A stretch of DNA of 64,000 nucleotides from the NCBI GenBank assembly GCA_001643675.2, contig LSRY02000026.1, positions 806,001-870,000 of the forward strand. The letters run 5' to 3'. Origin of the DNA: Monocercomonoides exilis PA203. Taxonomy: Eukaryota > Protista > Preaxostyla. Numbering within the stretch: the stretch's first letter is position 1; each line of letters begins with the position of its first letter. Both the position numbers and the translations under genes were made by a program. Of the stretch, positions 1 through 64,000 are shown piece after piece. Below the pieces are notes generated by a model. It saw nothing but the letters and a program-made list of their open reading frames with translations, searched no databases and was not told the DNA's origin.

Positions 1-792
1 GCTTGCATTTTTCTTTTTCCTTCTTCAGCTTTTTTTTTGATCATAAAAAAACCAATCAATTTTTTGGGTAATGATCAAAAAAAAAGTCCATTTTAAGCAG
101 CCAAAAGACATTTCAAGTTTTGATATAGGAAGTTTTTGTTTTAATAAAATTTTGTTTATTCAATTTGTTTTTAAAAAGAATTTGTCATGTTTTTTTCATA
201 CGATAATTTCACTAACATATTTAACTGTTGCCCCGAAATAAAATAAGCACGTCTGTTCATCCGCTGATGATAAAAACAATTGTTTGTACAAATGATCTTT
301 GTTTCTTATAGAAAATTATATCTTTCACAAAGAAATAGAAAAAAGGTGCCAATAAAAAAAAAGGTTCCAATAAAAACACTAACCTACATATAAACGTGAA
401 CAAATATTTTTTGTTCAAATATGAACTTTCTGAATACATGTATAAAAACAAAACAAACAGATTAACTTTTAAAGAAAAAATTTTTGAAAAAAAGATTTTT
501 TTTTAATCCTTTTGAATACAAATACAAACACACAAATGGATTTCGAAATGAATATTAAATCAAAAAACTGAATTCAAATAAATGAAGATAAATCTAAATA
601 TTCCATAAGAGAAATGTTTTCCCAAATATCTCAATATCATCATCATCTCTTCTCTTTCAAATGTGTCTCATTACCCCAAAAATGAAACAATCACATGTTG
701 CACAAGAACTCCAAAACATTTGCCATCTTTTCTTTGAAAACGGTGAAAATGTTTCTTTCGCACCCAGAAATATCTTCTCAACCAAACCCTTT

Positions 793-3700
793 TCACACGA
801 TTATTATCCCCTTCACCATTTCTTTTTCCATTTCATTTCTTGTTTTCTTCTCATCGATTCGCTTTCTTGTTTTTTTCTCTCTTTTCGGTGAATTTCCTGA
901 AAGTTTCTCTTGTGATCCAGATATTAACCGTGTTTCATCTTCTGTTTTGCTCTTTTCCTCTTCTGTTCCATCCTCATCCTCAATCGCATCTGACATCGTC
1001 AGAATCATCGTTCCAGCTGGAAAGTGCTGAAACAGTTCTCTTTTCAGATCATCCAAAGAAATGCGAATCGAGCGTTGCGATTGCCAGCAGCTCTCCACAA
1101 GCTCTCCAAACCCACTTTCTTCAACAAGAGCTGTCATGTCTGGCCTCTCTCCATTCAAGATCTTATCTCCCGCCACCTCTGCTGGATACTCTCCAAACGG
1201 GATATCCAGTGTCAGACACTCCCACAGCATCATCCCAATCGAAAACACAACTGACTTCTTCGTTGCTCCCATCTTCTTGTTGACCAGCAGCTCTGGTGCC
1301 ATCCACCTCAGACACTCTTTTCTGTTGTATTCATCATCCTCAAACGCTGATGAAGGAAGGGAGTCATCATCATCATCGTCATTGTCACTGGCAGATGTCA
1401 CAACGGTCGATAACGAGATTGAGGATGAATCTGAACTATCATCAGATGAGAAGTCGGAGTGCATCACAATGCAGATCACCATATGCTCTGAAAACAACAC
1501 AATGTGAGGGCTCAGAGTGGAAAGAGAAGATAATCCATTTTCCATCTCATCAAAAGAGTGGAGTGCCCCATTCGCCACCCAGAACAAGATCTGTGCAGCT
1601 GTCTGCTCCCTCTCTTCGAGAGTTCCAATAGCCATCTCCTTTTTCTCATTCCTTCCATGCAACAACATGAATAGTGAATCCCTCAGATCCACAATGAGCT
1701 TCTCATGAGGAGAAGAGCAGGCCATTGCATTCACGAGATTTGACATCGATGAGGTTGTTGGGCACAAATCTTCCCTTCGAACAAATGTTGAATCTGAATC
1801 TGTTGTTGAAATGGTGGAAGTGGATGAAATGGATGGTGAAGGTGTTCTCTTCCTTATCTCTTCTTCTTCCTCTTCTTTCTCATCCACTTTCTCCAGCATC
1901 CACTCAGGGATCTTGTCTGAATCCCTTCCTAAAATATATTCAGTTGAGCCACTTTCAGAGAGAAGATGCTCAGATGACTCCGAATGCCCCAAGCTTTTCT
2001 CATACACTCTCTTCTTTATCTTTTCTTCGTTCTTCTTCTCTGCCTCCCTCTCAGCTCTCCTCCACTGCTCCTCTGGTGACATCTCCATCGTCACCATCTC
2101 AAATGCCTTCGGATCCTTCCTCACTGTGTCATTCACAATCTCCTCCAATTCCTTTGTTCTTCTCTTTTGCTTTCTCCATCTGACCGCCAATGCAATCGAA
2201 ACAACAAGGACAATTAGAAACATCACAGCCAATATAACAACAATGATTGGCCAGATCGATTTCCCTTCTTTCTTTCCTTCAACAATCCTTTCATCTCCTT
2301 TCCCAATATTTTCACTCCTGTTCTTCACAATAACCAAATCTGTTGATGAAGGCGAATCTCCTTTCCCAAACACAATCCACACACTCACTTCTGTCTCTTC
2401 TCTCACTTTCTCCAGTTCTGAACATGAAACAAACGTGTGAATCTCATTCTCTGACACAAACCCTTCTTCTTCAATTTCCTTTCTCACAATCTCCTCTTCA
2501 TCCCCATTTTTCATGCTCATCTTCACTGACAAATCGCATGGTAGAAGCAGCTTCCCATGAATCATCAACTCCACATCCCCATTTGGCTGAGAAATATTCT
2601 TCACCTCTTCCAGAATGGGGATGAAAAATGATGATCCTCTTTCAGTTGCTATCCCTCCCAATCTGCATCCCTCATCCAATATCCACAATGGTGTGTTTGG
2701 CAACATTCCATCTCCCCCTTTCACACTCACAACATTCAACTCCCCATCCCCTTCACAAATCACATTCCTTCTGGCTGATGGATATCCTTCAATCGATGGG
2801 TTGTTGTTCTCAAACTTTCCATTTTCAATCTTCACACTCCCTCCACTCACCCACAGCCCTCCTCCCTTGCTCTTCAAAATCGTTGTTTCCCTCATCTCAA
2901 CTTTGCTCTTCTCAATATCAACCAATGACCCATTCCATTTGCATAATCCCTCTTTCTTTTTCCTATTGTTTTCTTCATTGACTATTTCATCTTCTCTTTC
3001 TCCATCAAACACACAATTCACAACACTCACATTCTTGGAACTCCTGATCTGCATCATCCTTCCCTTATCAACCGAATTCACACATCTTCCAAATGAGCTG
3101 TTCAGCACACTCACATCTTGCTCAGCATCTTCCATCCCAATCACACACCCCTCCAACAACAGAGTCACATTCTCAACTCCCATCTCTTTCATCTCCACTT
3201 TCGCTTTCCCTCCAACACTCACAACACCCCCCTCACATTCGATATTCGACATTCTTGTTTCAACAATTGTCACATCCGATTCTTCACAAAATGAAAGAAC
3301 TGATATTGTTGAATGAATATCTCTGAATGTTGAATCAAATATCTTCAGCTCTCCACTCTCCACACTCACAATCGAACTGTTCAACTTCATATCCTCAACT
3401 GTTGTTGAAAAAGAGAAGAACTCGCATTTTTGGATCTCCATTGACCCATTCTTCACTTTCATAAAATAAGTGTGAGTTGACTCAAATCCATCTTCAAACT
3501 GGAATGAGCACCTCTCCACTGAACATTCATTCACAAACTCCATCACACAATCCTTCTCACCTGATTTCTCAATCTTGGAGTTCAACCGAACAATCCCCTG
3601 TGTCTTTTTCAATGAATTCACAACCAGATCTCCAATCACACACTCCTTCCTCACAAACCCTTCCCCATCAATCAGAATCCCATTCATCACCCCTTCCTCG

Positions 3701-6700
3701 ATGTGCTCAACCCCACAGTCGATGCTCACACACGGATTGCTCTGTGCTCCACACCCCCTCCCATCACTCCCTCTCCCACTCACAAACACCTGTGCCGAAT
3801 AATAGAATGTGATCAGCGGAATCAGATCAACATCTCCCTCGCTCGAAGCATCCCTCCCACAGATCGAGTTGTTCGAGTTCAGTGACTCCTGGTTGTAGTT
3901 CAGTGCAAACAGTGTTTCGTTGATCTGGTGAGCAATCGAGTGGCATCTGACAAACACGTCTTTCCCCACATGTGCCTCATTCATCACAAACAGAATGTTC
4001 ACAATCTTGAAATTCAGAGGCGGAATCTGACTTTCATTTCCATAATTCGCATGTGGGTCAGACCCATCAATAAACAGCCCTCCTCCACACCCCGTCTCAC
4101 TCGAGCACTTGCATATCGAAAACGTGCTCCCATTCACTTTCATCACTGATTCCCCACTCTTCAGCACCACTCTCATCCCCCCTCCTTCATCACTCAAACC
4201 ACTCTTGCAACTCGACATCGAACACTCATCCATCACACACTCCACTCCATCCTCAAATGATCCCACATCAACAACACTCGCTCCAATCCCTTCATTCGTG
4301 ATGTTCGCAAATGAACACCCAACAACCCTCAGAACTGGTTTGTTCCCATTGGAAAAAACATTCTTTTCTCCATTCAACTGGTTATCCTCTTCCATCATCG
4401 AAACCAGACTTCTTTCTGTCAATCCAGCAAATGAGATGTTCACATTCTGAAGTGTCATCTCATGTGCACTTGGGCTGAACGTGATGAACCCTTTCAACTC
4501 TGAAATCAAACTCAACGAACACCTCTCAATCAATACACTCCCCCCATTCACTCTCATCAAGCAGTATCCAAAACTCTCTGCCACCCCTCTCCCTGGGCCA
4601 AATGAACAATCTGAAACTGACAATAATGTGTTTGTTCCAGAGGACTCAATCAACACTTCATGATGGGTGGTGATGTCTGGCTTAGTGAATGACACATTCA
4701 CAAATGACAGACTCACATTCGAGGATATCATTGAACCATCATCAGACAAATCATTCTCATCTTCATCACTGATCGTCACTCCTGTCCCTTTCTTTGTCCC
4801 TTCAATCACCACTTTTGGTGACTCTGAAATCGATGATGAAAATGATATGGAATGGCTCAGCAACCCTGACCCCACAATGGCAATATGTGTTTCACCTTCT
4901 CCAAGTGTTGGATATCGAAGTGATATCAAGTGGTCAATCGATGAGCATGGTGCTTCGGAATACCCACACCCACTGAAGTCTCCTCCTTTCTCAAGAGAAA
5001 CAAACCCATCCCCACTCCAGTTCCTCCACAAATACACAACCAGTGGAATCACATACACCTCCTCTCCTGTTGTCTTCCTCTCCCACCCACACAGCTCATC
5101 CAATGATCCCAACTCCTCTTCCTTTATCTCCCATTTCAGATGCTCCTCATTCACAATCTCTCTCAGATCCCATCCTGACACAAACACATTCTTCCCTTTC
5201 CACCCATCACACCCCTCAAATCCCATCCCTTCCATCACAAATGTTCCCATCTCATCTGCCAACTTCACAAACATCCCTCCTCCCATTCCTCTCCCTCCAT
5301 CCTCAACATCCTCTCTTGGCACTTCGCACCCAGACAAATTCACCTTTTTCATTTCCAACCTCCCTCCCTTTCCCACTGATATCTTCATCCCTCCCCCTTT
5401 CATCCCACTCCCCCCTGAACACACTGATGACAAATTGCATCCTTCAATATTCACAATCCCATTCACACCCATCTCCACATTCAAACATCCTCCTCCTCCT
5501 CCACTTCCACCAACAACTTCCACTCCACTCATTCGGCTGTCATTCATCTCCAATTGAGCTCCATTCGAAACAACAATTGGTGATTTCCCACTCATTCTCG
5601 CTCCCCCTTCCATCACAAATCCATGAACAACCAACCCTCCTCCCTCAATACAAATCACACTGTATCCAATCATTTCATCATTTCCAAATGTGACTGAACA
5701 GCTGGTCATTGTGATGGTTGATGATGATGAGGAGGAGTGGATAAATCCACTTCTCTTCCCATTCATCTCTTCATTCAGCACAAATGACAAATATCTCATC
5801 TCAAATGATTTTGAACACTCAATAAGGTTGTTCTGGGTTATCGATCCTTCATCCCTCACAACCACCCTCATCCCTTCTTCTTTCCCTGAAACATGAACCT
5901 CAAATGATGCAACTTTCATCTCATTCTTTATCCATGATTCTGATACAACTTCAATTTCATTCACATTGCTGCTCGCTCTCTTCTCAACACAATAGTCAAT
6001 CGTCAAACACCCAAACTCCTCAAACCCACAATGGCTCTGATCCAGTGCCCTCTCTCCTCTCCCATCAACTCTCAACTTTGTTCCAATTGAACACAAATAC
6101 ACAAACAGCGGAATCACTTCCCCTTCTCTCCCATCCTCACTCCCACACAACTTCACAACATCTGTTGGAATAGCACTTGAATCAAAAAATGAAAATGAAC
6201 TCCCATTCACTTTCGACTCCAACAACACTCCTCCACCACATTCAACAAACACATCCTTCCCATGTTCTGCTTTGTTATTCTCTCCAAACACAAACAATCC
6301 CTCTCTTCCCGATTCCATTTTCATTGAACCATCCCTGCTCTCCATCACAATCATCATCCCTCCCCCTCTCCCTTTTCTTCTCCCATCTGAACTCTCCCCT
6401 GAACCCTTCGCCTCACACCCATCAATCACACAACTCCCATTCACAACAACACTCCCTTCCCCCTTCACAACAACACTCATCCCTCCTCCTCTTCCACATG
6501 CACACCTGCACCCCTTCACAACACACGATTCAATCACAATCATCCCATTCTTCCCCTCATCTCTCTCTGCCCCAACCACTCCACTCACCCATCCCCCATC
6601 TCCACTGCTCTTCTCAATGTTGTTCACCTCACACCCACAAAACACAACTGATTCCACCCCTTCACCAAACTCAATCACTGAATGTTCTCCAAATCTCAAG

Positions 6701-9700
6701 GTCTCTGTGATCACCAATCCCTCCACTTTCACTTTTCCCCCAACCACATTCACAAAACAATATCCAATGGAATTCTCAGAGGGACAGACAACAGAACAGT
6801 CAGTGAGTGTGAGGAGTGTGGAGTTGGATAAAATCAGAGATGATGATGATGCACCAGAAAGAGCAGATGGAATGCAAAACGTGATGTTTCTCATTGAACT
6901 TTTGCTCTGAACCTCAATCAGACAAGGTGACTCAAAATTCTCTGGTGCTTTCACCCCCACTTCCATCCCTTTTGTGGCACATGAAATCTCCCATTCACAG
7001 CCATCTGTCATTCCAACTGCCTCACAAAGCTCAAATCCTGAATCCAATTCGATCTTCTTGTTTGTGTCGGGATATCTCACCTGCGCTGCATGGGTGATGG
7101 TGGCACACGGATAATAGTCAAACCCACAGAACCACGAGTCGTATCCACCCAGCCCATCCTTCCCCTTCCCCACATGTGCTGCACTGGGATATGAATCCAA
7201 AAACACATTCAGTGGAAACAGCCCCATTGTTGTGTCACTCCGATCATATCCCTCAAGCTCATTGTATTTTGAATTGTCATGTTGGACATTCAGCGTTGAG
7301 GAGCTTATTCCCCAGCTCGCTGAATCGCTCCCATTCACAAACACATAATTCCCTCCCAACGAGGCAGAACACCCTGAAAAGTCAACTGACACAATCGAGA
7401 AGTCAATCGAGTTGTCAGCCAGATGCAGCATCATCCCTCCTCCATATTTGCCACTTGTGCATCTGTTCATTGTTGTTGATGATTCAACCTGAAGCTTGCT
7501 CGTATCTGTTTCCAATTCAACCTTGATTCCTCCACCACTGCCACTCACACACACACAATCCTCGATTGTCACATTCTGAACAACAAATGCCTCCCCTTCC
7601 TTCACATTCTTTGCCACAACCACCCCATCTCCTTCAGTCAACTTCACATTCATCACAGACACATTCTTCAACATGCTCTCTCCAGATGTAGTGGCTGTCA
7701 AAAACAGGGCAGATGAGGAGGATGAAAATGATGATAAAACAGGTTCAGAGAACAATGGTTTTGAGACATTCATATCTTTGATCTCCACATCAACCATCGA
7801 CAGCTGCGACAGCGGAACCACAAACACTGACGACGACAACACATAGCCTCCAATATTACTCGTTGTGATCACAACATCCTCCAATGAGAGTGACCCACTC
7901 CTGTCATACACAACAACAACACTCGGCGAAGTTTCTGCAATTGAGTTGAAATCAACCCTCAAATGACTCATTTCAAGATGACCTGTTGACACACTGAATA
8001 GCGCTCCTGATGATGATGAAAGTGCCCCTGTTCCAATCGAACTCTTCTCTATGCCTATCCCAATGACTGAAATCTTCTTTGATCCAATATCAATCGTTGT
8101 TGTCTCGCTTATGTGATTCCCGTCCATCACCGTGATTGTCAAGCTTATTTGCACTTCACACATCTCAAATCCCTTCTTCACTGTCAGACATGGACATGTT
8201 TCATTTGCCCCACACAATTCAGTTGCATCACTCCCATTCACAGAAACATAAATCGTCTTATCCTTCAGCCAATCTTTTTTTGATGTTTGATCAAACATCC
8301 AATCACTTGTATCTGCATAATTGTATGCATAGCACACTCTCTGAATGTCTGTATTCGTTGTGTAGCATTCATAAAATGGATTGGAGTTCAAATGGGAATT
8401 ATAATGGTCCAAATAAAGAACATCATGCCCATATGGAGTGGACGTTGTTTTGCACTTGCAGTCGTGAAAGAAAAGAGAAACACAATAAATGATATCATTT
8501 TGCAATGTTTGAATGTTCGGCTCCAATTGCAATCCTCCGCCACTTGACACGGCGTTGCATGACACAAACTGAATGCTCCTCATGCTGAATCCAGTCGGAA
8601 CATTACAACAACGAATGCCTCCACCAGTTGTGCTTTCAACTGAGCATATAGTGAAATAACAGTCAGACACGCACGCACTCTCCCCTCCTCCTTTATCTGT
8701 TGGAATGCATCCTATTCCAGAAACCTGAAAAGTGTTGACTGTAAGGCCTCCTCCAGCCCAATATGCTTTACAACCGTGAAATTCGCATCTGCTGATCCGA
8801 GAACAAGATGAAATTGTATAAATACATATTCCTCCTCCAGCATTTCTTTGAGTATAGCAACAGTTGAATGTGCTATCAACAATCTCAACAGATTTAATAT
8901 ATGCACACATTATTGCACCTCCATCATAATATGCCATGCAGTCATTAAATGAACAATTAAAAACAAAAACAGAGGCCCATGATTGGCTGCACATACTGAT
9001 TGCTCCTCCACTTGATATCCCATCGGTGAATGAATCGCTTGTTTCTGTTGTCTTCGATCCATTCCATTCACACCAAATTAAAGTGTTTGTCCCATTTTCT
9101 GTTTCATTCTGTCTCCCCGGAGTCAACTTTCTGTCTGCAGTTCCTTCACATACAACGTTTCTTGTCCGACAACATCCAATAAACGAGGTGTTTGAGGCGG
9201 TCAAAGAGGCCAAGGGATTATTGAGAGAAGGGACAATCCCGCCATCATACGCATCGCATACTGATGAGAATAAGCAACTGCTCAAAAAACATGTGGTTTG
9301 GGTTGATGCAGTGGTTAAAGGCGAGCATGCATCATTTGCTGTTGAAATATTGAAAAATGTCAGTTGTGAGAGTGAAAGAAGAGGAATGGAAGGTGATGAC
9401 AGGAATGGGGCTGATGAGACACAAAAAGATGAAAAATGAGATTCACTCACCGAAATAATGGAAGTTTTCGAAATGTAATTGTCAAATTGTTCAGAAGTGA
9501 AAAGAGGAGGAAATATACGCAATCCTTCAACATTTGGCTGAACAGAAACGTTAACAAATGATCCAAAACTCCCTTCCAACTCAAAAGGAGATAAATGTTG
9601 CCCCACAAAAAGAATGCACTTTCTCATTGAAAGAATGCTTCCTCTTTTTGCAATGAGTATTCTTTTTGATCCTTTTTCTCTCATCAACAGTTTCATTTCC

Positions 9701-10065
9701 ATGATTGATGAATTGAAGCATTCCAAGCAACCCTCAATTTCACTGGATTTGCAAATATTCACATTCTTCAAAAATCCAATTTCTTTTCCTAATTCTTTTT
9801 TGTTGTTTTTTTCGTCTTTCTGAAAAACTCTTTTACCAATTTCACTCAACTTCATTTTTTCATTCAATCTTATAACATCTTCGTTGCATTTAATAAATGC
9901 AGTATTTGAAGGATTTTTGCAAATCTGAAGCAAATAACCATTCATTTCAATATCTTCTTCTTTTTCTATTTTTTCTCCAATCCAACTCGAGTCTTTGGTA
10001 ATGGAAACAAGATTCACAAAAAGAAAAAATACACTGAAAACTAGCATCCCCACTCCTGACAACAT
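793..10065 (-). CDS. Giant receptor-like protein, paralog 1 (3090 aa): hydrophobic leader, pectin-lyase-like/Pmp-like beta-helix ectodomain, single TM helix, degenerate kinase C-lobe
   Basis: Uninterrupted 9.27-kb ORF. It has repeated GG(A/G)I/GGGM motifs and repeated 'VS..G.D...CG....PC.TI' Cys motifs. TM segment is IWPIIVVILAVMFLIVLVVSIALAV followed by RWRK. Kinase subdomain VIII-XI-like motifs are present (LRWMAPE, VFSIGMMLWE, IPF, GERP, CW). Confidence 0.9.
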   Translation of the reverse strand: MLSGVGMLVFSVFFLFVNLVSITKDSSWIGEKIEKEEDIEMNGYLLQICKNPSNTAFIKCNEDVIRLNEKMKLSEIGKRVFQKDEKNNKKELGKEIGFLKNVNICKSSEIEGCLECFNSSIMEMKLLMREKGSKRILIAKRGSILSMRKCILFVGQHLSPFELEGSFGSFVNVSVQPNVEGLRIFPPLFTSEQFDNYISKTSIISVSESHFSSFCVSSAPFLSSPSIPLLSLSQLTFFNISTANDACSPLTTASTQTTCFLSSCLFSSVCDAYDGGIVPSLNNPLASLTASNTSFIGCCRTRNVVCEGTADRKLTPGRQNETENGTNTLIWCEWNGSKTTETSDSFTDGISSGGAISMCSQSWASVFVFNCSFNDCMAYYDGGAIMCAYIKSVEIVDSTFNCCYTQRNAGGGICIYTISSCSRISRCEFHGCKAYWAGGGLTVNTFQVSGIGCIPTDKGGGESACVSDCYFTICSVESTTGGGIRCCNVPTGFSMRSIQFVSCNAVSSGGGLQLEPNIQTLQNDIIYCVSLFFHDCKCKTTSTPYGHDVLYLDHYNSHLNSNPFYECYTTNTDIQRVCYAYNYADTSDWMFDQTSKKDWLKDKTIYVSVNGSDATELCGANETCPCLTVKKGFEMCEVQISLTITVMDGNHISETTTIDIGSKKISVIGIGIEKSSIGTGALSSSSGALFSVSTGHLEMSHLRVDFNSIAETSPSVVVVYDRSGSLSLEDVVITTSNIGGYVLSSSVFVVPLSQLSMVDVEIKDMNVSKPLFSEPVLSSFSSSSSALFLTATTSGESMLKNVSVMNVKLTEGDGVVVAKNVKEGEAFVVQNVTIEDCVCVSGSGGGIKVELETDTSKLQVESSTTMNRCTSGKYGGGMMLHLADNSIDFSIVSVDFSGCSASLGGNYVFVNGSDSASWGISSSTLNVQHDNSKYNELEGYDRSDTTMGLFPLNVFLDSYPSAAHVGKGKDGLGGYDSWFCGFDYYPCATITHAAQVRYPDTNKKIELDSGFELCEAVGMTDGCEWEISCATKGMEVGVKAPENFESPCLIEVQSKSSMRNITFCIPSALSGASSSSLILSNSTLLTLTDCSVVCPSENSIGYCFVNVVGGKVKVEGLVITETLRFGEHSVIEFGEGVESVVFCGCEVNNIEKSSGDGGWVSGVVGAERDEGKNGMIVIESCVVKGCRCACGRGGGMSVVVKGEGSVVVNGSCVIDGCEAKGSGESSDGRRKGRGGGMMIVMESRDGSMKMESGREGLFVFGENNKAEHGKDVFVECGGGVLLESKVNGSSFSFFDSSAIPTDVVKLCGSEDGREGEVIPLFVYLCSIGTKLRVDGRGERALDQSHCGFEEFGCLTIDYCVEKRASSNVNEIEVVSESWIKNEMKVASFEVHVSGKEEGMRVVVRDEGSITQNNLIECSKSFEMRYLSFVLNEEMNGKRSGFIHSSSSSSTITMTSCSVTFGNDEMIGYSVICIEGGGLVVHGFVMEGGARMSGKSPIVVSNGAQLEMNDSRMSGVEVVGGSGGGGGCLNVEMGVNGIVNIEGCNLSSVCSGGSGMKGGGMKISVGKGGRLEMKKVNLSGCEVPREDVEDGGRGMGGGMFVKLADEMGTFVMEGMGFEGCDGWKGKNVFVSGWDLREIVNEEHLKWEIKEEELGSLDELCGWERKTTGEEVYVIPLVVYLWRNWSGDGFVSLEKGGDFSGCGYSEAPCSSIDHLISLRYPTLGEGETHIAIVGSGLLSHSISFSSSISESPKVVIEGTKKGTGVTISDEDENDLSDDGSMISSNVSLSFVNVSFTKPDITTHHEVLIESSGTNTLLSVSDCSFGPGRGVAESFGYCLMRVNGGSVLIERCSLSLISELKGFITFSPSAHEMTLQNVNISFAGLTERSLVSMMEEDNQLNGEKNVFSNGNKPVLRVVGCSFANITNEGIGASVVDVGSFEDGVECVMDECSMSSCKSGLSDEGGGMRVVLKSGESVMKVNGSTFSICKCSSETGCGGGLFIDGSDPHANYGNESQIPPLNFKIVNILFVMNEAHVGKDVFVRCHSIAHQINETLFALNYNQESLNSNNSICGRDASSEGDVDLIPLITFYYSAQVFVSGRGSDGRGCGAQSNPCVSIDCGVEHIEEGVMNGILIDGEGFVRKECVIGDLVVNSLKKTQGIVRLNSKIEKSGEKDCVMEFVNECSVERCSFQFEDGFESTHTYFMKVKNGSMEIQKCEFFSFSTTVEDMKLNSSIVSVESGELKIFDSTFRDIHSTISVLSFCEESDVTIVETRMSNIECEGGVVSVGGKAKVEMKEMGVENVTLLLEGCVIGMEDAEQDVSVLNSSFGRCVNSVDKGRMMQIRSSKNVSVVNCVFDGEREDEIVNEENNRKKKEGLCKWNGSLVDIEKSKVEMRETTILKSKGGGLWVSGGSVKIENGKFENNNPSIEGYPSARRNVICEGDGELNVVSVKGGDGMLPNTPLWILDEGCRLGGIATERGSSFFIPILEEVKNISQPNGDVELMIHGKLLLPCDLSVKMSMKNGDEEEIVRKEIEEEGFVSENEIHTFVSCSELEKVREETEVSVWIVFGKGDSPSSTDLVIVKNRSENIGKGDERIVEGKKEGKSIWPIIVVILAVMFLIVLVVSIALAVRWRKQKRRTKELEEIVNDTVRKDPKAFEMVTMEMSPEEQWRRAEREAEKKNEEKIKKRVYEKSLGHSESSEHLLSESGSTEYILGRDSDKIPEWMLEKVDEKEEEEEEIRKRTPSPSISSTSTISTTDSDSTFVRREDLCPTTSSMSNLVNAMACSSPHEKLIVDLRDSLFMLLHGRNEKKEMAIGTLEEREQTAAQILFWVANGALHSFDEMENGLSSLSTLSPHIVLFSEHMVICIVMHSDFSSDDSSDSSSISLSTVVTSASDNDDDDDDSLPSSAFEDDEYNRKECLRWMAPELLVNKKMGATKKSVVFSIGMMLWECLTLDIPFGEYPAEVAGDKILNGERPDMTALVEESGFGELVESCWQSQRSIRISLDDLKRELFQHFPAGTMILTMSDAIEDEDGTEEEKSKTEDETRLISGSQEKLSGNSPKREKKTRKRIDEKKTRNEMEKEMVKGIIIV

Positions 10066-10865
10066 CTTCGCTCTTTATCAACAAAAACGGCAAGATTATT
10101 TAATATTTGAAATTATTTATTATTATGGGTGTTGAAAATTCTGATTCAAATAGGTCTGAGTGTTTTATAAAGGCATTTATTTGAAATAAAACAGTTTTTG
10201 AAAAAGAAATAATGATTTCTATGATGTATAATGATATCATTTTTATGCTTTATATGTTAGATATTTGAAATAGTAAAAATAAAAAAAAAAACATTCAAAA
10301 ATGTATATTTATGTATGTGTTACCAAATCTACAAGATTTTATTATCTAATTGTCGATAAATTCAAATACTGCTTTGCTCACATGTTGTTGAAGTTCCTGA
10401 GTTTTGAATTAATTTTTTTTTGAAAACAACACAATATTTTGGTGATTCAACTATTTTTTATGGATATGTTGATAGAATATTTTTATTGAATTCGCAAATA
10501 CGGAAAATGACATCGTTATAATTTCAACATTGTTTTTTCAGTATTATTATTTTTTAAATATATATCGAACGTTTTAACAACATATTCAGAACAAATGTTT
10601 AAAGAATATTTTGAAATGAAATCTTATTGGGGAAAAAAAGATAAATTCAATTAAGAGAAAATTATAACTTTTCCCTAAGAGAACAATTGTAGAATAAATG
10701 GCAATTCTTTATATTTGGAATAAAAAAATAAATTCCAAAAAACACAGAACCAAATTTGCTGACATGACACAAAAAAATTAACTGAACACCAAATTATCTT
10801 TCTGATAAATAACAAAAGCAATTAAAAACCATTTACATACAAAAATTTTGCAATTTCTTAGTTTA

Positions 10866-13446
10866 CTACAAAAATAATGCAAATAACAATATCAACAAAC
10901 AAACAAGAAACAAGCCCAAAACGATCTTTTTCCATTTCATATATCCCCATTTATCCAACTCTGCAAGCATTTCACTTTCCTCCACATATCCCAATGATTG
11001 TAAAGCATCCCTAGAAATTTCTCTATCTGAGTCATTTTCAAACTTCTTCAGTTGTTTTGTGTTGTAAGAATTCCTCTTCTTCAGTGCTGCAAACCCGATT
11101 CTCCTCAGCCGCCAGTCACTTGAACTCAGCAACTTCTTGTCAAACAGCTCATGGCGCTTCTCAAAGCAAGCCAGCCGGTTCATCAAGCACGAGTCTTGAG
11201 AAAATGCCAAGCTTTCTGCAAAAAGCGCAGCAACACTGCTGACAGTCAGCGCACTCTCCATCTCCTTCCTTCGGAGGAGAGAATCCAACACAGACGGCAT
11301 CTCAGGCAGTTCAGTCAGCGCAAACAAGAGGCGAACAGCCTCCTCAAAGAAAATGGGGATCTTAAACAGCTCGTCCATAACCGCTTTGCACAGATCGGAG
11401 AGCCGAAACGGAGGGAATCCATCAGACGTGTAGTGGGATATCGTGTTTGCAAATTTGTCCAGAAGCAGCTGGATCGCAATAACATTTCCCTTTCGCATTT
11501 CTCTCTGCAGAAACTCCACAACTACCTGCTTGTCTTCATTCAAAAGCAGACGACTCACGAGACAAGCTGCCAGCTCCCGCACTTTCTTCTGTGTATCTGT
11601 GGTAGCTTTGGCGCTCAAAATCTCAAAAAGTCTTCGAATTATCTTGTTTCTGGTGTCCAGCAATGAGGGAGAAGCATCTGCCATCAGCAAAGGAAGCATA
11701 AATGATTTCTTTTCTCTCTTTCTGTCTCCTGCAAAGAAAGCAGATGAGGAATCAGAAAGAGGAGAATTTCTTCTTGTAAACTCCTCCAGCGATGTGATTG
11801 GGACGTTGTGTTTCAAGTGATCGATAAGCGACTGATAACACAACTTTTCAGTTGGAACTCCCAAAAAATGAATGACGGGCACCTGATAATGTTCGAAAGC
11901 TGTCTTCAATATGGCTGGCGAGCTGTGGCTTAAAGCTAGCAAAAACAGATGCAAAAACCAGCTGCCGAGTGTTTGTCTTTCCTTGTTGAATGCCAAAAGC
12001 TCAGCCATTCTTTTATCAGAATTAATAGGTTCTTCCAAAGATCGCATTTCTGGATTTCCTTCTGCTTTGTCCAATGATAAATCGTCGTTTTCTTCTTTCT
12101 TTTCATATTCTCCCTTCTTATCCTCTTCGCTTTCATCAAGCTTACCAACTACCTCCTCACACACATCCTTTGAAGAACTATATCCCTTCCTTTTTCTCGA
12201 ATGAATTATCTTCCACAAGTTTTGTTTGTTTAGAAATCCGATTGGAATAGCAGCAGCAACACACTCCTCCTCATCACTCAGAATGGCATCCTCCATCGCC
12301 TCCCACGTCTCCCGGCACATCAGAAAACGCTGCTGCAGATACGACAGCACAATCACAAACACATCCCGGTGCAGCCCTCTGATGCGCGATACAAGTTTCA
12401 CATGCCTCTCTGCCTCTATTTCCCTCTTCTTCTTCAAGTCCTGCCAGTGTTTTTCGCGCGTCGATAGCAAACCAAGCAGCTCCTCAAACACTCTATCGTC
12501 GTCCTTCACAAGACTCAGCAGCCGCACTTTCTCCTTCACCACTGCCACTTTACCCATTGGAATTGACCGGATAAACTTCAGCTTTTCGTCTTCTCCCATC
12601 AAATGCACCGCCCTCGTCAGCATCATTGCACACACTCGACTGCGGTCAGCGTCGTGCAAAAGATCAAACATCACCTCCGGAATGACATTCACATCGAGTC
12701 TGTTGAGCGCCATGATCGACGCGGTGTATGCAATCTCCCTGTCGTCTGCCCGCGCAAGTGTCACTAGGCGCCCTGGTGTGATGGCAGGCAGCAGGGAAAG
12801 CTGCTTAATGGCTTGGCACAGCTGCTCTGTGGAAATCAACACGTCACTTTTGTCCTCGTCGTTCTCGATGATTTTGTCGAGTTCTTTTGCAACACGCTCT
12901 TGTTGGGAGGAAGAGGCGACGACAAGAGGAGATTTGAATGGAAGAATGAAATCAGCCAGTTTGTTGTTGAAATTGACTTGTGAGATTGAAGGAGAAGGAA
13001 ACGATAAAGCATCTTTCTCTGGAAAAGCGGAAGAAGATGACGAAGAAGAAGAGGAAGAGGAAAAAGAAGACGAGGAGGAAGAAGAAGATGAAGAAGATGA
13101 AGCTGAATCCGAAGAAAAAGCAGAAGCAGAAGCAGAAGCAGAAGCACATGTCGAGCCTGATAAAGCGTCAATCCCCTGAAAATGAGCATTTCTGTAGCTC
13201 GTCTGAAAATCATTTGCAAATCTTCCCTCAATTTTGTCAATCACAATGAAATCGCCAAGCAGGCTTTGCTTTTCTGTTAACAAGAAATGCGGAGTTTCTT
13301 TCAAAAGCACCCAACTTTTGTCTTCTTTTAGATGGTGTATGAGAATGTCCTTAACACGCTTCTCTGGAATGAACGTTGATGATGATGATGATGATGAAGA
13401 AGAAGAAGAAGAAGAAGAAGAAGAAGAAGAAGAAGAAGAAGAAGAA

Positions 13447-13483
<37 letters not shown>

Positions 13484-16400
13484 TTGAAGAAGAAGAAGGA
13501 GAAGAAGAAGAAAATTTTGAAGAGTTAGACAAAGCAATGCAAGACTTGCTATCAAAAAACTGGCATTTGCTCTTCAAAACATTCAACTCTGCATCTCCAA
13601 TCGCAAACTTCTTCGTTCTGTTCATTTCTTCAATAGCAAAATCTGCTTCTTTCAGTCTTGTGGCTGAATTCAACCAGTTTTCCAGAGCAATCCAACGCTT
13701 CACGTTCAAACTGCAGTCAAAACGAGACAGCAATTCGAGTGTGGCCAGCAAACGCTGCATTTTTTGTCTTCTTTCATTCATCGCATAATTTGCTTCCTCC
13801 AAAGTCGTTTCATTTTCTTCTTCGAAATCATTTTTGCATTCAATTTTCGACTTTTGAATTATTTTGGCTTCGTCCAAATGCGAAAAAAGAAGAGAAATGA
13901 GCTTTGCACCTGCCTCGGCTGAAAAACGATGGCAAACTCGTTTCAAAACACTGACAAACTCCTCACAAAGACTGAAAAACGGGTAATTCACAATTTTCTC
14001 CATCTCCTTCAACGCTTTTTCTTCATTCACAAGCATGCACAGCAACAAAGCACCAGCCATGAGCTGAATTGAAACTATTTCAAAAATTCCACCATCAGGA
14101 TTTGCGAGAATACCAACAAATTCGCAGCACTTCTCAATAAACAGCTGCTGCTGCTTTTTTGAGCTGGCTCTGATCGCCTTGACAGGTAGCCACAGTACAG
14201 ACGAAAGCAAACGGGTGCGATAGTTGTAAGACTGACCCGGCATTTTCATTGCCATTTTCATCGCATCGCCCACGTGATCACTCCACAGCTGTGCGCAGCT
14301 AAACAGCTGGAGAACAGCTTCTTCCACATCTTTCTTCTTCAGCGGGTCTTTCTCCTTCATATAATGTCTCACCAGTCGGATGCTCGTGCTCCACTTCGAA
14401 CGGGCAATGAAAAACGTGAAGACATCATTGCTCAGCGGAGGATAGGAGCACCAAACAGAAGGAGCTCTGTTCAGAGCAGCTAAATACTTCCTTTGCTCTT
14501 TGATGGGCAAGTGACGCTCCACATATTGTGGGACGTTGCTTGCGCCCTTGCATTGAAATTTAAACTCTCTCGGATATTTTCGAATGATATCCAAAACACG
14601 CCGCCGTTTCATCTTGTTCAAAAATTCTTTGTCAGCTAGGTTTATGTATTTTATTCCTGTCTTTTTGTAGAGAAGCATCAGCCGATCGAAGTCAGCTTCA
14701 GACAGTTTGTGAGCAAAGCAGTTGAATCTTGAATATGTTGGCGGAAATTTCAGACAACCATTTTTTCTCTGGAGATCGAATCTGCTATTTGGCGGAGCAT
14801 ATAAATAAGGGACATTGCAATCTTCAGCATCTTCTGAATAAGAGCTATCTTCGGAGAAATATGAGCAATCGGAGAAATCTGAATTGTCTGAATAATCTGA
14901 ATAATCCGAGTCATCCTCATCGCTGTCTGCTCTATTTCTTTGATCTTTCTTCTCCCTCCTTCTCATAGCTTTCCCAAACTCGGCTGTTCCATCTTTGTTT
15001 CGTTCCCAATGCCCCCGCCGTTCGTGGAACACGGCTGACAGAACCTCTGCGGTGCCACCTCTCCTCCTCAGAACATCTGAAGACCCAATCTCGTCGGCAG
15101 CACTGGGAGTGATCAGAGAAGAAGTGAATGAAGAAGAAGAGGAAGAGGAAGAAGAAGAAGATGATGATGATGACAACGACAACGATTCCTCAAATAAATC
15201 TTGATAATCTTCTGATTGAACAAATTTCCTACCTTCAGAGCAGTTTAATAATTGGTGTTCATCTCTATGGTTTTCCTGACGATTGATACTTATCTCATCT
15301 TCCTCATCTTTCTCTCCAAACAAATCATCTCCATCCTTTTCAGCCAATAAACTTCCTCTTTCTGATTTTTTCTTTTTTTTCACAGTTTTCAGATTTATTT
15401 CTGTTTTTGCATTTTTCCTTGCATCTTTCAGCATCTCTTTCGCTCTTTTCACGAAGGCTCTTCTATTCTTTGTGTACTCTTTCTCCTTCTGCATCAGCTC
15501 CTCCGCAACATCAAGCATCAACGATGGCATATGCCTCCCCACACAGCTTATATCCACACTGCCCCACAGCAACACCTCACATAGCACAGCCAAAATGCGC
15601 TTCACACACAGCTGCTCTTCGGCAGACGCGGAAATTTTGGGGTCCTTCAAAACTTCAGGCAGCATGACATTGACGGAAAGCTGAAGTTGGTTCGTTAACC
15701 TTCGCAGAGGGGACATTCCCATACGCTCCAGCTGAGCAGCATTCCAAGCACGCAGGTCGTCGAAATAGAAATAAATACCAAAAACAACCTCGTGAAGACT
15801 CGGATATGCATTGTCGAAGCTGATGTTGCTTCCACCATTTTTGTCTCTGTCTCTTTCTCCTTTCAGCTTCAGTCTAATGATCTCTTGTATCGCTGCCTCA
15901 CAATATTCTTTCTGTTTCTTCACCAGCAGCGAACGGTACGACAAGCAAACACGCGCAACACAATGAAGGAAGGCCTTGGGATTTTTCTTTGCGATCATTC
16001 GGATATCCGAACTTGAGCCATGGCTAAGGATTATCGGAATCATTGCATCAATCAATTGATCAGAGCAATAAGCCAAAAACTTCAAATAAAATATTTGCTC
16101 CTTTTCATTGAATGTTTTATAGGCCAAATCATTAAGAGCAACAGAATTAACTGGGATATTTTCCTCGGGATCAAAAGAAGATTGGCGATATTTAGGAAGT
16201 GGGATAAGTGAATCTTGAATCGTTGATGAGTTTGCTTTCTCAAAGTCATTGTCATTCTTTTGGCAATATCTTTCCTTTTTTGAAAATCGATGAATTTCGG
16301 AAGCAATTTTGAATTTAAAGTGCATAGAACAATCTTTAAATATATCAACAAATTGTTGAGACAATTCTTTCTTTTTTTCATCGGTTGATTGCGAAAATAA

Positions 16401-16760
16401 CAAACATAATGTTTGTGCATAATTTGTTGCTGCTGAGCTTTTGACTATGAAAGAGTTATCCTTTAAAGAACGTTTAAAGTGAAGCAAATCTCTGCTACCA
16501 ATACACGAATATAAGCTTAAAAGTCGTTGTGAAAAATCACCTTCATTCTCCATTTGTAATAACATGTTTCGAACATCTTTACAAGTCGCTTCAATGGTCA
16601 AAGTGCATTTGTCAAAACATTTCCTTGAACTTTTTTCAATTTCTGAGCCAAATTTTCCAAGATAAATCATAATTTTTATGCGAATTGCATAATCCATTTT
16701 TTCAAAATGAGATAATAATATTTCTCCGGTTGTATAAGGTAAAACATTGAATGAATACAT
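10866..16760 (-). CDS. Large intronless alpha-helical (HEAT/ARM-like) protein, 1964 aa, with poly-Ser inserts and a C-terminal TM anchor
   Basis: Uninterrupted 5.9-kb ORF with Leu/Ala-rich helical composition, ending in KKIVLGLFLVCLLILLFALFL*. The fold call is inference. Confidence 0.8.
13378..13512. repeat. Compound (GAT)n/(GAA)n microsatellite encoding poly-Ser on the minus strand
   Basis: Trinucleotide runs are directly visible and lie in frame within the 1964-aa ORF. Confidence 0.95.
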
Positions 16761-16898
16761 GAAAGAAATCGAATGAAAATTTTCGAAAATTTTTTATATG
16801 GGCCATACGGGTTTCGGCTTTTCTTTCAAGTTCTATTGTTATGATGTTGTATGTGAAGAGAAATATTAAGAAAATTAATAACTAACCCAAAACAAAAT

Positions 16899-18809
16899 AT
16901 GAGAAGTCAATCATCTACTTTTTTACTTTCAGTTTTAAGACCAACAACAGAGAGAATATCATCTTTCTTACCTTTAGAACGCTCATCAATTGCTATATTA
17001 GGGTATGGATTGTAAAAGTTATATTTTATACTTCGAATAACGCGATTATTTTAAGAACATCTATTGGAAAAATTTTTGTTGTTAATCTAACGACAAAAAG
17101 GATTATTCAGACAATTTCTCCGATAACTTTTTATCGTGCTTTGTATCCATTATTTCAAAAATCGCATCTTCGCTTCAATACCTCCATTCTGTCTCTTTCT
17201 TCAATTGATGAATCTTCGATTATAGTTCAATTAAGAAACGGCCAACTCTTTTTGATGAAGTACAATTCACGCGAACAAGTATCTGCAACATCTTCTTCTT
17301 CATTACGACTTGAGACGCATGATAATTTTCTTTCTGAACCTATTCCTTTGTTGAAAATTGCTTCAGGATGGGAGGTTGGCCCTTCTTTATCTTTTTGCAA
17401 AGGAAAATGGCTGCAAAATGTGAAGTGCTATCTTGCTCCACACAATCCCGGAGGAAAAGCGTTGGACAATATTGCTTCATCAAAATGTTTAGATGTTTTT
17501 TTGGATGACGATACGGCAACAATTGATCGTTTAAAACTTATACATCAAGTCGAACAGCCAAAGGCCCATCCGTATTTCTCAATGAATGATATTAATGATT
17601 GCGGTATGATTTTGTGCTGCGAGTGGTTGAATGTCAAAGGATTTGTTGATGATCTTGATGAGTCCGAAGATCATAATTCAAAAGATGATTTATCGAAAAC
17701 GAAAGTGCAAACAAAGCAAACTTCAGAATTCGAGCCGATTCAATCATTACAGTTGTCATCATTTTCTCAGCCTCCGCCCGAAGTGATTGCTTCTTCAATG
17801 GAAATGGACAAAAAAAAAGTCAAAACAGCATCATTAGAAAAGTCTTTGCTGTCGATTTTCCCTCAAACACAGTTTATTGTTGCAGGATTTGAAGATGGTA
17901 CAGTCAGAATTTACTCTCCACGTGCAAAAAAATGGATGGCCTCAATTCTTCTTTCGCAACAATTTGACCAGAAGTATCCTGATGAAGGCGAACTTTCTTT
18001 TCATTCAACTTCTGAATCACTTTCTTCTTCCTCCTCCTCTTCTTCTTCCTCCTCCTCTTCTTCTTCCTCCTCCTCCTCTTCTTCCTCCTCCTCTTCAGAA
18101 TCATCTTCTTCTGCATCAGCATCTCTTCGCAGCGACTCATCGAGCACTGCAGAAACCCCCTCTGCAGCTGAAATGCCTCGTGGCACGCTCTCATCATCGT
18201 CTATCTTGGCCATAGCTGTTGACTCAGAGCACTTGAGGATTGTGGTCTCTCTGTCAAACAGCACCGTTGTGCTGGTCAAAATATGCCCTTCAGCTGGAGA
18301 CCTGGTTTTGCCTGTGTTCACCTCGCTTTCTCTCTCTTTGGCTGCGAGAGTGAAAATGGAATCGAATGTTACTTCACTCGCAATCAGAAGAGATGGGCTT
18401 CTGACGGCTGCTGGAATGACAAATGGAAAGTTTGTGAGGAAATTGATTGAAAGGAAAAAGAAAAGAAATGAATGAAAATTATAAATATTTATAAAAATGT
18501 GTTTTTAAAATAATACAAAAGTTGTGAATGAAATTTTATTTTATTTTATTTTTTATTTATAAATATATTATTGATATTTTTATAATCTGTGTTCGCATAT
18601 TCAACAGAATTCAGATATTTCAAACGAAGTCTCTCCGCCCAGTTGGGTTATTGAAGCACCATTCATCACACATATCTTCACTGCATTTCAGCGACACTCC
18701 ATTTGAAGGAGAAGAACGAATAAAATCGACAAAAGCTAAAAATGAATCAACTAATTCCTTTTTAATAAGCTCATCATTTGATTCTCAAATTGCTTTGTGG
18801 AACTTCTAG
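16899..18809 (+). CDS. WD40 protein, GNB1L/ASA1-like (3 exons)
   Basis: ATG at 16899 (MRSQSSTFLLSVLRP...), intron GTATGG...TTAAG at ~17003-17055, intron GTTTGT...AACAG at 18430-18607. Motifs AGFEDGTVRIY, SLAIRRDG..TAAG, LKHH...SL.F and SFDSQIALW match the GNB1L/ASA1 C-terminal pattern. Confidence 0.7.
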
Positions 18810-19954
18810 TGTATTCTCAGGACATTCACTCGCTTATTCAATTAGAAATTTATAGTATGGCAAAGAGGAATTATTTATTACATAAGGAAGAACAAGAAAT
18901 AATTCATTAGAGATTAAAGAATAGGATTGATATGAATCCAATTTCCATCAGCAAAGAACAGCTCAAAAAAGGACATAGCGAAAGCGTTTATGAAAATACT
19001 TGACTTGTCAAAGATTTATTGAGCCAATAAGTATTTTGAGCATCGAATTTCATTTTTTTGAATGAAAGAAATGGAAGGATGATGTGAAAGAATTGTTTGA
19101 CGGAAATCAGACTGTAATTGAATATGAAAAGAAAGCTTTCTGACATTTCATATTGAAGCGATGCATTTCTGGTTGCGCACTCGCTTCGTCGCGAGATCAA
19201 ACAGAATTTGATTGTGAAAGATAAGAGTATTTCGATTCATCAGAAGCCTTGGATCTATTCATTGGATGAAAATTTCACAATTTACTGATGGTTTCAAATC
19301 AGAGCATTATTGCGCTTGCGTATTTGAGGAACAATAACAAAGTCATAAATGTTATTGTTTAAGACAAATTCAGAAGTATTTTTTTTTAATTTTTTTTTTA
19401 TTTTTTAGGTAGTAGTAGTTGTTGTTTAAAAATTATCTTTAAACAACTTAACACTTTTTATTTTCTTTTTTTCATTAACTTTTAAACTTCACCATGACTT
19501 TATCTATCTGAGGATGTCAAAATTATAATTATTGTAATTTTGTATTTGTCATTTTCTAGTTTAAACTAATTATTTGCCAAAGATCTTTAAAGAAAAAAAT
19601 AGAATATTCTCGCATCAATTCAAATAAATGCAAATTTTGAAATGTCAATGTCAAACAGAAATTCTCAAGTTGATAAAATTTGGACAATGCATAACAGTGT
19701 GAGAAATCATAATCAAAAAATGAAAAGAAAAGAAAAGAAAAAACATTTTTCGTAGTTTTTATAAAAAATTTTCTTTAATCACTAACCATTTCCAAGATAA
19801 TTGTTTTTCCTTTTTTTCATGCATTATTAGAAGCAGTTAAATCCTGAACAATTTCATTGAATATGATCAACATCTGTTTAAATCACGTTTTAAAATGAAA
19901 GAATATATTTTTTTCATTCATATTTCATTGCGAAAAATCGCAGGGCAAAATAAG

Positions 19955-20208
19955 TTTGATTATTTTTGAAATCATAACATTTTTCGGAATATGTGGAATA
20001 TTCTAATTCGCAGTTGTTTGCAAAAGAATTTTATAAAAAGAGTAACATGTTTTTGAGTTATTGCCTATTAAATGCATGTTTTCATTGAAAGACAGAGAAG
20101 TTCATTTATGATTTCAATGAAATTATTAGAATGATTTCTAAGTGTTTGTTACAAAATCTTCATTCGAAAGTTTTTATTGGAAAAATATGGAATCAAAAAG
20201 AATCACCA
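19955..20208. mobile_element. Degenerate MITE, short ~250-bp family
   Basis: Left end TGATTATTTTTGAAATCATAACATTTTTCGG matches 29/31 to the reverse complement of 57729-57759. An imperfect inverted partner ends ...ATCAAAAAGAATCACCA at 20208. Confidence 0.55.
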
Positions 20209-20460
20209 ACATATATGTGTGATAATTTTTTAAAACCATAACTTAATTCAGAAAAAAAATTATTAAATGGATTTTTTGTCAAATAGAATCAATTTATCAT
20301 TGAAAGGTGAAAATCATTTCAATTGTTTCAAAAGCCTATACACAAAAAATATTCAAAGTCGAAAATCATTCAATCAAAATCAAAAATTTTTCAAAAAAAT
20401 AAATAAATTAAAATATTATTTGAAATATAAAATAAAAAAATAATAAAAAAACCTTTTATA

Positions 20461-20702
20461 TGTGTAATTCTTTTTGAAAAGTCGCAAATGTTAAATTATC
20501 AAATAAATCAAAAATTTCATATTTGGCTCAAAATTTTGTTAACATTAACCAAACTTCACTTGAATGGAATCTATTTCTGGATAATGCTATTTCACACATT
20601 CAAAAGAAGATTCGTAAGTGAAAACGATAATTTGAACAAAAAATGAAATTTTTGATTTATATGTAAATAATACATTTGCGACTTTTCAAAAAGAATTACA
20701 CA
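20461..20702. mobile_element. MITE with TA flanks (242 bp)
   Basis: Perfect inverted repeat TA-TGTGTAATTCTTTTTGAAAAGTCGCAAATGT (20459-20491) against 20672-20704. Inner pairing TAAATCAAAAATTTCAT/ATGAAATTTTTGATTTA. No ORF. Confidence 0.85.
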
Positions 20703-21473
20703 TAAAGAGAATTCAAGTGAGGAACAATATTACACTTTAAAATCAGTTAATATTTTTTCAACGTTTGAATTGTTGTTTTCTGCAATTTAAAAAGATTCGG
20801 ATCAATATTAACTCAAAAAACACACTCGAAACAAATTTTTGAACATTAATGTCCTTCAATAAAAAAAGTGTTTTTTGTTGGAAAAAACACGTTGTAAGAT
20901 ATCCAATACTGTATTCTTCATTCATTAAAAGATATGCAAAAAAAAAAAAAAAAAAAAATCGGAAAAGAGATGAAAAATCATCAATTAAACAAAAGTCATT
21001 GATATTTCAAAAATAACAACGTTTTTTTGACTTTTAGAGATTTTAGTCAACTTTTTGAAAATTTGAAGTTTTTAGAAACAATCAACTTTGCTTGAAAGTT
21101 TTTCGATTTAGTATAATTTTATGGTGAATTTTTCTGAAACACTAACACAAATAGAATTTCCAGAATGAAAGTTTCAATTGTTTTCATACGAAAACATACA
21201 CGACAATAATTTCTTCATTATAACAAAACACGCAGTTATCAAAAAATTTTCATATTTTGATTTTTTGAAATCAGAAAAAACAGTAAGCATCAATTCGGTT
21301 TTTCTTTAACACTTTCATTTTTGAATTTTTTATAACCTTGTTGTAACAAAAAATATTTGAACTGTTTCAAAAGTTATCATCAACCAACATAGCAAAAAAT
21401 GAAAAATATCAGACAAAATCGAAATTGAAATGAATAATAATAACCTCAAACTACCATTATAAATTTTATTTCA

Positions 21474-22310
21474 ATGAGTGAATTTGATAAGGGGCTTGTT
21501 GTGCGCACATCAAAATTGCTTTCATATATTCTTAGACATGGAGCACATAAAGAAGGGATACCAATTACGGGAGATGGATGGGTGAAGTTGGATGATTTGC
21601 TTCAGAATGAAGAATTTAAAAAATTAAATATTGACGAAAATTTCATAAAATATGTTGTCGACACTAATGATAAACAAAGATTTAAAATGGAATATAACAG
21701 TGAGCTTGACTCAATTTGTATCAGAGCCAATCAAGGGCACTCTATTTCTTCAGTTTGATTGTTTTTATATTCCAATGATTTTTACGAATTCATAATTGAA
21801 ACAGGTTGAAGTTGAACTGAAAAAAGTAACATCTCCAGAAGAAATTCCTGTTGTTGTTCATGGAACATATGCTCCTGCATGGGAAAAGATTAGGACTGAA
21901 GTTTGAATCAAAGATTATTGTTTTCACCTTTTATTCATCCGTAACATAAAGGGTCTTAAGACAATGACACGACAATACGTACATTTTGCATCAGGCCTTC
22001 CTGGAGAATCTGGCGTTATTTCTGGTTTGTTTTTGATTTTTTCAAAATTTCAAAAGATCTGAAAATTTTACAAAAGGCATGAGAGGCTCTGCAAATGTAT
22101 TGATATACATTGATGTTGAAAAGGCAATAAAAGGTACAAAGCTTTTTTTTCTTTTTTGTTTGAAAGATTAATTGCAAATAATTTCATAAAGCCGGCATCG
22201 AGTTTTTCATCAGCGAAAATGGAGTAATTCTTTCAAAAGGAATTGAAGGAACAATTCCACCATGCTATTTTCTAAAGGTTACAAACCGTAAAGGAGAACA
22301 AATAGAGTGA
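21474..22310 (+). CDS. TPT1: tRNA 2'-phosphotransferase (Tpt1/KptA), 5 exons
   Basis: Motifs SKLLSYILRHGA, DGWV, DKQRF, IRANQGHS, HGT, GLKTMTRQYVHFA, GVISGMR, SENGVILS. Introns at 21753-21804, 21901-21951, 22025-22076 and 22134-22191 restore a continuous frame to TGA at 22310. Confidence 0.95.
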
Positions 22311-22846
22311 AAAAAGAATTGATGCAAAACGAATGATGGAATATTTGAAAATTGTTGTACAGTCATAACTTTTTTATCGTAAATTATTTATTAATAGGTA
22401 ATTGAGGGTCTTTTATTTATAGTATCATTGGGAGATCTTATTGTATTTAATATTTTGTTGAATAAAATTTTCGTTCTGTTATAATGCGTCTTATTTTATG
22501 TCTTTTTCCATTTAAAAAAAAGAAAAAAATATTAAAAAGAAAAAATTTCAACTTTGAGACAAAATTTCTTGAAAAAAAGATACAGTTTCAATAATACAAT
22601 AGGAGAATATAACAATACGACATGCCTTTGACATCTGTTGAATTTTGCATTTTCCCTTTCAAACTTCAATTAAACACTCAAAGGTTAACGGGATTTCTCT
22701 TTTAAATAAGCATTGCTTTGAAAAGAAAATGCAAACACCTTCTTCTTTTCATGTGAGATGTTGGATCATTGATTATTCATCAACAGACACAGATTTTCGC
22801 ACTGAAAAAAACAGATGAATATAAACGACACTCGAAAACAACCTAT

Positions 22847-24507
22847 TCACTCAATTCCAACAGCTCTCCTTACAGCGCTGCAAATCAGCAAATATGGATT
22901 CAGAAAGTCGCTTTCTTTGTCTTCGTCGTCTTCTTCCCACTTGCTCGTCTCGTCTTTTCCTTCTTCTTCTTCTTCTTCTTTCTCATCGCCAGCTCCTTTC
23001 TTTCCCTCCTTCTCATTCCCCTGCTTATTTCTGTCTTTCTTCTCTTCACTTGCTTTCTTCTTCTTCTTCTTCAGCGAGGCAAACAAGTCGATGTGGATGT
23101 GTTTCTTTCGCGTCTGAAACATCTTCTTCTTCTCTTCTTCTGTCAGAATGACTTCTGACACATCCCACAGCGTCTTCGTGAGGGTTGCCGTCGACGCGGG
23201 ATGCAGCGGCACAGGAATGGCAATGGTTGTATGCGGATTGGCTGTGGGAAACAGAAAATGCGAAGAAAGCTGCGAAGAAAGCTGCGAAGAAGAGGATAAA
23301 CCAACAGACGATGCAGAAGATGAGGCAAATGAACAGGAGCATTTATCAGGCTCAGCAAAGGAAGAGGGAGGCACATATGCAGGTGTCGGCTCTTCCTCCA
23401 GGAAAGGCTCTGATTGGAGAGGAGGTGGAGGCGGAGCAGCAGCAGGCGAAGGAAGCACAAGCGCTGGAAGACACTCACTCAGCTCCATCCGCTTTGCATC
23501 GCTTTTAGCCAACGCAAACAGCGAACTCTCCACCTCTCCAACAAACTCCAAAAGCCTGAACAGTATAGTCATTCCACACAGGTGAAAGCAAGCCATTTCG
23601 ATGCGAATTTCATTAACAACGAATATTTGCATGCATCATTTGTGCCCAATAAAACAAAAGATCAAAAAATCAAACAAAAAATTATCAGAAATATAATTTT
23701 CTAATCATAGTGCTGAAACCATTGCATTTCTTCCGATAAAATAACACGCGTGTGATAAACAGGTTTTATCGAAGCGAAGTGTGATGCAATTTGAGGGCAG
23801 AGACTCGGAGCAACAATCTTTAGCGAATGCTTCAAAAAAAAAAGTTTGAGGGATTTTAAAAAACAGCGATGCTCCATACATTCAGAAGGACAAGCTGATA
23901 TCCGATGTATCGAAAGCGCGAGCAGCGCGATGGTTCGGACATGTGCTGAACAATATTTGCAGCAATTGCTTCACACATCTTCACCGCATTTGTCATTTCT
24001 GTCAAATACTTGAAGTATTGACTCCACACGCCTTCTCCCACAGTCGTTTCCGGAGTGTTAGACAAAATAGGGAACATATCAAGAATCCCAAGTTCTTTTA
24101 ACGCTTTCTTTCAAAATAGGAAAAAAAGAAAATCAATCAGCAATAAAAAATATAAATTCCATCAAACATCAGAATTTTTGAATCTTCCAGATTCACAACA
24201 AATCTCCTGGATATTCAAAGACAACGAATCATCATATTCTCCGAAAAGTGTTTCGTGCTCCAAAATCCTTTGCTCTCTCACAAAATGCAACTGGCAGCAC
24301 AATGGAAGGAGTCGTCTATGCATTGCTGCTAAATCCCCGCATTTCATTACCTGTCCTATAAAAATACAAATAGAAACAATTTTCATTTGTGTCGATTCAA
24401 CAACAATTTATATATTATAATTCTGTTAAAAAAACATAAAATTACCAACCTTTAAATTCCTCCGACTTATAAGCACTATCGCATTTTTCCTCACATTTCT
24501 GAAGCAT
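22847..24507 (-). CDS. Hypothetical protein, 5 exons, with Pro/Ser-rich and Lys/Glu-rich C-terminal half
   Basis: ATG at 24507 (MLQKCEEKCD...). Four GT-AG introns join the track ORFs 24162-24386 and 23856-24077, an exon at ~23720-23829, and 22847-23556 in frame. Confidence 0.65.
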
Positions 24508-25024
24508 TTTTAACTTTCGCTGATCAATAAGCCAATATTAATTTTTTAAATCTTATTTAATATGAAAAAGGATGTCGACTCTTATTGAATAATTATGAAT
24601 AATTAAATAATAAAATATAAAAAACAAGCTGGCAAATACAATTTATGATGACACAAAAAAATCAACAAGTGTTTATTGACTGAGATATTTTGAATCAAAG
24701 TTTAATTTTTGCGATAAACCATTATCTATCAATAATATTTTTGTTATCAATTTTATTATTGCATAAACATGAATAATATTGCTTCAATCCAACATCACAA
24801 CATTCAACCCCCATTTTTAATATTTTTTCAAAACAATCCAAAAAACCAATCAATAATGTTGATATTGCATGTTTACACAATTCACAATTACATTAAAAAC
24901 AGAAAATTAAAGGATAAAAAAGTCATTCTTAATATTACAGAAATCATTGTAATTTACTCTTTCAATGTCAACTCATCCACAATTGAAGAATTGAAACCAT
25001 TGATTCATTAACAAATTTCATTAT

Positions 25025-25186
25025 TTAGCTGTAGTTGGATCCGCACTTTCCGCACGCAGCAGAGTTTCCTGATCTTACTGGAGTCCCATCTCCAAGGTTT
25101 CTTTTGCATCCTCTGCACATTGCTGTTCCGCAATTCTTGCAATAAATAACATCGCTTGTTCCACAGCCAGATGACCACTTGCACAT
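25025..25186 (-). CDS. 53-aa cysteine-rich microprotein, putative double zinc-site finger
   Basis: MCKWSSGCGTSDVIYCKNCGTAMCRGCKRNLGDGTPVRSGNSAACGKCGSNYS*. AAAATG start context, GC-richer island in AT-rich DNA, Cx5C plus 3x CxxC. Below the ORF-track length cutoff. Confidence 0.75.
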   Translation of the reverse strand: MCKWSSGCGTSDVIYCKNCGTAMCRGCKRNLGDGTPVRSGNSAACGKCGSNYS

Positions 25187-25482
25187 TTTACTTTATTTCA
25201 ATTTCAATACTTTGAAAAATGAATTGGCATGGAGGGAATAACTATACCATAATATTTCTAACACTCCCAGAACATTTTTTAATTCTGCATATTTTCAACT
25301 ATCCATAAAAATATCTGCATGTTAGATGTGACAACACAAGTTGATGTTATTTGTATTCTTCAACATAAAATTTCAAATTCAATACTTTTGATTTGAAAGA
25401 ATCAAACTAATATGGTAAATTTTTGATCAATATTTTTCCTCTCAAACAAAAGATATCAAGCAATTTGGAAACTTAAAGAGTT

Positions 25483-27068
25483 GTGAAATGGGAAGGAATT
25501 GTAAAGAAAGTTAACAATAATTCGGTGGAAATAATACTTAGTCAAGAAAAGTCCCTTGAAAGTGTAGCTGATTTTCTACTTCATGTTCTGTCAAATCGAT
25601 TAAAAAAGAATAATTCTAATTTTGTTATTGGCAAAAAATTGAAATTAAAAGCGAAACTCTTGTCATATAGTTTACTTTATAACTGTTTTGAAAAATATAT
25701 AATATTATTCCTTATGTTTTTATTATATTTTTAGAGGATTCAAAGGCTATTCCATTCAGAGCTGAACTTGCAAGAAAGTCTGCACATAATGAGGAATTAG
25801 ATTTAACATGGGAACAATTTTCAAATGTTTTTCGAACAGACGAAGAATTGACACCTGAATTTCAATTTGAAAAGCATTGGAAAGGGCATGAACTTTCATG
25901 TCGAATGAACGTTTTATCAGTTTCAGAGAAGACTCATGCAATACATAATCATTATGAAGCAATAATTGCAGCAGATACGGCTAATCCAGACAGAAGCAAT
26001 GATGCAGTTGTTTTATTGATGCGTTCGTCAGAAATTGATCACGCGAATTATCTGAGAGAAATTACTGGAAGAAAAGTTGGGCTTATCTGCAGATGTGTCA
26101 GGAGAGTTCCTGTTCACATTATGCTTTTTGACGATTTTGATGCAAATGAAAAGATTTCCTTTGGCAATTGGGTGAAGAAAAAGAAAGAGGAAAAAGAAGA
26201 ATTAGAGAAAAAAATGCTGTTGAAAGAGAAAGAAGAAAAGGAGAAGAAGAAAATCGAGGAAGAAAATAAAGCCAAAGAGGAAGCAGAAGAAAGAAAGAGA
26301 AAAGAAGAAGCGTTAGAAAAAGAGAAAGAAGAAATCAAGAGACTTTTGGAAGAAGAGCGGAATAAAGTGGAGGAGCTGCAACGAACATTGGAGGAAGCGA
26401 AAAGGCAACTTGAAGCCAAACAAAAGGAAGAGGAAGAGAAAAAGAAGAGTGAAGAGGAAGAGAAGAAGAAGCAGATGAGCTTTTGACGCCTCCTTCCACA
26501 CCTCATTCAGAAAGGGTTGGGATATCAGCTAATTCTCCGAATGGAATTTCTCCGAAGCTTCAAAAAGAACAGAAAGGAGAAAGAAACCAGCCTTCTTCCT
26601 CTCCAGCTGCTGTTCCTTCACTTCGGCCTTTCTCTTCCTCTTCTTCTTCCTCCTCCTCCTCTTCTTTTTCTTCCTTTTCTTCTTTTTCCTCTCCTTCTTC
26701 TTCATCATCTGCATCATCTTCTTTTTTGTTGATAATTGCAGTTTCGTCTTCTTCTTTCTTTGGGATAAGAAATAAACAAAATTCTTTTCTTTTGAATATC
26801 ATCCAATAAAACATAGCTTTTAGGGATCATTTTTGGTTATTCATTTATTGTCTTTGCCAGATCTGAGGAGTTTGAAGCAACGTATGATATGAATCAACTT
26901 GGGAAGTTTCTTGAAGAGACAACAAAATTCACCAACAATTCATCTGCATCAGCCCAAAAGAGAGACAGGTTTCTTTTCAGAAAAGCATCTGAAAGACCTT
27001 CTTTTTTTTCTTTGAGTCTTTGTTTGGGGATTCATCAACGTACTGAATCTGCACTTCAATTTCCTTGA
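25483..27068 (+). CDS. Hypothetical multi-exon protein with E/K coiled coil and Ser-rich tail; apparent 1-nt frameshift near 26460; 5' end unresolved
   Basis: Coding-like exons at ~25480-25670, ~25735-26486, 26483-~26727 and ~26861-27068. The start codon could not be placed with confidence. Confidence 0.5.
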
Positions 27069-27782
27069 CTGAAGTAATCTGAGTCTCATTTGCTCATGGG
27101 GCATTAAAAGGAAAGTGTAAATATTTATAAACAATTGGTATATGAATCTTCATTAACTTCTTCTTCTTCTATTTTTAGATCGTCAATGAAAACGGAGTTT
27201 TAGAAGAATGAAGGGAAAGACTCAAAGGAAGACTTTTCCATTTATCATTTCATCATATTATTCAGAATTGAAAATTCGTTTTTTTCATATTCTCAATTCG
27301 TTCAAAGCGATCCAATATTTAAGTATTTTTGATTGATGAACGAATTCCTTTTTATTTTGGGCTTTCTTAATAAGGGGGATTTGAAACAATGGATTTCAAA
27401 GGATGCACCTTTGAATTATTTCCCACACTATTCGAAAACAAATAATTTTTTGGGAGAGAAAGCAGCGGAAAAGATTTGAATGAGCAAAGGAGAGGAGAAG
27501 CTGTTGAAGATATTTACAGAGAGACTGAGCACAGAATGAAGAAGGAGTTATTTTGTTTGTGTTAAAGAGAATCTTTACAATGAGGGAGAGATTGAATGAA
27601 TAGAAATGGAAATAAAATTGTTACTTAATTCTTTTTCTCTTTTGCTTTGTTGCATTTCGAAGAAGAGGGAAATAAAGACTTTAAAATGACATTTTTATAA
27701 GTATTTGCTTGGACTTTGCGAAGTGAATAAAAAAAGGAGAAAAAACAATTTTGAGTTACAGAATAAATAACATCAATTTTCC

Positions 27783-29269
27783 TCAAGCATTCACAAAATA
27801 ATCAGAAATATTCAACGATATATCACAACCGAAATTTTCTTCAATAAAATAAAATATTTCATGAAAGCTGGTGATGGTATCTTCATATCCTTCTTCTTCC
27901 AGCTTTTCGAATATCTCCATTTTTGTTTTCTTTCTTTTAACTTTCATCGCTTCATTATTGACTTCTTCTTTCAACCGCTTTGAAATGTGCTTAAAAAATT
28001 GCAAGCATTCAACTGTTATTTCGTCATCCACTGTTCGTCGCTGCATCTCCTCCAAAACAGCATCAACTGCTCTGCCTTTCAACAAGTCTTCGATTTCCAC
28101 ATTTCTATTTTCTGCTGCACTTCTCAAGGAACAAATGCACCAGTAGCAAATTTCTCCATGATTATCTTTTGCTATTCGAAATAACTGAACAATACCTCCG
28201 ATAAGCCCTGAACATTCTTCATTCCACAAATGACAACCGGTAAAGAAAAATTCCAATGTTTTGAGCCATCTCATTATTATGTTTTCTTCTGTCCTTCCTT
28301 TTCTTCTTTCTTTTTCCTCTTCTGTTCTCTTCCAATCCACATATTTTGTAAGTTCTTCCAGTTCTCTTCTTGCTTCTCTAGCAAAGTGTAATTCGTTCAC
28401 AATAACTTTTTCCAAGCTTTTATCGTTGTAAAATCTTTTTATCAAAAACTGACAAGCAGACTGATACGCAAGTTGAGTGAAGTTGCAATGCTCCTGATGG
28501 TATTGAATGATTTCTTTAATTTTTTCCAAGAAAAGTTTTCGCCCAACATTCTGAAGGAAAAAAATTGAAAAAAACTATTACAGTGAAAGGAAATTGAAAT
28601 GTTCAAACATTTACTGTGCTACTGTTGCTCAAAGCCAACAATGCCACTTCCACTTTCTTTTGCGCTTCTTCCTTTTTCTCCTTGCTCGATGCAACATTCA
28701 AAAGGCATGGAGCACAGATTGGATACATGTCCGAAGAAAACTGATTGTCAAACATAAAATAGCATTCGCAAATGTCAACAAGAAGCTTTTCATCCTTTTC
28801 TTCATCTTTCTTCTCATTTTCATCATAAATAATCTCCTTAAATTTCTCCTCCAATGAAGATTCGTTAAACCCGTAAATATTAATTCCTTTCAGCACTTTG
28901 CAAAATCCAATGCGCTTTAGCAACAAAATGGCGTTCTCCAAAGGCAATTTTTTTTCTTCAATCATTTCATCAACTTTGTCGAACATTTCTTTTGTGAAAA
29001 CAGTTTTAAATTCTTCTTTATTCATTTCATTAATCATTTCATTCATTTCTTCGATTTTCTGTTTTTGCTCATCCTCATCACAATGTTCAAGTTTATCAAA
29101 TAATTCTTTAATTATGTTTAAAAAAGAAATGAAATCACCAAAAATTCAAGTGCAACAAGAATTGAAAACCATTAAATCTTTCAGTGACACTCGTTTCCTG
29201 CATTTCCAAAAATGCATCGCACCCAGAAAACAACGAATATTCGTCATTCGTATTGAATCCACATTTCAT
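27783..29269 (-). CDS. Lineage-specific helical family protein, copy A (3 exons)
   Basis: ATG at 29269 (MKCGFNTNDE...TERFNE|LFDKLEHC). Two introns. Ends EKLEEEGYEDTITSF...LNISDYFVNA*. Paralogous to 30740-32277 with the same intron positions. Confidence 0.8.
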
Positions 29270-30573
29270 TGGATATAAGAATAAGATGAAAAATAAAAAC
29301 TCAAAATAGTTTTAAAAAATCTGCTTTCACACTGTTTTTTCTTGTCTTGACATTTTCGATTTGTAATTAAAAAGATAAAAAAAGGATTTGTTTTTTCTGT
29401 TTGTAGTTATGGATTCAATGATCGAAAGACATTAAAAAATCTGGAATAAACATTGGCAAAATGAGAGATCGGTGAATGAACATTTTCTGCAGAATAAGAT
29501 TCACTTGTTTTGCATGGAAACAGCAGACAATGATGGAGATGCTATATTTTTGAAATTCAATATGATGATTTTTCGAAATTGGATGGTCAAGTGGAACACA
29601 ACAATTTCATTAACGCAAAAGACATAGTGTATGTATTTAATATTTATCTATGTATTGTGAAGATATTTCCATCTGTATCCTTTCCAAAGTGCAGGAATGT
29701 GAGTTATTGTTGAAATGATAAATTTCCTCATTGGAAAGCATAATGATTCGGATGAAGCAGATTAATAAATAACAATTCAAATATTATGAAGTTACGTAAA
29801 ATACATGATATTTGGTGCAAGAGATGAAAACAAATTCATTTGTTATTTTATTGAATGAAGACAAAAGTGGATAGAATTCTGTGAAGACAAAATCTGCACA
29901 AAATTATATAGAATTTTGAAGCCTAAGGTAAAGGAGAAGCTTTTTTGGCAAGGAAAGTGGCTGGCAATACAAAGGAAGGATATTATCACAAAAAAAAGGC
30001 AAGAATTCAACGAAAAAAAGGAGAACCCCAAAATATCAGTTTTATTTATAAGACTTTCCTGCTTCTCGGAGTGTGCCAGGCAGACATGGAAGGCTGCGAA
30101 TTTCTATTTCTGATTCTGTTTCTGATTCAAAAGAAAGGAGAAACTCCATCAACGACATATCCAATCTGATAGAATTTCATCTCATTCAGTGGCTTTTCTT
30201 TCTCTTTTTTTTCATTCATAATCCTTTTTGATTTTCAGATGTTGGAAGAAAGGCAGAAGAGGCAAACAAAATGATTGAAATGCCCATATGAGAAATCGAG
30301 AAGGCTACGGATTCTATGAATGAATGAGTACAAAATCACTTTTATTGATGGGAAAGGAAATAATTTATTTGAGAATGATTTTCAATGAAAAAAAGAAGAA
30401 ATTGAAAAAGTTATAGGGACCATTCTTTTTAAAAATTTCACAAAACTCAATTTTAAGAAAAGAAAAGAAAAAGATGTGAAAAAAAAAAACAAATTGTTTT
30501 CCATAACATTAAAAAATGACTAAAAACGCAAATAACAGTTTTTGAGTTACAAGGCAAAATGTATCTCATTTTC

Positions 30574-30670
30574 TCAAACATTTACATGATAATTTGAAAA
30601 ATTACATGATAATTCATTTAAAAATCACTTTTTTTTATTGATTAATGATCCATCATAACTTTGTATACGA
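30574..30670 (-). pseudogene. Relic 3' end of a third member of the EEEGYED family
   Basis: Minus strand reads ...LSCNFSNYHVNV*, compared with SLNISDYFVNA* in copy A. It is followed by the same 3' motif (plus strand TTTTGAGTTACA) as copy A. Confidence 0.5.
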
Positions 30671-30739
30671 TTTCTTTTCAAAAAAAAAAAAAAAAGAAAA
30701 TCAGAACTTTTGAGAAACAAAATATCAAGTTATGCTTTA

Positions 30740-32277
30740 TTAAGCATTCACAAAATAATCAGAAATATTCAACAACAACTCTCGATTATATTTGCAGCGA
30801 ATTAAAATTTCTCCATAAAAGCTGGTGATGGTATCTTCGTATCCTTCTTCTTCCAGCTTTTCAAATGTCTCTCTTTTGAGCCTTTTCCATTTGGCTTTTC
30901 TTAATGTATTGTGCGCTCGCTTTCTCATCGTCATTGAAAGAATTCTAAATATACCGAAGCAGATTGAGATCGGGTAATTTTCTAACGTCGGCTGCAGTAT
31001 TTCTGCCAAAACACATCCAGCTGCTCCGCTCTTCGCAAAAGAATCGATTTTTTCTTCCTTTTCGATAACACCCTCTTTTAAAAAATAAATGCATTCATTT
31101 CGCATGCCTTTGAAGCTATCCTTTGCGAGCTCTTTAAGTTTGATAACTCTCTCAATAAACTCGTTTAATTGATCTTCTTCGCTGCACGCTCGACATTTTC
31201 CAAAATACAATTGAGCGATTTTCAGGTATCTCATTATTATCCACACCTCTTTCGTCTTTTTTAACTCCTTTTCTGTTTTCTTCCAGTCAACACATTTTAT
31301 CAACTCGTCCAATTCTCTTACCGCCTCCCTTCCAAAACTCAGCTCATTCGCAATTATTTTTCTCAATCCCTTTTCTAAACGAAACCTGCGAATTAAAAAT
31401 TGCCAAGCTGATTGGTAGGCCAGCTGAGTAAGGTTGCGATGTTCTTGATGGTATCGAATAATCTCTGAAATCTCATTCAGAAACAATTCTTTGTCAATTT
31501 CCTATGACAAATAAATCACAAAATTCAACAAAGAAATAACATTCTTCAAAGAAAGAATAGAAAAATAAATTCAAACCTTGTATTCACCAATATTGCTCAT
31601 TGCCAGCAAAGCCATCTCCACATCTTTTTGTGTTTCCTTGTCCTCTTCAATGTTTAATGCTTCTTTAAGAAGGCAACGAACGCTGAACGAAAACAATTCG
31701 TTGAAAAAGCAATCATCATTTAACATTAAAACGCATTCGCAAAGATCTGTCAGAAGCTTTTCGTTTCTTTTTTTCGAGCTTTCTTCACATCCTATTTCTT
31801 CTTTCACATTCTTTTCTATGGAAATAATCATTGATTCCAGATCCGAGCACAAACCAGTGCAATCAAAGCTTCCATCCCAATACATTCTCAATGCTTTGCA
31901 ATGCCCAATGCGCTTCATCAACAAAATCGCATTATCCAACGATAATTTCTTGATATTCATCATTTCGCGTATCAAGATGTATTTTTCTTCATTAAAAACA
32001 GATTGCATTTCCTCGTTATTCATATCGCATGTAATGTCATGCATTTTCTCGATAATCCTTTTCTGATCTTCATCCGTGCAATCCTCAAGCTTGAAAAACA
32101 TTTCTTCAATAGAATTAAGAAAATTGGCGCAAATAAAAACATCAAAATGCAACTGGTTGTCAAACTTTCATACATTTTTGGCAGTGACATCTCTCTTAAT
32201 TCAACCTCTGAATTGAAAAGGCAAGAATAACACATTTTGTTTGTCTTTAACTTTGTCCAATCTGAAATTGACAGCAT
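30740..32277 (-). CDS. Lineage-specific helical family protein, copy B (3 exons)
   Basis: Shares EKLL.D.CEC, VE.ALLA.SN, YHQEH.N.TQLAYQSA and EKLEEEGYEDTITSF..LNISDYFVNA with copy A. Both intron donors are GTTTGA. Exact start Met is uncertain. Confidence 0.8.
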
Positions 32278-34454
32278 TTAAAAAAGGTTAAATAAACAGA
32301 ATGAACGCCAATGCAAAATAATTCGCACCTATAGTGACGTTGGAAAAGCGTTTTCCAAAGGTATCGGAATATACAATTAAAATCCAACTTGCTTTTCAAA
32401 AAAGATTATTTATTATAGGTATTGATGATCAAAACAAATCTGCATTTTCTGAAATATTATAAATCTTCGAAAATTTTAAAATAAATGACTATAAGTATTA
32501 ATAAGAAAAGAATAATTTGAAAGTGTTCAACCTTCTTCAGTGAATAATGATTTTGACATGAGTGATTATTGTAAAATTGTATTCAGTTTCTTTATTTATT
32601 TCAATATTTGTTTTGTGAAATAAATTTTTGTTGAACAATTCAAAAATTCATATCTAATATTTTCGTAATGAACGATATTGTGGCACTCATTTTTTTTTCA
32701 AAAATCTTTTCACATAAGAATGTTAAACTTAAAATGATTTGACAGCATAAAAAGTTTGGAACAAAACTTTGTTTCTTTCATCTAACCAAAAATTTCGTCT
32801 TAATCACAAACAAAACAATTATATTTGAAAGTTGTGTATTAAAGATTTAAATAAAAAACGCAGTTTTTTGCAATGTTCAAAAGGATGTTCGAAGCTTCGA
32901 AAGAGCAACCTCTTTCTCTTTTTCTTCATTTTCCTTGTTGCTCAATCGAAATAAAATGACTTGGATCAGCAGTTATCCATGAGGCAAGTGTACAGACGCT
33001 TTGTAGAAGCATGACGGAAGAAGAAGAGAATGGCTGAGAACATGAGGAATTTTTGCTTTGTTAATGAAATTGAAGATGAATGAGGAAGAAAGTGGCTGAT
33101 GATGCCAAAGGCACATATTTTGAAGAAATGATTGAGAAAGAAGAATAAACACTTCCACAGCAAAAATACCTTCTTCTTTTCTATCTCATTCAAAACACTG
33201 TTAAATCAACCAATAATATGATTAATCCTCATTAATTACTTTCTTTCCTCTTCCTGGCGATGCTGATGAATATTGGCAAATAAAAATCTGAAGCCAATAA
33301 ATCAGCTCCTGTGGTTGCTCTTTCTTTGTGAAAACATCATCATCATTTCCATATGATCTTTCAACTCTTCAGATGCTTCCTCAAAAAATACCTTCCAATC
33401 TGATTCTTTTGTTTTGAATGCTTTTTCCTTCACCTTATTTCTTCTTTTCTATCGTTATTTCTTCCCTCCCTTAATTTTTCCTCGTTCTTTTCTTTTTCTT
33501 TGCCTTCCTGTCTTTTCCTCAAAGTATCATTCTCAAAAAGAAATCTGCCAGAAAACGAGAAAATGAATTCCATTTCCTTGTGGTTTAATAACATTAAGAT
33601 AATAACAAATATGAAATTGTCAATCCAAAACATTATTGAAAAACAAAACAATGTGATTCTTCATGAAAATTTTCAAATAAAACAAACATTCAACAGACAT
33701 TCGTTGCTGCTGTATTCTTTTCTTAAGTGCCTTTGTTCTTTTTAAATCCATCTATTTTTGGTCTGTTCAGCCTTTCGCTGCTTTCCTTTTTCTCTCAAAT
33801 TGTATCATTTTCTGCCCTGTTTGCAAAATAAAATCAAAAGAATGAATAAAATAAATAATATAAAGTCTCATATAAACCCATTCCACACTGTCCATCTCAT
33901 TGGACGAGAATGCCCAATTCAGCCATCCAACGCTTCACAAAATAACAATCAAGAAACAACCATTCCAAAATGCCTCTGGTGGCTGCAAATGCATAAATCA
34001 CACAATCGCCAGAAAACATAAAATGAAAAGTTTCTTCAAAAAACTTTCACTGAACAAACCTTATCTGTTCCTCAGATAAATGAATTCCAAAAAAGAATAA
34101 TGCTTTTCCAACTCTCGCTTTCCAAATAACAAGAACAACACACTTAGATGATTCAAAACAAATATGATTGCAGGAAGAATGTGTATTACAGATTCTCTCT
34201 TTGTATTAATGAAAATATCAGAACATCAACATTTTCAGCCAATCATTTTGTATTATTCAAATGATCAAATGAAAAAGAAAATTTCACTCATCCGATACTC
34301 ATCACAGTTTATGAAATAAAACATATCACTTAACACTTGAACAAAAAAATGATTTCTTTCTTTCTTTCTTTTTTTCAATGAATGTTGAGCCCATTCTTAA
34401 AAAGAAGAAATCCGGAAAAAAAGAAAAGTGTCTTCTTTGTGGGGATAAGTTCCT

Positions 34455-37400
34455 ATGCTGTCAGGAACATGTTGTTTTGTGTGCATAACTTGTGTGCAAT
34501 GCTTGTGCAAAGGTGCTGCAAACAATGAAGCAAATCTGGTGGAGGAATCGATAAATGATAGAAAATCAGATTATTTGGGAAATTCTTTGTTTGATGGCCT
34601 TCCAAATGAAAAGAATGGAGATAAAAATATGATAGAAATGTTTGTTGAAGGGAATGAGGATGGAATGGAAAAAGATGAAAAACGAGAAAAATCAAAGAAA
34701 AATAATCTAAAAATGGAAGATGAAAGAAACAACCAAATTTGGAAAGAGAATTCAGTCAAGATTGTGAATAATGAGCATTTTTTTGGAAAAAGAGAAATGA
34801 TGAAAATTGAAAGAAAATATGAAGAAAGTGAGGTTGAAGGATGTTTTGTTCTGATAAATTCATCAATGAAGCTCAAATCATTGGGGCTGATTCAACATGA
34901 TGAGAGAAATGTTGTTGAAGTTGAGGATGGAAGTTTTTTTGAATTGGATGATTGTGGTATGTTTATTTTGAGTGGAATGTCTCCATTTTGCCTGACTGGA
35001 GGTTGTGGAGTTTTCCAGAATATTTCTCTCAGTTCATCTTCAACTGGTTTTTTGAAAACATTTCCATCTCTTTTTTCTTCAAAATCCCCCAAAGGAGAGT
35101 CTTCAGAAAAATATTCTGTTTCTGTTTGTTCTTCTCATTTTTCATCTTTTTGTGTCTCATCAGCCCCATTCCTCTCATCACACTTCATTCCTCTTGTTTC
35201 ACTCTCTCATCTCACATTTTTCAACATCTCAACAGCAAATGATTCATGTACATATCCAACAGTTTCATTTTCTCAAACCTCATGTCTGATGAACAGTTGT
35301 TCATTTACTTCAGTTTGTGATGTGTATGATGGCGGAATTGTTCCTTCGCTCAATAACCCATTGGCTTCTCTGACTGCCTCAAACACTTCTTTTGTTGGAT
35401 GTTGTCGGACAAGAAATGTTGCATGTGAAGGAACTGAAGCAAAAAAGCTGACTCCAGTGAGACAAATCATAGCCGATTATGGAGCGAACACATTCACTTG
35501 GTGTTGGTGGAATGGATCGAAGACAATTGGTACAAGCAATTCTGTTTCAGATGGAATATCGAGCGGAGGAGCAATTTTCATGTTTAATCTTGAAAACGGA
35601 GAACTTTCTGTTTCTCATTGTTCATTTAATGATTGCATGGCATATTATGGTGGAGGAGGAATCATGTCCCGTTCAATCAAGTCAGTTGAGAGTATTAATA
35701 ATTCGTTTAACTTTTGCACTGCACAAACATATGTTGGAGGAGGGATGTTTATCTTTTCGATTTCATCATGCACTCTTATCAGCAAATGTGAACTCCGGAA
35801 TTGCAAAGCAAATAGCTATGGAGGAGGATTATATATGGAATCTTTTCAAGATTCAGGAGCAGACTGTGTCAGAATAGAAAACGAAATGGAAGAGGGTGAG
35901 TGCATGTTTGACTGCAGTTTTTCTTCGTGTTTTGTAACAGGCACAAGTGGTGGAGGCATGCGCTGTGTTATTGTTCCAAATGCATTCAAAATGAGGAACA
36001 TTCAGTTTATTTCATGTTCTGCATTGTCAGAAGGAGGAGGCTTGAACTTAAGACCAGAAAAAACAGAAAAGCCAGTTGATGAGTTCTATTGTTTTTTCAT
36101 GTTTTTTCATGAATGTCGGTGTAGAAACCTATCTTTTCCTTATGGGCATGATATCGAATTCATCGATTATTTTAACATTTTCATGAATTTTGGAATTCCA
36201 TTTTATGAATGCTTCACAACGAATACAGACATTCAGAGAGTGTGCTATGCATACAATTATGCAGATTCAAGTGATTGGATGTTTGATCAAACATCAAAAA
36301 AAGATTGGCTGAAAGACAAGACTATATATGTTTCAGTGAATGGGAGTGATGCAACTGAATTGTGTGGGGCAAATGAAACATTTCCATGTCTGACAGTGAA
36401 GAAGGGATTTGAGATGTGTGAAGTGCAAATAAGTTTGACAATCACGCTGCTAGAAGGTGATCATCAAAGCGAGACAACAACAATTGAGATTGGGACAAAG
36501 AAGATTTCAGTCATTGGGAAAGGAAGGATGGAGAGTTCGATTGAAATGAAATCCCTTTCATCAACTGGATCGCTGTTCAGTGTTTCAACAGGTCACCTTG
36601 GTTTGTTGCACATGAAGGTTGACTGTAACTCAAATACAAATCCTTCGCCGAATGTGGCTGTGGTATCTGATGGGAGTGGGTCACTCTCATTGGAGGATGT
36701 TGTGATTACAAGGAGTAATGTTGGAGAATATGTTATTTCTTCGTCAGTGTTTGCGGTTCCACTTTCACAGCTGTCGATGGTTGATGTGGAGATCAAAGAT
36801 ATGAATATTTCTCAATCGTTGTTCTCTGAACCTGTTTTATCTTCTTCTTCATCTTCCTCCTCTGCCCTTTTTTTGACATCCACAGTATCTGGAGGGAGCA
36901 CGCTGGTGAACTTAACGGTGAAGAATGTGAAGTTGATTGAAGGAGATGGGGTGGTTGTGGCAAAGAGTGTGGCAGAAGGGGAGACATTTGTTGTTCAGAA
37001 TGTGACAATCGAAGATTGTGGGTGTGAAAATGGCAGTGGAGGAGGAATCAAGGTTGAGATGGAAACAGATGCAAGCAAGCTTCAGGTTGAAAGAACAACA
37101 ACATTCAAGAGATGCAGAAGTGGCAAATATGGAGGAGGGATGATGCTGCATCTGGCTGACAACTCGATTGACTTCTCGATTGCGTCAGTTGACTTCTCAG
37201 GGTGTTCTGCCTCATTGGGAGGGAATTATGTATTTGTGAATGGGAGCGATTCAGTGAGCTGGGGAATAACAAGAGAAAAGCTGAATGTTCAACATGACAG
37301 TTCAAAATACAATGAGATTGTGGGATATGATCGGAGTGACACAACAATGGGGCTGTTCCCACTGAATGTGTATTTGGACAGATATCCAGATGCAGCACAT

Positions 37401-40400
37401 GTGGGGAAAGGGAAGGATGGGGTGGGTGGATACGACTCGTGGTTCTGTGGGTTTGACTATTATCCGTGTGCCACCATCATCCATGCAGCACAGGTGAGAT
37501 ATGCAGACACAAACAAGAAGATCGAATTGGATTCAGGATATGTGCTTGCTGAGGCAGTTGGAATGACAGATGGCCATGAATGGGAGATATCATGTGCGAG
37601 AAAAGGGATGGAGGTTGGGGTGAAAGCACCAGAGGATTTTGAGTCATCTTGTCTGATTGATGTGCAAAGCAAAAGTTCAATGAGAAACATCAAGTTTGGT
37701 ATTCCATCTGCTCTATCTGGTGAAACATCATCATCTCTGATCACATCCAACTCCACACTCCTCACACTCACTGACTGTTCTGTTGTTTGTTCGTCTGAGA
37801 ATTCCATTGGATACAGTTTTGTGAATGTGATTGGGGGAAAAGTGAAAGTGGAGAGATTGGTGATCAGAGAGACATTGATATTTGGAGAACATTCGCTGAT
37901 TGAGTTTAGTGAAGGGGTGGAATCAGTTGTGTTTTGCGGATGTGAGGTGAACAACATTGAGAAGAGAAGTGGAAATGGAGGATGGGTGAGTGGAGTGGTT
38001 GGGGCAGAGAGAGATGAGGGGAAGAATGGGATAATTGTGATTGAGTCGTGTGTTGTGAAGGGGTGCAGGTGTGTTGGTGGAAGAGGAGGAGGGATGAGTG
38101 TTGTTGTGAAGGGGGAAGGGAGTGTTGTTGTGAATGGGAGTTGTGTGATTGATGGGTGTGAGGCGAAGGGTTCGGGGGAGAGTTCAGATGGGAGAAGTGA
38201 AGGGAGAGGGGGAGGGATGATGATTGTGATGGAGAGCAGGGATGGTTCAATGAAAATGGAATCTGGAAGAGAGGGTTTGTTTGTGTTTGGGGAGAATAAC
38301 AAAGCTTCATATGGGAAGGATATGTTTGTTGAATGTGGTGGAGGAGTGTTGTTGGAGTGGAAAGTGAATGGGAGCTCATTTTCATTTTTTGATTTTGGTG
38401 TGATTCCAACAGATGTGTTGAAGTTGTGTGGGAGTGAGGATGGGAGAGAAGGGGAAGTGATTCCGCTGTTTGTGTATTTGTGTTCAATGGGGACAAAGCT
38501 GAGAGTTGATGGGAGAGGAGAGAGGGCACTGGATCAGAGCCATTGTGGGTTTGAGGAGTTTGGGTGTTTGACGATTGACTATTGTGTTGGGAAGAGAGCG
38601 AACATCAACATTCATGAAATTGAAGTTATCTCAGAATCATGGATAAAGAATGAGATGAAAATAGCATCATTTGAGGTTCGTGTTTCAGGGAAAGAAGAAG
38701 GGATGAGTGTGCTTGTGAGGGATGAAGGATCGATAACCCAGAACAACCTCATTGAGTGCACAAAATCATTTGAGATGGGTAATTTGTCATTTGTGCTGAA
38801 TGAAGAAATGAATGGGAAGAGAAGTGGATTTATCCACTCCTCATCATCAACCATCACAATCACTAGCTGTTCAGTCACATTTGGAAATGATGAATTGATT
38901 GGATACAATGTGATTTGCATTGAGGGAGGATGGCTGGTTGTGGATGGATTTGTGATGGAAGGGGGAGTGAGAATGAGTGGGAAATCACCAATAGTGATCA
39001 CAAATGGAGTTGAATTGGAGATGAATCACAGCCGAATGAGTGGAGTGGGAGTGACAGATGGAATTGGAGGGGGATGTTTGAATGTGGAAATGGGTGTTAA
39101 TGGGATTGTGAATATTGAGGGATGCAATTTGTCATCAGTGTGTTCAGGGGGGAGTGGGATGAAAGGGGGAGGGATGAAGATATCAGTGGGGAAGGGAGGG
39201 AGGTTGGAAATGAAAAATGTGAAATATTCAGGGTGTGAAGTGCCAAGAGAGGATGTTGAGGATGGAGGAAGAGGAATGGGAGGAGGGATGTTTGTGAAGC
39301 TGGCAGATGAGATGGGAACATTTGTGATGGAAGGGATGGAATTTGAGGGGTGTGATGGGTGGAAAGGGAAGAATGTGTTTGTGTCAGGATGGGATCTGAG
39401 AGAGATTGTGAATGAGGAGCACCTGAAATGGGAGATAAAGGAAGAGGAGTTGGGATCATTGGATGAATTGTGTGGATGGGAGAGGAAGACAGCAGGAGAG
39501 GAGGGATATGTGATTGCACTGGTTGTGTATTTGTGGAGGAACTGGAGTGGGGATGGGTTTGTTTCTCGAGAGAAAGGAGGAGACTTCAGTGGGTGTGGGT
39601 ATTCCGAAGCACCATGTTCATCGATTGACCACTTGATATCACTTCGATATCCAACACTTGGAGAAGGGGAAACTCATATTGCCATTGTGGGGTCAGGGTT
39701 GCTGAGCCATTCAATATCATTTTCTTCTTCATTTTCATCTTCAATTTCTTCATCAATATCAGAGTCACAAAAAGTTGTGATTGAAGGGACAAAGAAAGGG
39801 ACAGGGGTGACGATCAGTGATGAAGATGAGAATGATTTGTCTGATGATGATTCAATGATATCCTCGAATGTGAGTCTGTCATTTGTGAATGTGTCATTCA
39901 CCAAGCCATCCATCACAACCCATCACGAAGTGTTGATTGAATCCTCTGGAGCAAACACATTATTGTCAGTTTCAGATTGTTCATTTGGCCCAGGGAGGGG
40001 GGTGGCAGAAAGTTTTGGATATTGTGTGATGAGAGTGAATGGAGGGAGTGTTGTGATTGAGAGGTGTTCGTTGAGTTTGATTTCAGAGTTGAAAGGGTTG
40101 ATTGCCTTCAGTCCAAGTGCAGGTGAGGTGACACTTCAGAATGTGAACATCTCATTTGCTGGAGTGATAGAAAGAAGCCTGATTTCGATGATGGAAAAAG
40201 ATAACCAGATGAATGGAGAAAAGAAGGTGTTTTCAAATGGGAACAGACCAGTTTTGAGGGTTGTTGGGTGTTCATTTGCGAACATCACGAATGAAGGGAT
40301 TGGAGTGAGTGTTGTTGATGTGGGATCATTTGAGGATGGGGTGGAGTGTGTGATGGATGAGTGTTCGATGTCGAGTTGCAAGAGTGGTTTGAGTGCTGAA

Positions 40401-43400
40401 GGAGGGGGGGTGAGAGTGGTGCTGAAGAGTGGGGAATCAGTGTTGAAAGTGAATGGGAGCTCATTTTCGATGTGCAAGTGCTCGAGTGAAACAGGGTGTG
40501 GAGGAGGGCTGTTTATTGATGGATCTGACCCAAATGCGAATTATGGAAATAAAAGTCAGATTCCACCTCTGAATTTCAAGATTGTGAACATTCTGTTTGT
40601 GATGAATGAGGCACATGTGGGGAAAGACGTGTTTGTCAGATGCCACTCGATTGCTCACCAGATCAACGAAACACTGTTTGCACTGAACTACAACCAGGAG
40701 TCACTGAACTCGAACAACTCGATCTGTGGGAGGGATGGTTGGAGCGAGGGAGATGTTGATCTGATTCCGCTGATCACATTCTATTATTCGGCACAGGTGT
40801 TTGTGAGTGGGAGAGGGAGTGATGGGAGGGGGTGTGGGGCACAGAGCAACCCATGTGTGAGCATCGACTGTGGGGTTGAGCACATCGAGGAAGGGGTGAT
40901 GAATGGGATTCTGATTGATGGGGAAGGGTTTGTGAGGAAGGAGTGTGTGATTGGAGATCTGGTTGTGAATTCATTGAAAAAGACACAGGGGATTGTTTGG
41001 TTGAACGGCAAGATTGAGAAATCGGGTGAGAAGGATTGTGTGATGGAGTTTGTGAATGAATGTTCAGTGGAGAGGTGCTCATTCCAGTTTGAAAATGGAT
41101 TTGAGGCTTTTCACAATTGTCTCATGAAAGTGAAGAATGGATCACTGGAGATACAGAAATGTGAATTCTTCTATTTCCCAACAACAACAGTTGAGGAAAT
41201 GAAGTTGAACAGTTCAGTTGTGAGTGTGGAGAGTGGAGAGCTGAAGATATTTGATTCAACATTCAGAGATATTCATTCAACAATATCAGTTCTTTCATTT
41301 TGTGAAGAATCAGAAGTGACAATTGATGAAACAAGAATGTCGAACATCAAATGTGAGGGAGATGTTGTGAGTGTTGGAGGGAAAGCGAAGGTGGAGATGA
41401 AAGAGATGGGAGTTGAGAATGTGACATTGCTGTTGGAGGGATGTGTGATTGGGATGGAAGATGCTGAGCAAGAGGTGAGTGTGCTGAACAGCTCATTCGG
41501 AAAGTGTGTGAATTCTGTGGATAAGGGAAGCATGATGCAGATTAGAAATTCCAAGGATGTGAGGGTTGAGATATGTGTGTTTGATGGAGAAAGAGAAGAT
41601 GAAATAGTCAATAAAGATAACAATAGAAAAGAGGGATTATGCAAATGGAATGGGTCATTGGTTGATGTTGAGAAGAGCAAGGTGGAGATGAGGGAAACAA
41701 CGATTATGAAGAGCAAGGGAGGAGGGTTGTGGGTGAGTGGAGGGAGTGTGAGAATTGAGAAAGGAGAATTTGAGAACAACAACCCATCGATCGAGGGATA
41801 TCCATCAGCTCGAAGGAATGTGATTTGTGAAGGGGATGGGGAGTTGGATGTTGTGAGTGTGAAAGGGGGAGATGGAATGTTGCCAAACACATCGTTGTGG
41901 ATATTGGATGAGGGATGCGAATTGGGAGGGATAGCAACTGAAAGAGGATCATCATTTTTCATCCCTGTTTTGGAAGAAGTGAAGAATATTTCTCAGCCAA
42001 ATGGAAATGTGGAGTTGATGATTGTGGGAAAGCTGCTTCTGCCATGTGATCTGTCAGTGAAGATGAGCATGGGAAATGGGGATGAAGAGGAGATTGTGAG
42101 AAAGGAAATTGAAGAAGAAGGGTTTGTGTCAGAGAATGAGATTCACACATTTATTTCATGTTCGGAATGGGAGAAGGAGAGAGAAGAGACAGAAGTGAGT
42201 GTGTGGATTGTGTTTGGGAAAGGAGATTCACCTTCATCAACAGAGCCATATATCCTGAAGAATAGGAGTGAAAGTGCTGGAAAAGGAGATGAAAGGATTG
42301 TTGAAGGAGGGAAAGAAGGGAAATCATCATGGGCTGTTTTTTGTTTGATATTTATTGTTTTGTTTTTGATCGTTCTTATTGTATCTGTGATATTCATTGT
42401 TCGATGGAGAAAAGCAAAGAAAGAAAACAAAGATCTGAGAGAGATAGTGAATGATAATATCAAAAAGGATCCGAAGGCGTTTGAGATGGTGACGATGGAG
42501 ATGTCACCTGAAGAGCAGTGGAGGAGAGCTGAGAGAGAGGCTGAGAAGAAGAATGAAGAGAGGATAAAGAAGAGAGTTTATGAGAAAAGCTTGGGACACT
42601 CGGAGTCATCTGAGCATCTTCTGTCTGAGAGTGGATCGACTGAATATATTCTGGGAAGGGATTCAGACAAGATTCCTCAATGGATGCTGGAGAAGGTTGA
42701 AGAAGAAGAAATTAGAAAGAGAACTCCTTCGCCATCCATCTCATCCACTTCAACAACAGACACTTCAGACACAGATACCACTTTTGTTCGATCAGAGAGC
42801 ATGTGCCCTACCACCTCTTCTATGTCGAATCTGGTGGATGCAATTGCTTGTTCATCGCCTCATGAGAAGCTGATTGTGGATCTGAGGGATTCATTGTTCA
42901 TGCTGCTTCATGGAAGGAACAAGACAAAGGAGATGGCGATTGGCTCGTTGAAAGAAAGAGAACAAACAGCTGCCCAGATCTTGTTCTGGGTGGCCAATCT
43001 GGCACTCCACTCTTTTGATGAAATGGAAAATGGATTGTCTTCTCTTTCCACTCTGAGTCCTCACATTGTGTTGTTTTCAGAACACATGGTGATCTGCATT
43101 GTTTTGCACTCTGACTTCTCACCTGATGATAGTTCAGACTCATCATCCATCTCATCATCGACTATTGTGACATCTGCCAGTGACAATGACGATGATGATA
43201 GTGACTCTCTTCCTTCTTCTGCCTTTGAGGATGATGAATACAACAGAAAGGAGTGTTTGAGGTGGAAGGCGCCAGAGCTGCTGGTCAACAAGAAGATGGG
43301 AGCAACAAAAGAATCAGTTGTGTTTTCGATAGGGATGATGTTGTGGGAGTGTCTGACACTGGAGATCCCGTTTGGGGAGTATGAAGGAGAGGTGGCAGGG

Positions 43401-43652
43401 CAGAAGATTGTGAATGGGGAGAGGCCGAATTTGTGTGTTGTGAAAAGCTTCACGATGAAAGGGATTATTGGGAAATGTGTTGAAGAAAGGGCAGAAGAGC
43501 GGATGGGGCTGGGGGATGTGAAGAGGGGGCTGACACAGTGTCTGCCAGCAGGGTCGCTGATCTTCACGATGACAGATGCGATGGACTATGTTGGAGAGTC
43601 ATGTGCTGTGGAGGGGAGCGAGTGTTTGGTGTCGAACACAGGAGCAGAATGA
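34455..43652 (+). CDS. Giant receptor-like protein, paralog 2 (3065 aa), intact
   Basis: Uninterrupted ORF with the same architecture as 793-10065. TM is WAVFCLIFIVLFLIVLIVSVIFIV followed by RWRK. Kinase-like tail LRWKAPE...VFSIGMMLWE...GERP. Confidence 0.9.
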   Translation: MLSGTCCFVCITCVQCLCKGAANNEANLVEESINDRKSDYLGNSLFDGLPNEKNGDKNMIEMFVEGNEDGMEKDEKREKSKKNNLKMEDERNNQIWKENSVKIVNNEHFFGKREMMKIERKYEESEVEGCFVLINSSMKLKSLGLIQHDERNVVEVEDGSFFELDDCGMFILSGMSPFCLTGGCGVFQNISLSSSSTGFLKTFPSLFSSKSPKGESSEKYSVSVCSSHFSSFCVSSAPFLSSHFIPLVSLSHLTFFNISTANDSCTYPTVSFSQTSCLMNSCSFTSVCDVYDGGIVPSLNNPLASLTASNTSFVGCCRTRNVACEGTEAKKLTPVRQIIADYGANTFTWCWWNGSKTIGTSNSVSDGISSGGAIFMFNLENGELSVSHCSFNDCMAYYGGGGIMSRSIKSVESINNSFNFCTAQTYVGGGMFIFSISSCTLISKCELRNCKANSYGGGLYMESFQDSGADCVRIENEMEEGECMFDCSFSSCFVTGTSGGGMRCVIVPNAFKMRNIQFISCSALSEGGGLNLRPEKTEKPVDEFYCFFMFFHECRCRNLSFPYGHDIEFIDYFNIFMNFGIPFYECFTTNTDIQRVCYAYNYADSSDWMFDQTSKKDWLKDKTIYVSVNGSDATELCGANETFPCLTVKKGFEMCEVQISLTITLLEGDHQSETTTIEIGTKKISVIGKGRMESSIEMKSLSSTGSLFSVSTGHLGLLHMKVDCNSNTNPSPNVAVVSDGSGSLSLEDVVITRSNVGEYVISSSVFAVPLSQLSMVDVEIKDMNISQSLFSEPVLSSSSSSSSALFLTSTVSGGSTLVNLTVKNVKLIEGDGVVVAKSVAEGETFVVQNVTIEDCGCENGSGGGIKVEMETDASKLQVERTTTFKRCRSGKYGGGMMLHLADNSIDFSIASVDFSGCSASLGGNYVFVNGSDSVSWGITREKLNVQHDSSKYNEIVGYDRSDTTMGLFPLNVYLDRYPDAAHVGKGKDGVGGYDSWFCGFDYYPCATIIHAAQVRYADTNKKIELDSGYVLAEAVGMTDGHEWEISCARKGMEVGVKAPEDFESSCLIDVQSKSSMRNIKFGIPSALSGETSSSLITSNSTLLTLTDCSVVCSSENSIGYSFVNVIGGKVKVERLVIRETLIFGEHSLIEFSEGVESVVFCGCEVNNIEKRSGNGGWVSGVVGAERDEGKNGIIVIESCVVKGCRCVGGRGGGMSVVVKGEGSVVVNGSCVIDGCEAKGSGESSDGRSEGRGGGMMIVMESRDGSMKMESGREGLFVFGENNKASYGKDMFVECGGGVLLEWKVNGSSFSFFDFGVIPTDVLKLCGSEDGREGEVIPLFVYLCSMGTKLRVDGRGERALDQSHCGFEEFGCLTIDYCVGKRANINIHEIEVISESWIKNEMKIASFEVRVSGKEEGMSVLVRDEGSITQNNLIECTKSFEMGNLSFVLNEEMNGKRSGFIHSSSSTITITSCSVTFGNDELIGYNVICIEGGWLVVDGFVMEGGVRMSGKSPIVITNGVELEMNHSRMSGVGVTDGIGGGCLNVEMGVNGIVNIEGCNLSSVCSGGSGMKGGGMKISVGKGGRLEMKNVKYSGCEVPREDVEDGGRGMGGGMFVKLADEMGTFVMEGMEFEGCDGWKGKNVFVSGWDLREIVNEEHLKWEIKEEELGSLDELCGWERKTAGEEGYVIALVVYLWRNWSGDGFVSREKGGDFSGCGYSEAPCSSIDHLISLRYPTLGEGETHIAIVGSGLLSHSISFSSSFSSSISSSISESQKVVIEGTKKGTGVTISDEDENDLSDDDSMISSNVSLSFVNVSFTKPSITTHHEVLIESSGANTLLSVSDCSFGPGRGVAESFGYCVMRVNGGSVVIERCSLSLISELKGLIAFSPSAGEVTLQNVNISFAGVIERSLISMMEKDNQMNGEKKVFSNGNRPVLRVVGCSFANITNEGIGVSVVDVGSFEDGVECVMDECSMSSCKSGLSAEGGGVRVVLKSGESVLKVNGSSFSMCKCSSETGCGGGLFIDGSDPNANYGNKSQIPPLNFKIVNILFVMNEAHVGKDVFVRCHSIAHQINETLFALNYNQESLNSNNSICGRDGWSEGDVDLIPLITFYYSAQVFVSGRGSDGRGCGAQSNPCVSIDCGVEHIEEGVMNGILIDGEGFVRKECVIGDLVVNSLKKTQGIVWLNGKIEKSGEKDCVMEFVNECSVERCSFQFENGFEAFHNCLMKVKNGSLEIQKCEFFYFPTTTVEEMKLNSSVVSVESGELKIFDSTFRDIHSTISVLSFCEESEVTIDETRMSNIKCEGDVVSVGGKAKVEMKEMGVENVTLLLEGCVIGMEDAEQEVSVLNSSFGKCVNSVDKGSMMQIRNSKDVRVEICVFDGEREDEIVNKDNNRKEGLCKWNGSLVDVEKSKVEMRETTIMKSKGGGLWVSGGSVRIEKGEFENNNPSIEGYPSARRNVICEGDGELDVVSVKGGDGMLPNTSLWILDEGCELGGIATERGSSFFIPVLEEVKNISQPNGNVELMIVGKLLLPCDLSVKMSMGNGDEEEIVRKEIEEEGFVSENEIHTFISCSEWEKEREETEVSVWIVFGKGDSPSSTEPYILKNRSESAGKGDERIVEGGKEGKSSWAVFCLIFIVLFLIVLIVSVIFIVRWRKAKKENKDLREIVNDNIKKDPKAFEMVTMEMSPEEQWRRAEREAEKKNEERIKKRVYEKSLGHSESSEHLLSESGSTEYILGRDSDKIPQWMLEKVEEEEIRKRTPSPSISSTSTTDTSDTDTTFVRSESMCPTTSSMSNLVDAIACSSPHEKLIVDLRDSLFMLLHGRNKTKEMAIGSLKEREQTAAQILFWVANLALHSFDEMENGLSSLSTLSPHIVLFSEHMVICIVLHSDFSPDDSSDSSSISSSTIVTSASDNDDDDSDSLPSSAFEDDEYNRKECLRWKAPELLVNKKMGATKESVVFSIGMMLWECLTLEIPFGEYEGEVAGQKIVNGERPNLCVVKSFTMKGIIGKCVEERAEERMGLGDVKRGLTQCLPAGSLIFTMTDAMDYVGESCAVEGSECLVSNTGAE

Positions 43653-43840
43653 AATATGGGGGAGAGAGGAGGATGAGGATGTTGATTGAGATGAAATGGA
43701 TGAAATGGGTGGATGAGTCTTGGAGCAAGGGGCTAATGTGTGTGTACATGGGGATGGGGATGGGGAAGAGGGAGCGAGTGCAAAGTGGAGTGTGACGTTG
43801 CTGTCGCAGTGTGTTGAACTTTGCAAGAGAGAGCCGAACA

Positions 43841-43882
43841 GAAAGTGAGGGGTATGAAAGTGAGGGGTATGAAAGTGATGGG
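43841..43882 (+). repeat. 15-bp tandem repeat GAAAGTGAGGGGTAT x~2.8 in the receptor 3' region (mirrored at ~47191-47232)
   Basis: Directly visible. Confidence 0.85.
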
Positions 43883-44875
43883 CAGGAAAAAGTTCAGTAT
43901 CTGGAAATGTGCTTTATTCTGCAAGTGGAGAGAATTGGATGATCATTTCATTGATTGGTTGATTGTGTGAATGTTTTTCTTGTTTTTATGTTTCATGCTT
44001 TTATTTTTTGAGAATTTTGTTTTTTGCATTTCTATGTTTTGTTAGAGAGAAATACTCAGAATTGAATGGAGATCAATCTCTCTTGTGAAATGAAAAACAC
44101 TGAATGGAGCCAATGCTTGTCTTGAGATTGGAAGGCTTAATCAAATTGAATCTGTTTGAATGTCTTCTTTTTCTTTTCTTCTCTTCTCTTCTCAGGAAGC
44201 AGAGCTGATGGGCACAAACACCGGAATGGACAGATAATACCACAACAATAAAAACGATTCAGTAATCATGTCTATTGATAATTGAATGTGATGAACTTTG
44301 TTTTCAAAAGTGATATATATGAATAGCTATATAAATTTAATGAATGTGTTATTTTCTTTTTTTTTTTTTGAAGAAGAAGAAGGTTTGTTGATTTGATGCT
44401 ATCAAATGTGTGAGATCAAAAGATAAATGGGGGATTACAGATTGAGAAAGAAATTGAATTTCAGTGTGAAGTGATTGAGGGGAGTCACTGAAATATCAAA
44501 TGTTTCAGACAGTATTGTTCATGCATGAAAACAACAAATTCATAAAAGATTATTTAAATTGAAAATAGCACTCACATATTCTTAATCAAATGCGATATGA
44601 AAACCTGGTTAATTTTTTAAGCTCTGAAAAATTACTTTTTTTGAGTTAAACTAACAAAATTCGAAATTCAAGGCAAATCACACAAACTATTGTATATTTT
44701 TAAAAACGTCTTCTGAATGATTATTAAAATTTTTCTCTCGTTCCGACTTTTTCGAAATCAAATATGGTGAGTTATTTATCTTATCCACTTTTTTTATCGG
44801 TACCTAAAATTTCTGGCTCTCCAGAGCACTTTCAGAAAAAAATAAATAATAGAAAATTAAAAATATTAATAATTA

Positions 44876-45488
44876 GGGTAATTGCACAATATACGACCGT
44901 TAATAAAAATTTGTGAGGATGATTATAACATTATTATTAACTGTTTCGTAAAGTTATGATGTCTATCTTTTTTGTGGGAACTTTTGTTTTAAAATGAATC
45001 AAATTATTTTTTCCCTCAAAATTGGTATTGATCAAAAATTTTTTAACATCAATTATATTCAACAATAAACAAAATAAACAGATTAATATTTTCAATTCGA
45101 CCAGAACGCACTCAAATATGCTTTGAACATATTCAATTTAACAAAACCCCAATTTTAATAGAACATTTTTTGATCAATGTTAAATAATTTTTATAGTTAA
45201 TAAAATAAAGCAATTTATGCAACAGAATTTAACCCTTACAAGTTGATTTTGGATAAAACCCTAACATTAAAACTGTGATAAAATAAGCAAACAAATAAAA
45301 ACACTAAAAAAACTCAGTTATTTCATTTGAAATTGAAAAGGATTTAGAATTTTCTAGAAAATTTAAAATAAAATATTTCACAGTTTCCGCACACAATCAT
45401 CAGAAAAAAACTTATGTGCACAATATGTTGTTATCATAGCTGTGGAATATGACAATTTTGTGACCGGTCGTATCTTGTGCATTAACCA
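44876..45488. mobile_element. 613-bp TA-flanked MITE-like element forming the inner end of the left palindrome arm
   Basis: TA|GGGTAATTGCACAATATACGACCG ... CGGTCGTATCTTGTGCATTAACCA|TA. TIRs match 20/24. Non-coding interior. Confidence 0.75.
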
Positions 45489-45585
45489 TACGAGCAAGTT
45501 TTTAATCTTAAAAATAAAACAAAGAACGCCAGATCTATTCACAAAAATTAAAATATGAAAAAATATTTTCAGGAATTGCTAATTA

Positions 45586-46198
45586 TGGTTAATGCACAAG
45601 ATACGACCGGTCACAAAATTGTCATATTCCACAGCTATGATAACAACATATTGTGCACATAAGTTTTTTTCTGATGATTGTGTGCGGAAACTGTGAAATA
45701 TTTTATTTTAAATTTTCTAGAAAATTCTAAATCCTTTTCAATTTCAAATGAAATAACTGAGTTTTTTTAGTGTTTTTATTTGTTTGCTTATTTTATCACA
45801 GTTTTAATGTTAGGGTTTTATCCAAAATCAACTTGTAAGGGTTAAATTCTGTTGCATAAATTGCTTTATTTTATTAACTATAAAAATTATTTAACATTGA
45901 TCAAAAAATGTTCTATTAAAATTGGGGTTTTGTTAAATTGAATATGTTCAAAGCATATTTGAGTGCGTTCTGGTCGAATTGAAAATATTAATCTGTTTAT
46001 TTTGTTTATTGTTGAATATAATTGATGTTAAAAAATTTTTGATCAATACCAATTTTGAGGGAAAAAATAATTTGATTCATTTTAAAACAAAAGTTCCCAC
46101 AAAAAAGATAGACATCATAACTTTACGAAACAGTTAATAATAATGTTATAATCATCCTCACAAATTTTTATTAACGGTCGTATATTGTGCAATTACCC
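45586..46198. mobile_element. Inverted copy of the 613-bp MITE-like element (inner end of the right arm)
   Basis: Reverse complement of 44876-45488. Confidence 0.75.
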
Positions 46199-47420
46199 TA
46201 ATTATTAATATTTTTAATTTTCTATTATTTATTTTTTTCTGAAAGTGCTCTGGAGAGCCAGAAATTTTAGGTACCGATAAAAAAAGTGGATAAGATAAAT
46301 AACTCACCATATTTGATTTCGAAAAAGTCGGAACGAGAGAAAAATTTTAATAATCATTCAGAAGACGTTTTTAAAAATATACAATAGTTTGTGTGATTTG
46401 CCTTGAATTTCGAATTTTGTTAGTTTAACTCAAAAAAAGTAATTTTTCAGAGCTTAAAAAAATTAACCAGGTTTTCATATCGCATTTGATTAAGAATATG
46501 TGAGTGCTATTTTCAATTTAAATAATCTTTTATGAATTTGTTGTTTTCATGCATGAACAATACTGTCTGAAACATTTGATATTTCAGTGACTCCCCTCAA
46601 TCACTTCACACTGAAATTCAATTTCTTTCTCAATCTGTAATCCCCCATTTATCTTTTGATCTCACACATTTGATAGCATCAAATCAACAAACCTTCTTCT
46701 TCTTCAAAAAAAAAAAGAAAATAACACATTCATTAAATTTATATAGCTATTCATATATATCACTTTTGAAAACAAAGTTCATCACATTCAATTATCAATA
46801 GACATGATTACTGAATCGTTTTTATTGTTGTGGTATTATCTGTCCATTCCGGTGTTTGTGCCCATCAGCTCTGCTTCCTGAGAAGAGAAGAGAAGAAAAG
46901 AAAAAAGAAGACATTCAAACAGATTCAATTTGATTAAGCCTTCCAATCTCAAGACAAGCATTGGCTCCATTCAGTGTTTTTCATTTCACAAGAGAGATTG
47001 ATCTCCATTCAATTCTGAGTATTTCTCTCTAACAAAACATAGAAATGCAAAAACAAAATTCTCAAAAAATAAAAGCATGAAACATAAAAACAAGAAAAAC
47101 ATTCACACAATCAACCAATCAATGAAATGATCATCCAATTCTCTCCACTTGCAGAATAAAGCACATTTCCAGATACTGAACTTTTTCCTGCCCATCACTT
47201 TCATACCCCTCACTTTCATACCCCTCACTTTCTGTTCGGCTCTCTCTTGCAAAGTTCAACACACTGCGACAGCAACGTCACACTCCACTTTGCACTCGCT
47301 CCCTCTTCCCCATCCCCATCCCCATGTACACACACATTAGCCCCTTGCTCCAAGACTCATCCACCCATTTCATCCATTTCATCTCAATCAACATCCTCAT
47401 CCTCCTCTCTCCCCCATATT

Positions 47421-50400
47421 TCATTCTGCTCCTGTGTTCGACACCAAACACTCGCTCCCCTCCACAGCACATGACTCTCCAACATAGTCCATCGCATCTG
47501 TCATCGTGAAGATCAGCGACCCTGCTGGCAGACACTGTGTCAGCCCCCTCTTCACATCCCCCAGCCCCATCCGCTCTTCTGCCCTTTCTTCAACACATTT
47601 CCCAATAATCCCTTTCATCGTGAAGCTTTTCACAACACACAAATTCGGCCTCTCCCCATTCACAATCTTCTGCCCTGCCACCTCTCCTTCATACTCCCCA
47701 AACGGGATCTCCAGTGTCAGACACTCCCACAACATCATCCCTATCGAAAACACAACTGATTCTTTTGTTGCTCCCATCTTCTTGTTGACCAGCAGCTCTG
47801 GCGCCTTCCACCTCAAACACTCCTTTCTGTTGTATTCATCATCCTCAAAGGCAGAAGAAGGAAGAGAGTCACTATCATCATCGTCATTGTCACTGGCAGA
47901 TGTCACAATAGTCGATGATGAGATGGATGATGAGTCTGAACTATCATCAGGTGAGAAGTCAGAGTGCAAAACAATGCAGATCACCATGTGTTCTGAAAAC
48001 AACACAATGTGAGGACTCAGAGTGGAAAGAGAAGACAATCCATTTTCCATTTCATCAAAAGAGTGGAGTGCCAGATTGGCCACCCAGAACAAGATCTGGG
48101 CAGCTGTTTGTTCTCTTTCTTTCAACGAGCCAATCGCCATCTCCTTTGTCTTGTTCCTTCCATGAAGCAGCATGAACAATGAATCCCTCAGATCCACAAT
48201 CAGCTTCTCATGAGGCGATGAACAAGCAATTGCATCCACCAGATTCGACATAGAAGAGGTGGTAGGGCACATGCTCTCTGATCGAACAAAAGTGGTATCT
48301 GTGTCTGAAGTGTCTGTTGTTGAAGTGGATGAGATGGATGGCGAAGGAGTTCTCTTTCTAATTTCTTCTTCTTCAACCTTCTCCAGCATCCATTGAGGAA
48401 TCTTGTCTGAATCCCTTCCCAGAATATATTCAGTCGATCCACTCTCAGACAGAAGATGCTCAGATGACTCCGAGTGTCCCAAGCTTTTCTCATAAACTCT
48501 CTTCTTTATCCTCTCTTCATTCTTCTTCTCAGCCTCTCTCTCAGCTCTCCTCCACTGCTCTTCAGGTGACATCTCCATCGTCACCATCTCAAACGCCTTC
48601 GGATCCTTTTTGATATTATCATTCACTATCTCTCTCAGATCTTTGTTTTCTTTCTTTGCTTTTCTCCATCGAACAATGAATATCACAGATACAATAAGAA
48701 CGATCAAAAACAAAACAATAAATATCAAACAAAAAACAGCCCATGATGATTTCCCTTCTTTCCCTCCTTCAACAATCCTTTCATCTCCTTTTCCAGCACT
48801 TTCACTCCTATTCTTCAGGATATATGGCTCTGTTGATGAAGGTGAATCTCCTTTCCCAAACACAATCCACACACTCACTTCTGTCTCTTCTCTCTCCTTC
48901 TCCCATTCCGAACATGAAATAAATGTGTGAATCTCATTCTCTGACACAAACCCTTCTTCTTCAATTTCCTTTCTCACAATCTCCTCTTCATCCCCATTTC
49001 CCATGCTCATCTTCACTGACAGATCACATGGCAGAAGCAGCTTTCCCACAATCATCAACTCCACATTTCCATTTGGCTGAGAAATATTCTTCACTTCTTC
49101 CAAAACAGGGATGAAAAATGATGATCCTCTTTCAGTTGCTATCCCTCCCAATTCGCATCCCTCATCCAATATCCACAACGATGTGTTTGGCAACATTCCA
49201 TCTCCCCCTTTCACACTCACAACATCCAACTCCCCATCCCCTTCACAAATCACATTCCTTCGAGCTGATGGATATCCCTCGATCGATGGGTTGTTGTTCT
49301 CAAATTCTCCTTTCTCAATTCTCACACTCCCTCCACTCACCCACAACCCTCCTCCCTTGCTCTTCATAATCGTTGTTTCCCTCATCTCCACCTTGCTCTT
49401 CTCAACATCAACCAATGACCCATTCCATTTGCATAATCCCTCTTTTCTATTGTTATCTTTATTGACTATTTCATCTTCTCTTTCTCCATCAAACACACAT
49501 ATCTCAACCCTCACATCCTTGGAATTTCTAATCTGCATCATGCTTCCCTTATCCACAGAATTCACACACTTTCCGAATGAGCTGTTCAGCACACTCACCT
49601 CTTGCTCAGCATCTTCCATCCCAATCACACATCCCTCCAACAGCAATGTCACATTCTCAACTCCCATCTCTTTCATCTCCACCTTCGCTTTCCCTCCAAC
49701 ACTCACAACATCTCCCTCACATTTGATGTTCGACATTCTTGTTTCATCAATTGTCACTTCTGATTCTTCACAAAATGAAAGAACTGATATTGTTGAATGA
49801 ATATCTCTGAATGTTGAATCAAATATCTTCAGCTCTCCACTCTCCACACTCACAACTGAACTGTTCAACTTCATTTCCTCAACTGTTGTTGTTGGGAAAT
49901 AGAAGAATTCACATTTCTGTATCTCCAGTGATCCATTCTTCACTTTCATGAGACAATTGTGAAAAGCCTCAAATCCATTTTCAAACTGGAATGAGCACCT
50001 CTCCACTGAACATTCATTCACAAACTCCATCACACAATCCTTCTCACCCGATTTCTCAATCTTGCCGTTCAACCAAACAATCCCCTGTGTCTTTTTCAAT
50101 GAATTCACAACCAGATCTCCAATCACACACTCCTTCCTCACAAACCCTTCCCCATCAATCAGAATCCCATTCATCACCCCTTCCTCGATGTGCTCAACCC
50201 CACAGTCGATGCTCACACATGGGTTGCTCTGTGCCCCACACCCCCTCCCATCACTCCCTCTCCCACTCACAAACACCTGTGCCGAATAATAGAATGTGAT
50301 CAGCGGAATCAGATCAACATCTCCCTCGCTCCAACCATCCCTCCCACAGATCGAGTTGTTCGAGTTCAGTGACTCCTGGTTGTAGTTCAGTGCAAACAGT

Positions 50401-53400
50401 GTTTCGTTGATCTGGTGAGCAATCGAGTGGCATCTGACAAACACGTCTTTCCCCACATGTGCCTCATTCATCACAAACAGAATGTTCACAATCTTGAAAT
50501 TCAGAGGTGGAATCTGACTTTTATTTCCATAATTCGCATTTGGGTCAGATCCATCAATAAACAGCCCTCCTCCACACCCTGTTTCACTCGAGCACTTGCA
50601 CATCGAAAATGAGCTCCCATTCACTTTCAACACTGATTCCCCACTCTTCAGCACCACTCTCACCCCCCCTCCTTCAGCACTCAAACCACTCTTGCAACTC
50701 GACATCGAACACTCATCCATCACACACTCCACCCCATCCTCAAATGATCCCACATCAACAACACTCACTCCAATCCCTTCATTCGTGATGTTCGCAAATG
50801 AACACCCAACAACCCTCAAAACTGGTCTGTTCCCATTTGAAAACACCTTCTTTTCTCCATTCATCTGGTTATCTTTTTCCATCATCGAAATCAGGCTTCT
50901 TTCTATCACTCCAGCAAATGAGATGTTCACATTCTGAAGTGTCACCTCACCTGCACTTGGACTGAAGGCAATCAACCCTTTCAACTCTGAAATCAAACTC
51001 AACGAACACCTCTCAATCACAACACTCCCTCCATTCACTCTCATCACACAATATCCAAAACTTTCTGCCACCCCCCTCCCTGGGCCAAATGAACAATCTG
51101 AAACTGACAATAATGTGTTTGCTCCAGAGGATTCAATCAACACTTCGTGATGGGTTGTGATGGATGGCTTGGTGAATGACACATTCACAAATGACAGACT
51201 CACATTCGAGGATATCATTGAATCATCATCAGACAAATCATTCTCATCTTCATCACTGATCGTCACCCCTGTCCCTTTCTTTGTCCCTTCAATCACAACT
51301 TTTTGTGACTCTGATATTGATGAAGAAATTGAAGATGAAAATGAAGAAGAAAATGATATTGAATGGCTCAGCAACCCTGATCCCACAATGGCAATATGAG
51401 TTTCCCCTTCTCCAAGTGTTGGATATCGAAGTGATATCAAGTGGTCAATCGATGAACATGGTGCTTCGGAATACCCACACCCACTGAAGTCTCCTCCTTT
51501 CTCTCGAGAAACAAACCCATTTCCACTTCAGTTCCTCCACAAATACACAACCAATGGAATCACATATCCCTCCTCTCCTGTCGTCTTCCTCTCCCATCCA
51601 CACAACTCATCCAATGATCCCAACTCCTCTTCCTTTATCTCCCATTTCAGGTGCTCCTCATTCACAATCTCTCTCAGATCCCATCCTGACACAAACACAT
51701 TCTTCCCTTTCCACCCATCACACCCCTCAAATTCCATCCCTTCCATCACAAATGTTCCCATCTCATCTGCCAGCTTCACAAACATCCCTCCTCCCATTCC
51801 TCTTCCTCCATCCTCAACATCCTCTCTTGGCACTTCACACCCTGAATATTTCACATTTTTCATTTCCAACCTCCCTCCCTTCCCCACTGATATCTTCATC
51901 CCTCCCCCTTTCATCCCACTCCCCCCTGAACACACTGATGACAAATTGCATCCCTCAATATTCACAATCCCATTAACACCCATTTCCACATTCAAACATC
52001 CCCCTCCAATTCCATCTGTCACTCCCACTCCACTCATTCGGCTGTGATTCATCTCCAATTCAACTCCATTTGTGATCACTATTGGTGATTTCCCACTCAT
52101 TCTCACTCCCCCTTCCATCACAAATCCATCCACAACCAGCCATCCTCCCTCAATGCAAATCACATTGTATCCAATCAATTCATCATTTCCAAATGTGACT
52201 GAACAGCTAGTGATTGTGATGGTTGATGATGAGGAGTGGATAAATCCACTTCTCTTCCCATTCATCTCTTCATTCAGCACAAATGTCAAATGTCTCATCT
52301 CAAATGATTTTGTGCACTCAATGAGGTTGTTCTGGGTTATCGATCCTTCATCCCTCACAAGCACACTCATCCCTTCTTCTTTCCCTGAAACACGAACCTC
52401 AAATGATGCTATTTTCATCTCATTCTTTATCCATGATTCTGAGATAACTTCAATTTCATGAATGTTGATGTTCGCTCTCTTCCCAACACAATAGTCAATC
52501 GTCAAACACCCAAACTCCTCAAACCCACAATGGCTCTGATCCAGTGCCCTCTCTCCTCTCCCATCAACTCTCAGCTTTGTCCCCATTGAACACAAATACA
52601 CAAACAGCGGAATCACTTCCCCTTCTCTCCCATCCTCACTCCCACACAACTTCAACACATCTGTTGGAATCACACCAAAATCAAAAAATGAAAATGAGCT
52701 CCCATTCACTTTCCACTCCAACAACACTCCTCCACCACATTCAACAAACACATCCTTCCCATATGAAGCTTTGTTATCCTCTCCAAACACAAACAAACCT
52801 TCTCCTCCAGATTCCATTTTCATTGAACCATCCCTGCTCTCCATCACAATCATCATCCCTCCCCCTCTCCCTTCACTTCTCCCATCTGAACTCTCCCCCG
52901 AACCCTTCGCCTCACACCCATCAATCACACAACTCCCATTCACAACAACACTCCCTTCCCCCTTCACAACAACACTCATCCCTCCTCCTCTTCCACCAAC
53001 ACACCTGCACCCCTTCACAACACACGACTCAATCACAATTATCCCATTCTTCCCCTCATCTCTCTCTGCCCCAACCACTCCACTCACCCATCCTCCATTT
53101 CCACTTCTCTTCTCAATGTTGTTCACCTCACATCCGCAAAACACAACTGATTCCACCCCTTCACTAAACTCAATCAGCGAATGTTCTCCAAATATCAATG
53201 TCTCTCTGATCACCAATCTCTCCACTTTCACTTTTCCCCCAATCACATTCACAAAACTGTATCCAATGGAATTCTCAGACGAACAAACAACAGAACAGTC
53301 AGTGAGTGTGAGGAGTGTGGAGTTGGATGTGATCAGAGATGATGATGTTTCACCAGATAGAGCAGATGGAATACCAAACTTGATGTTTCTCATTGAACTT

Positions 53401-56400
53401 TTGCTTTGCACATCAATCAGACAAGATGACTCAAAATTCTCTGGTGCTTTCACCCCAACTTCCATCCCTTTTGTCACACATGATATCTCCCATTCATGGC
53501 CATCTGTCATTCCAACTGTCTCAGCAAGCTCATATCCTGAATCCAATTCGATCTTCTTGTTTGTGCCTGGATATCTCACCTGCACTGCATGGGTGATGGT
53601 GGTACACGGATAATAGTCAAACCCACAGAACCACGAGTCGTATCCACCCAGCCCATCCTTCCCCTTCCCCGCATGTGCTGCATCTGGATATGAATCCAAA
53701 TACACATTCAGTGGGAACAGCCCCATTGTTGTGTCACTCCGATCATATCCCACAATCTCATTGTATTTTGAACTGTCATGTTGAACATTCAGCTTTTCTC
53801 TTGTTATTCCCCAGCTCACTGAATCGCTCCCATTCACAAATACATAATTCCCTCCCAATGAGGCAGAACACCCTGAGAAGTCAACTGACGCAATCGAGAA
53901 GTCAATCGAGTTGTCAGCCAGATGCAGCATCATCCCTCCTCCATATTTGCCACTTCTGCATCTCTTGAATGTTGTTGTTCTTTCAACCTGAAGCTTGCTT
54001 GCATCTGTTTCCATCTCAACCTTGATTCCTCCTCCACTGCCATTTTCACACCCACAATCTTCGATTGTCACATTCTGAACAACAAATGTCTCCCCTTCTG
54101 CCACACTCTTTGCCACAACCACCCCATCTCCTTCAATCAACTTCACATTCTTCACCGTTAAGTTCACCAGCGTGCTCCCTCCAGATACTGTGGATGTCAA
54201 AAAAAGGGCAGAGGAGGAAGATGAAGAAGAAGATAAAACAGGTTCAGAGAACAACGATTGAGAAATATTCATATCTTTGATCTCCACATCAACCATCGAC
54301 AGCTGTGAAAGTGGAACCGCAAACACTGACGAAGAAATAACATATTCTCCAACATTACTCCTTGTAATCACAACATCCTCCAATGAGAGTGACCCACTCC
54401 CATCAGATACCACAGCCACATTCGGCGAAGGATTTGTATTTGAGTTACAGTCAACCTTCATGTGCAACAAACCAAGGTGACCTGTTGAAACACTGAACAG
54501 CGATCCAGTTGATGAAAGGGATTTCATTTCAATCGAACTCTCCATCCTTCCTTTCCCAATGACTGAAATCTTCTTTGTCCCAATCTCAATTGTTGTTGTC
54601 TCGCTTTGATGATTCCCTTCCATCAGCGTTATATTCAAATTGACCTGGATCACACTCTTATCAACTGCAACACCAATGGTTCGGCATGCTCTTGATTCGT
54701 TTGCCCCACAAAGCGGAGTTGCATCACTCCCATTCACAGAAACAAAAATAGTCTTATCCTTCAGCCAATCCCACTTTTCTGTGTGCTGATATGTCCAAGT
54801 ATTTGCATTTGAGTAGTTGTAGGCATAGCACATTCTCTTCTCATCTGTGTTTGTGGTGTAACATTCATAGAACGGATTATTTTGGGATAAATATACACTG
54901 TAGTAATCATAATATACCATATCATGCCCATATGGTGTATCTGCAGAGCATTTGCATTCATGGAAAAACAGGAAATAACAATAAATTACATCATTTTGTG
55001 ATGCTTGCCTGTATGGATAAAGATACTATCCTCCACCATATGACGATGCTGAACATGAAATAAACTGAATGCTCCTCATTTTGAATTGTGTCGCAGGAAC
55101 AGTTTTACAAAACATACCTCCGCCAAGTGTATTTGTCACCGAGCATGAAGTGAAACAGCAGTTGAACACACAAGCACTCTCCCCTTTTCCATTTTCTGTC
55201 GGAATGCAATCCGATCCCGAAACCTGAAAATTTTCGAGAAAAAGTCCTCCTCCATTGTAATTTGCTTTGCAACTCTGAAATTCACATTCGCTGATCTGAA
55301 CACATGTTTAAATCACATAAATGCACATCCCTCCTCCAGCATTTCTTTGAACGCTGCAACAGTTGAACGAGTTATTTGAAATATGAACGGATTTAATACA
55401 ATAGCAATGAATACTTCCTCCTGAATAATAAGCATCACAATCATCGAAAGTGCATTGAGAAACAAAAAGCATTCCATTACCCAGATTAAACATGCAGATT
55501 GCACCTCCACTTGATATCCCATCGGTGAATGAATCGCTTGTTCCTGTTGCTTTCGATCCATTCCACTCACACCAAATAAAAGTGTTTGTCCCATTTTTTG
55601 TTTCATTCTGTCTCCCTGGTGTTAGCTTATTGTCTGCAGTTCCTTCACATACAACATTTCTTGTCCTGCAACATCCAACAAACGAGGTGTTTGAGGCAGA
55701 CAAGGAAGCCAAGGGATTGTTGAGAGAATGGACAATCCTGCCATCATATGTGTCGCTAACTGATGAAAATGAGCAACTGTTCATCATGCATGAAGTTTGG
55801 GAAAATGAAGCTGTTGGAGATGCGCAAACCTCATTTGCTGTTGAAATATTGAAAAATGTCAGTTGAGAAAGTGAGATTAGGGGTATTGAAGGGGATGAGA
55901 GGAATGGAGAAGATGACACACAAAAACATGAGAAATGAGATTCACTTACCGAAATAATGGAAGATTTCGAAATGTCAATGTCAAATTGTTCGGAAGTGAA
56001 AAGAGGAGGAAATTCATTCAAACCTTCAACATTTGGCTGAACAGAAACGTTAACAAATGACCCAAAGCTTTCTTCCAGTTCTATCGGAGATAAATGCTGC
56101 TCAACAAAAAGAATGCATTCTTTCATCAAAACAATGCTTCCTTTTTTCACAATGAGAATTCTTTTTGTCCCTTTTTCTCTCATCAACAGTTTCATTTCCA
56201 TGATTGATGAATTGAAGCATTCCAAGCAACCCTCAATTTCACTGGATTTGCAAATATTCACATTCTTCAAAATTCCATTTTCTTTTCCAAATTCTTCTTT
56301 GTTGTTTTTTTCATCTTTCTGAAAGTCTTTTCCACGATTTTCACTCAACTTCATTTTTTTATTCAATCTTGTCGGATCTTCGTTGCATTTTATATACTCA

Positions 56401-56564
56401 GTATTTGAAGGGTTTTTGCTAATCTGAAGCATGTTTCCATTCAATCCAATCATTTCTTCTTCTTTCATGTTTTCTCCAACATTGATTGAGACTTCATTCA
56501 TAACAATAAAAAGAATGCAATTCAAATAAGCACAAAAAACAAACATCCACATTCCAAACAACAT
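47421..56564 (-). pseudogene. Giant receptor-like paralog 3: full-length single frame (3048 codons) with three in-frame nonsense codons; chimeric
   Basis: Track ORFs 55308-56564, 51528-54920 and 47421-51440 share one frame. Stops are TAA 55308-55310 (Ser in paralogs), TAG 55026-55028 (Leu) and TGA 51528-51530 (Trp). The sequence between stops still translates to family sequence. Confidence 0.9.
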
Positions 56565-56667
56565 TTAAGTTCCACGTTCACTGATTTAACGAAATGATAA
56601 ATTTTCTATTTCTAACACCTTATTTTTTTATGGGTTAACAAATAATTCATAGTATTTATATTTTATC

Positions 56668-56668
<1 letters not shown>

Positions 56669-56719
<51 letters not shown>
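56669..56719. repeat. Poly(T)51 tract
   Basis: Directly visible, ~105 bp upstream of the paralog-3 ATG. Confidence 0.9.
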
Positions 56720-56721
<2 letters not shown>

Positions 56722-56989
56722 CTCGCCATAGTATTTCAAATAAGAAAGATAATTTAATGATAACGAAAATACAAAAAAACGGGGATTAACAACTTTAATG
56801 AATATTTGGGTTATTATTTTTGAAAACGTAATTTTTCTTTCAAAAATATTGGTTCGAAAATTTCGCTTGAATGTCAACAAAAGAACACTGAAAAATGAAA
56901 TAACTTGTTGAAGAAATCATCATCTTTATTTGAATAAAAACCTTTATTTTGTAAACAATTGTTATGAACAAAGTATTTGTATTTAAATA

Positions 56990-57686
56990 CAGTCAAAACC
57001 GGATATAATCACATCGGTTTTTGCACAACTTTTTGTGACTATATCCGATTGTGATTATACACGATGCTGCTTTACACAGAAGAAAATAAAATTTAATTTA
57101 TGAAATAATTAATTTTGGGTCAAATTTTTTATTTTTTTTAAAATTCTTCATAAAAAACGCATTTTTCAATAGAAAAAACAATTTTTTGGATTTTATTATG
57201 TTATTTAGACTTATTTTAACATAATTTTGAAAAATCAAAAAATTGAAAATTTTGATCAAAAAATCGATTTTTCAATGAAAAAAGCACCCATAATAATGAA
57301 AAATGTGATTATATGTCAAAAATTTTTTGAAAAGTTCCTTTTGTTTAATTTTCAAATAAAGAAAATATTTTATATTTCGACCAAATTTCTATTCACACTC
57401 ACGAAAATTCACAAAAATGGAAATAATAATATTGTCAAGATTGTATTTTCATGACAGCAAAATTTGGTGAGTGTGAATAGAAATTTGGTCGAAATATATA
57501 ATATTTTCTTTATTTGAAAATTAAACAAAAGGAACTTTTCAAAAAAATTTTGACATATATTTTCAGCCCTGTGATTATATGCGATGGAAAATGAATGAAA
57601 AATAGGCCAAAAATGTCGGTGCATTGAAAAATGTGACAATAAACGAATGTGATTATATTCGAATTGATTATATCCGGTTTAGATTG
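56990..57686. mobile_element. Tc1/mariner-pogo-like MITE (697 bp) with TA target-site duplication
   Basis: TA|CAGTCAAAACCGGATATAATCA ... TGATTATATCCGGTTTAGATTG|TA (20/22). CAGT terminus. Internal GTGATTATA motif repeated at ~57051, 57305, 57571 and 57649. Confidence 0.8.
57310..57559. repeat. Near-perfect internal hairpin, 93-bp arms, 64-bp loop
   Basis: 57310-57402 is the reverse complement of 57467-57559 with very few mismatches. Confidence 0.9.
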
Positions 57687-57801
57687 TATTTATTCTGAAA
57701 ACAAATAATTTTTGAAAAGCCAACACCCCGAAAAAAGATATGATTTCAAAAATAATCACCCATTTAGAAACTTTTTCTTGGTTTTTTGGTTAAAAAGCAT
57801 A

Positions 57802-58008
57802 TGGCTGATCCTTTTTGAAAACATCCTTTCATTCGAGTTTTAATCAAATTTTTATCCTCAATGGGATTTTGAAAAAGATGAGATGAAATAGGGACATTTA
57901 TTGTTTATGATGTTGTTATTGCACAAACAAATTTTGACACAAATCCCATTGAAAACAAAATTTTGATCAAAACTCGAACGAAAGGATGATTTCAAAAAGG
58001 ATCAGCCA
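57802..58008. mobile_element. MITE with TA flanks (207 bp), ~75-bp imperfect TIRs
   Basis: TA|TGGCTGATCCTTTTTGAAAACATCCTTTC ... GAAAGGATGATTTCAAAAAGGATCAGCCA|TA. Confidence 0.85.
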
Positions 58009-58424
58009 TATCACAACTTTTAATAAAAATTTTTTTGAATATTTCTTTAACTTGTATCTCTTTCTCTCTTTCTCTCTTTCTCTCTCTCTTTAATTCTTTC
58101 TCTTATTCTCTCTCACTCTTATTAAATGCATCAATATTAAATTATAAAACCTGTTTGTGGTGAATTTTTTGTTTTTGTTATCTGTCTTTTTCAATGAAAA
58201 ATATCAAATTTTCGAAAATATTATGGTTATGATCAAATTGATTTCTTTAAATAATGCTAGAAATCAATTTATAAAAAAATTGTATAAACTTTTTCTCGAA
58301 TCACATAAATTTATTGTTTTCTTTTTAAAAATAAGTGATAACTAACGTTAGCAATCATTCAAAATAATTTTTTTTTCATTTCATCTCTCGCAATCATGAT
58401 GCACACATTTTTGATGTGTGAAAA

Positions 58425-58429
<5 letters not shown>

Positions 58430-58479
<50 letters not shown>
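58430..58479. repeat. Poly(T)50 tract
   Basis: Directly visible. Confidence 0.9.
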
Positions 58480-58485
<6 letters not shown>

Positions 58486-58818
58486 CAACCCTATTAATAA
58501 AACAGATTAAAAAAAAGAATAAAACACAAACGGCTTATCACAACATAAAGTGACATTCAGTCACTCTTTTTTTTCGGATTTTTTGTGATAGAATTGTTAA
58601 ATATTATTACAAAGAATGCAAGTGGTGAATTTTTCGTTCATGCAAAACTTTTTTTTTTATTTGATTATTAAAATTTCGATAATGATTTAGTTGTGATCAA
58701 ACTTTATGTGATAAAGTTTGTTTGAAAATGGAAGGATTTCTGGAAATTTCATGGTATGGTTCATATTATTTTTATATAAATAAATCAATTAATTCAAAAC
58801 ATTTAACGGAGAAGACAG

Positions 58819-59368
58819 ACTTTCAAGCTTTTTTCGCACAAGGCATTGAAAAATTGTTTCGCTCATAACTTTATTTCTCTTTCTCAGATTTCAAAATAAA
58901 TATGATTTTCTTATCCGAAAACAGTCATCGTTGAAATAAAAACATAAAGTGTTGTGACATTTTACGAATGTCAAAAAATGGACTCATATTTATAGTGTTT
59001 TTTGATATAAAAAAGTCAATGAAAAGTGCATAATTTTTCAATGAAAATGCCTGAAGAAAAATATTATCCCCCAAATAAATAAACAAATAAAATTCAAAAT
59101 ATATAAATTCGCATGGGATGAAACATTTCTCTTCAAGCATTTTCATTGAAAAATTATGCACTTTTCATTGACTTTTTTATATCAAAAAACACTATAAATA
59201 TGAGTCCATTTTTTGACATTCGTAAAATGTCACAACACTTTATGTTTTTATTTCAACGATGACTGTTTTCGGATAAGAAAATCATATTTATTTTGAAATC
59301 TGAGAAAGAGAAATAAAGTTATGAGCGAAACAATAAATTTGTGCTTTGTGCATAAAAAGCTTGAAAGT
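58819..59368. mobile_element. Foldback element/hairpin with 198-bp apparently perfect arms
   Basis: 58853-59050 is the reverse complement of 59137-59334. Imperfect pairing continues inward and outward on the same axis. Confidence 0.85.
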
Positions 59369-60218
59369 ACGTGTTTTCCCCCATTTCATTTGAAATATTG
59401 GCTTTTTCATTATTATCAAAAAATTAGCATTCACATTTAATTTTTCCATTTAACGGATATCGATCTTTGAATAATCTGCACACTTCAAAAGTTTTGATTT
59501 CAAAAATAATCACATAAATGATAATAAAATTTATTTTCTTAAAAAAAACTTATTCAGAAAAATAAAATATTTCGTTATCATTGAGATTTTGATGCATTAC
59601 GATTAACATGTTGAATGAAAAATGAATAAGCCATCTGACGTAGAATTATTTGAAATACCTGCGATTTCAACGATGATGATTAGTTTCGAAAAAAGTTAAT
59701 GTTATTAACAGTAATTTTCAAATCATTCAAATTGAGGTTCAATTTCTTTTTATTTTCACATAATAGTTTTTTACAAAAATTACGTGACATAATTTTTTTC
59801 TCAATAACAACAAAAGAAGATATTTTATTAATTTTCCTCCGATTATATTTTGACAATGTGAACTCGTTTGATATGCTAAACAAACAAGCAAGCCTCATTT
59901 GCGCTCAGAAAAATATAAATAACTAAAATCGCGGAGAAACACATAATCCTATATTTCCGAGTAAAAAATATATTTTTTTTCAAATATTCGATTGACATGA
60001 AATTGAATGTTTGACAAGTCAAATTTGTTAGTTTTGTTCAGAAATATATAGAGAATAATAATCAAAATTTCTTCTTTTGTTTTTATCAAGAAATCGATCT
60101 TGTCCGGAATTTTGTTCGATGTGCGGTATTTTGTACACAATCTACAGTGAAACTTTTATTTTGCTTTTTTGAACTTTCTTGTGAAGTTTTGTGAGGGGGA
60201 ACATAAATTGGTTCAATA

Positions 60219-60461
60219 TGTGATGATGTTTTTTGCTTTATGAAATTAGTTCCATTCTGAATATTCGAACGTATTTCTCATTTTTTTAATTTTTCTGTAT
60301 TTTTTTGACATGGAAATGAAAAACTAATAATGATAAAGTTGGAGAAAAAGTTTGGAACTAATCGTTGTTTTTTTCATAAAAGCAAGAATTTTGTCCCGTA
60401 TATGAAAATTATAAATTATAAAAGAATTTTTAACATATGACATTTCAAAAAGAATTGCACA
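60219..60461. mobile_element. Possible degenerate copy of the 20461-20702 MITE
   Basis: Right end TTTCAAAAAGAATTGCACA|TA nearly matches 20684-20704. A weak left end TA|TGTG lies 243 bp away. Confidence 0.4.
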
Positions 60462-60808
60462 TATCATGAATGAGTTTATCAGGAACGATATTCTTTCTTA
60501 TTCTTTTTCTATTCCTTTTTTTTGGAATTGATGAAAATTCAAAAATAACTTTTTTTGCTTCTTTTCATTTTGAAAAACTTATTTTCATCAATCCCCCCCC
60601 CCCCCCCATGAATTACCAAATTTATATTAAAATTTTCATTATATTATTTTAATTCTCTTCGCTATAAACAAGAAATGGACTTGAAAAATTATGTTTATTT
60701 TTATCATCCAGAGGATAACAAAACAATCAATATAATATGTTTGATGTTTCCATTCAAATTTCCAATTTGATCATAAACCATAATTCATTTTAGATATATA
60801 AAAGAAAA

Positions 60809-61831
60809 ATGATTTTTTTGTTATTTTTGGTACTTCATTCGTTAGATTCAGCAATCACGCTGGATGATTTTAACCTTACTGGAATTTCACACGATCCGTT
60901 TGAATTTTTTATTTGTGCTTGCATTTGAAAGAAGTTGAATTATTTGCATATGATAGAGATGATCCTTACACTCAAAAAACTGAAGATGGAAATGTACGCT
61001 TTAACTTTCGTAAAAAAGTTGGATATTGGCAAGATGAAGAAATTTGTGAGACTGATAATTGCTTGTTTCAGCAAATTGTGATGGATGTAGATGGTCAGTA
61101 TTGTTACTGCTTTGGGGAAGTCAAACCAGAGGATATTAGTTTTCTTGCAAATAATTCTGGACTTGAATTTTCTTGTACGAGCGTTCTATTCATGTCTATT
61201 GATATTTAACTTTTGGACTAATTTTTTTTTTAGATAAATACAATGGCGTCTATACCTCAAGAACTTTAAGTATTAAATTTCAATGTTCCAAACAAGAAAA
61301 TATTGATGTTTCAGTTTTTTCAAAGTTTGCCGTTTTTTAATTGCAAAATTTTAAATCAAAAAAATTTTTTTCAAAATTTGTTTATTTTCTAAAGCTCTGA
61401 AGCTGAAATAATTTGGAAACACCCACAAGGGTGCCCAAATATTAAGCCAGATCCGGACGATCCTAACAACCCAGATAAGCCGGATCCCAAGAAAGATCCA
61501 AAAAAAAAGAAATTGAGCTTTGGATCAGTAATGCTTATAATATTATCTGTTCTTGCTGTTTTGTATTTTGCAATTGGAATTCCCGTGATGGTATGTTTCA
61601 ATTTCTTTTATTTGTATTTTAAAGCTTTGAACAATTTGCTCAAATATTTACGTGATTTTTTTTTCGCAAAAGTATTTCGCACTGAAAAAGAGAGGACTAG
61701 AAATTATTCCATTCGTCAATTTCTGGAAAAGCCTTCCTGGTTTGGTGATTGACGGAGTCAAGTTCTGTTTGTCTCCGTGCCTGAAGTCAAAGAGCGGCTA
61801 CGGAAAAATCGATGAGAAATCCCAAATTTAA
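60809..61831 (+). CDS. ATG27/cation-dependent mannose-6-phosphate receptor-like type I membrane protein (5 exons)
   Basis: Signal peptide MIFLLFLVLHSLDSA, Cys-containing luminal domain ending WKHPQGCP, Pro/Asp linker, TM LSFGSVMLIILSVLAVLYFAIG, tail RGLEIIPFVNFWKSLPGLVIDG (family hallmark), YGKI YxxPhi motif. Confidence 0.8.
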
Positions 61832-62646
61832 CAGAGGAAAATATTTCTTATTCAAACTTTATTTCTGCGAAATAACACTTTTTTTCCTTCAATTTTTCGT
61901 TTTGACAGTTCGAAATACTTTTCTTCTGTTTCTTTCACTTCTTTTCTTTCTTTTTTAAATTTCATTGAAATTAAAACTCTATTTAAAGCGAGTGGTTTTG
62001 TACAGCAGATAACTCTTCAATCACTTTTTTTCACTGTCGCATCTGCTGCTTCATTCAGTTACTGTAATTGAGCCTGTTTTTCTGATCAAATCTTTTTTAG
62101 ATATTTTATTTTGTTTTCTTTAATTTTTCTTTTTTTCTTTTTTTTGGGCTAATCCATTTATTATTTACAAAGTTTCATATAATGTCTCGCTGTTTGCAGA
62201 GAACATAACAAATAGTTTTATCTTCCATTTTGTCACAGCTTTCCAATCGTTTTTCTTCGTTCATACGTTAAACAGAGTTTATGGCTTAACATTCATTTAT
62301 TTCCTTGATTATTAAACAATGGAAAATTTTTCAAAACACATTAATTATGCTTCGATTTTATTTTCGTTATTTAAGAGAGTTTTTTTTCTTCCTCCTTTTT
62401 CATATATATTTTTTTTCTCAGTTTGAAAAAGTAAATATTACACCTTTCACAAAAGCAACAATAAATGATTGGAAAATAAAAGGCAATTTCTAAAATTAGC
62501 TTGCTCTTGGACTCTCAATGCAATGAAATATTAAGTATATTTGTGAAGTTCAAAAATAGATAAAACAGATATTTTTTCGAATTTTTCAAAAAGACTTATT
62601 GTGGGACAATAAAAGACAATTTTTGGAATATTCAGATCAATAAAAA

Positions 62647-63407
62647 ATGGTTTGTTTTATTTATTTCAAGAAGTTCTGTTTAATAAATAACTATAACCAA
62701 TTATATTTGCACTAAATGCTGCCTTTAATTTAGTCTGAAGAACCAAAAGCAACAGTCACCAAGCCAAAAGGAAAGAAGGGAGAGAAGAAAGTCCAGGAAG
62801 TTGTTTCGACAATTCCTCCTCTTGGAGTGTGCAATATTCAGAATATTCATATTTTTTTAAAAAGTATTGCTATTGTGTTTGTTTGTTTAGCCAAATGAAA
62901 CAAGATTTGCTGTCTGCCACATTTATGCTTCATTCAACGACACATTCATCCACGTGACAGACTTGTCAGGACGTGAAACCATTTGCAGAGTTACTGGTTT
63001 GCAATATTTATTTTATAGGAATTCAAATATTTGCGATTTCATTTATTCGATTTTACAGGTGGAATGAAAGTTAAGGCTGATCGTGATGAGTCTTCTCCAT
63101 ACGCTGCTATGATGGCTGCTCAAGATGTTGTTGCAGAGTTTGCTTTAAAAGAACTTCATTATTTAAATTATTGCTCCATTTCTTGTTTGCTGCTTTTATT
63201 AGCTTGAACAAAAAGAACATCACAGCTCTTCACATCAAAATTCGTGGTGTTGGAGGAACAAGGAGCAAGACCCCAGGCCCAGGTGCCCAGGCTGCTCTGC
63301 GCGCAATTGCTCGTGGTGGAATTAAAATTGGAAGAATCGAGGATGTGACACCAATTCCAACCGATTCAACAAGAAAGAAGGGATCTCGCAGAGGTCGTCG
63401 TCTGTAA
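62647..63407 (+). CDS. RPS14: 40S ribosomal protein S14 (uS11), 5 coding exons
   Basis: [77 protein letters not shown]. Introns at 62650-62733, 62827-62890, 62997-63058 and 63138-63202. Confidence 0.98.
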
Positions 63408-63702
63408 AATTTTGTCGCACGATCAAAAGGCTTCTCTTATTCTTTCAATTCACTGGCAAGTTCTTGCTTTTGCATAAAAATATAAAGCTTGAATGATTTG
63501 CATTTTTTAACTTTTAAAAATTTGTGAAAGAAAAGTGAAATTTGTTATCAATAAATTAATCAATTTAAAAATTTGCAACTATTAATTTATGACATAAAAA
63601 TATCTGATTTGTTCTTGTTGTATGCTATTTGAGAGTAGGTTCATTTGCAATAAAAAAGCCCATAACATTAAAATTCTGAAATATTGAGGTTTTTTTTAAC
63701 CT

Positions 63703-64000
63703 ATGGCGCGCCTCGACCAACTATTTTCACTTCTGCAAAGTGTGCTCCATATTATTTTTTGTTTTTTGTTTCAATGTTATGTTTTGATGGAAGATGGTTC
63801 AACTGCTATGGTCCGTAAGGCTGCTGCTCGCCAGATTGCGGGAATTGTAAAGTCAACTCCAACAATTTTGAAAGGAACATTGAATAAAGTTTGTCGTCTT
63901 TTGTTTCATTGTTGCTAGACGATTATTTACACATTTCTATGTCAGATCAAAGAAATCATTCTTTCAAACTCTTGGGATGCACGAACGGCAGCAGCATTCG
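63703..64000 (+). CDS. BTAF1: 5' end of TBP-associated Snf2 ATPase Mot1/BTAF1 (partial, runs off window)
   Basis: Spliced MARLDQLFSLLQ-NGSTAMVRKAAARQIAGIVK...LNK-IKEIILSNSWDARTAAA matches the Mot1 N-terminal pattern RLD.L..LL..GST...R..AA.Q....W..R.AA. Confidence 0.85.

Follow-up and report, generated by a model that had tools for sequence, protein, structure and literature searches.

Two genes of a large receptor family stand tail to tail within a palindrome in the window (the whole stretch of 64,000 nucleotides of Monocercomonoides exilis DNA that was analysed), one of them intact and the other disabled. This arrangement raises the question of whether the locus serves to vary a surface receptor, with variation passing from the silent copy to the intact one, as a preliminary description proposed, or records another process. 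The genes and arms concerned are as follows, with positions counted from the first letter of the window.

34455-43652, forward strand: gene 2, intact, one open frame of 3065 amino acids, the putative donor.
47421-56564, reverse strand: gene 3 (MONOS_17668 in the annotation), a pseudogene with three stops that matches gene 2 exactly apart from an old head and four old islands.
793-10065, reverse strand: gene 1, a third intact paralogue of 3090 amino acids, outside any palindrome and used as the outgroup.
36460-45490, forward strand: left arm, 9,031 bp, running from gene 2 (its body and tail) through 1.1 kb of 3' flank to the end of host element H, element M and a TA.
45584-54613, reverse strand: right arm, 9,030 bp, the inverted counterpart, which forms the body and tail of gene 3.

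The reading frames confirm that gene 2 is intact and that gene 3 carries three nonsense codons. The deposited annotation of gene 2 covers its last 1265 amino acids only, and an exact look-up of the full-length protein gave no match. For gene 3, the annotation includes a 78-bp intron that skips a TGA stop; because gene 2 encodes the 26 skipped amino acids and 82 of 154 members conserve them, this intron is probably the predictor's detour round the stop. In the present analysis, the stops of gene 3 were read as X and searches were made with the pieces between them.

The tyrosine-kinase-like family is the largest gene family of M. exilis (PMC6759080, PMC8767320). The genes at this locus are members of it, over 540 beta-strand-repeat pseudokinase receptors with a single transmembrane (TM) segment (PF07714 match, 543 homologues), and their kinase part is a C-lobe remnant without catalytic motifs.

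42345-42401, forward strand: TM segment of gene 2, residues 2631-2649, identical in gene 3.
43236-43523, forward strand: kinase C-lobe remnant of gene 2, residues 2928-3023, with APE present.

No GxGxxG, VAIK, HRD or DFG motif was found in the tail of gene 2, which does not qualify as an active TKL receptor kinase, and DFG is missing in all 102 of the 102 members with a terminal APE. The single TM segment and the beta-strand repeat ectodomain suggest a putative surface location. On the family ectodomain, nothing was found in the literature searched, and the predicted head domain had no Foldseek match at E<=0.001; its weak matches are nearly all beta-helix proteins. The dispersed family of 543 could serve as a loose pool.

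Alignment of the arms recovers the geometry first described, two arms of about 9.03 kb around a 93-bp spacer, with exact pairing at the innermost positions 45490/45584. Across the inner 5.8 kb, which includes 1.8 kb of non-coding DNA, there is no substitution before 39692/51381, and the four homopolymer differences already described are the only ones (left arm 44025, 44173, 44368-9 and 44619), all of them length differences in non-coding T runs. The 37 substitutions between the arms fall into four clusters and the single site 39692, with 18 at left-arm positions 37379-37635, five at 38268-38322, five at 38778-38807 and eight at 39467-39552. This clustering, also noted earlier, is far from uniform: 32 neighbours lie within 60 bp of each other, against a permutation mean of 7.9 or 18.1 and a maximum of 16 or 26 (p<1e-4). 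Identical tracts of 455-920 bp separate the islands, and the identical tracts total about 8.6 kb with 0 substitutions. The islands are confined to the distal 3.2 kb of the arms, adjoining the old head of gene 3, and the inner 3.9 kb of the coding arm has none, though family identity is equally high there.

Past 36460/54613, the mismatch between the arms leaps from 0 to about 35%. The statement that the 5' ends beyond this point are different gene types holds for the first ~225 residues, where the head of gene 3 resembles that of gene 1 (74-90% DNA identity), but not further in, where genes 2 and 3 are still homologous (63-77% DNA identity) to about 35133/55940. The arms are indeed homogenised, and the TM and pseudokinase half is common to genes 2 and 3. 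It had been proposed that the palindrome keeps this half fixed and lets the distal ectodomain vary; the half is shared, but the homogenised part makes up 78% of the protein, including most of the ectodomain (residues 669-3065), and the most variable head (the first 668 residues) lies outside the arms.

The direction of transfer can be read from the parts of gene 3 that differ from gene 2.

54614-56564, reverse strand: 5' part of gene 3 beyond the homogenised region, carrying the stops TAA at 55308-55310 and TAG at 55026-55028.
53438-53694, reverse strand: island 1 of gene 3, partner 37379-37635, 18 differences, with five private missense changes at otherwise invariant positions.
52751-52805, reverse strand: island 2 of gene 3, partner 38268-38322, five differences, origin ambiguous.
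52266-52295, reverse strand: island 3 of gene 3, partner 38778-38807, five differences, origin ambiguous.
51521-51606, reverse strand: island 4 of gene 3, partner 39467-39552, eight differences, three of which are private G-to-A changes packed into 8 bp.

The TGA stop at 51528-51530, the only one of the three nonsense codons that falls within the arm, is one of these three G-to-A changes. Changes were polarised at columns invariant in 11 other copies. At these columns, the non-shared parts of gene 3 carry 29 private changes in 738 sites (25:4 missense and stop to silent) and the same segments of gene 2 carry 15 (9:6), the definition of islands by differences inflating the private changes there in both genes. 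The identical tracts carry 64 in 4594 sites (38:26), with no stop. Compared with the tracts, gene 3 differs in both rate and ratio (Fisher, p=1e-5 and 0.016), and the gene 2 segments in neither (p=0.19 and 1.0). All three stops lie in 2.4 kb of non-shared gene 3 sequence, with none in the 6.8 kb of shared coding sequence. At the protein level, residues seen in no other member among 120 number 5/146 in the gene 3 islands, 1/146 in the gene 2 islands and 18/2136 in the tracts, the last being the rate found in intact members. Since the non-shared parts of gene 3 look decayed and the tracts resemble an ordinary intact gene, the net flow was from the intact gene to the dead one. The idea that a silent copy feeds variation into the intact copy is thus not supported, the flow being the reverse of that in vls, msp2 and VSG. 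Judged from the sequence, the clusters look like mostly left-over islands of the old pseudogene. The excess decay of gene 3 is about 2%, against zero substitutions in the about 8.6 kb of tracts, and the homogenisation event appears recent. Selection on gene 2 would likewise hide damaging transfers from gene 3.

The centre of the palindrome is formed by transposon sequences, and both arms stop exactly at the TA next to a 613-bp element with terminal inverted repeats (TIRs).

44876-45488, forward strand: element M, a 613-bp non-autonomous TIR element with TA on both sides and imperfect TIRs, about 32 bp long, that begin with GGGT.
45586-46198, reverse strand: second copy of M, identical and inverted, its right end facing the first copy.
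44762-44875, forward strand: outer 114 bp of host TIR element H, mirrored at 46199-46312, 85% identical to the TIR of an element at locus L008.
45491-45583, no strand: spacer of 93 bp, the reverse complement of the continuation of H past the M insertion site, with TA on both sides.

The 970-bp TA-flanked element at L008:19414-20384 is an intact copy of H. The spacer is 85% identical to L008:20177-20276, the flank, TA and reversed spacer align with it contiguously, and both of the TA sites that bound the spacer are present in the intact copy. Elsewhere, a DDE_1 element at locus L004 has similar TA-GGGT ends and is a candidate relative of M. On this sequence comparison, the centre is a transposase-type junction. 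Identical copies of M flank an inverted segment with the new junction at a TA target, as in hybrid insertion, although the spacer orientation could also be explained by a later flip; equally, the two copies face each other across a spacer of only 93 bp, forming an inverted-repeat axis as in fold-back duplication. The predicted fold of the centre is -114 kcal/mol over 273 nt. Because the centre is a transposon-end junction, it points to a repair accident.

The explanation that we favour, and consider reasonably probable, is an accidental and recent inverted duplication, in which repair by fold-back started at two elements in inverted orientation and was rejoined through a paralogue. The starting point would be an intact gene 2 and an already dead old gene 3, tail to tail, with M sitting at a TA inside the older element H behind one of the two genes. 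From the junctions described above, transposase may then have linked an end of M to a second TA 93 bp off, leaving two identical, facing copies of M with an inverted 93-bp piece between them. A single insertion of a hybrid element between sister chromatids would yield this product directly, since the outcome of hybrid insertion is an inverted segment with an identical copy on either side (PMC2775673), and a local inverted hop with a later flip of the spacer would give the same product. Hybrid insertion alone yields 613-bp arms, and a second step is therefore needed for arms of 9 kb; we infer that the M pair is older than the long arms. Single-stranded DNA that contains inverted repeats folds on itself (PMC10164571). 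In the second step, a break on the gene 3 side would have been resected, the strand would have folded at the M/M inverted repeat and synthesis from there would have copied gene 2 backwards. In the third, pairing with old gene 3 would have brought the new strand back into the chromosome, out to the homology limit at 54613. M. exilis lacks non-homologous end joining (NHEJ), has homologous recombination (HR) and mismatch repair (PMC6759080) and is monoploid. The islands of old gene 3 may be what was left when about 3.2 kb of heteroduplex was repaired in patches, or after a small number of later conversion tracts. The outcome is a dead gene with its old head and old islands and otherwise the sequence of gene 2. 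That another family member would be found in the same tail-to-tail palindrome was anticipated and proved correct at locus L001, where the arms are 7.46 kb long with only 5 differences; the centre of L001 has no TIR element, and the transposon step is therefore not required for such palindromes.

An unlikely alternative is an old palindrome held identical by repeated conversion between the arms, as on Y chromosomes, with selection on gene 2 filtering out damage and the islands as yet unconverted. Four islands parted by 455-920 bp of identical sequence resemble several conversion tracts, the outer boundary lies at the drop in homology, and the decay pattern is just as compatible with net flow from gene 2. 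However, the non-homologous 3' flank and both transposon pieces were copied too, so a synthesis event is needed beyond simple conversion. Repeated conversion should also have erased islands of 30-55 bp flanked by identical DNA, and the L001 arms carry a few private changes in one arm and are thus not fully kept identical. From one assembly, a single event and repeated conversion are indistinguishable.

It is also conceivable, at rather low probability, that a clean inverted duplication came first and that the islands are later patches from dispersed members, the family being a recombining pool in which intact genes receive patches. In its favour, a 173-bp stretch of gene 2 that crosses island 2 is identical to L002, other pairs of copies in the family are identical over runs of 247-269 bp, and a patch of 200 bp at 36210-36410, beyond the arms, is nearly the same in genes 1 and 2. 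Given the near absence of decay in islands 2 and 3 and the match of gene 2 to L002 at island 2, third genes may be the source of some patches. Against this as a general account, islands 1 and 4 (26 of the 37 differences) bear private damaging changes like those of the head of gene 3 itself, and the inner coding arm is island-free despite equal family identity. Furthermore, the 11 DNA copies and 154 proteins compared, which sample part of the close subfamily, yielded no donor for islands 1 and 4; the best match to island 1 reaches 95% DNA identity and 80 of 87 residues. Gene 1 was tried as a donor and rejected, siding with gene 3 at 20 sites and with gene 2 at 16, mostly as the family-majority allele, and being only 93% identical at island 1.

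It is improbable that the second arm was made or homogenised by nanopore fold-back reads or read correction. The assembly is an ONT/Canu one, in which multi-copy parts polish less well according to its authors (PMC8767320), and the four homopolymer differences resemble consensus errors. Of 13 words sampled from the centre, five were present in one run and none in two others, and neither the island edges nor the centre are spanned by the listed read contigs, which at 60-300 bp are too short. Nevertheless, the novel junction falls exactly on TIR and TA, at a TA of the intact host element, unlike a random fold-back, and palindrome centres drop out of PCR-based libraries (PMC4057610). The read contigs support one stop (TAA) and pieces of the identical tracts: the gene 3 head with TAA occurs without differences in contigs of all three runs, including the 2016 run, and the tract sequence is that of the gene 2 lineage, with no mixture. 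A search for a 454-era protein model spanning the islands found none; at L001, the 454-era and ONT models differ at 1 of 2339 residues. As M. exilis cells are published to be monoploid, the arms are not alleles, and two haplotypes joined by the assembler are ruled out.

Programmed antigenic variation, in which expressed gene 2 would receive segments from silent gene 3 with the TM and pseudokinase parts fixed, has in its favour adjacent and recombining intact and silent copies, segmental differences and a very large family of probable surface proteins in an organism that lives in the gut, but is highly improbable given the opposite direction of transfer (damaging private changes in the non-shared parts of gene 3), the one silent partner with only 37 arm differences, several of them damaging, the variable head outside the arms, the lack of any cassette array, flanking direct repeats or recombinase found nearby, and about 0.04 SNP per kb, mostly at low frequency, in the published clonal culture. 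No variant rows at the islands appear in the read contigs (60-300 bp).

Among known systems, Borrelia vls, Anaplasma msp2 and trypanosome VSG likewise place an intact surface gene beside a silent homologue with segmental patches. In those systems, many silent cassettes feed one expression site, unidirectionally and frequently in the host (PMC9159922 for vls), whereas the M. exilis locus has one partner and a net flow that runs from the intact gene to the silent one, and shows no sign that switching continues. The engineered Alu inverted-repeat substrate of yeast (PMC10164571) is alike in having, at its axis, inverted transposon copies a short distance apart and, outward from it, long identical arms, and HR-dependent rescue is plausible here in a cell without NHEJ; there, however, the ends are dicentric or terminal, and this locus is natural, fixed and rejoined in the chromosome via a diverged paralogue, giving a mosaic pseudogene. 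Hybrid insertion of the Drosophila P element (PMC2775673) and alternative transposition of maize Ac/Ds share a short inversion between identical copies and a junction at the target dinucleotide, but M is a TA-targeting non-autonomous element in a protist, and its case is inseparable from a local hop and flip. The seemingly very young 9-kb arms end at a transposon terminus and join two long-diverged paralogues, one of them dead. In these respects they differ from Y-chromosome palindromes, in which gene-bearing arms near 100% identical surround a spacer on a single-copy chromosome. No mention of an inverted or palindromic arrangement was found in the M. exilis genome papers (PMC6759080, PMC8767320) or the other literature searched.

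The locus homogenises and is most probably not a variation switch. It offers a natural record of how a large inverted duplication could arise and be stabilised without end joining, reading from a transposase-type axis junction through fold-back copying to rescue by a paralogue, and its left-over islands reveal the direction of transfer that identical arms normally hide. A wider and distinctly doubtful proposal is that, in this monoploid protist without NHEJ, transposon-seeded palindromes routinely join receptor heads to new bodies and tails and, with family-wide patch exchange, amount to an unprogrammed, palindrome-based surface diversification fast enough to be seen between clones. Long palindromes of receptor genes recur in this genome, as L001 shows, and offer a mechanism for the head/body mosaicism of the largest gene family of M. 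exilis, and at this locus the pseudogene is erased rather than drawn on as a store of variants.

The palindrome proposed in the preliminary description was recovered by self-alignment of the assembled sequence, a 93-bp spacer separating arms at 36460-45490 and 45584-54613, and the following features belong to it or to the comparison.

34455-43652, plus strand: gene 2, intact, a single open frame of 3065 amino acids
47421-56564, minus strand: gene 3, a pseudogene of the same pseudokinase-receptor family
793-10065: gene 1, a third paralogue, intact
53438-53694, 52751-52805, 52266-52295 and 51521-51606, right arm: islands 1 to 4, clusters of differences in gene 3
44876-45488, plus strand, and 45586-46198, minus strand: two copies of element M

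As had been described, the inner 5.8 kb of the arms differ solely in four T-run lengths. The outer arms have 37 substitutions; all but one, which stands alone, fall into four clusters, with identical tracts of 139-920 bp in between. This clustering is beyond chance, and since related copies diverge from gene 2 by 5-14% across the tracts, arm-to-arm identity there is not simple conservation. The islands are distal in the arms and the outer boundary is sharp, identity between genes 2 and 3 dropping there to about 65%. Gene 3 has the three claimed stops, one only within the arm. In the deposited record, a 78-bp intron modelled in gene 3 (51528-51605) skips a stop, and the first 1800 codons of gene 2 (34455-39854) lack annotation.

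Gene 1 locates the window on contig LSRY02000026.1, at about 806-870 kb. The family comprises 543 homologues at E ≤ 1e-10, every one listed being from Monocercomonoides exilis, and the 1265-residue tail piece annotated for gene 2 is present in EukProt as well, identical in sequence; according to the genome papers, the tyrosine-kinase-like family, to which the palindrome genes belong, is the largest. Its proteins have one transmembrane segment, a remnant of the kinase C-lobe that lacks the catalytic motifs, and an ectodomain of GG-hydrophobic repeats predicted to form short strands throughout, and are presumably located at the cell surface. A fold search with the predicted ectodomain structure gave no significant match, the weak ones being beta-helix proteins. 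Elsewhere in the window, two diverged minus-strand direct-repeat genes (27726-29112 and 30683-32110, 63-76% identity) include one with a weak TPR/ARM-type Pfam match.

For the direction of transfer, gene 2 served as the reference onto which gene 1 and ten DNA copies from fetched loci (11 in all), together with 120 proteins, were projected, a private change being one at a column invariant across all other copies. The non-shared parts of gene 3 (5' region and islands) carry 29 private changes in 738 sites (missense or stop to silent, 25:4), the matching segments of gene 2 carry 15 (9:6), and the identical tracts carry 64 in 4594 sites (38:26), a level as in other family members. Both the rate (p=1e-5) and the ratio (p=0.016) set gene 3's non-shared parts apart from the tracts, whereas gene 2 shows no such difference, though the islands are delimited by the differences themselves and damaging transfers into gene 2 would likewise be filtered by selection. 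There are three stops in the 2.4 kb of non-shared sequence versus none in the 6.8 kb of shared coding sequence, and island 1 of gene 3 alters residues conserved at the protein level in 46-47 of about 48 relatives. Together, these patterns indicate that the shared tracts hold the history of gene 2, and that islands 1 and 4, which account for 26 of the 37 differences, hold that of a pseudogene. On the gene 3 coding strand, three private G-to-A changes lie inside 8 bp (51521-51530), one producing TGA, and may have arisen together in a single event on single-stranded DNA.

At the centre, both arms end in the 613-bp M, which has imperfect terminal inverted repeats (TIRs) and TA on either side. The 114 bp flanking M on the outside are the end of a second, older TIR element, H, of which an intact copy of 970 bp lies in locus L008. 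The flank, the TA and the reverse-complemented spacer form one unbroken alignment to the H TIR, with about 85% identity; the spacer terminates at a TA also present in H. By this alignment, M sits in its natural insertion site at the right junction, and at the left junction its end is joined to another host TA, 93 bp off. Such junctions are the expected product of a TA-targeting transposase; locus L004 carries a DDE_1 element whose TA-GGGT ends are similar. A single hybrid-element insertion involving sister chromatids leaves an inverted segment flanked by two identical copies (PMC2775673). The identical picture results if the element hops locally in inverted orientation and a crossover then flips the spacer; spacer orientation is therefore uninformative on direction.

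Other inverted-repeat elements were observed. Three related, MITE-like hairpin elements of 210-250 bp have TA-flanked TIRs (20459-20704, 57310-57559 and 57799-58011), and a different inverted-repeat element of 570 bp lies at 58808-59379. A repeated motif behind gene 1 (334-376) matches the subterminal TIR of L004:19759-21749, a DDE_1 (pogo-like) element with perfect 28-bp TIRs. Elements of about 1 kb lie close 3' of several family members (L008:19414-20384, L008:20540-21602, L009:21610-22678 and L005:19600-20590).

Alongside the directly observed anatomy, junction positions, decay polarity, distal islands and sharp outer boundary, we consider it probable that the M/M pair folded back, that gene 2 was copied backwards and that the product rejoined by way of old gene 3. 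The pair would have folded back after a break on that gene's side, a behaviour known for inverted repeats in single-stranded DNA (PMC10164571); synthesis from the fold-back would copy gene 2 in reverse, and the new strand would rejoin via old gene 3. Islands would be left where heteroduplex repair was patchy, or by a small number of tracts that came later. M. exilis is monoploid and lacks NHEJ, with homologous recombination and mismatch repair present (PMC6759080). The locus resembles inverted-repeat-primed fold-back duplication, with aberrant or local transposition beforehand.

Excess decay in gene 3 is about 2% and the tracts have zero substitutions in about 8.6 kb, so homogenisation either came much later than the death of gene 3 or continues still. 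Long-term arm-to-arm conversion as the explanation of the locus seems unlikely. Slightly less likely still are third genes as the main source of the islands. In islands 2 and 3, decay is almost absent, and gene 2's island 2 is the same as locus L002 across 173 bp, which makes third-party patches possible at these two. Segments are also exchanged where there is no palindrome: a stretch of 200 bp at 36210-36410, just outside the arm, is near-identical between genes 1 and 2, which are both intact and lie 25 kb from each other, in surroundings about 40% diverged, and further family copy pairs have common runs up to 269 bp. Among the ten further family loci fetched (gene 1's included), the search for other tail-to-tail palindromes suggested earlier found one, in L001.

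L001:9849-25532, contig LSRY02000030.1: tail-to-tail palindrome of two genes with different heads; arms of 7.46 kb with five differences between them, around a spacer of 484 bp

Its axis has no TIR element, the spacer is the continuation of one gene's 3' flank, and a stop interrupts the plus-strand gene at about 9371-9373.

An artefact of the assembly (nanopore/Canu, then Nanopolish and ten Pilon rounds; PMC8767320) is improbable. The read evidence consists of contigs from three DNA runs, all on a single sample; among contigs placed on 50600-56590, difference-free ones bridge the gene 3 TAA stop in all three runs and also lie within tracts A, C and D, and none of those listed bridges an island edge. 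Of 13 sampled palindrome-centre words, five occurred in one run and none in the other two; such centres can be lost from PCR-based libraries (PMC4057610), which may, but need not, explain the gap. Pure T runs of 50-51 bases at 56669-56719 and 58430-58479 may be consensus artefacts or retroposed tails. Programmed variation is the least credible reading: vls-type variation (PMC9159922), the parallel proposed, is defined by transfer from silent to expressed copies, and in this palindrome transfer runs in the opposite direction, its tracts appearing to carry gene 2's history.

The searchable literature contained no report of palindromes in M. exilis. The locus is a new variation on known processes, most probably not a switch, and its value is that islands and axis preserve direction and trigger. 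The inverted-repeat elements behind the 3' ends of several family members would be ready substrates for the same proposed fold-back event.

Follow-up and report, generated by a model that had tools for sequence, protein, structure and literature searches.

What produces a near-perfect palindrome that turns at the end of a transposon? In Monocercomonoides exilis PA203, a mirror-image pair of giant receptor-kinase genes makes up a palindromic region of ~20 kb, and its turning point adjoins the end of an old Merlin-type MITE nested inside a hairpin-forming (foldback) transposon. The window referred to below is the whole stretch of DNA analyzed, 64,000 nucleotides long (contig 21 positions 806001–870000), and its features are collected in Table 1. 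The original prediction attributed the palindrome to the transposon, by way of aberrant or alternative transposition or of two head-to-head MITEs. The reading preferred here, with a probability of roughly 0.55, is that a structure-driven fold-back or template switch made the palindrome and that the MITE was carried along as a passenger.

Table 1. Features of the palindrome and of the related receptor-kinase genes (positions in the window)
Feature	Position	Strand	Remarks
Left arm	35133..45490		near-identical to right arm over ~36461-45490; beyond, older homology of 62-78%
Right arm	45584..55940		near-identical to left arm over 45584-~54613; contiguous with spacer in E2 frame
Spacer	45491..45583	+	93 bp, non-palindromic; E2 homology 45488-45576, 93% identity to E2 copies elsewhere
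Microhomology ATA	45488..45490		common to MITE flanking duplication (ATAATTAG) and native E2 (...GAAAATA/CGAGC, the slash marking the boundary)
Left MITE copy	44877..45487	+	outer flank ATAATTAG (44869-44876); inner flank ATACGAGC; lacks target duplication of its own
Right MITE copy	45587..46197	-	CTAATTAT on both sides as perfect 8-bp duplications (45579-45586, 46198-46205)
Outer E2 terminal repeat, left arm	44755..44868	-	mirror of 46206-46319
Outer E2 terminal repeat, right arm	46206..46319	+	contiguous with spacer once MITE is removed
Intact 3065-aa ORF	34455..43652	+	C-terminal kinase-like domain (PF07714); gene tail toward palindrome centre
Broken mirror paralog	47421..56564	-	split ORFs 47421-51440, 51528-54920, 55308-56564
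Third paralog (paralog 1)	1142..9980	-	71-98% identical to arms, mosaic pattern

The two arms face each other across 93 bp and differ in a patterned way. Over the inner 5.8 kb, comparison of arm with arm finds no substitutions and five one-base differences, all in T runs. Farther out, 37 substitutions are grouped in four patches (within 37379–39692 on the left and 51381–53694 on the right), one of which carries a stop codon in one arm only, and past 36460 and 54613 homology persists in register at 62–78%. The mirror paralog has a premature stop at 51528–51530, in the codon equivalent to W1697. With the third paralog as outgroup, the right arm agrees with paralog 1 at 20 of the 37 substituted positions, the left arm at 16 and neither arm at 1; recent conversion from paralog 1 was rejected as the source of the patches because they split 20 to 16 between the arms. 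The four patches fit islands of older divergence that would have been left unconverted, and the arms thus combine converted tracts and unconverted islands within pre-existing inverted paralogs, as in a palindrome maintained by arm-to-arm gene conversion. This sequence comparison shows that the two genes were paralogs, standing tail to tail, before the palindrome event. The event overwrote one of two inverted paralogs already in place and did not multiply a single gene, which replaces the earlier idea of a transposon-driven route for multiplying receptor genes. Since each of the three paralogs is a mosaic, either arm could have been the donor at the outer boundary. The locus documents the swapping of tails and bodies between neighbouring genes of the receptor-kinase family.

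The element at the turning point is a real dispersed repeat, as had been proposed, with a length of 611 bp (GGTAATTGC...GCATTAACC) instead of the 613 bp first given. A genome-wide search recovered at least 16 full-length copies on other contigs (75–87% identity), and the terminal-repeat pattern of the family gave 100 matches against 1 for a control pattern; the terminal repeats in the window fit this pattern with 0 mismatches. The TA flanks taken earlier for the target site did not hold up: perfect 8-bp duplications of unrelated, varied sequence border 9 of the 16 full-length copies, as well as longer relatives (L044, L047, L048 and L049) and both copies on contig 27, and the TA at the palindrome centre is part of ATAATTAG. 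A Stowaway or Tc1-mariner-type MITE was rejected, since the 8-bp duplications flanking the dispersed copies have no fixed TA at start or end. The ends of the element (GGTAATTGCACAATATACGACCG and GGTTAATGCACAAGATACGACCG) have the 5'-GG termini of the Merlin superfamily, for which 24-bp terminal repeats and 8- or 9-bp target duplications have also been described (PMC8101967).

The expected autonomous DDE transposase with the same terminal repeats was found by pairing terminal-repeat matches. Five ORFs from elements bounded by the terminal repeats of the MITE (L044, L045, L047 and L048) match PF12762 with E values of 1e-11 to 1e-23. Intact transposase ORFs of 344 and 348 aa occur among these relatives, the latter spanning positions 2–150 of the 153 in the DDE_Tnp_IS1595 profile, and MITE positions 1–165 and 506–611 are 74–76% identical to the ends of a 1.5-kb element. 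On these sequence features, the 611-bp element is assigned to the Merlin (DDE_Tnp_IS1595) family, with which it shares 5'-GG termini, 24-bp terminal repeats, 8-bp duplications and, in its full-length relatives, the transposase domain (PMC8101967). Merlin families in Monocercomonoides are already on record (PMC8101967). However, the 611-bp non-autonomous derivative is absent from that account, in which the word 'MITE' does not occur, and the target duplication is clearly 8 bp here, whereas 'no clear TSDs consensus' is given there. Two near-identical 1.5-kb copies with different 8-bp duplications, one of them with an intact 344-aa ORF, show that the family moved copies in this genome recently. 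Two other leads to an autonomous element were rejected. Partial MITE matches on contig 80 belong to MITE copies with a 4.3-kb insert, a nested DIRS/PAT-like retroelement that encodes a reverse transcriptase, an RNase-H-like domain, a Dam-like methylase and a Flp-like recombinase, and the ORF of a candidate on contig 12 has no Pfam match.

The flanks of the two MITE copies in the window are unequal. ATAATTAG stands on both sides of the right copy, and the left copy has ATAATTAG on one side and ATACGAGC on the other. The left copy, with this inner flank and no duplication of its own, was therefore made by copying of the arm and not by insertion; by its flanks, the right copy is the original insertion. 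The two copies are 100% identical to each other, while other members of the family differ from them by 13–25%, so the insertion is far older than the palindrome.

The source of the 93-bp spacer, which the original prediction had left to be found, is the E2 repeat family, with complete copies elsewhere in the genome. When the right MITE and one 8-bp duplication are removed, the spacer joins the right-arm flank and the joined sequence aligns with E2 copies over ~210 bp. Complete E2 copies are foldbacks, with arms of 262–402 bp at 97–99% identity and loops of 250–457 nt. By this alignment, the spacer is part of the long terminal repeat of a foldback-type E2, a repeat that had received the MITE as an insertion. 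Within the window, E2 is present only at 45488–45576, once, and at 44755–44866 and 46208–46319; the inner E2 repeat (the 133–155 nt inward of the spacer), the loop and the inner part of the left repeat are absent from it. The spacer is thus single copy and, in the ancestral sequence inferred from E2, runs on directly into one arm, as in a fold-back; this contiguity makes the right arm the template side at the centre.

At the junction itself, the palindromic match runs 3 bp (ATA/TAT) beyond the end of the MITE. AAATA precedes C/TGAGC in 12 of 12 E2 arms examined, which accounts for the ATA microhomology at the new junction. Because ATA belongs to both the 8-bp duplication and native E2, the breakpoint lies 0–3 bp from the MITE end and is not provably exact; E2 homology begins at 45488, the first base beyond the MITE, and therefore allows a junction exactly at the element end. 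The claim that the arms terminate precisely at a transposon terminal repeat thus stands as to the transposon end at the turning point and to within 3 bp as to position. The 3-bp microhomology is expected by chance at 8.7% of random junctions in local DNA and so lends the fold-back little weight. The 20-mer GCATTAACCATACGAGCAAG across the junction is unique in the assembly. Under a purely random fold-back, a breakpoint within 3 bp of one particular element end would be unlikely (by rough estimate, a few bases in a couple of kilobases), which counts against the preferred reading.

We infer a starting state, from other E2 copies, in which tail-to-tail receptor-kinase paralogs had between them an E2 with long repeats and a loop, the old Merlin MITE being inserted in its right repeat. 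A break or a stalled replication fork in or beside E2 would have set off the event. A 3' end would then have found a partner right beside the MITE, 93 nt off on its own strand or on the sister strand, and paired with it over 3 bp (ATA/TAT). Copying would have run outward through the MITE, the outer E2 and the 3' flank and on into the body of the right-hand gene. About 9 kb farther along, homology near 36460 would have brought the new strand back onto the left-hand paralog, whose body and 3' flank would be overwritten together with the inner part of E2. The product would be a near-perfect palindrome of 2 x 9 kb, with the former fold-back loop as its 93-nt spacer. The turning point may sit at the MITE edge because the insertion interrupts the E2 repeat: the uninterrupted inner hairpin stem (~230–250 bp) would end exactly there, and at the base of such a stem one would naturally expect polymerase stalling or cleavage by a structure-specific nuclease.

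An independent palindrome on contig 25 bears on this reading and on its rivals. Its arms are at least 4.9 kb long around a 64-nt spacer, and its turning point falls in the loop of a foldback MITE that is complete and comes from another family; its Merlin-like end is 1.17 kb from the centre, with none at the centre. The suggested check for other palindromes centred on the 611-bp element thus came out negative on contig 25, and a foldback-element context fits better than the earlier interpretation. The same palindrome has the exact structure that would follow the first step of a two-step route, with a complete foldback MITE at the centre and its loop as the spacer. In that route, the E2 repeats would snap back and prime a perfect palindrome centred on the whole E2, the MITE would be copied into both arms, and a central deletion would follow. 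E2 has the long, near-perfect repeats required, and asymmetric central deletions of long palindromes are well established. The deletion would cover ~650–860 bp between two ATA triplets, removing the left inner repeat, the loop and 133–155 nt of the right inner repeat. However, two or three events are then needed where one suffices, the left inner E2 repeat and the loop have left no trace in the window, and the position of the deletion end at the MITE edge goes unexplained, which makes the route doubtful. The transposase offers an explanation of equal, low probability. A Merlin transposase would nick the inner end of the old MITE, and the freed 3'-OH (...GCATTAACC) would attack the opposite strand 96 nt away, or prime a template switch there, to give a hairpin-capped end that is replicated into a palindrome. 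The E2 homology from 45488 permits a junction exactly at the element end, the terminal repeats of the MITE match the family pattern perfectly, the MITE shares subterminal homology with the 1.5-kb elements, and the family has intact ORFs and shows recent activity. Against this, no new 8-bp duplication is present and no second element end stands beside ATACGAGC anywhere in the assembly, the 100 terminal-repeat matches include no other head-to-head pair of Merlin ends, the contig 25 palindrome turns in a foldback MITE instead of at a Merlin end, and the position inside a foldback element becomes a coincidence. To our knowledge, the cleavage mode of Merlin transposases is uncharacterized, which also counts against the proposal. 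An inverted pair of Merlin elements 5.3 kb apart on contig 27 was rejected as a second Merlin-linked palindrome, as the repeat is limited to the elements and each has its own duplication. The fuller proposal, that one-ended, off-target strand transfer or a template switch ~96 nt away from a nick made by an active transposase left a hairpin-capped chromosome end, and that gene-bearing palindromes arise directly from the action of transposase on dead MITEs, is slightly less probable still; if true, such action would reshuffle the receptor-kinase genes of M. exilis.

Alternative transposition, as put forward originally, lacks support in its two-ended form, which should create a new 8-bp duplication beside a second element end; there is none locally or elsewhere in the assembly. 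Only the inner end of the left MITE is at the new junction, and at the outer ends the old duplication persists. A search of the assembly for the reciprocal product (E2 inner sequence and ATACGAGC beside a Merlin end) returned only noise with 3 mismatches, and no element end beside ATACGAGC/GCTCGTAT was found in the assembly. The other origin suggested at first, in which two independent head-to-head insertions 93 bp apart nucleated homogenization that spread outward, would account for identical MITE copies facing each other, but the left copy has the outer duplication of the right copy and no inner one of its own, and the two are 100% identical, against a divergence of 13% or more for every other member of the family; the target-duplication pattern makes this origin extremely improbable. 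An assembly artefact, in which Nanopore reads and Canu mis-joined or homogenized two inverted paralogs and the junction at 45487–45491 is not present in the cell, is improbable to a lesser degree. The assembly is ONT-only (Canu), polished by Nanopolish and ten rounds of Pilon, and its read N50 of 8.9 kb (PMC8767320) is shorter than the arms; arm identity broken only at homopolymers could result from cross-mapped polishing. Logan contigs (one sample of one study, over 43000–48000) are short pieces that fit both arms, and the records listed include no demonstrable bridge over the junction. Nevertheless, each of the four runs supplies contigs over the central bins, with no loose end or joint at 45487–45491 among the rows listed, the spacer is genomic E2 sequence and not adapter, running without a gap into one arm in the E2 frame, and the locus lies inside a long contig. 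The arms also merge in register into diverged older homology (62–78%) and keep four patches of real, clustered substitutions, one with a one-arm stop codon, in agreement with the earlier argument that a simple fold-back read artefact is unlikely. One Logan joint, from 45570 to 46217 with 28 other letters between, was rejected as an empty allele of the site, since it represents a different E2 copy that lacks the MITE. At 45586, one loose end is, by its flank, the MITE copy on contig 69, and those at 45585 presumably belong to other MITE copies.

For the preferred fold-back or template switch there is no need to invoke a transposase reaction; the locus bears the marks of fold-back repair at hairpin-forming transposons, a signature found again elsewhere in this genome. 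The layout of the nested MITE suggests a rule in which an insertion that interrupts a foldback stem sets the position of the turn. The kind of mechanism is not new; the value of the locus lies in the annotation of this genome and in a natural, fixed example of an inverted-duplication junction in a eukaryotic genome, with a base-level anatomy that reveals the template arm, the origin of the spacer and the overwriting of one paralog body by the other.

In maize, Ac/Ds undergoes alternative transposition of the sister-chromatid and reversed-ends types, which connects transposon ends with the inverted duplication of neighbouring genes, the link made in the original prediction. Its products carry an element terminus at each new junction and share a new 8-bp duplication. 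By contrast, only one junction touches an element end here, with no new duplication. With mammalian sex-chromosome palindromes, which arm-to-arm gene conversion keeps uniform (PMC6790999), the locus shares multi-kilobase arms near 100% identity, a unique spacer, paired genes and patchy differences. It departs from them in the far smaller size of its arms, in a gene copy already disabled, in a centre made of transposon sequence and in patches exchanged with a third copy 26 kb away. In junction structure, the locus resembles fold-back (hairpin-primed) inverted duplications. In human cases the spacer is single copy and continues one of the arms, and the inverted microhomology is 2–8 bp (PMC3907307); these cases, together with the palindromic amplification in yeast and CHO cells (PMC10622511), share with this locus a short single-copy spacer that continues one arm, inverted microhomology where the spacer meets the inverted copy (3 bp here) and nearby inverted repeats as seeds. 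The spacer measures 93 nt here, compared with 0.8–70 kb in the human cases (PMC3907307). The M. exilis palindrome also differs in being fixed in a protist reference strain, in having its turning point where a MITE nested inside a foldback element ends and in being interstitial, its resolution having come through homology to an inverted paralog already present instead of through a terminal deletion, telomere or translocation.

The palindrome is genuine: as first proposed, it is an inverted repeat with a 93-nt spacer, and a single collinear inverted alignment pairs 35133-45490 with 55940-45584. The window spans 806001-870000 of contig 21, and searches covered all 101 contigs (82.3 Mb) of its assembly; the published Monocercomonoides exilis PA203 assembly is a Nanopore/Canu assembly (PMC8767320). 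Identity between the arms varies stepwise with distance from the centre. The inner 5.8 kb contain no substitutions and five one-base differences, all in T runs, and 37 substitutions lie in four clusters 5.8-8.1 kb from the centre (see the table). Beyond 8.1 kb the arms are identical again up to ~9.0 kb; at ~36460/54613 identity drops sharply to 62-78%, and the alignment stays in register for a further 1.3 kb.

Coordinates of features in the window and in two pieces from elsewhere in the assembly (L052, L053)
Feature	Location	Strand	Remarks
Left-arm gene	34455-43652	+	intact 3065-aa ORF, C-terminal kinase-like domain
Arm difference patch 1	37379-37635		
Arm difference patch 2	38268-38322		
Arm difference patch 3	38778-38807		
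Arm difference patch 4	39467-39692		
E2 sequence in window	45488-45576		present once
E2 sequence in window	44755-44866 / 46208-46319		one per arm
Merlin copies of L053	contig 27: 1039956-1041454 and 1046737-1048233		inverted orientation, 5.3 kb apart
L052 palindrome	contig 25: 2414200-2424150		centre L052 4938-5001, 64-nt spacer

Of two receptor-kinase paralogs in inverted orientation, one was overwritten by the palindrome event; the arm genes are oriented tail to tail. The right-arm gene, a mirror copy of the left, is split into three ORFs; its stop at 51528-51530 (mirror of 39543-39545) corresponds to W1697 in the left copy, and the third receptor-kinase gene (paralog 1, 1142-9980) also has Trp there. 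This stop codon is confined to an unconverted difference patch, so the intact left copy avoided importing it. Paralog 1 resembles the arms as a mosaic, at 71-98% identity. Of the 37 positions where the arms differ, it agrees with the right arm at 20, with the left arm at 16 and with neither at one. This split rejects an import from paralog 1 and marks the patches as islands left from older divergence of two paralogs that already existed. Immediately past the arm boundary, the left arm shares ~98% identity with paralog 1 and the right arm has diverged; farther out, the relation flips. All three receptor genes are therefore mosaics produced by conversion. Within the left-arm gene, 36197-36445 is ~98% identical to 8134-8380 of paralog 1, 26 kb away, which looks like a separate recent conversion adjoining the arm-to-arm tract. 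The gene bodies (36001-44000 and 48001-56000) have a coding-strand GC skew of ~+0.45 and a GC content of 43-44%, against ~32% around them.

The original prediction for the centre was largely right, except for its classification of the element by TA flanks. The element is a dispersed repeat, with 16 full-length copies on other contigs (75-87% identity) plus fragments, and its 23-nt terminal pattern matches 100 times, a control pattern once. Alignment of the copies sets the ends at GGTAATTGC...GCATTAACC and shortens the element from 613 to 611 bp (44877-45487 and 45587-46197). The flanks follow no TA rule: 9 of the 16 copies lie between perfect 8-bp duplications, whose sequences (for example GAGTTGCA, AAGGATGT and AAGAAAAG) are unrelated. 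An autonomous DDE transposase with the same terminal repeats was also found, in longer elements of 1.5-2.9 kb with 8-bp duplications (L044, L045, L047 and L048) that encode PF12762 DDE_Tnp_IS1595 (E values down to 1e-23). The ends of the 1.5-kb Merlin element match MITE positions 1-165 and 506-611 at 74-76% identity. Merlin families are already known in Monocercomonoides, and the published criteria are GG termini, 8-9-bp duplications and DDE_Tnp_IS1595 (PMC8101967); since GG termini, 8-bp duplications and relatives encoding this domain match them, the element is a Merlin MITE. Two 1.5-kb Merlin copies on contig 27 are one indel apart, carry distinct perfect 8-bp duplications (TAGTCAGC and ACGTTAAT) and retain an intact 344-aa transposase ORF in one copy, so the family transposed recently. 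Elsewhere, a 4.3-kb DIRS/PAT-like retroelement (RT, RNase-H-like domain, Dam-like methylase and Flp-like tyrosine recombinase) lies inside a MITE copy; this composite is present twice on contig 80, ~430 kb apart in opposite orientations (L041, 287016-291954; L043, 723609-728919).

The two central MITE copies are not equivalent. The right copy is flanked at both ends, in element orientation, by ATAATTAG (CTAATTAT on the + strand, at 45579-45586 and 46198-46205), and the left copy has ATAATTAG as its outer and ATACGAGC as its inner flank. As only the right copy has duplications on both sides, it is the original insertion, and the left copy arose by copying of the arm. Two independent head-to-head insertions are excluded by the inner flank ATACGAGC, which has no matching duplication.

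The source of the spacer, which the original prediction had left to be found, is the foldback family E2. The spacer matches ~40 scored places genome-wide (from 162 candidates), most of them inverted pairs ~650 bp apart. E2 copies are of foldback type: their arms measure 262-402 bp and match each other at 97-99%, and their loops span 250-457 nt; their ends read ...GACCCTA on both sides (e.g. L035 694-1747 and L033 1379-2355, pieces from elsewhere in the assembly), compatible with a TA duplication. When the right MITE and one 8-bp duplication are deleted in silico, the spacer joins the right-arm flank, and the joined stretch aligns to E2 arms over ~210 bp. This alignment places the MITE insertion in an E2 copy, within its right terminal repeat, and shows the spacer to be native E2 sequence that continues into the right arm. 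Missing from the window are E2's 133-155 nt inner repeat, its loop and the inner part of its left repeat. E2 contains a small internal hairpin, GCTCG-N8-CGAGC, precisely at the position of the window's junction.

At the new junction, 12/12 E2 arms examined read ...AAATA followed by C/TGAGCAAG, and the MITE with its duplication reads ...TTAACC, ATA and ATTAG in succession. Bases 45488-45490 (ATA) are therefore common to both parent sequences, a microhomology of 3 bp. The arms were predicted to stop exactly at the transposon end; the break does adjoin the MITE end, placed only within 0-3 bp. The junction 20-mer occurs once in the assembly. Random junctions in local DNA give at least 3 bp of microhomology at 8.7%, so the observed 3 bp fit a microhomology-mediated event and prove little.

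In the simplest single event giving the observed centre, a 3' end would arise at the E2 position preceding CGAGC, pair by ATA/TAT with a site 93 nt off, adjoining the MITE, and be extended outward for ~9 kb, after which homology would let the left paralog capture the new strand. An identical product is expected from a break with intrastrand fold-back and from a replication-fork U-turn. As the reason for the turn at the MITE edge, we infer that the MITE insertion broke the E2 repeat, leaving an uninterrupted inner stem of ~230-250 bp that ends exactly there, where a polymerase could stall or a junction-specific nuclease could cut. A two-step route, in which E2 snap-back yields a perfect palindrome that then suffers a central deletion, is plausible and close to this model.

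The originally proposed initiation by a transposase nick at the MITE end would fit an active Merlin family and an E2 homology that starts directly past the last MITE base, but it is not the best-supported origin: a new 8-bp duplication is absent, a search of the assembly found no reciprocal junction, and the 100 terminal-pattern matches include no further head-to-head Merlin ends. The one other large palindrome examined does not centre on the Merlin MITE. The contig 25 palindrome (L052), with arms of at least 4.9 kb reaching past the ends of the fetched piece and stretches 96-99% identical, has its turning point in the loop of a complete ~230-bp foldback MITE of a family other than E2 (>100 genome matches; at ~156-385 of a 541-nt query, spacer at 239-302), and a Merlin-like end lies in its arms 1.17 kb from the centre. 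This context supports a structural cause in the window. Reads at the window's junction are represented only by short Logan contigs from one sample, none of which demonstrably bridges it. An assembly artefact is unlikely because the spacer is genomic sequence, older homology runs in register beyond the arms, and substitutions are specific to single arms.

In published fold-back duplications, the spacer corresponds to the loop and continues into one of the arms, and inverted microhomology is 2-8 bp (PMC3907307). The palindrome resembles them in having a spacer contiguous with one arm and a 3-bp microhomology within that range, and the locus is a clearly resolved example of an established class, fold-back palindromes that are seeded where transposon sequence forms hairpins.
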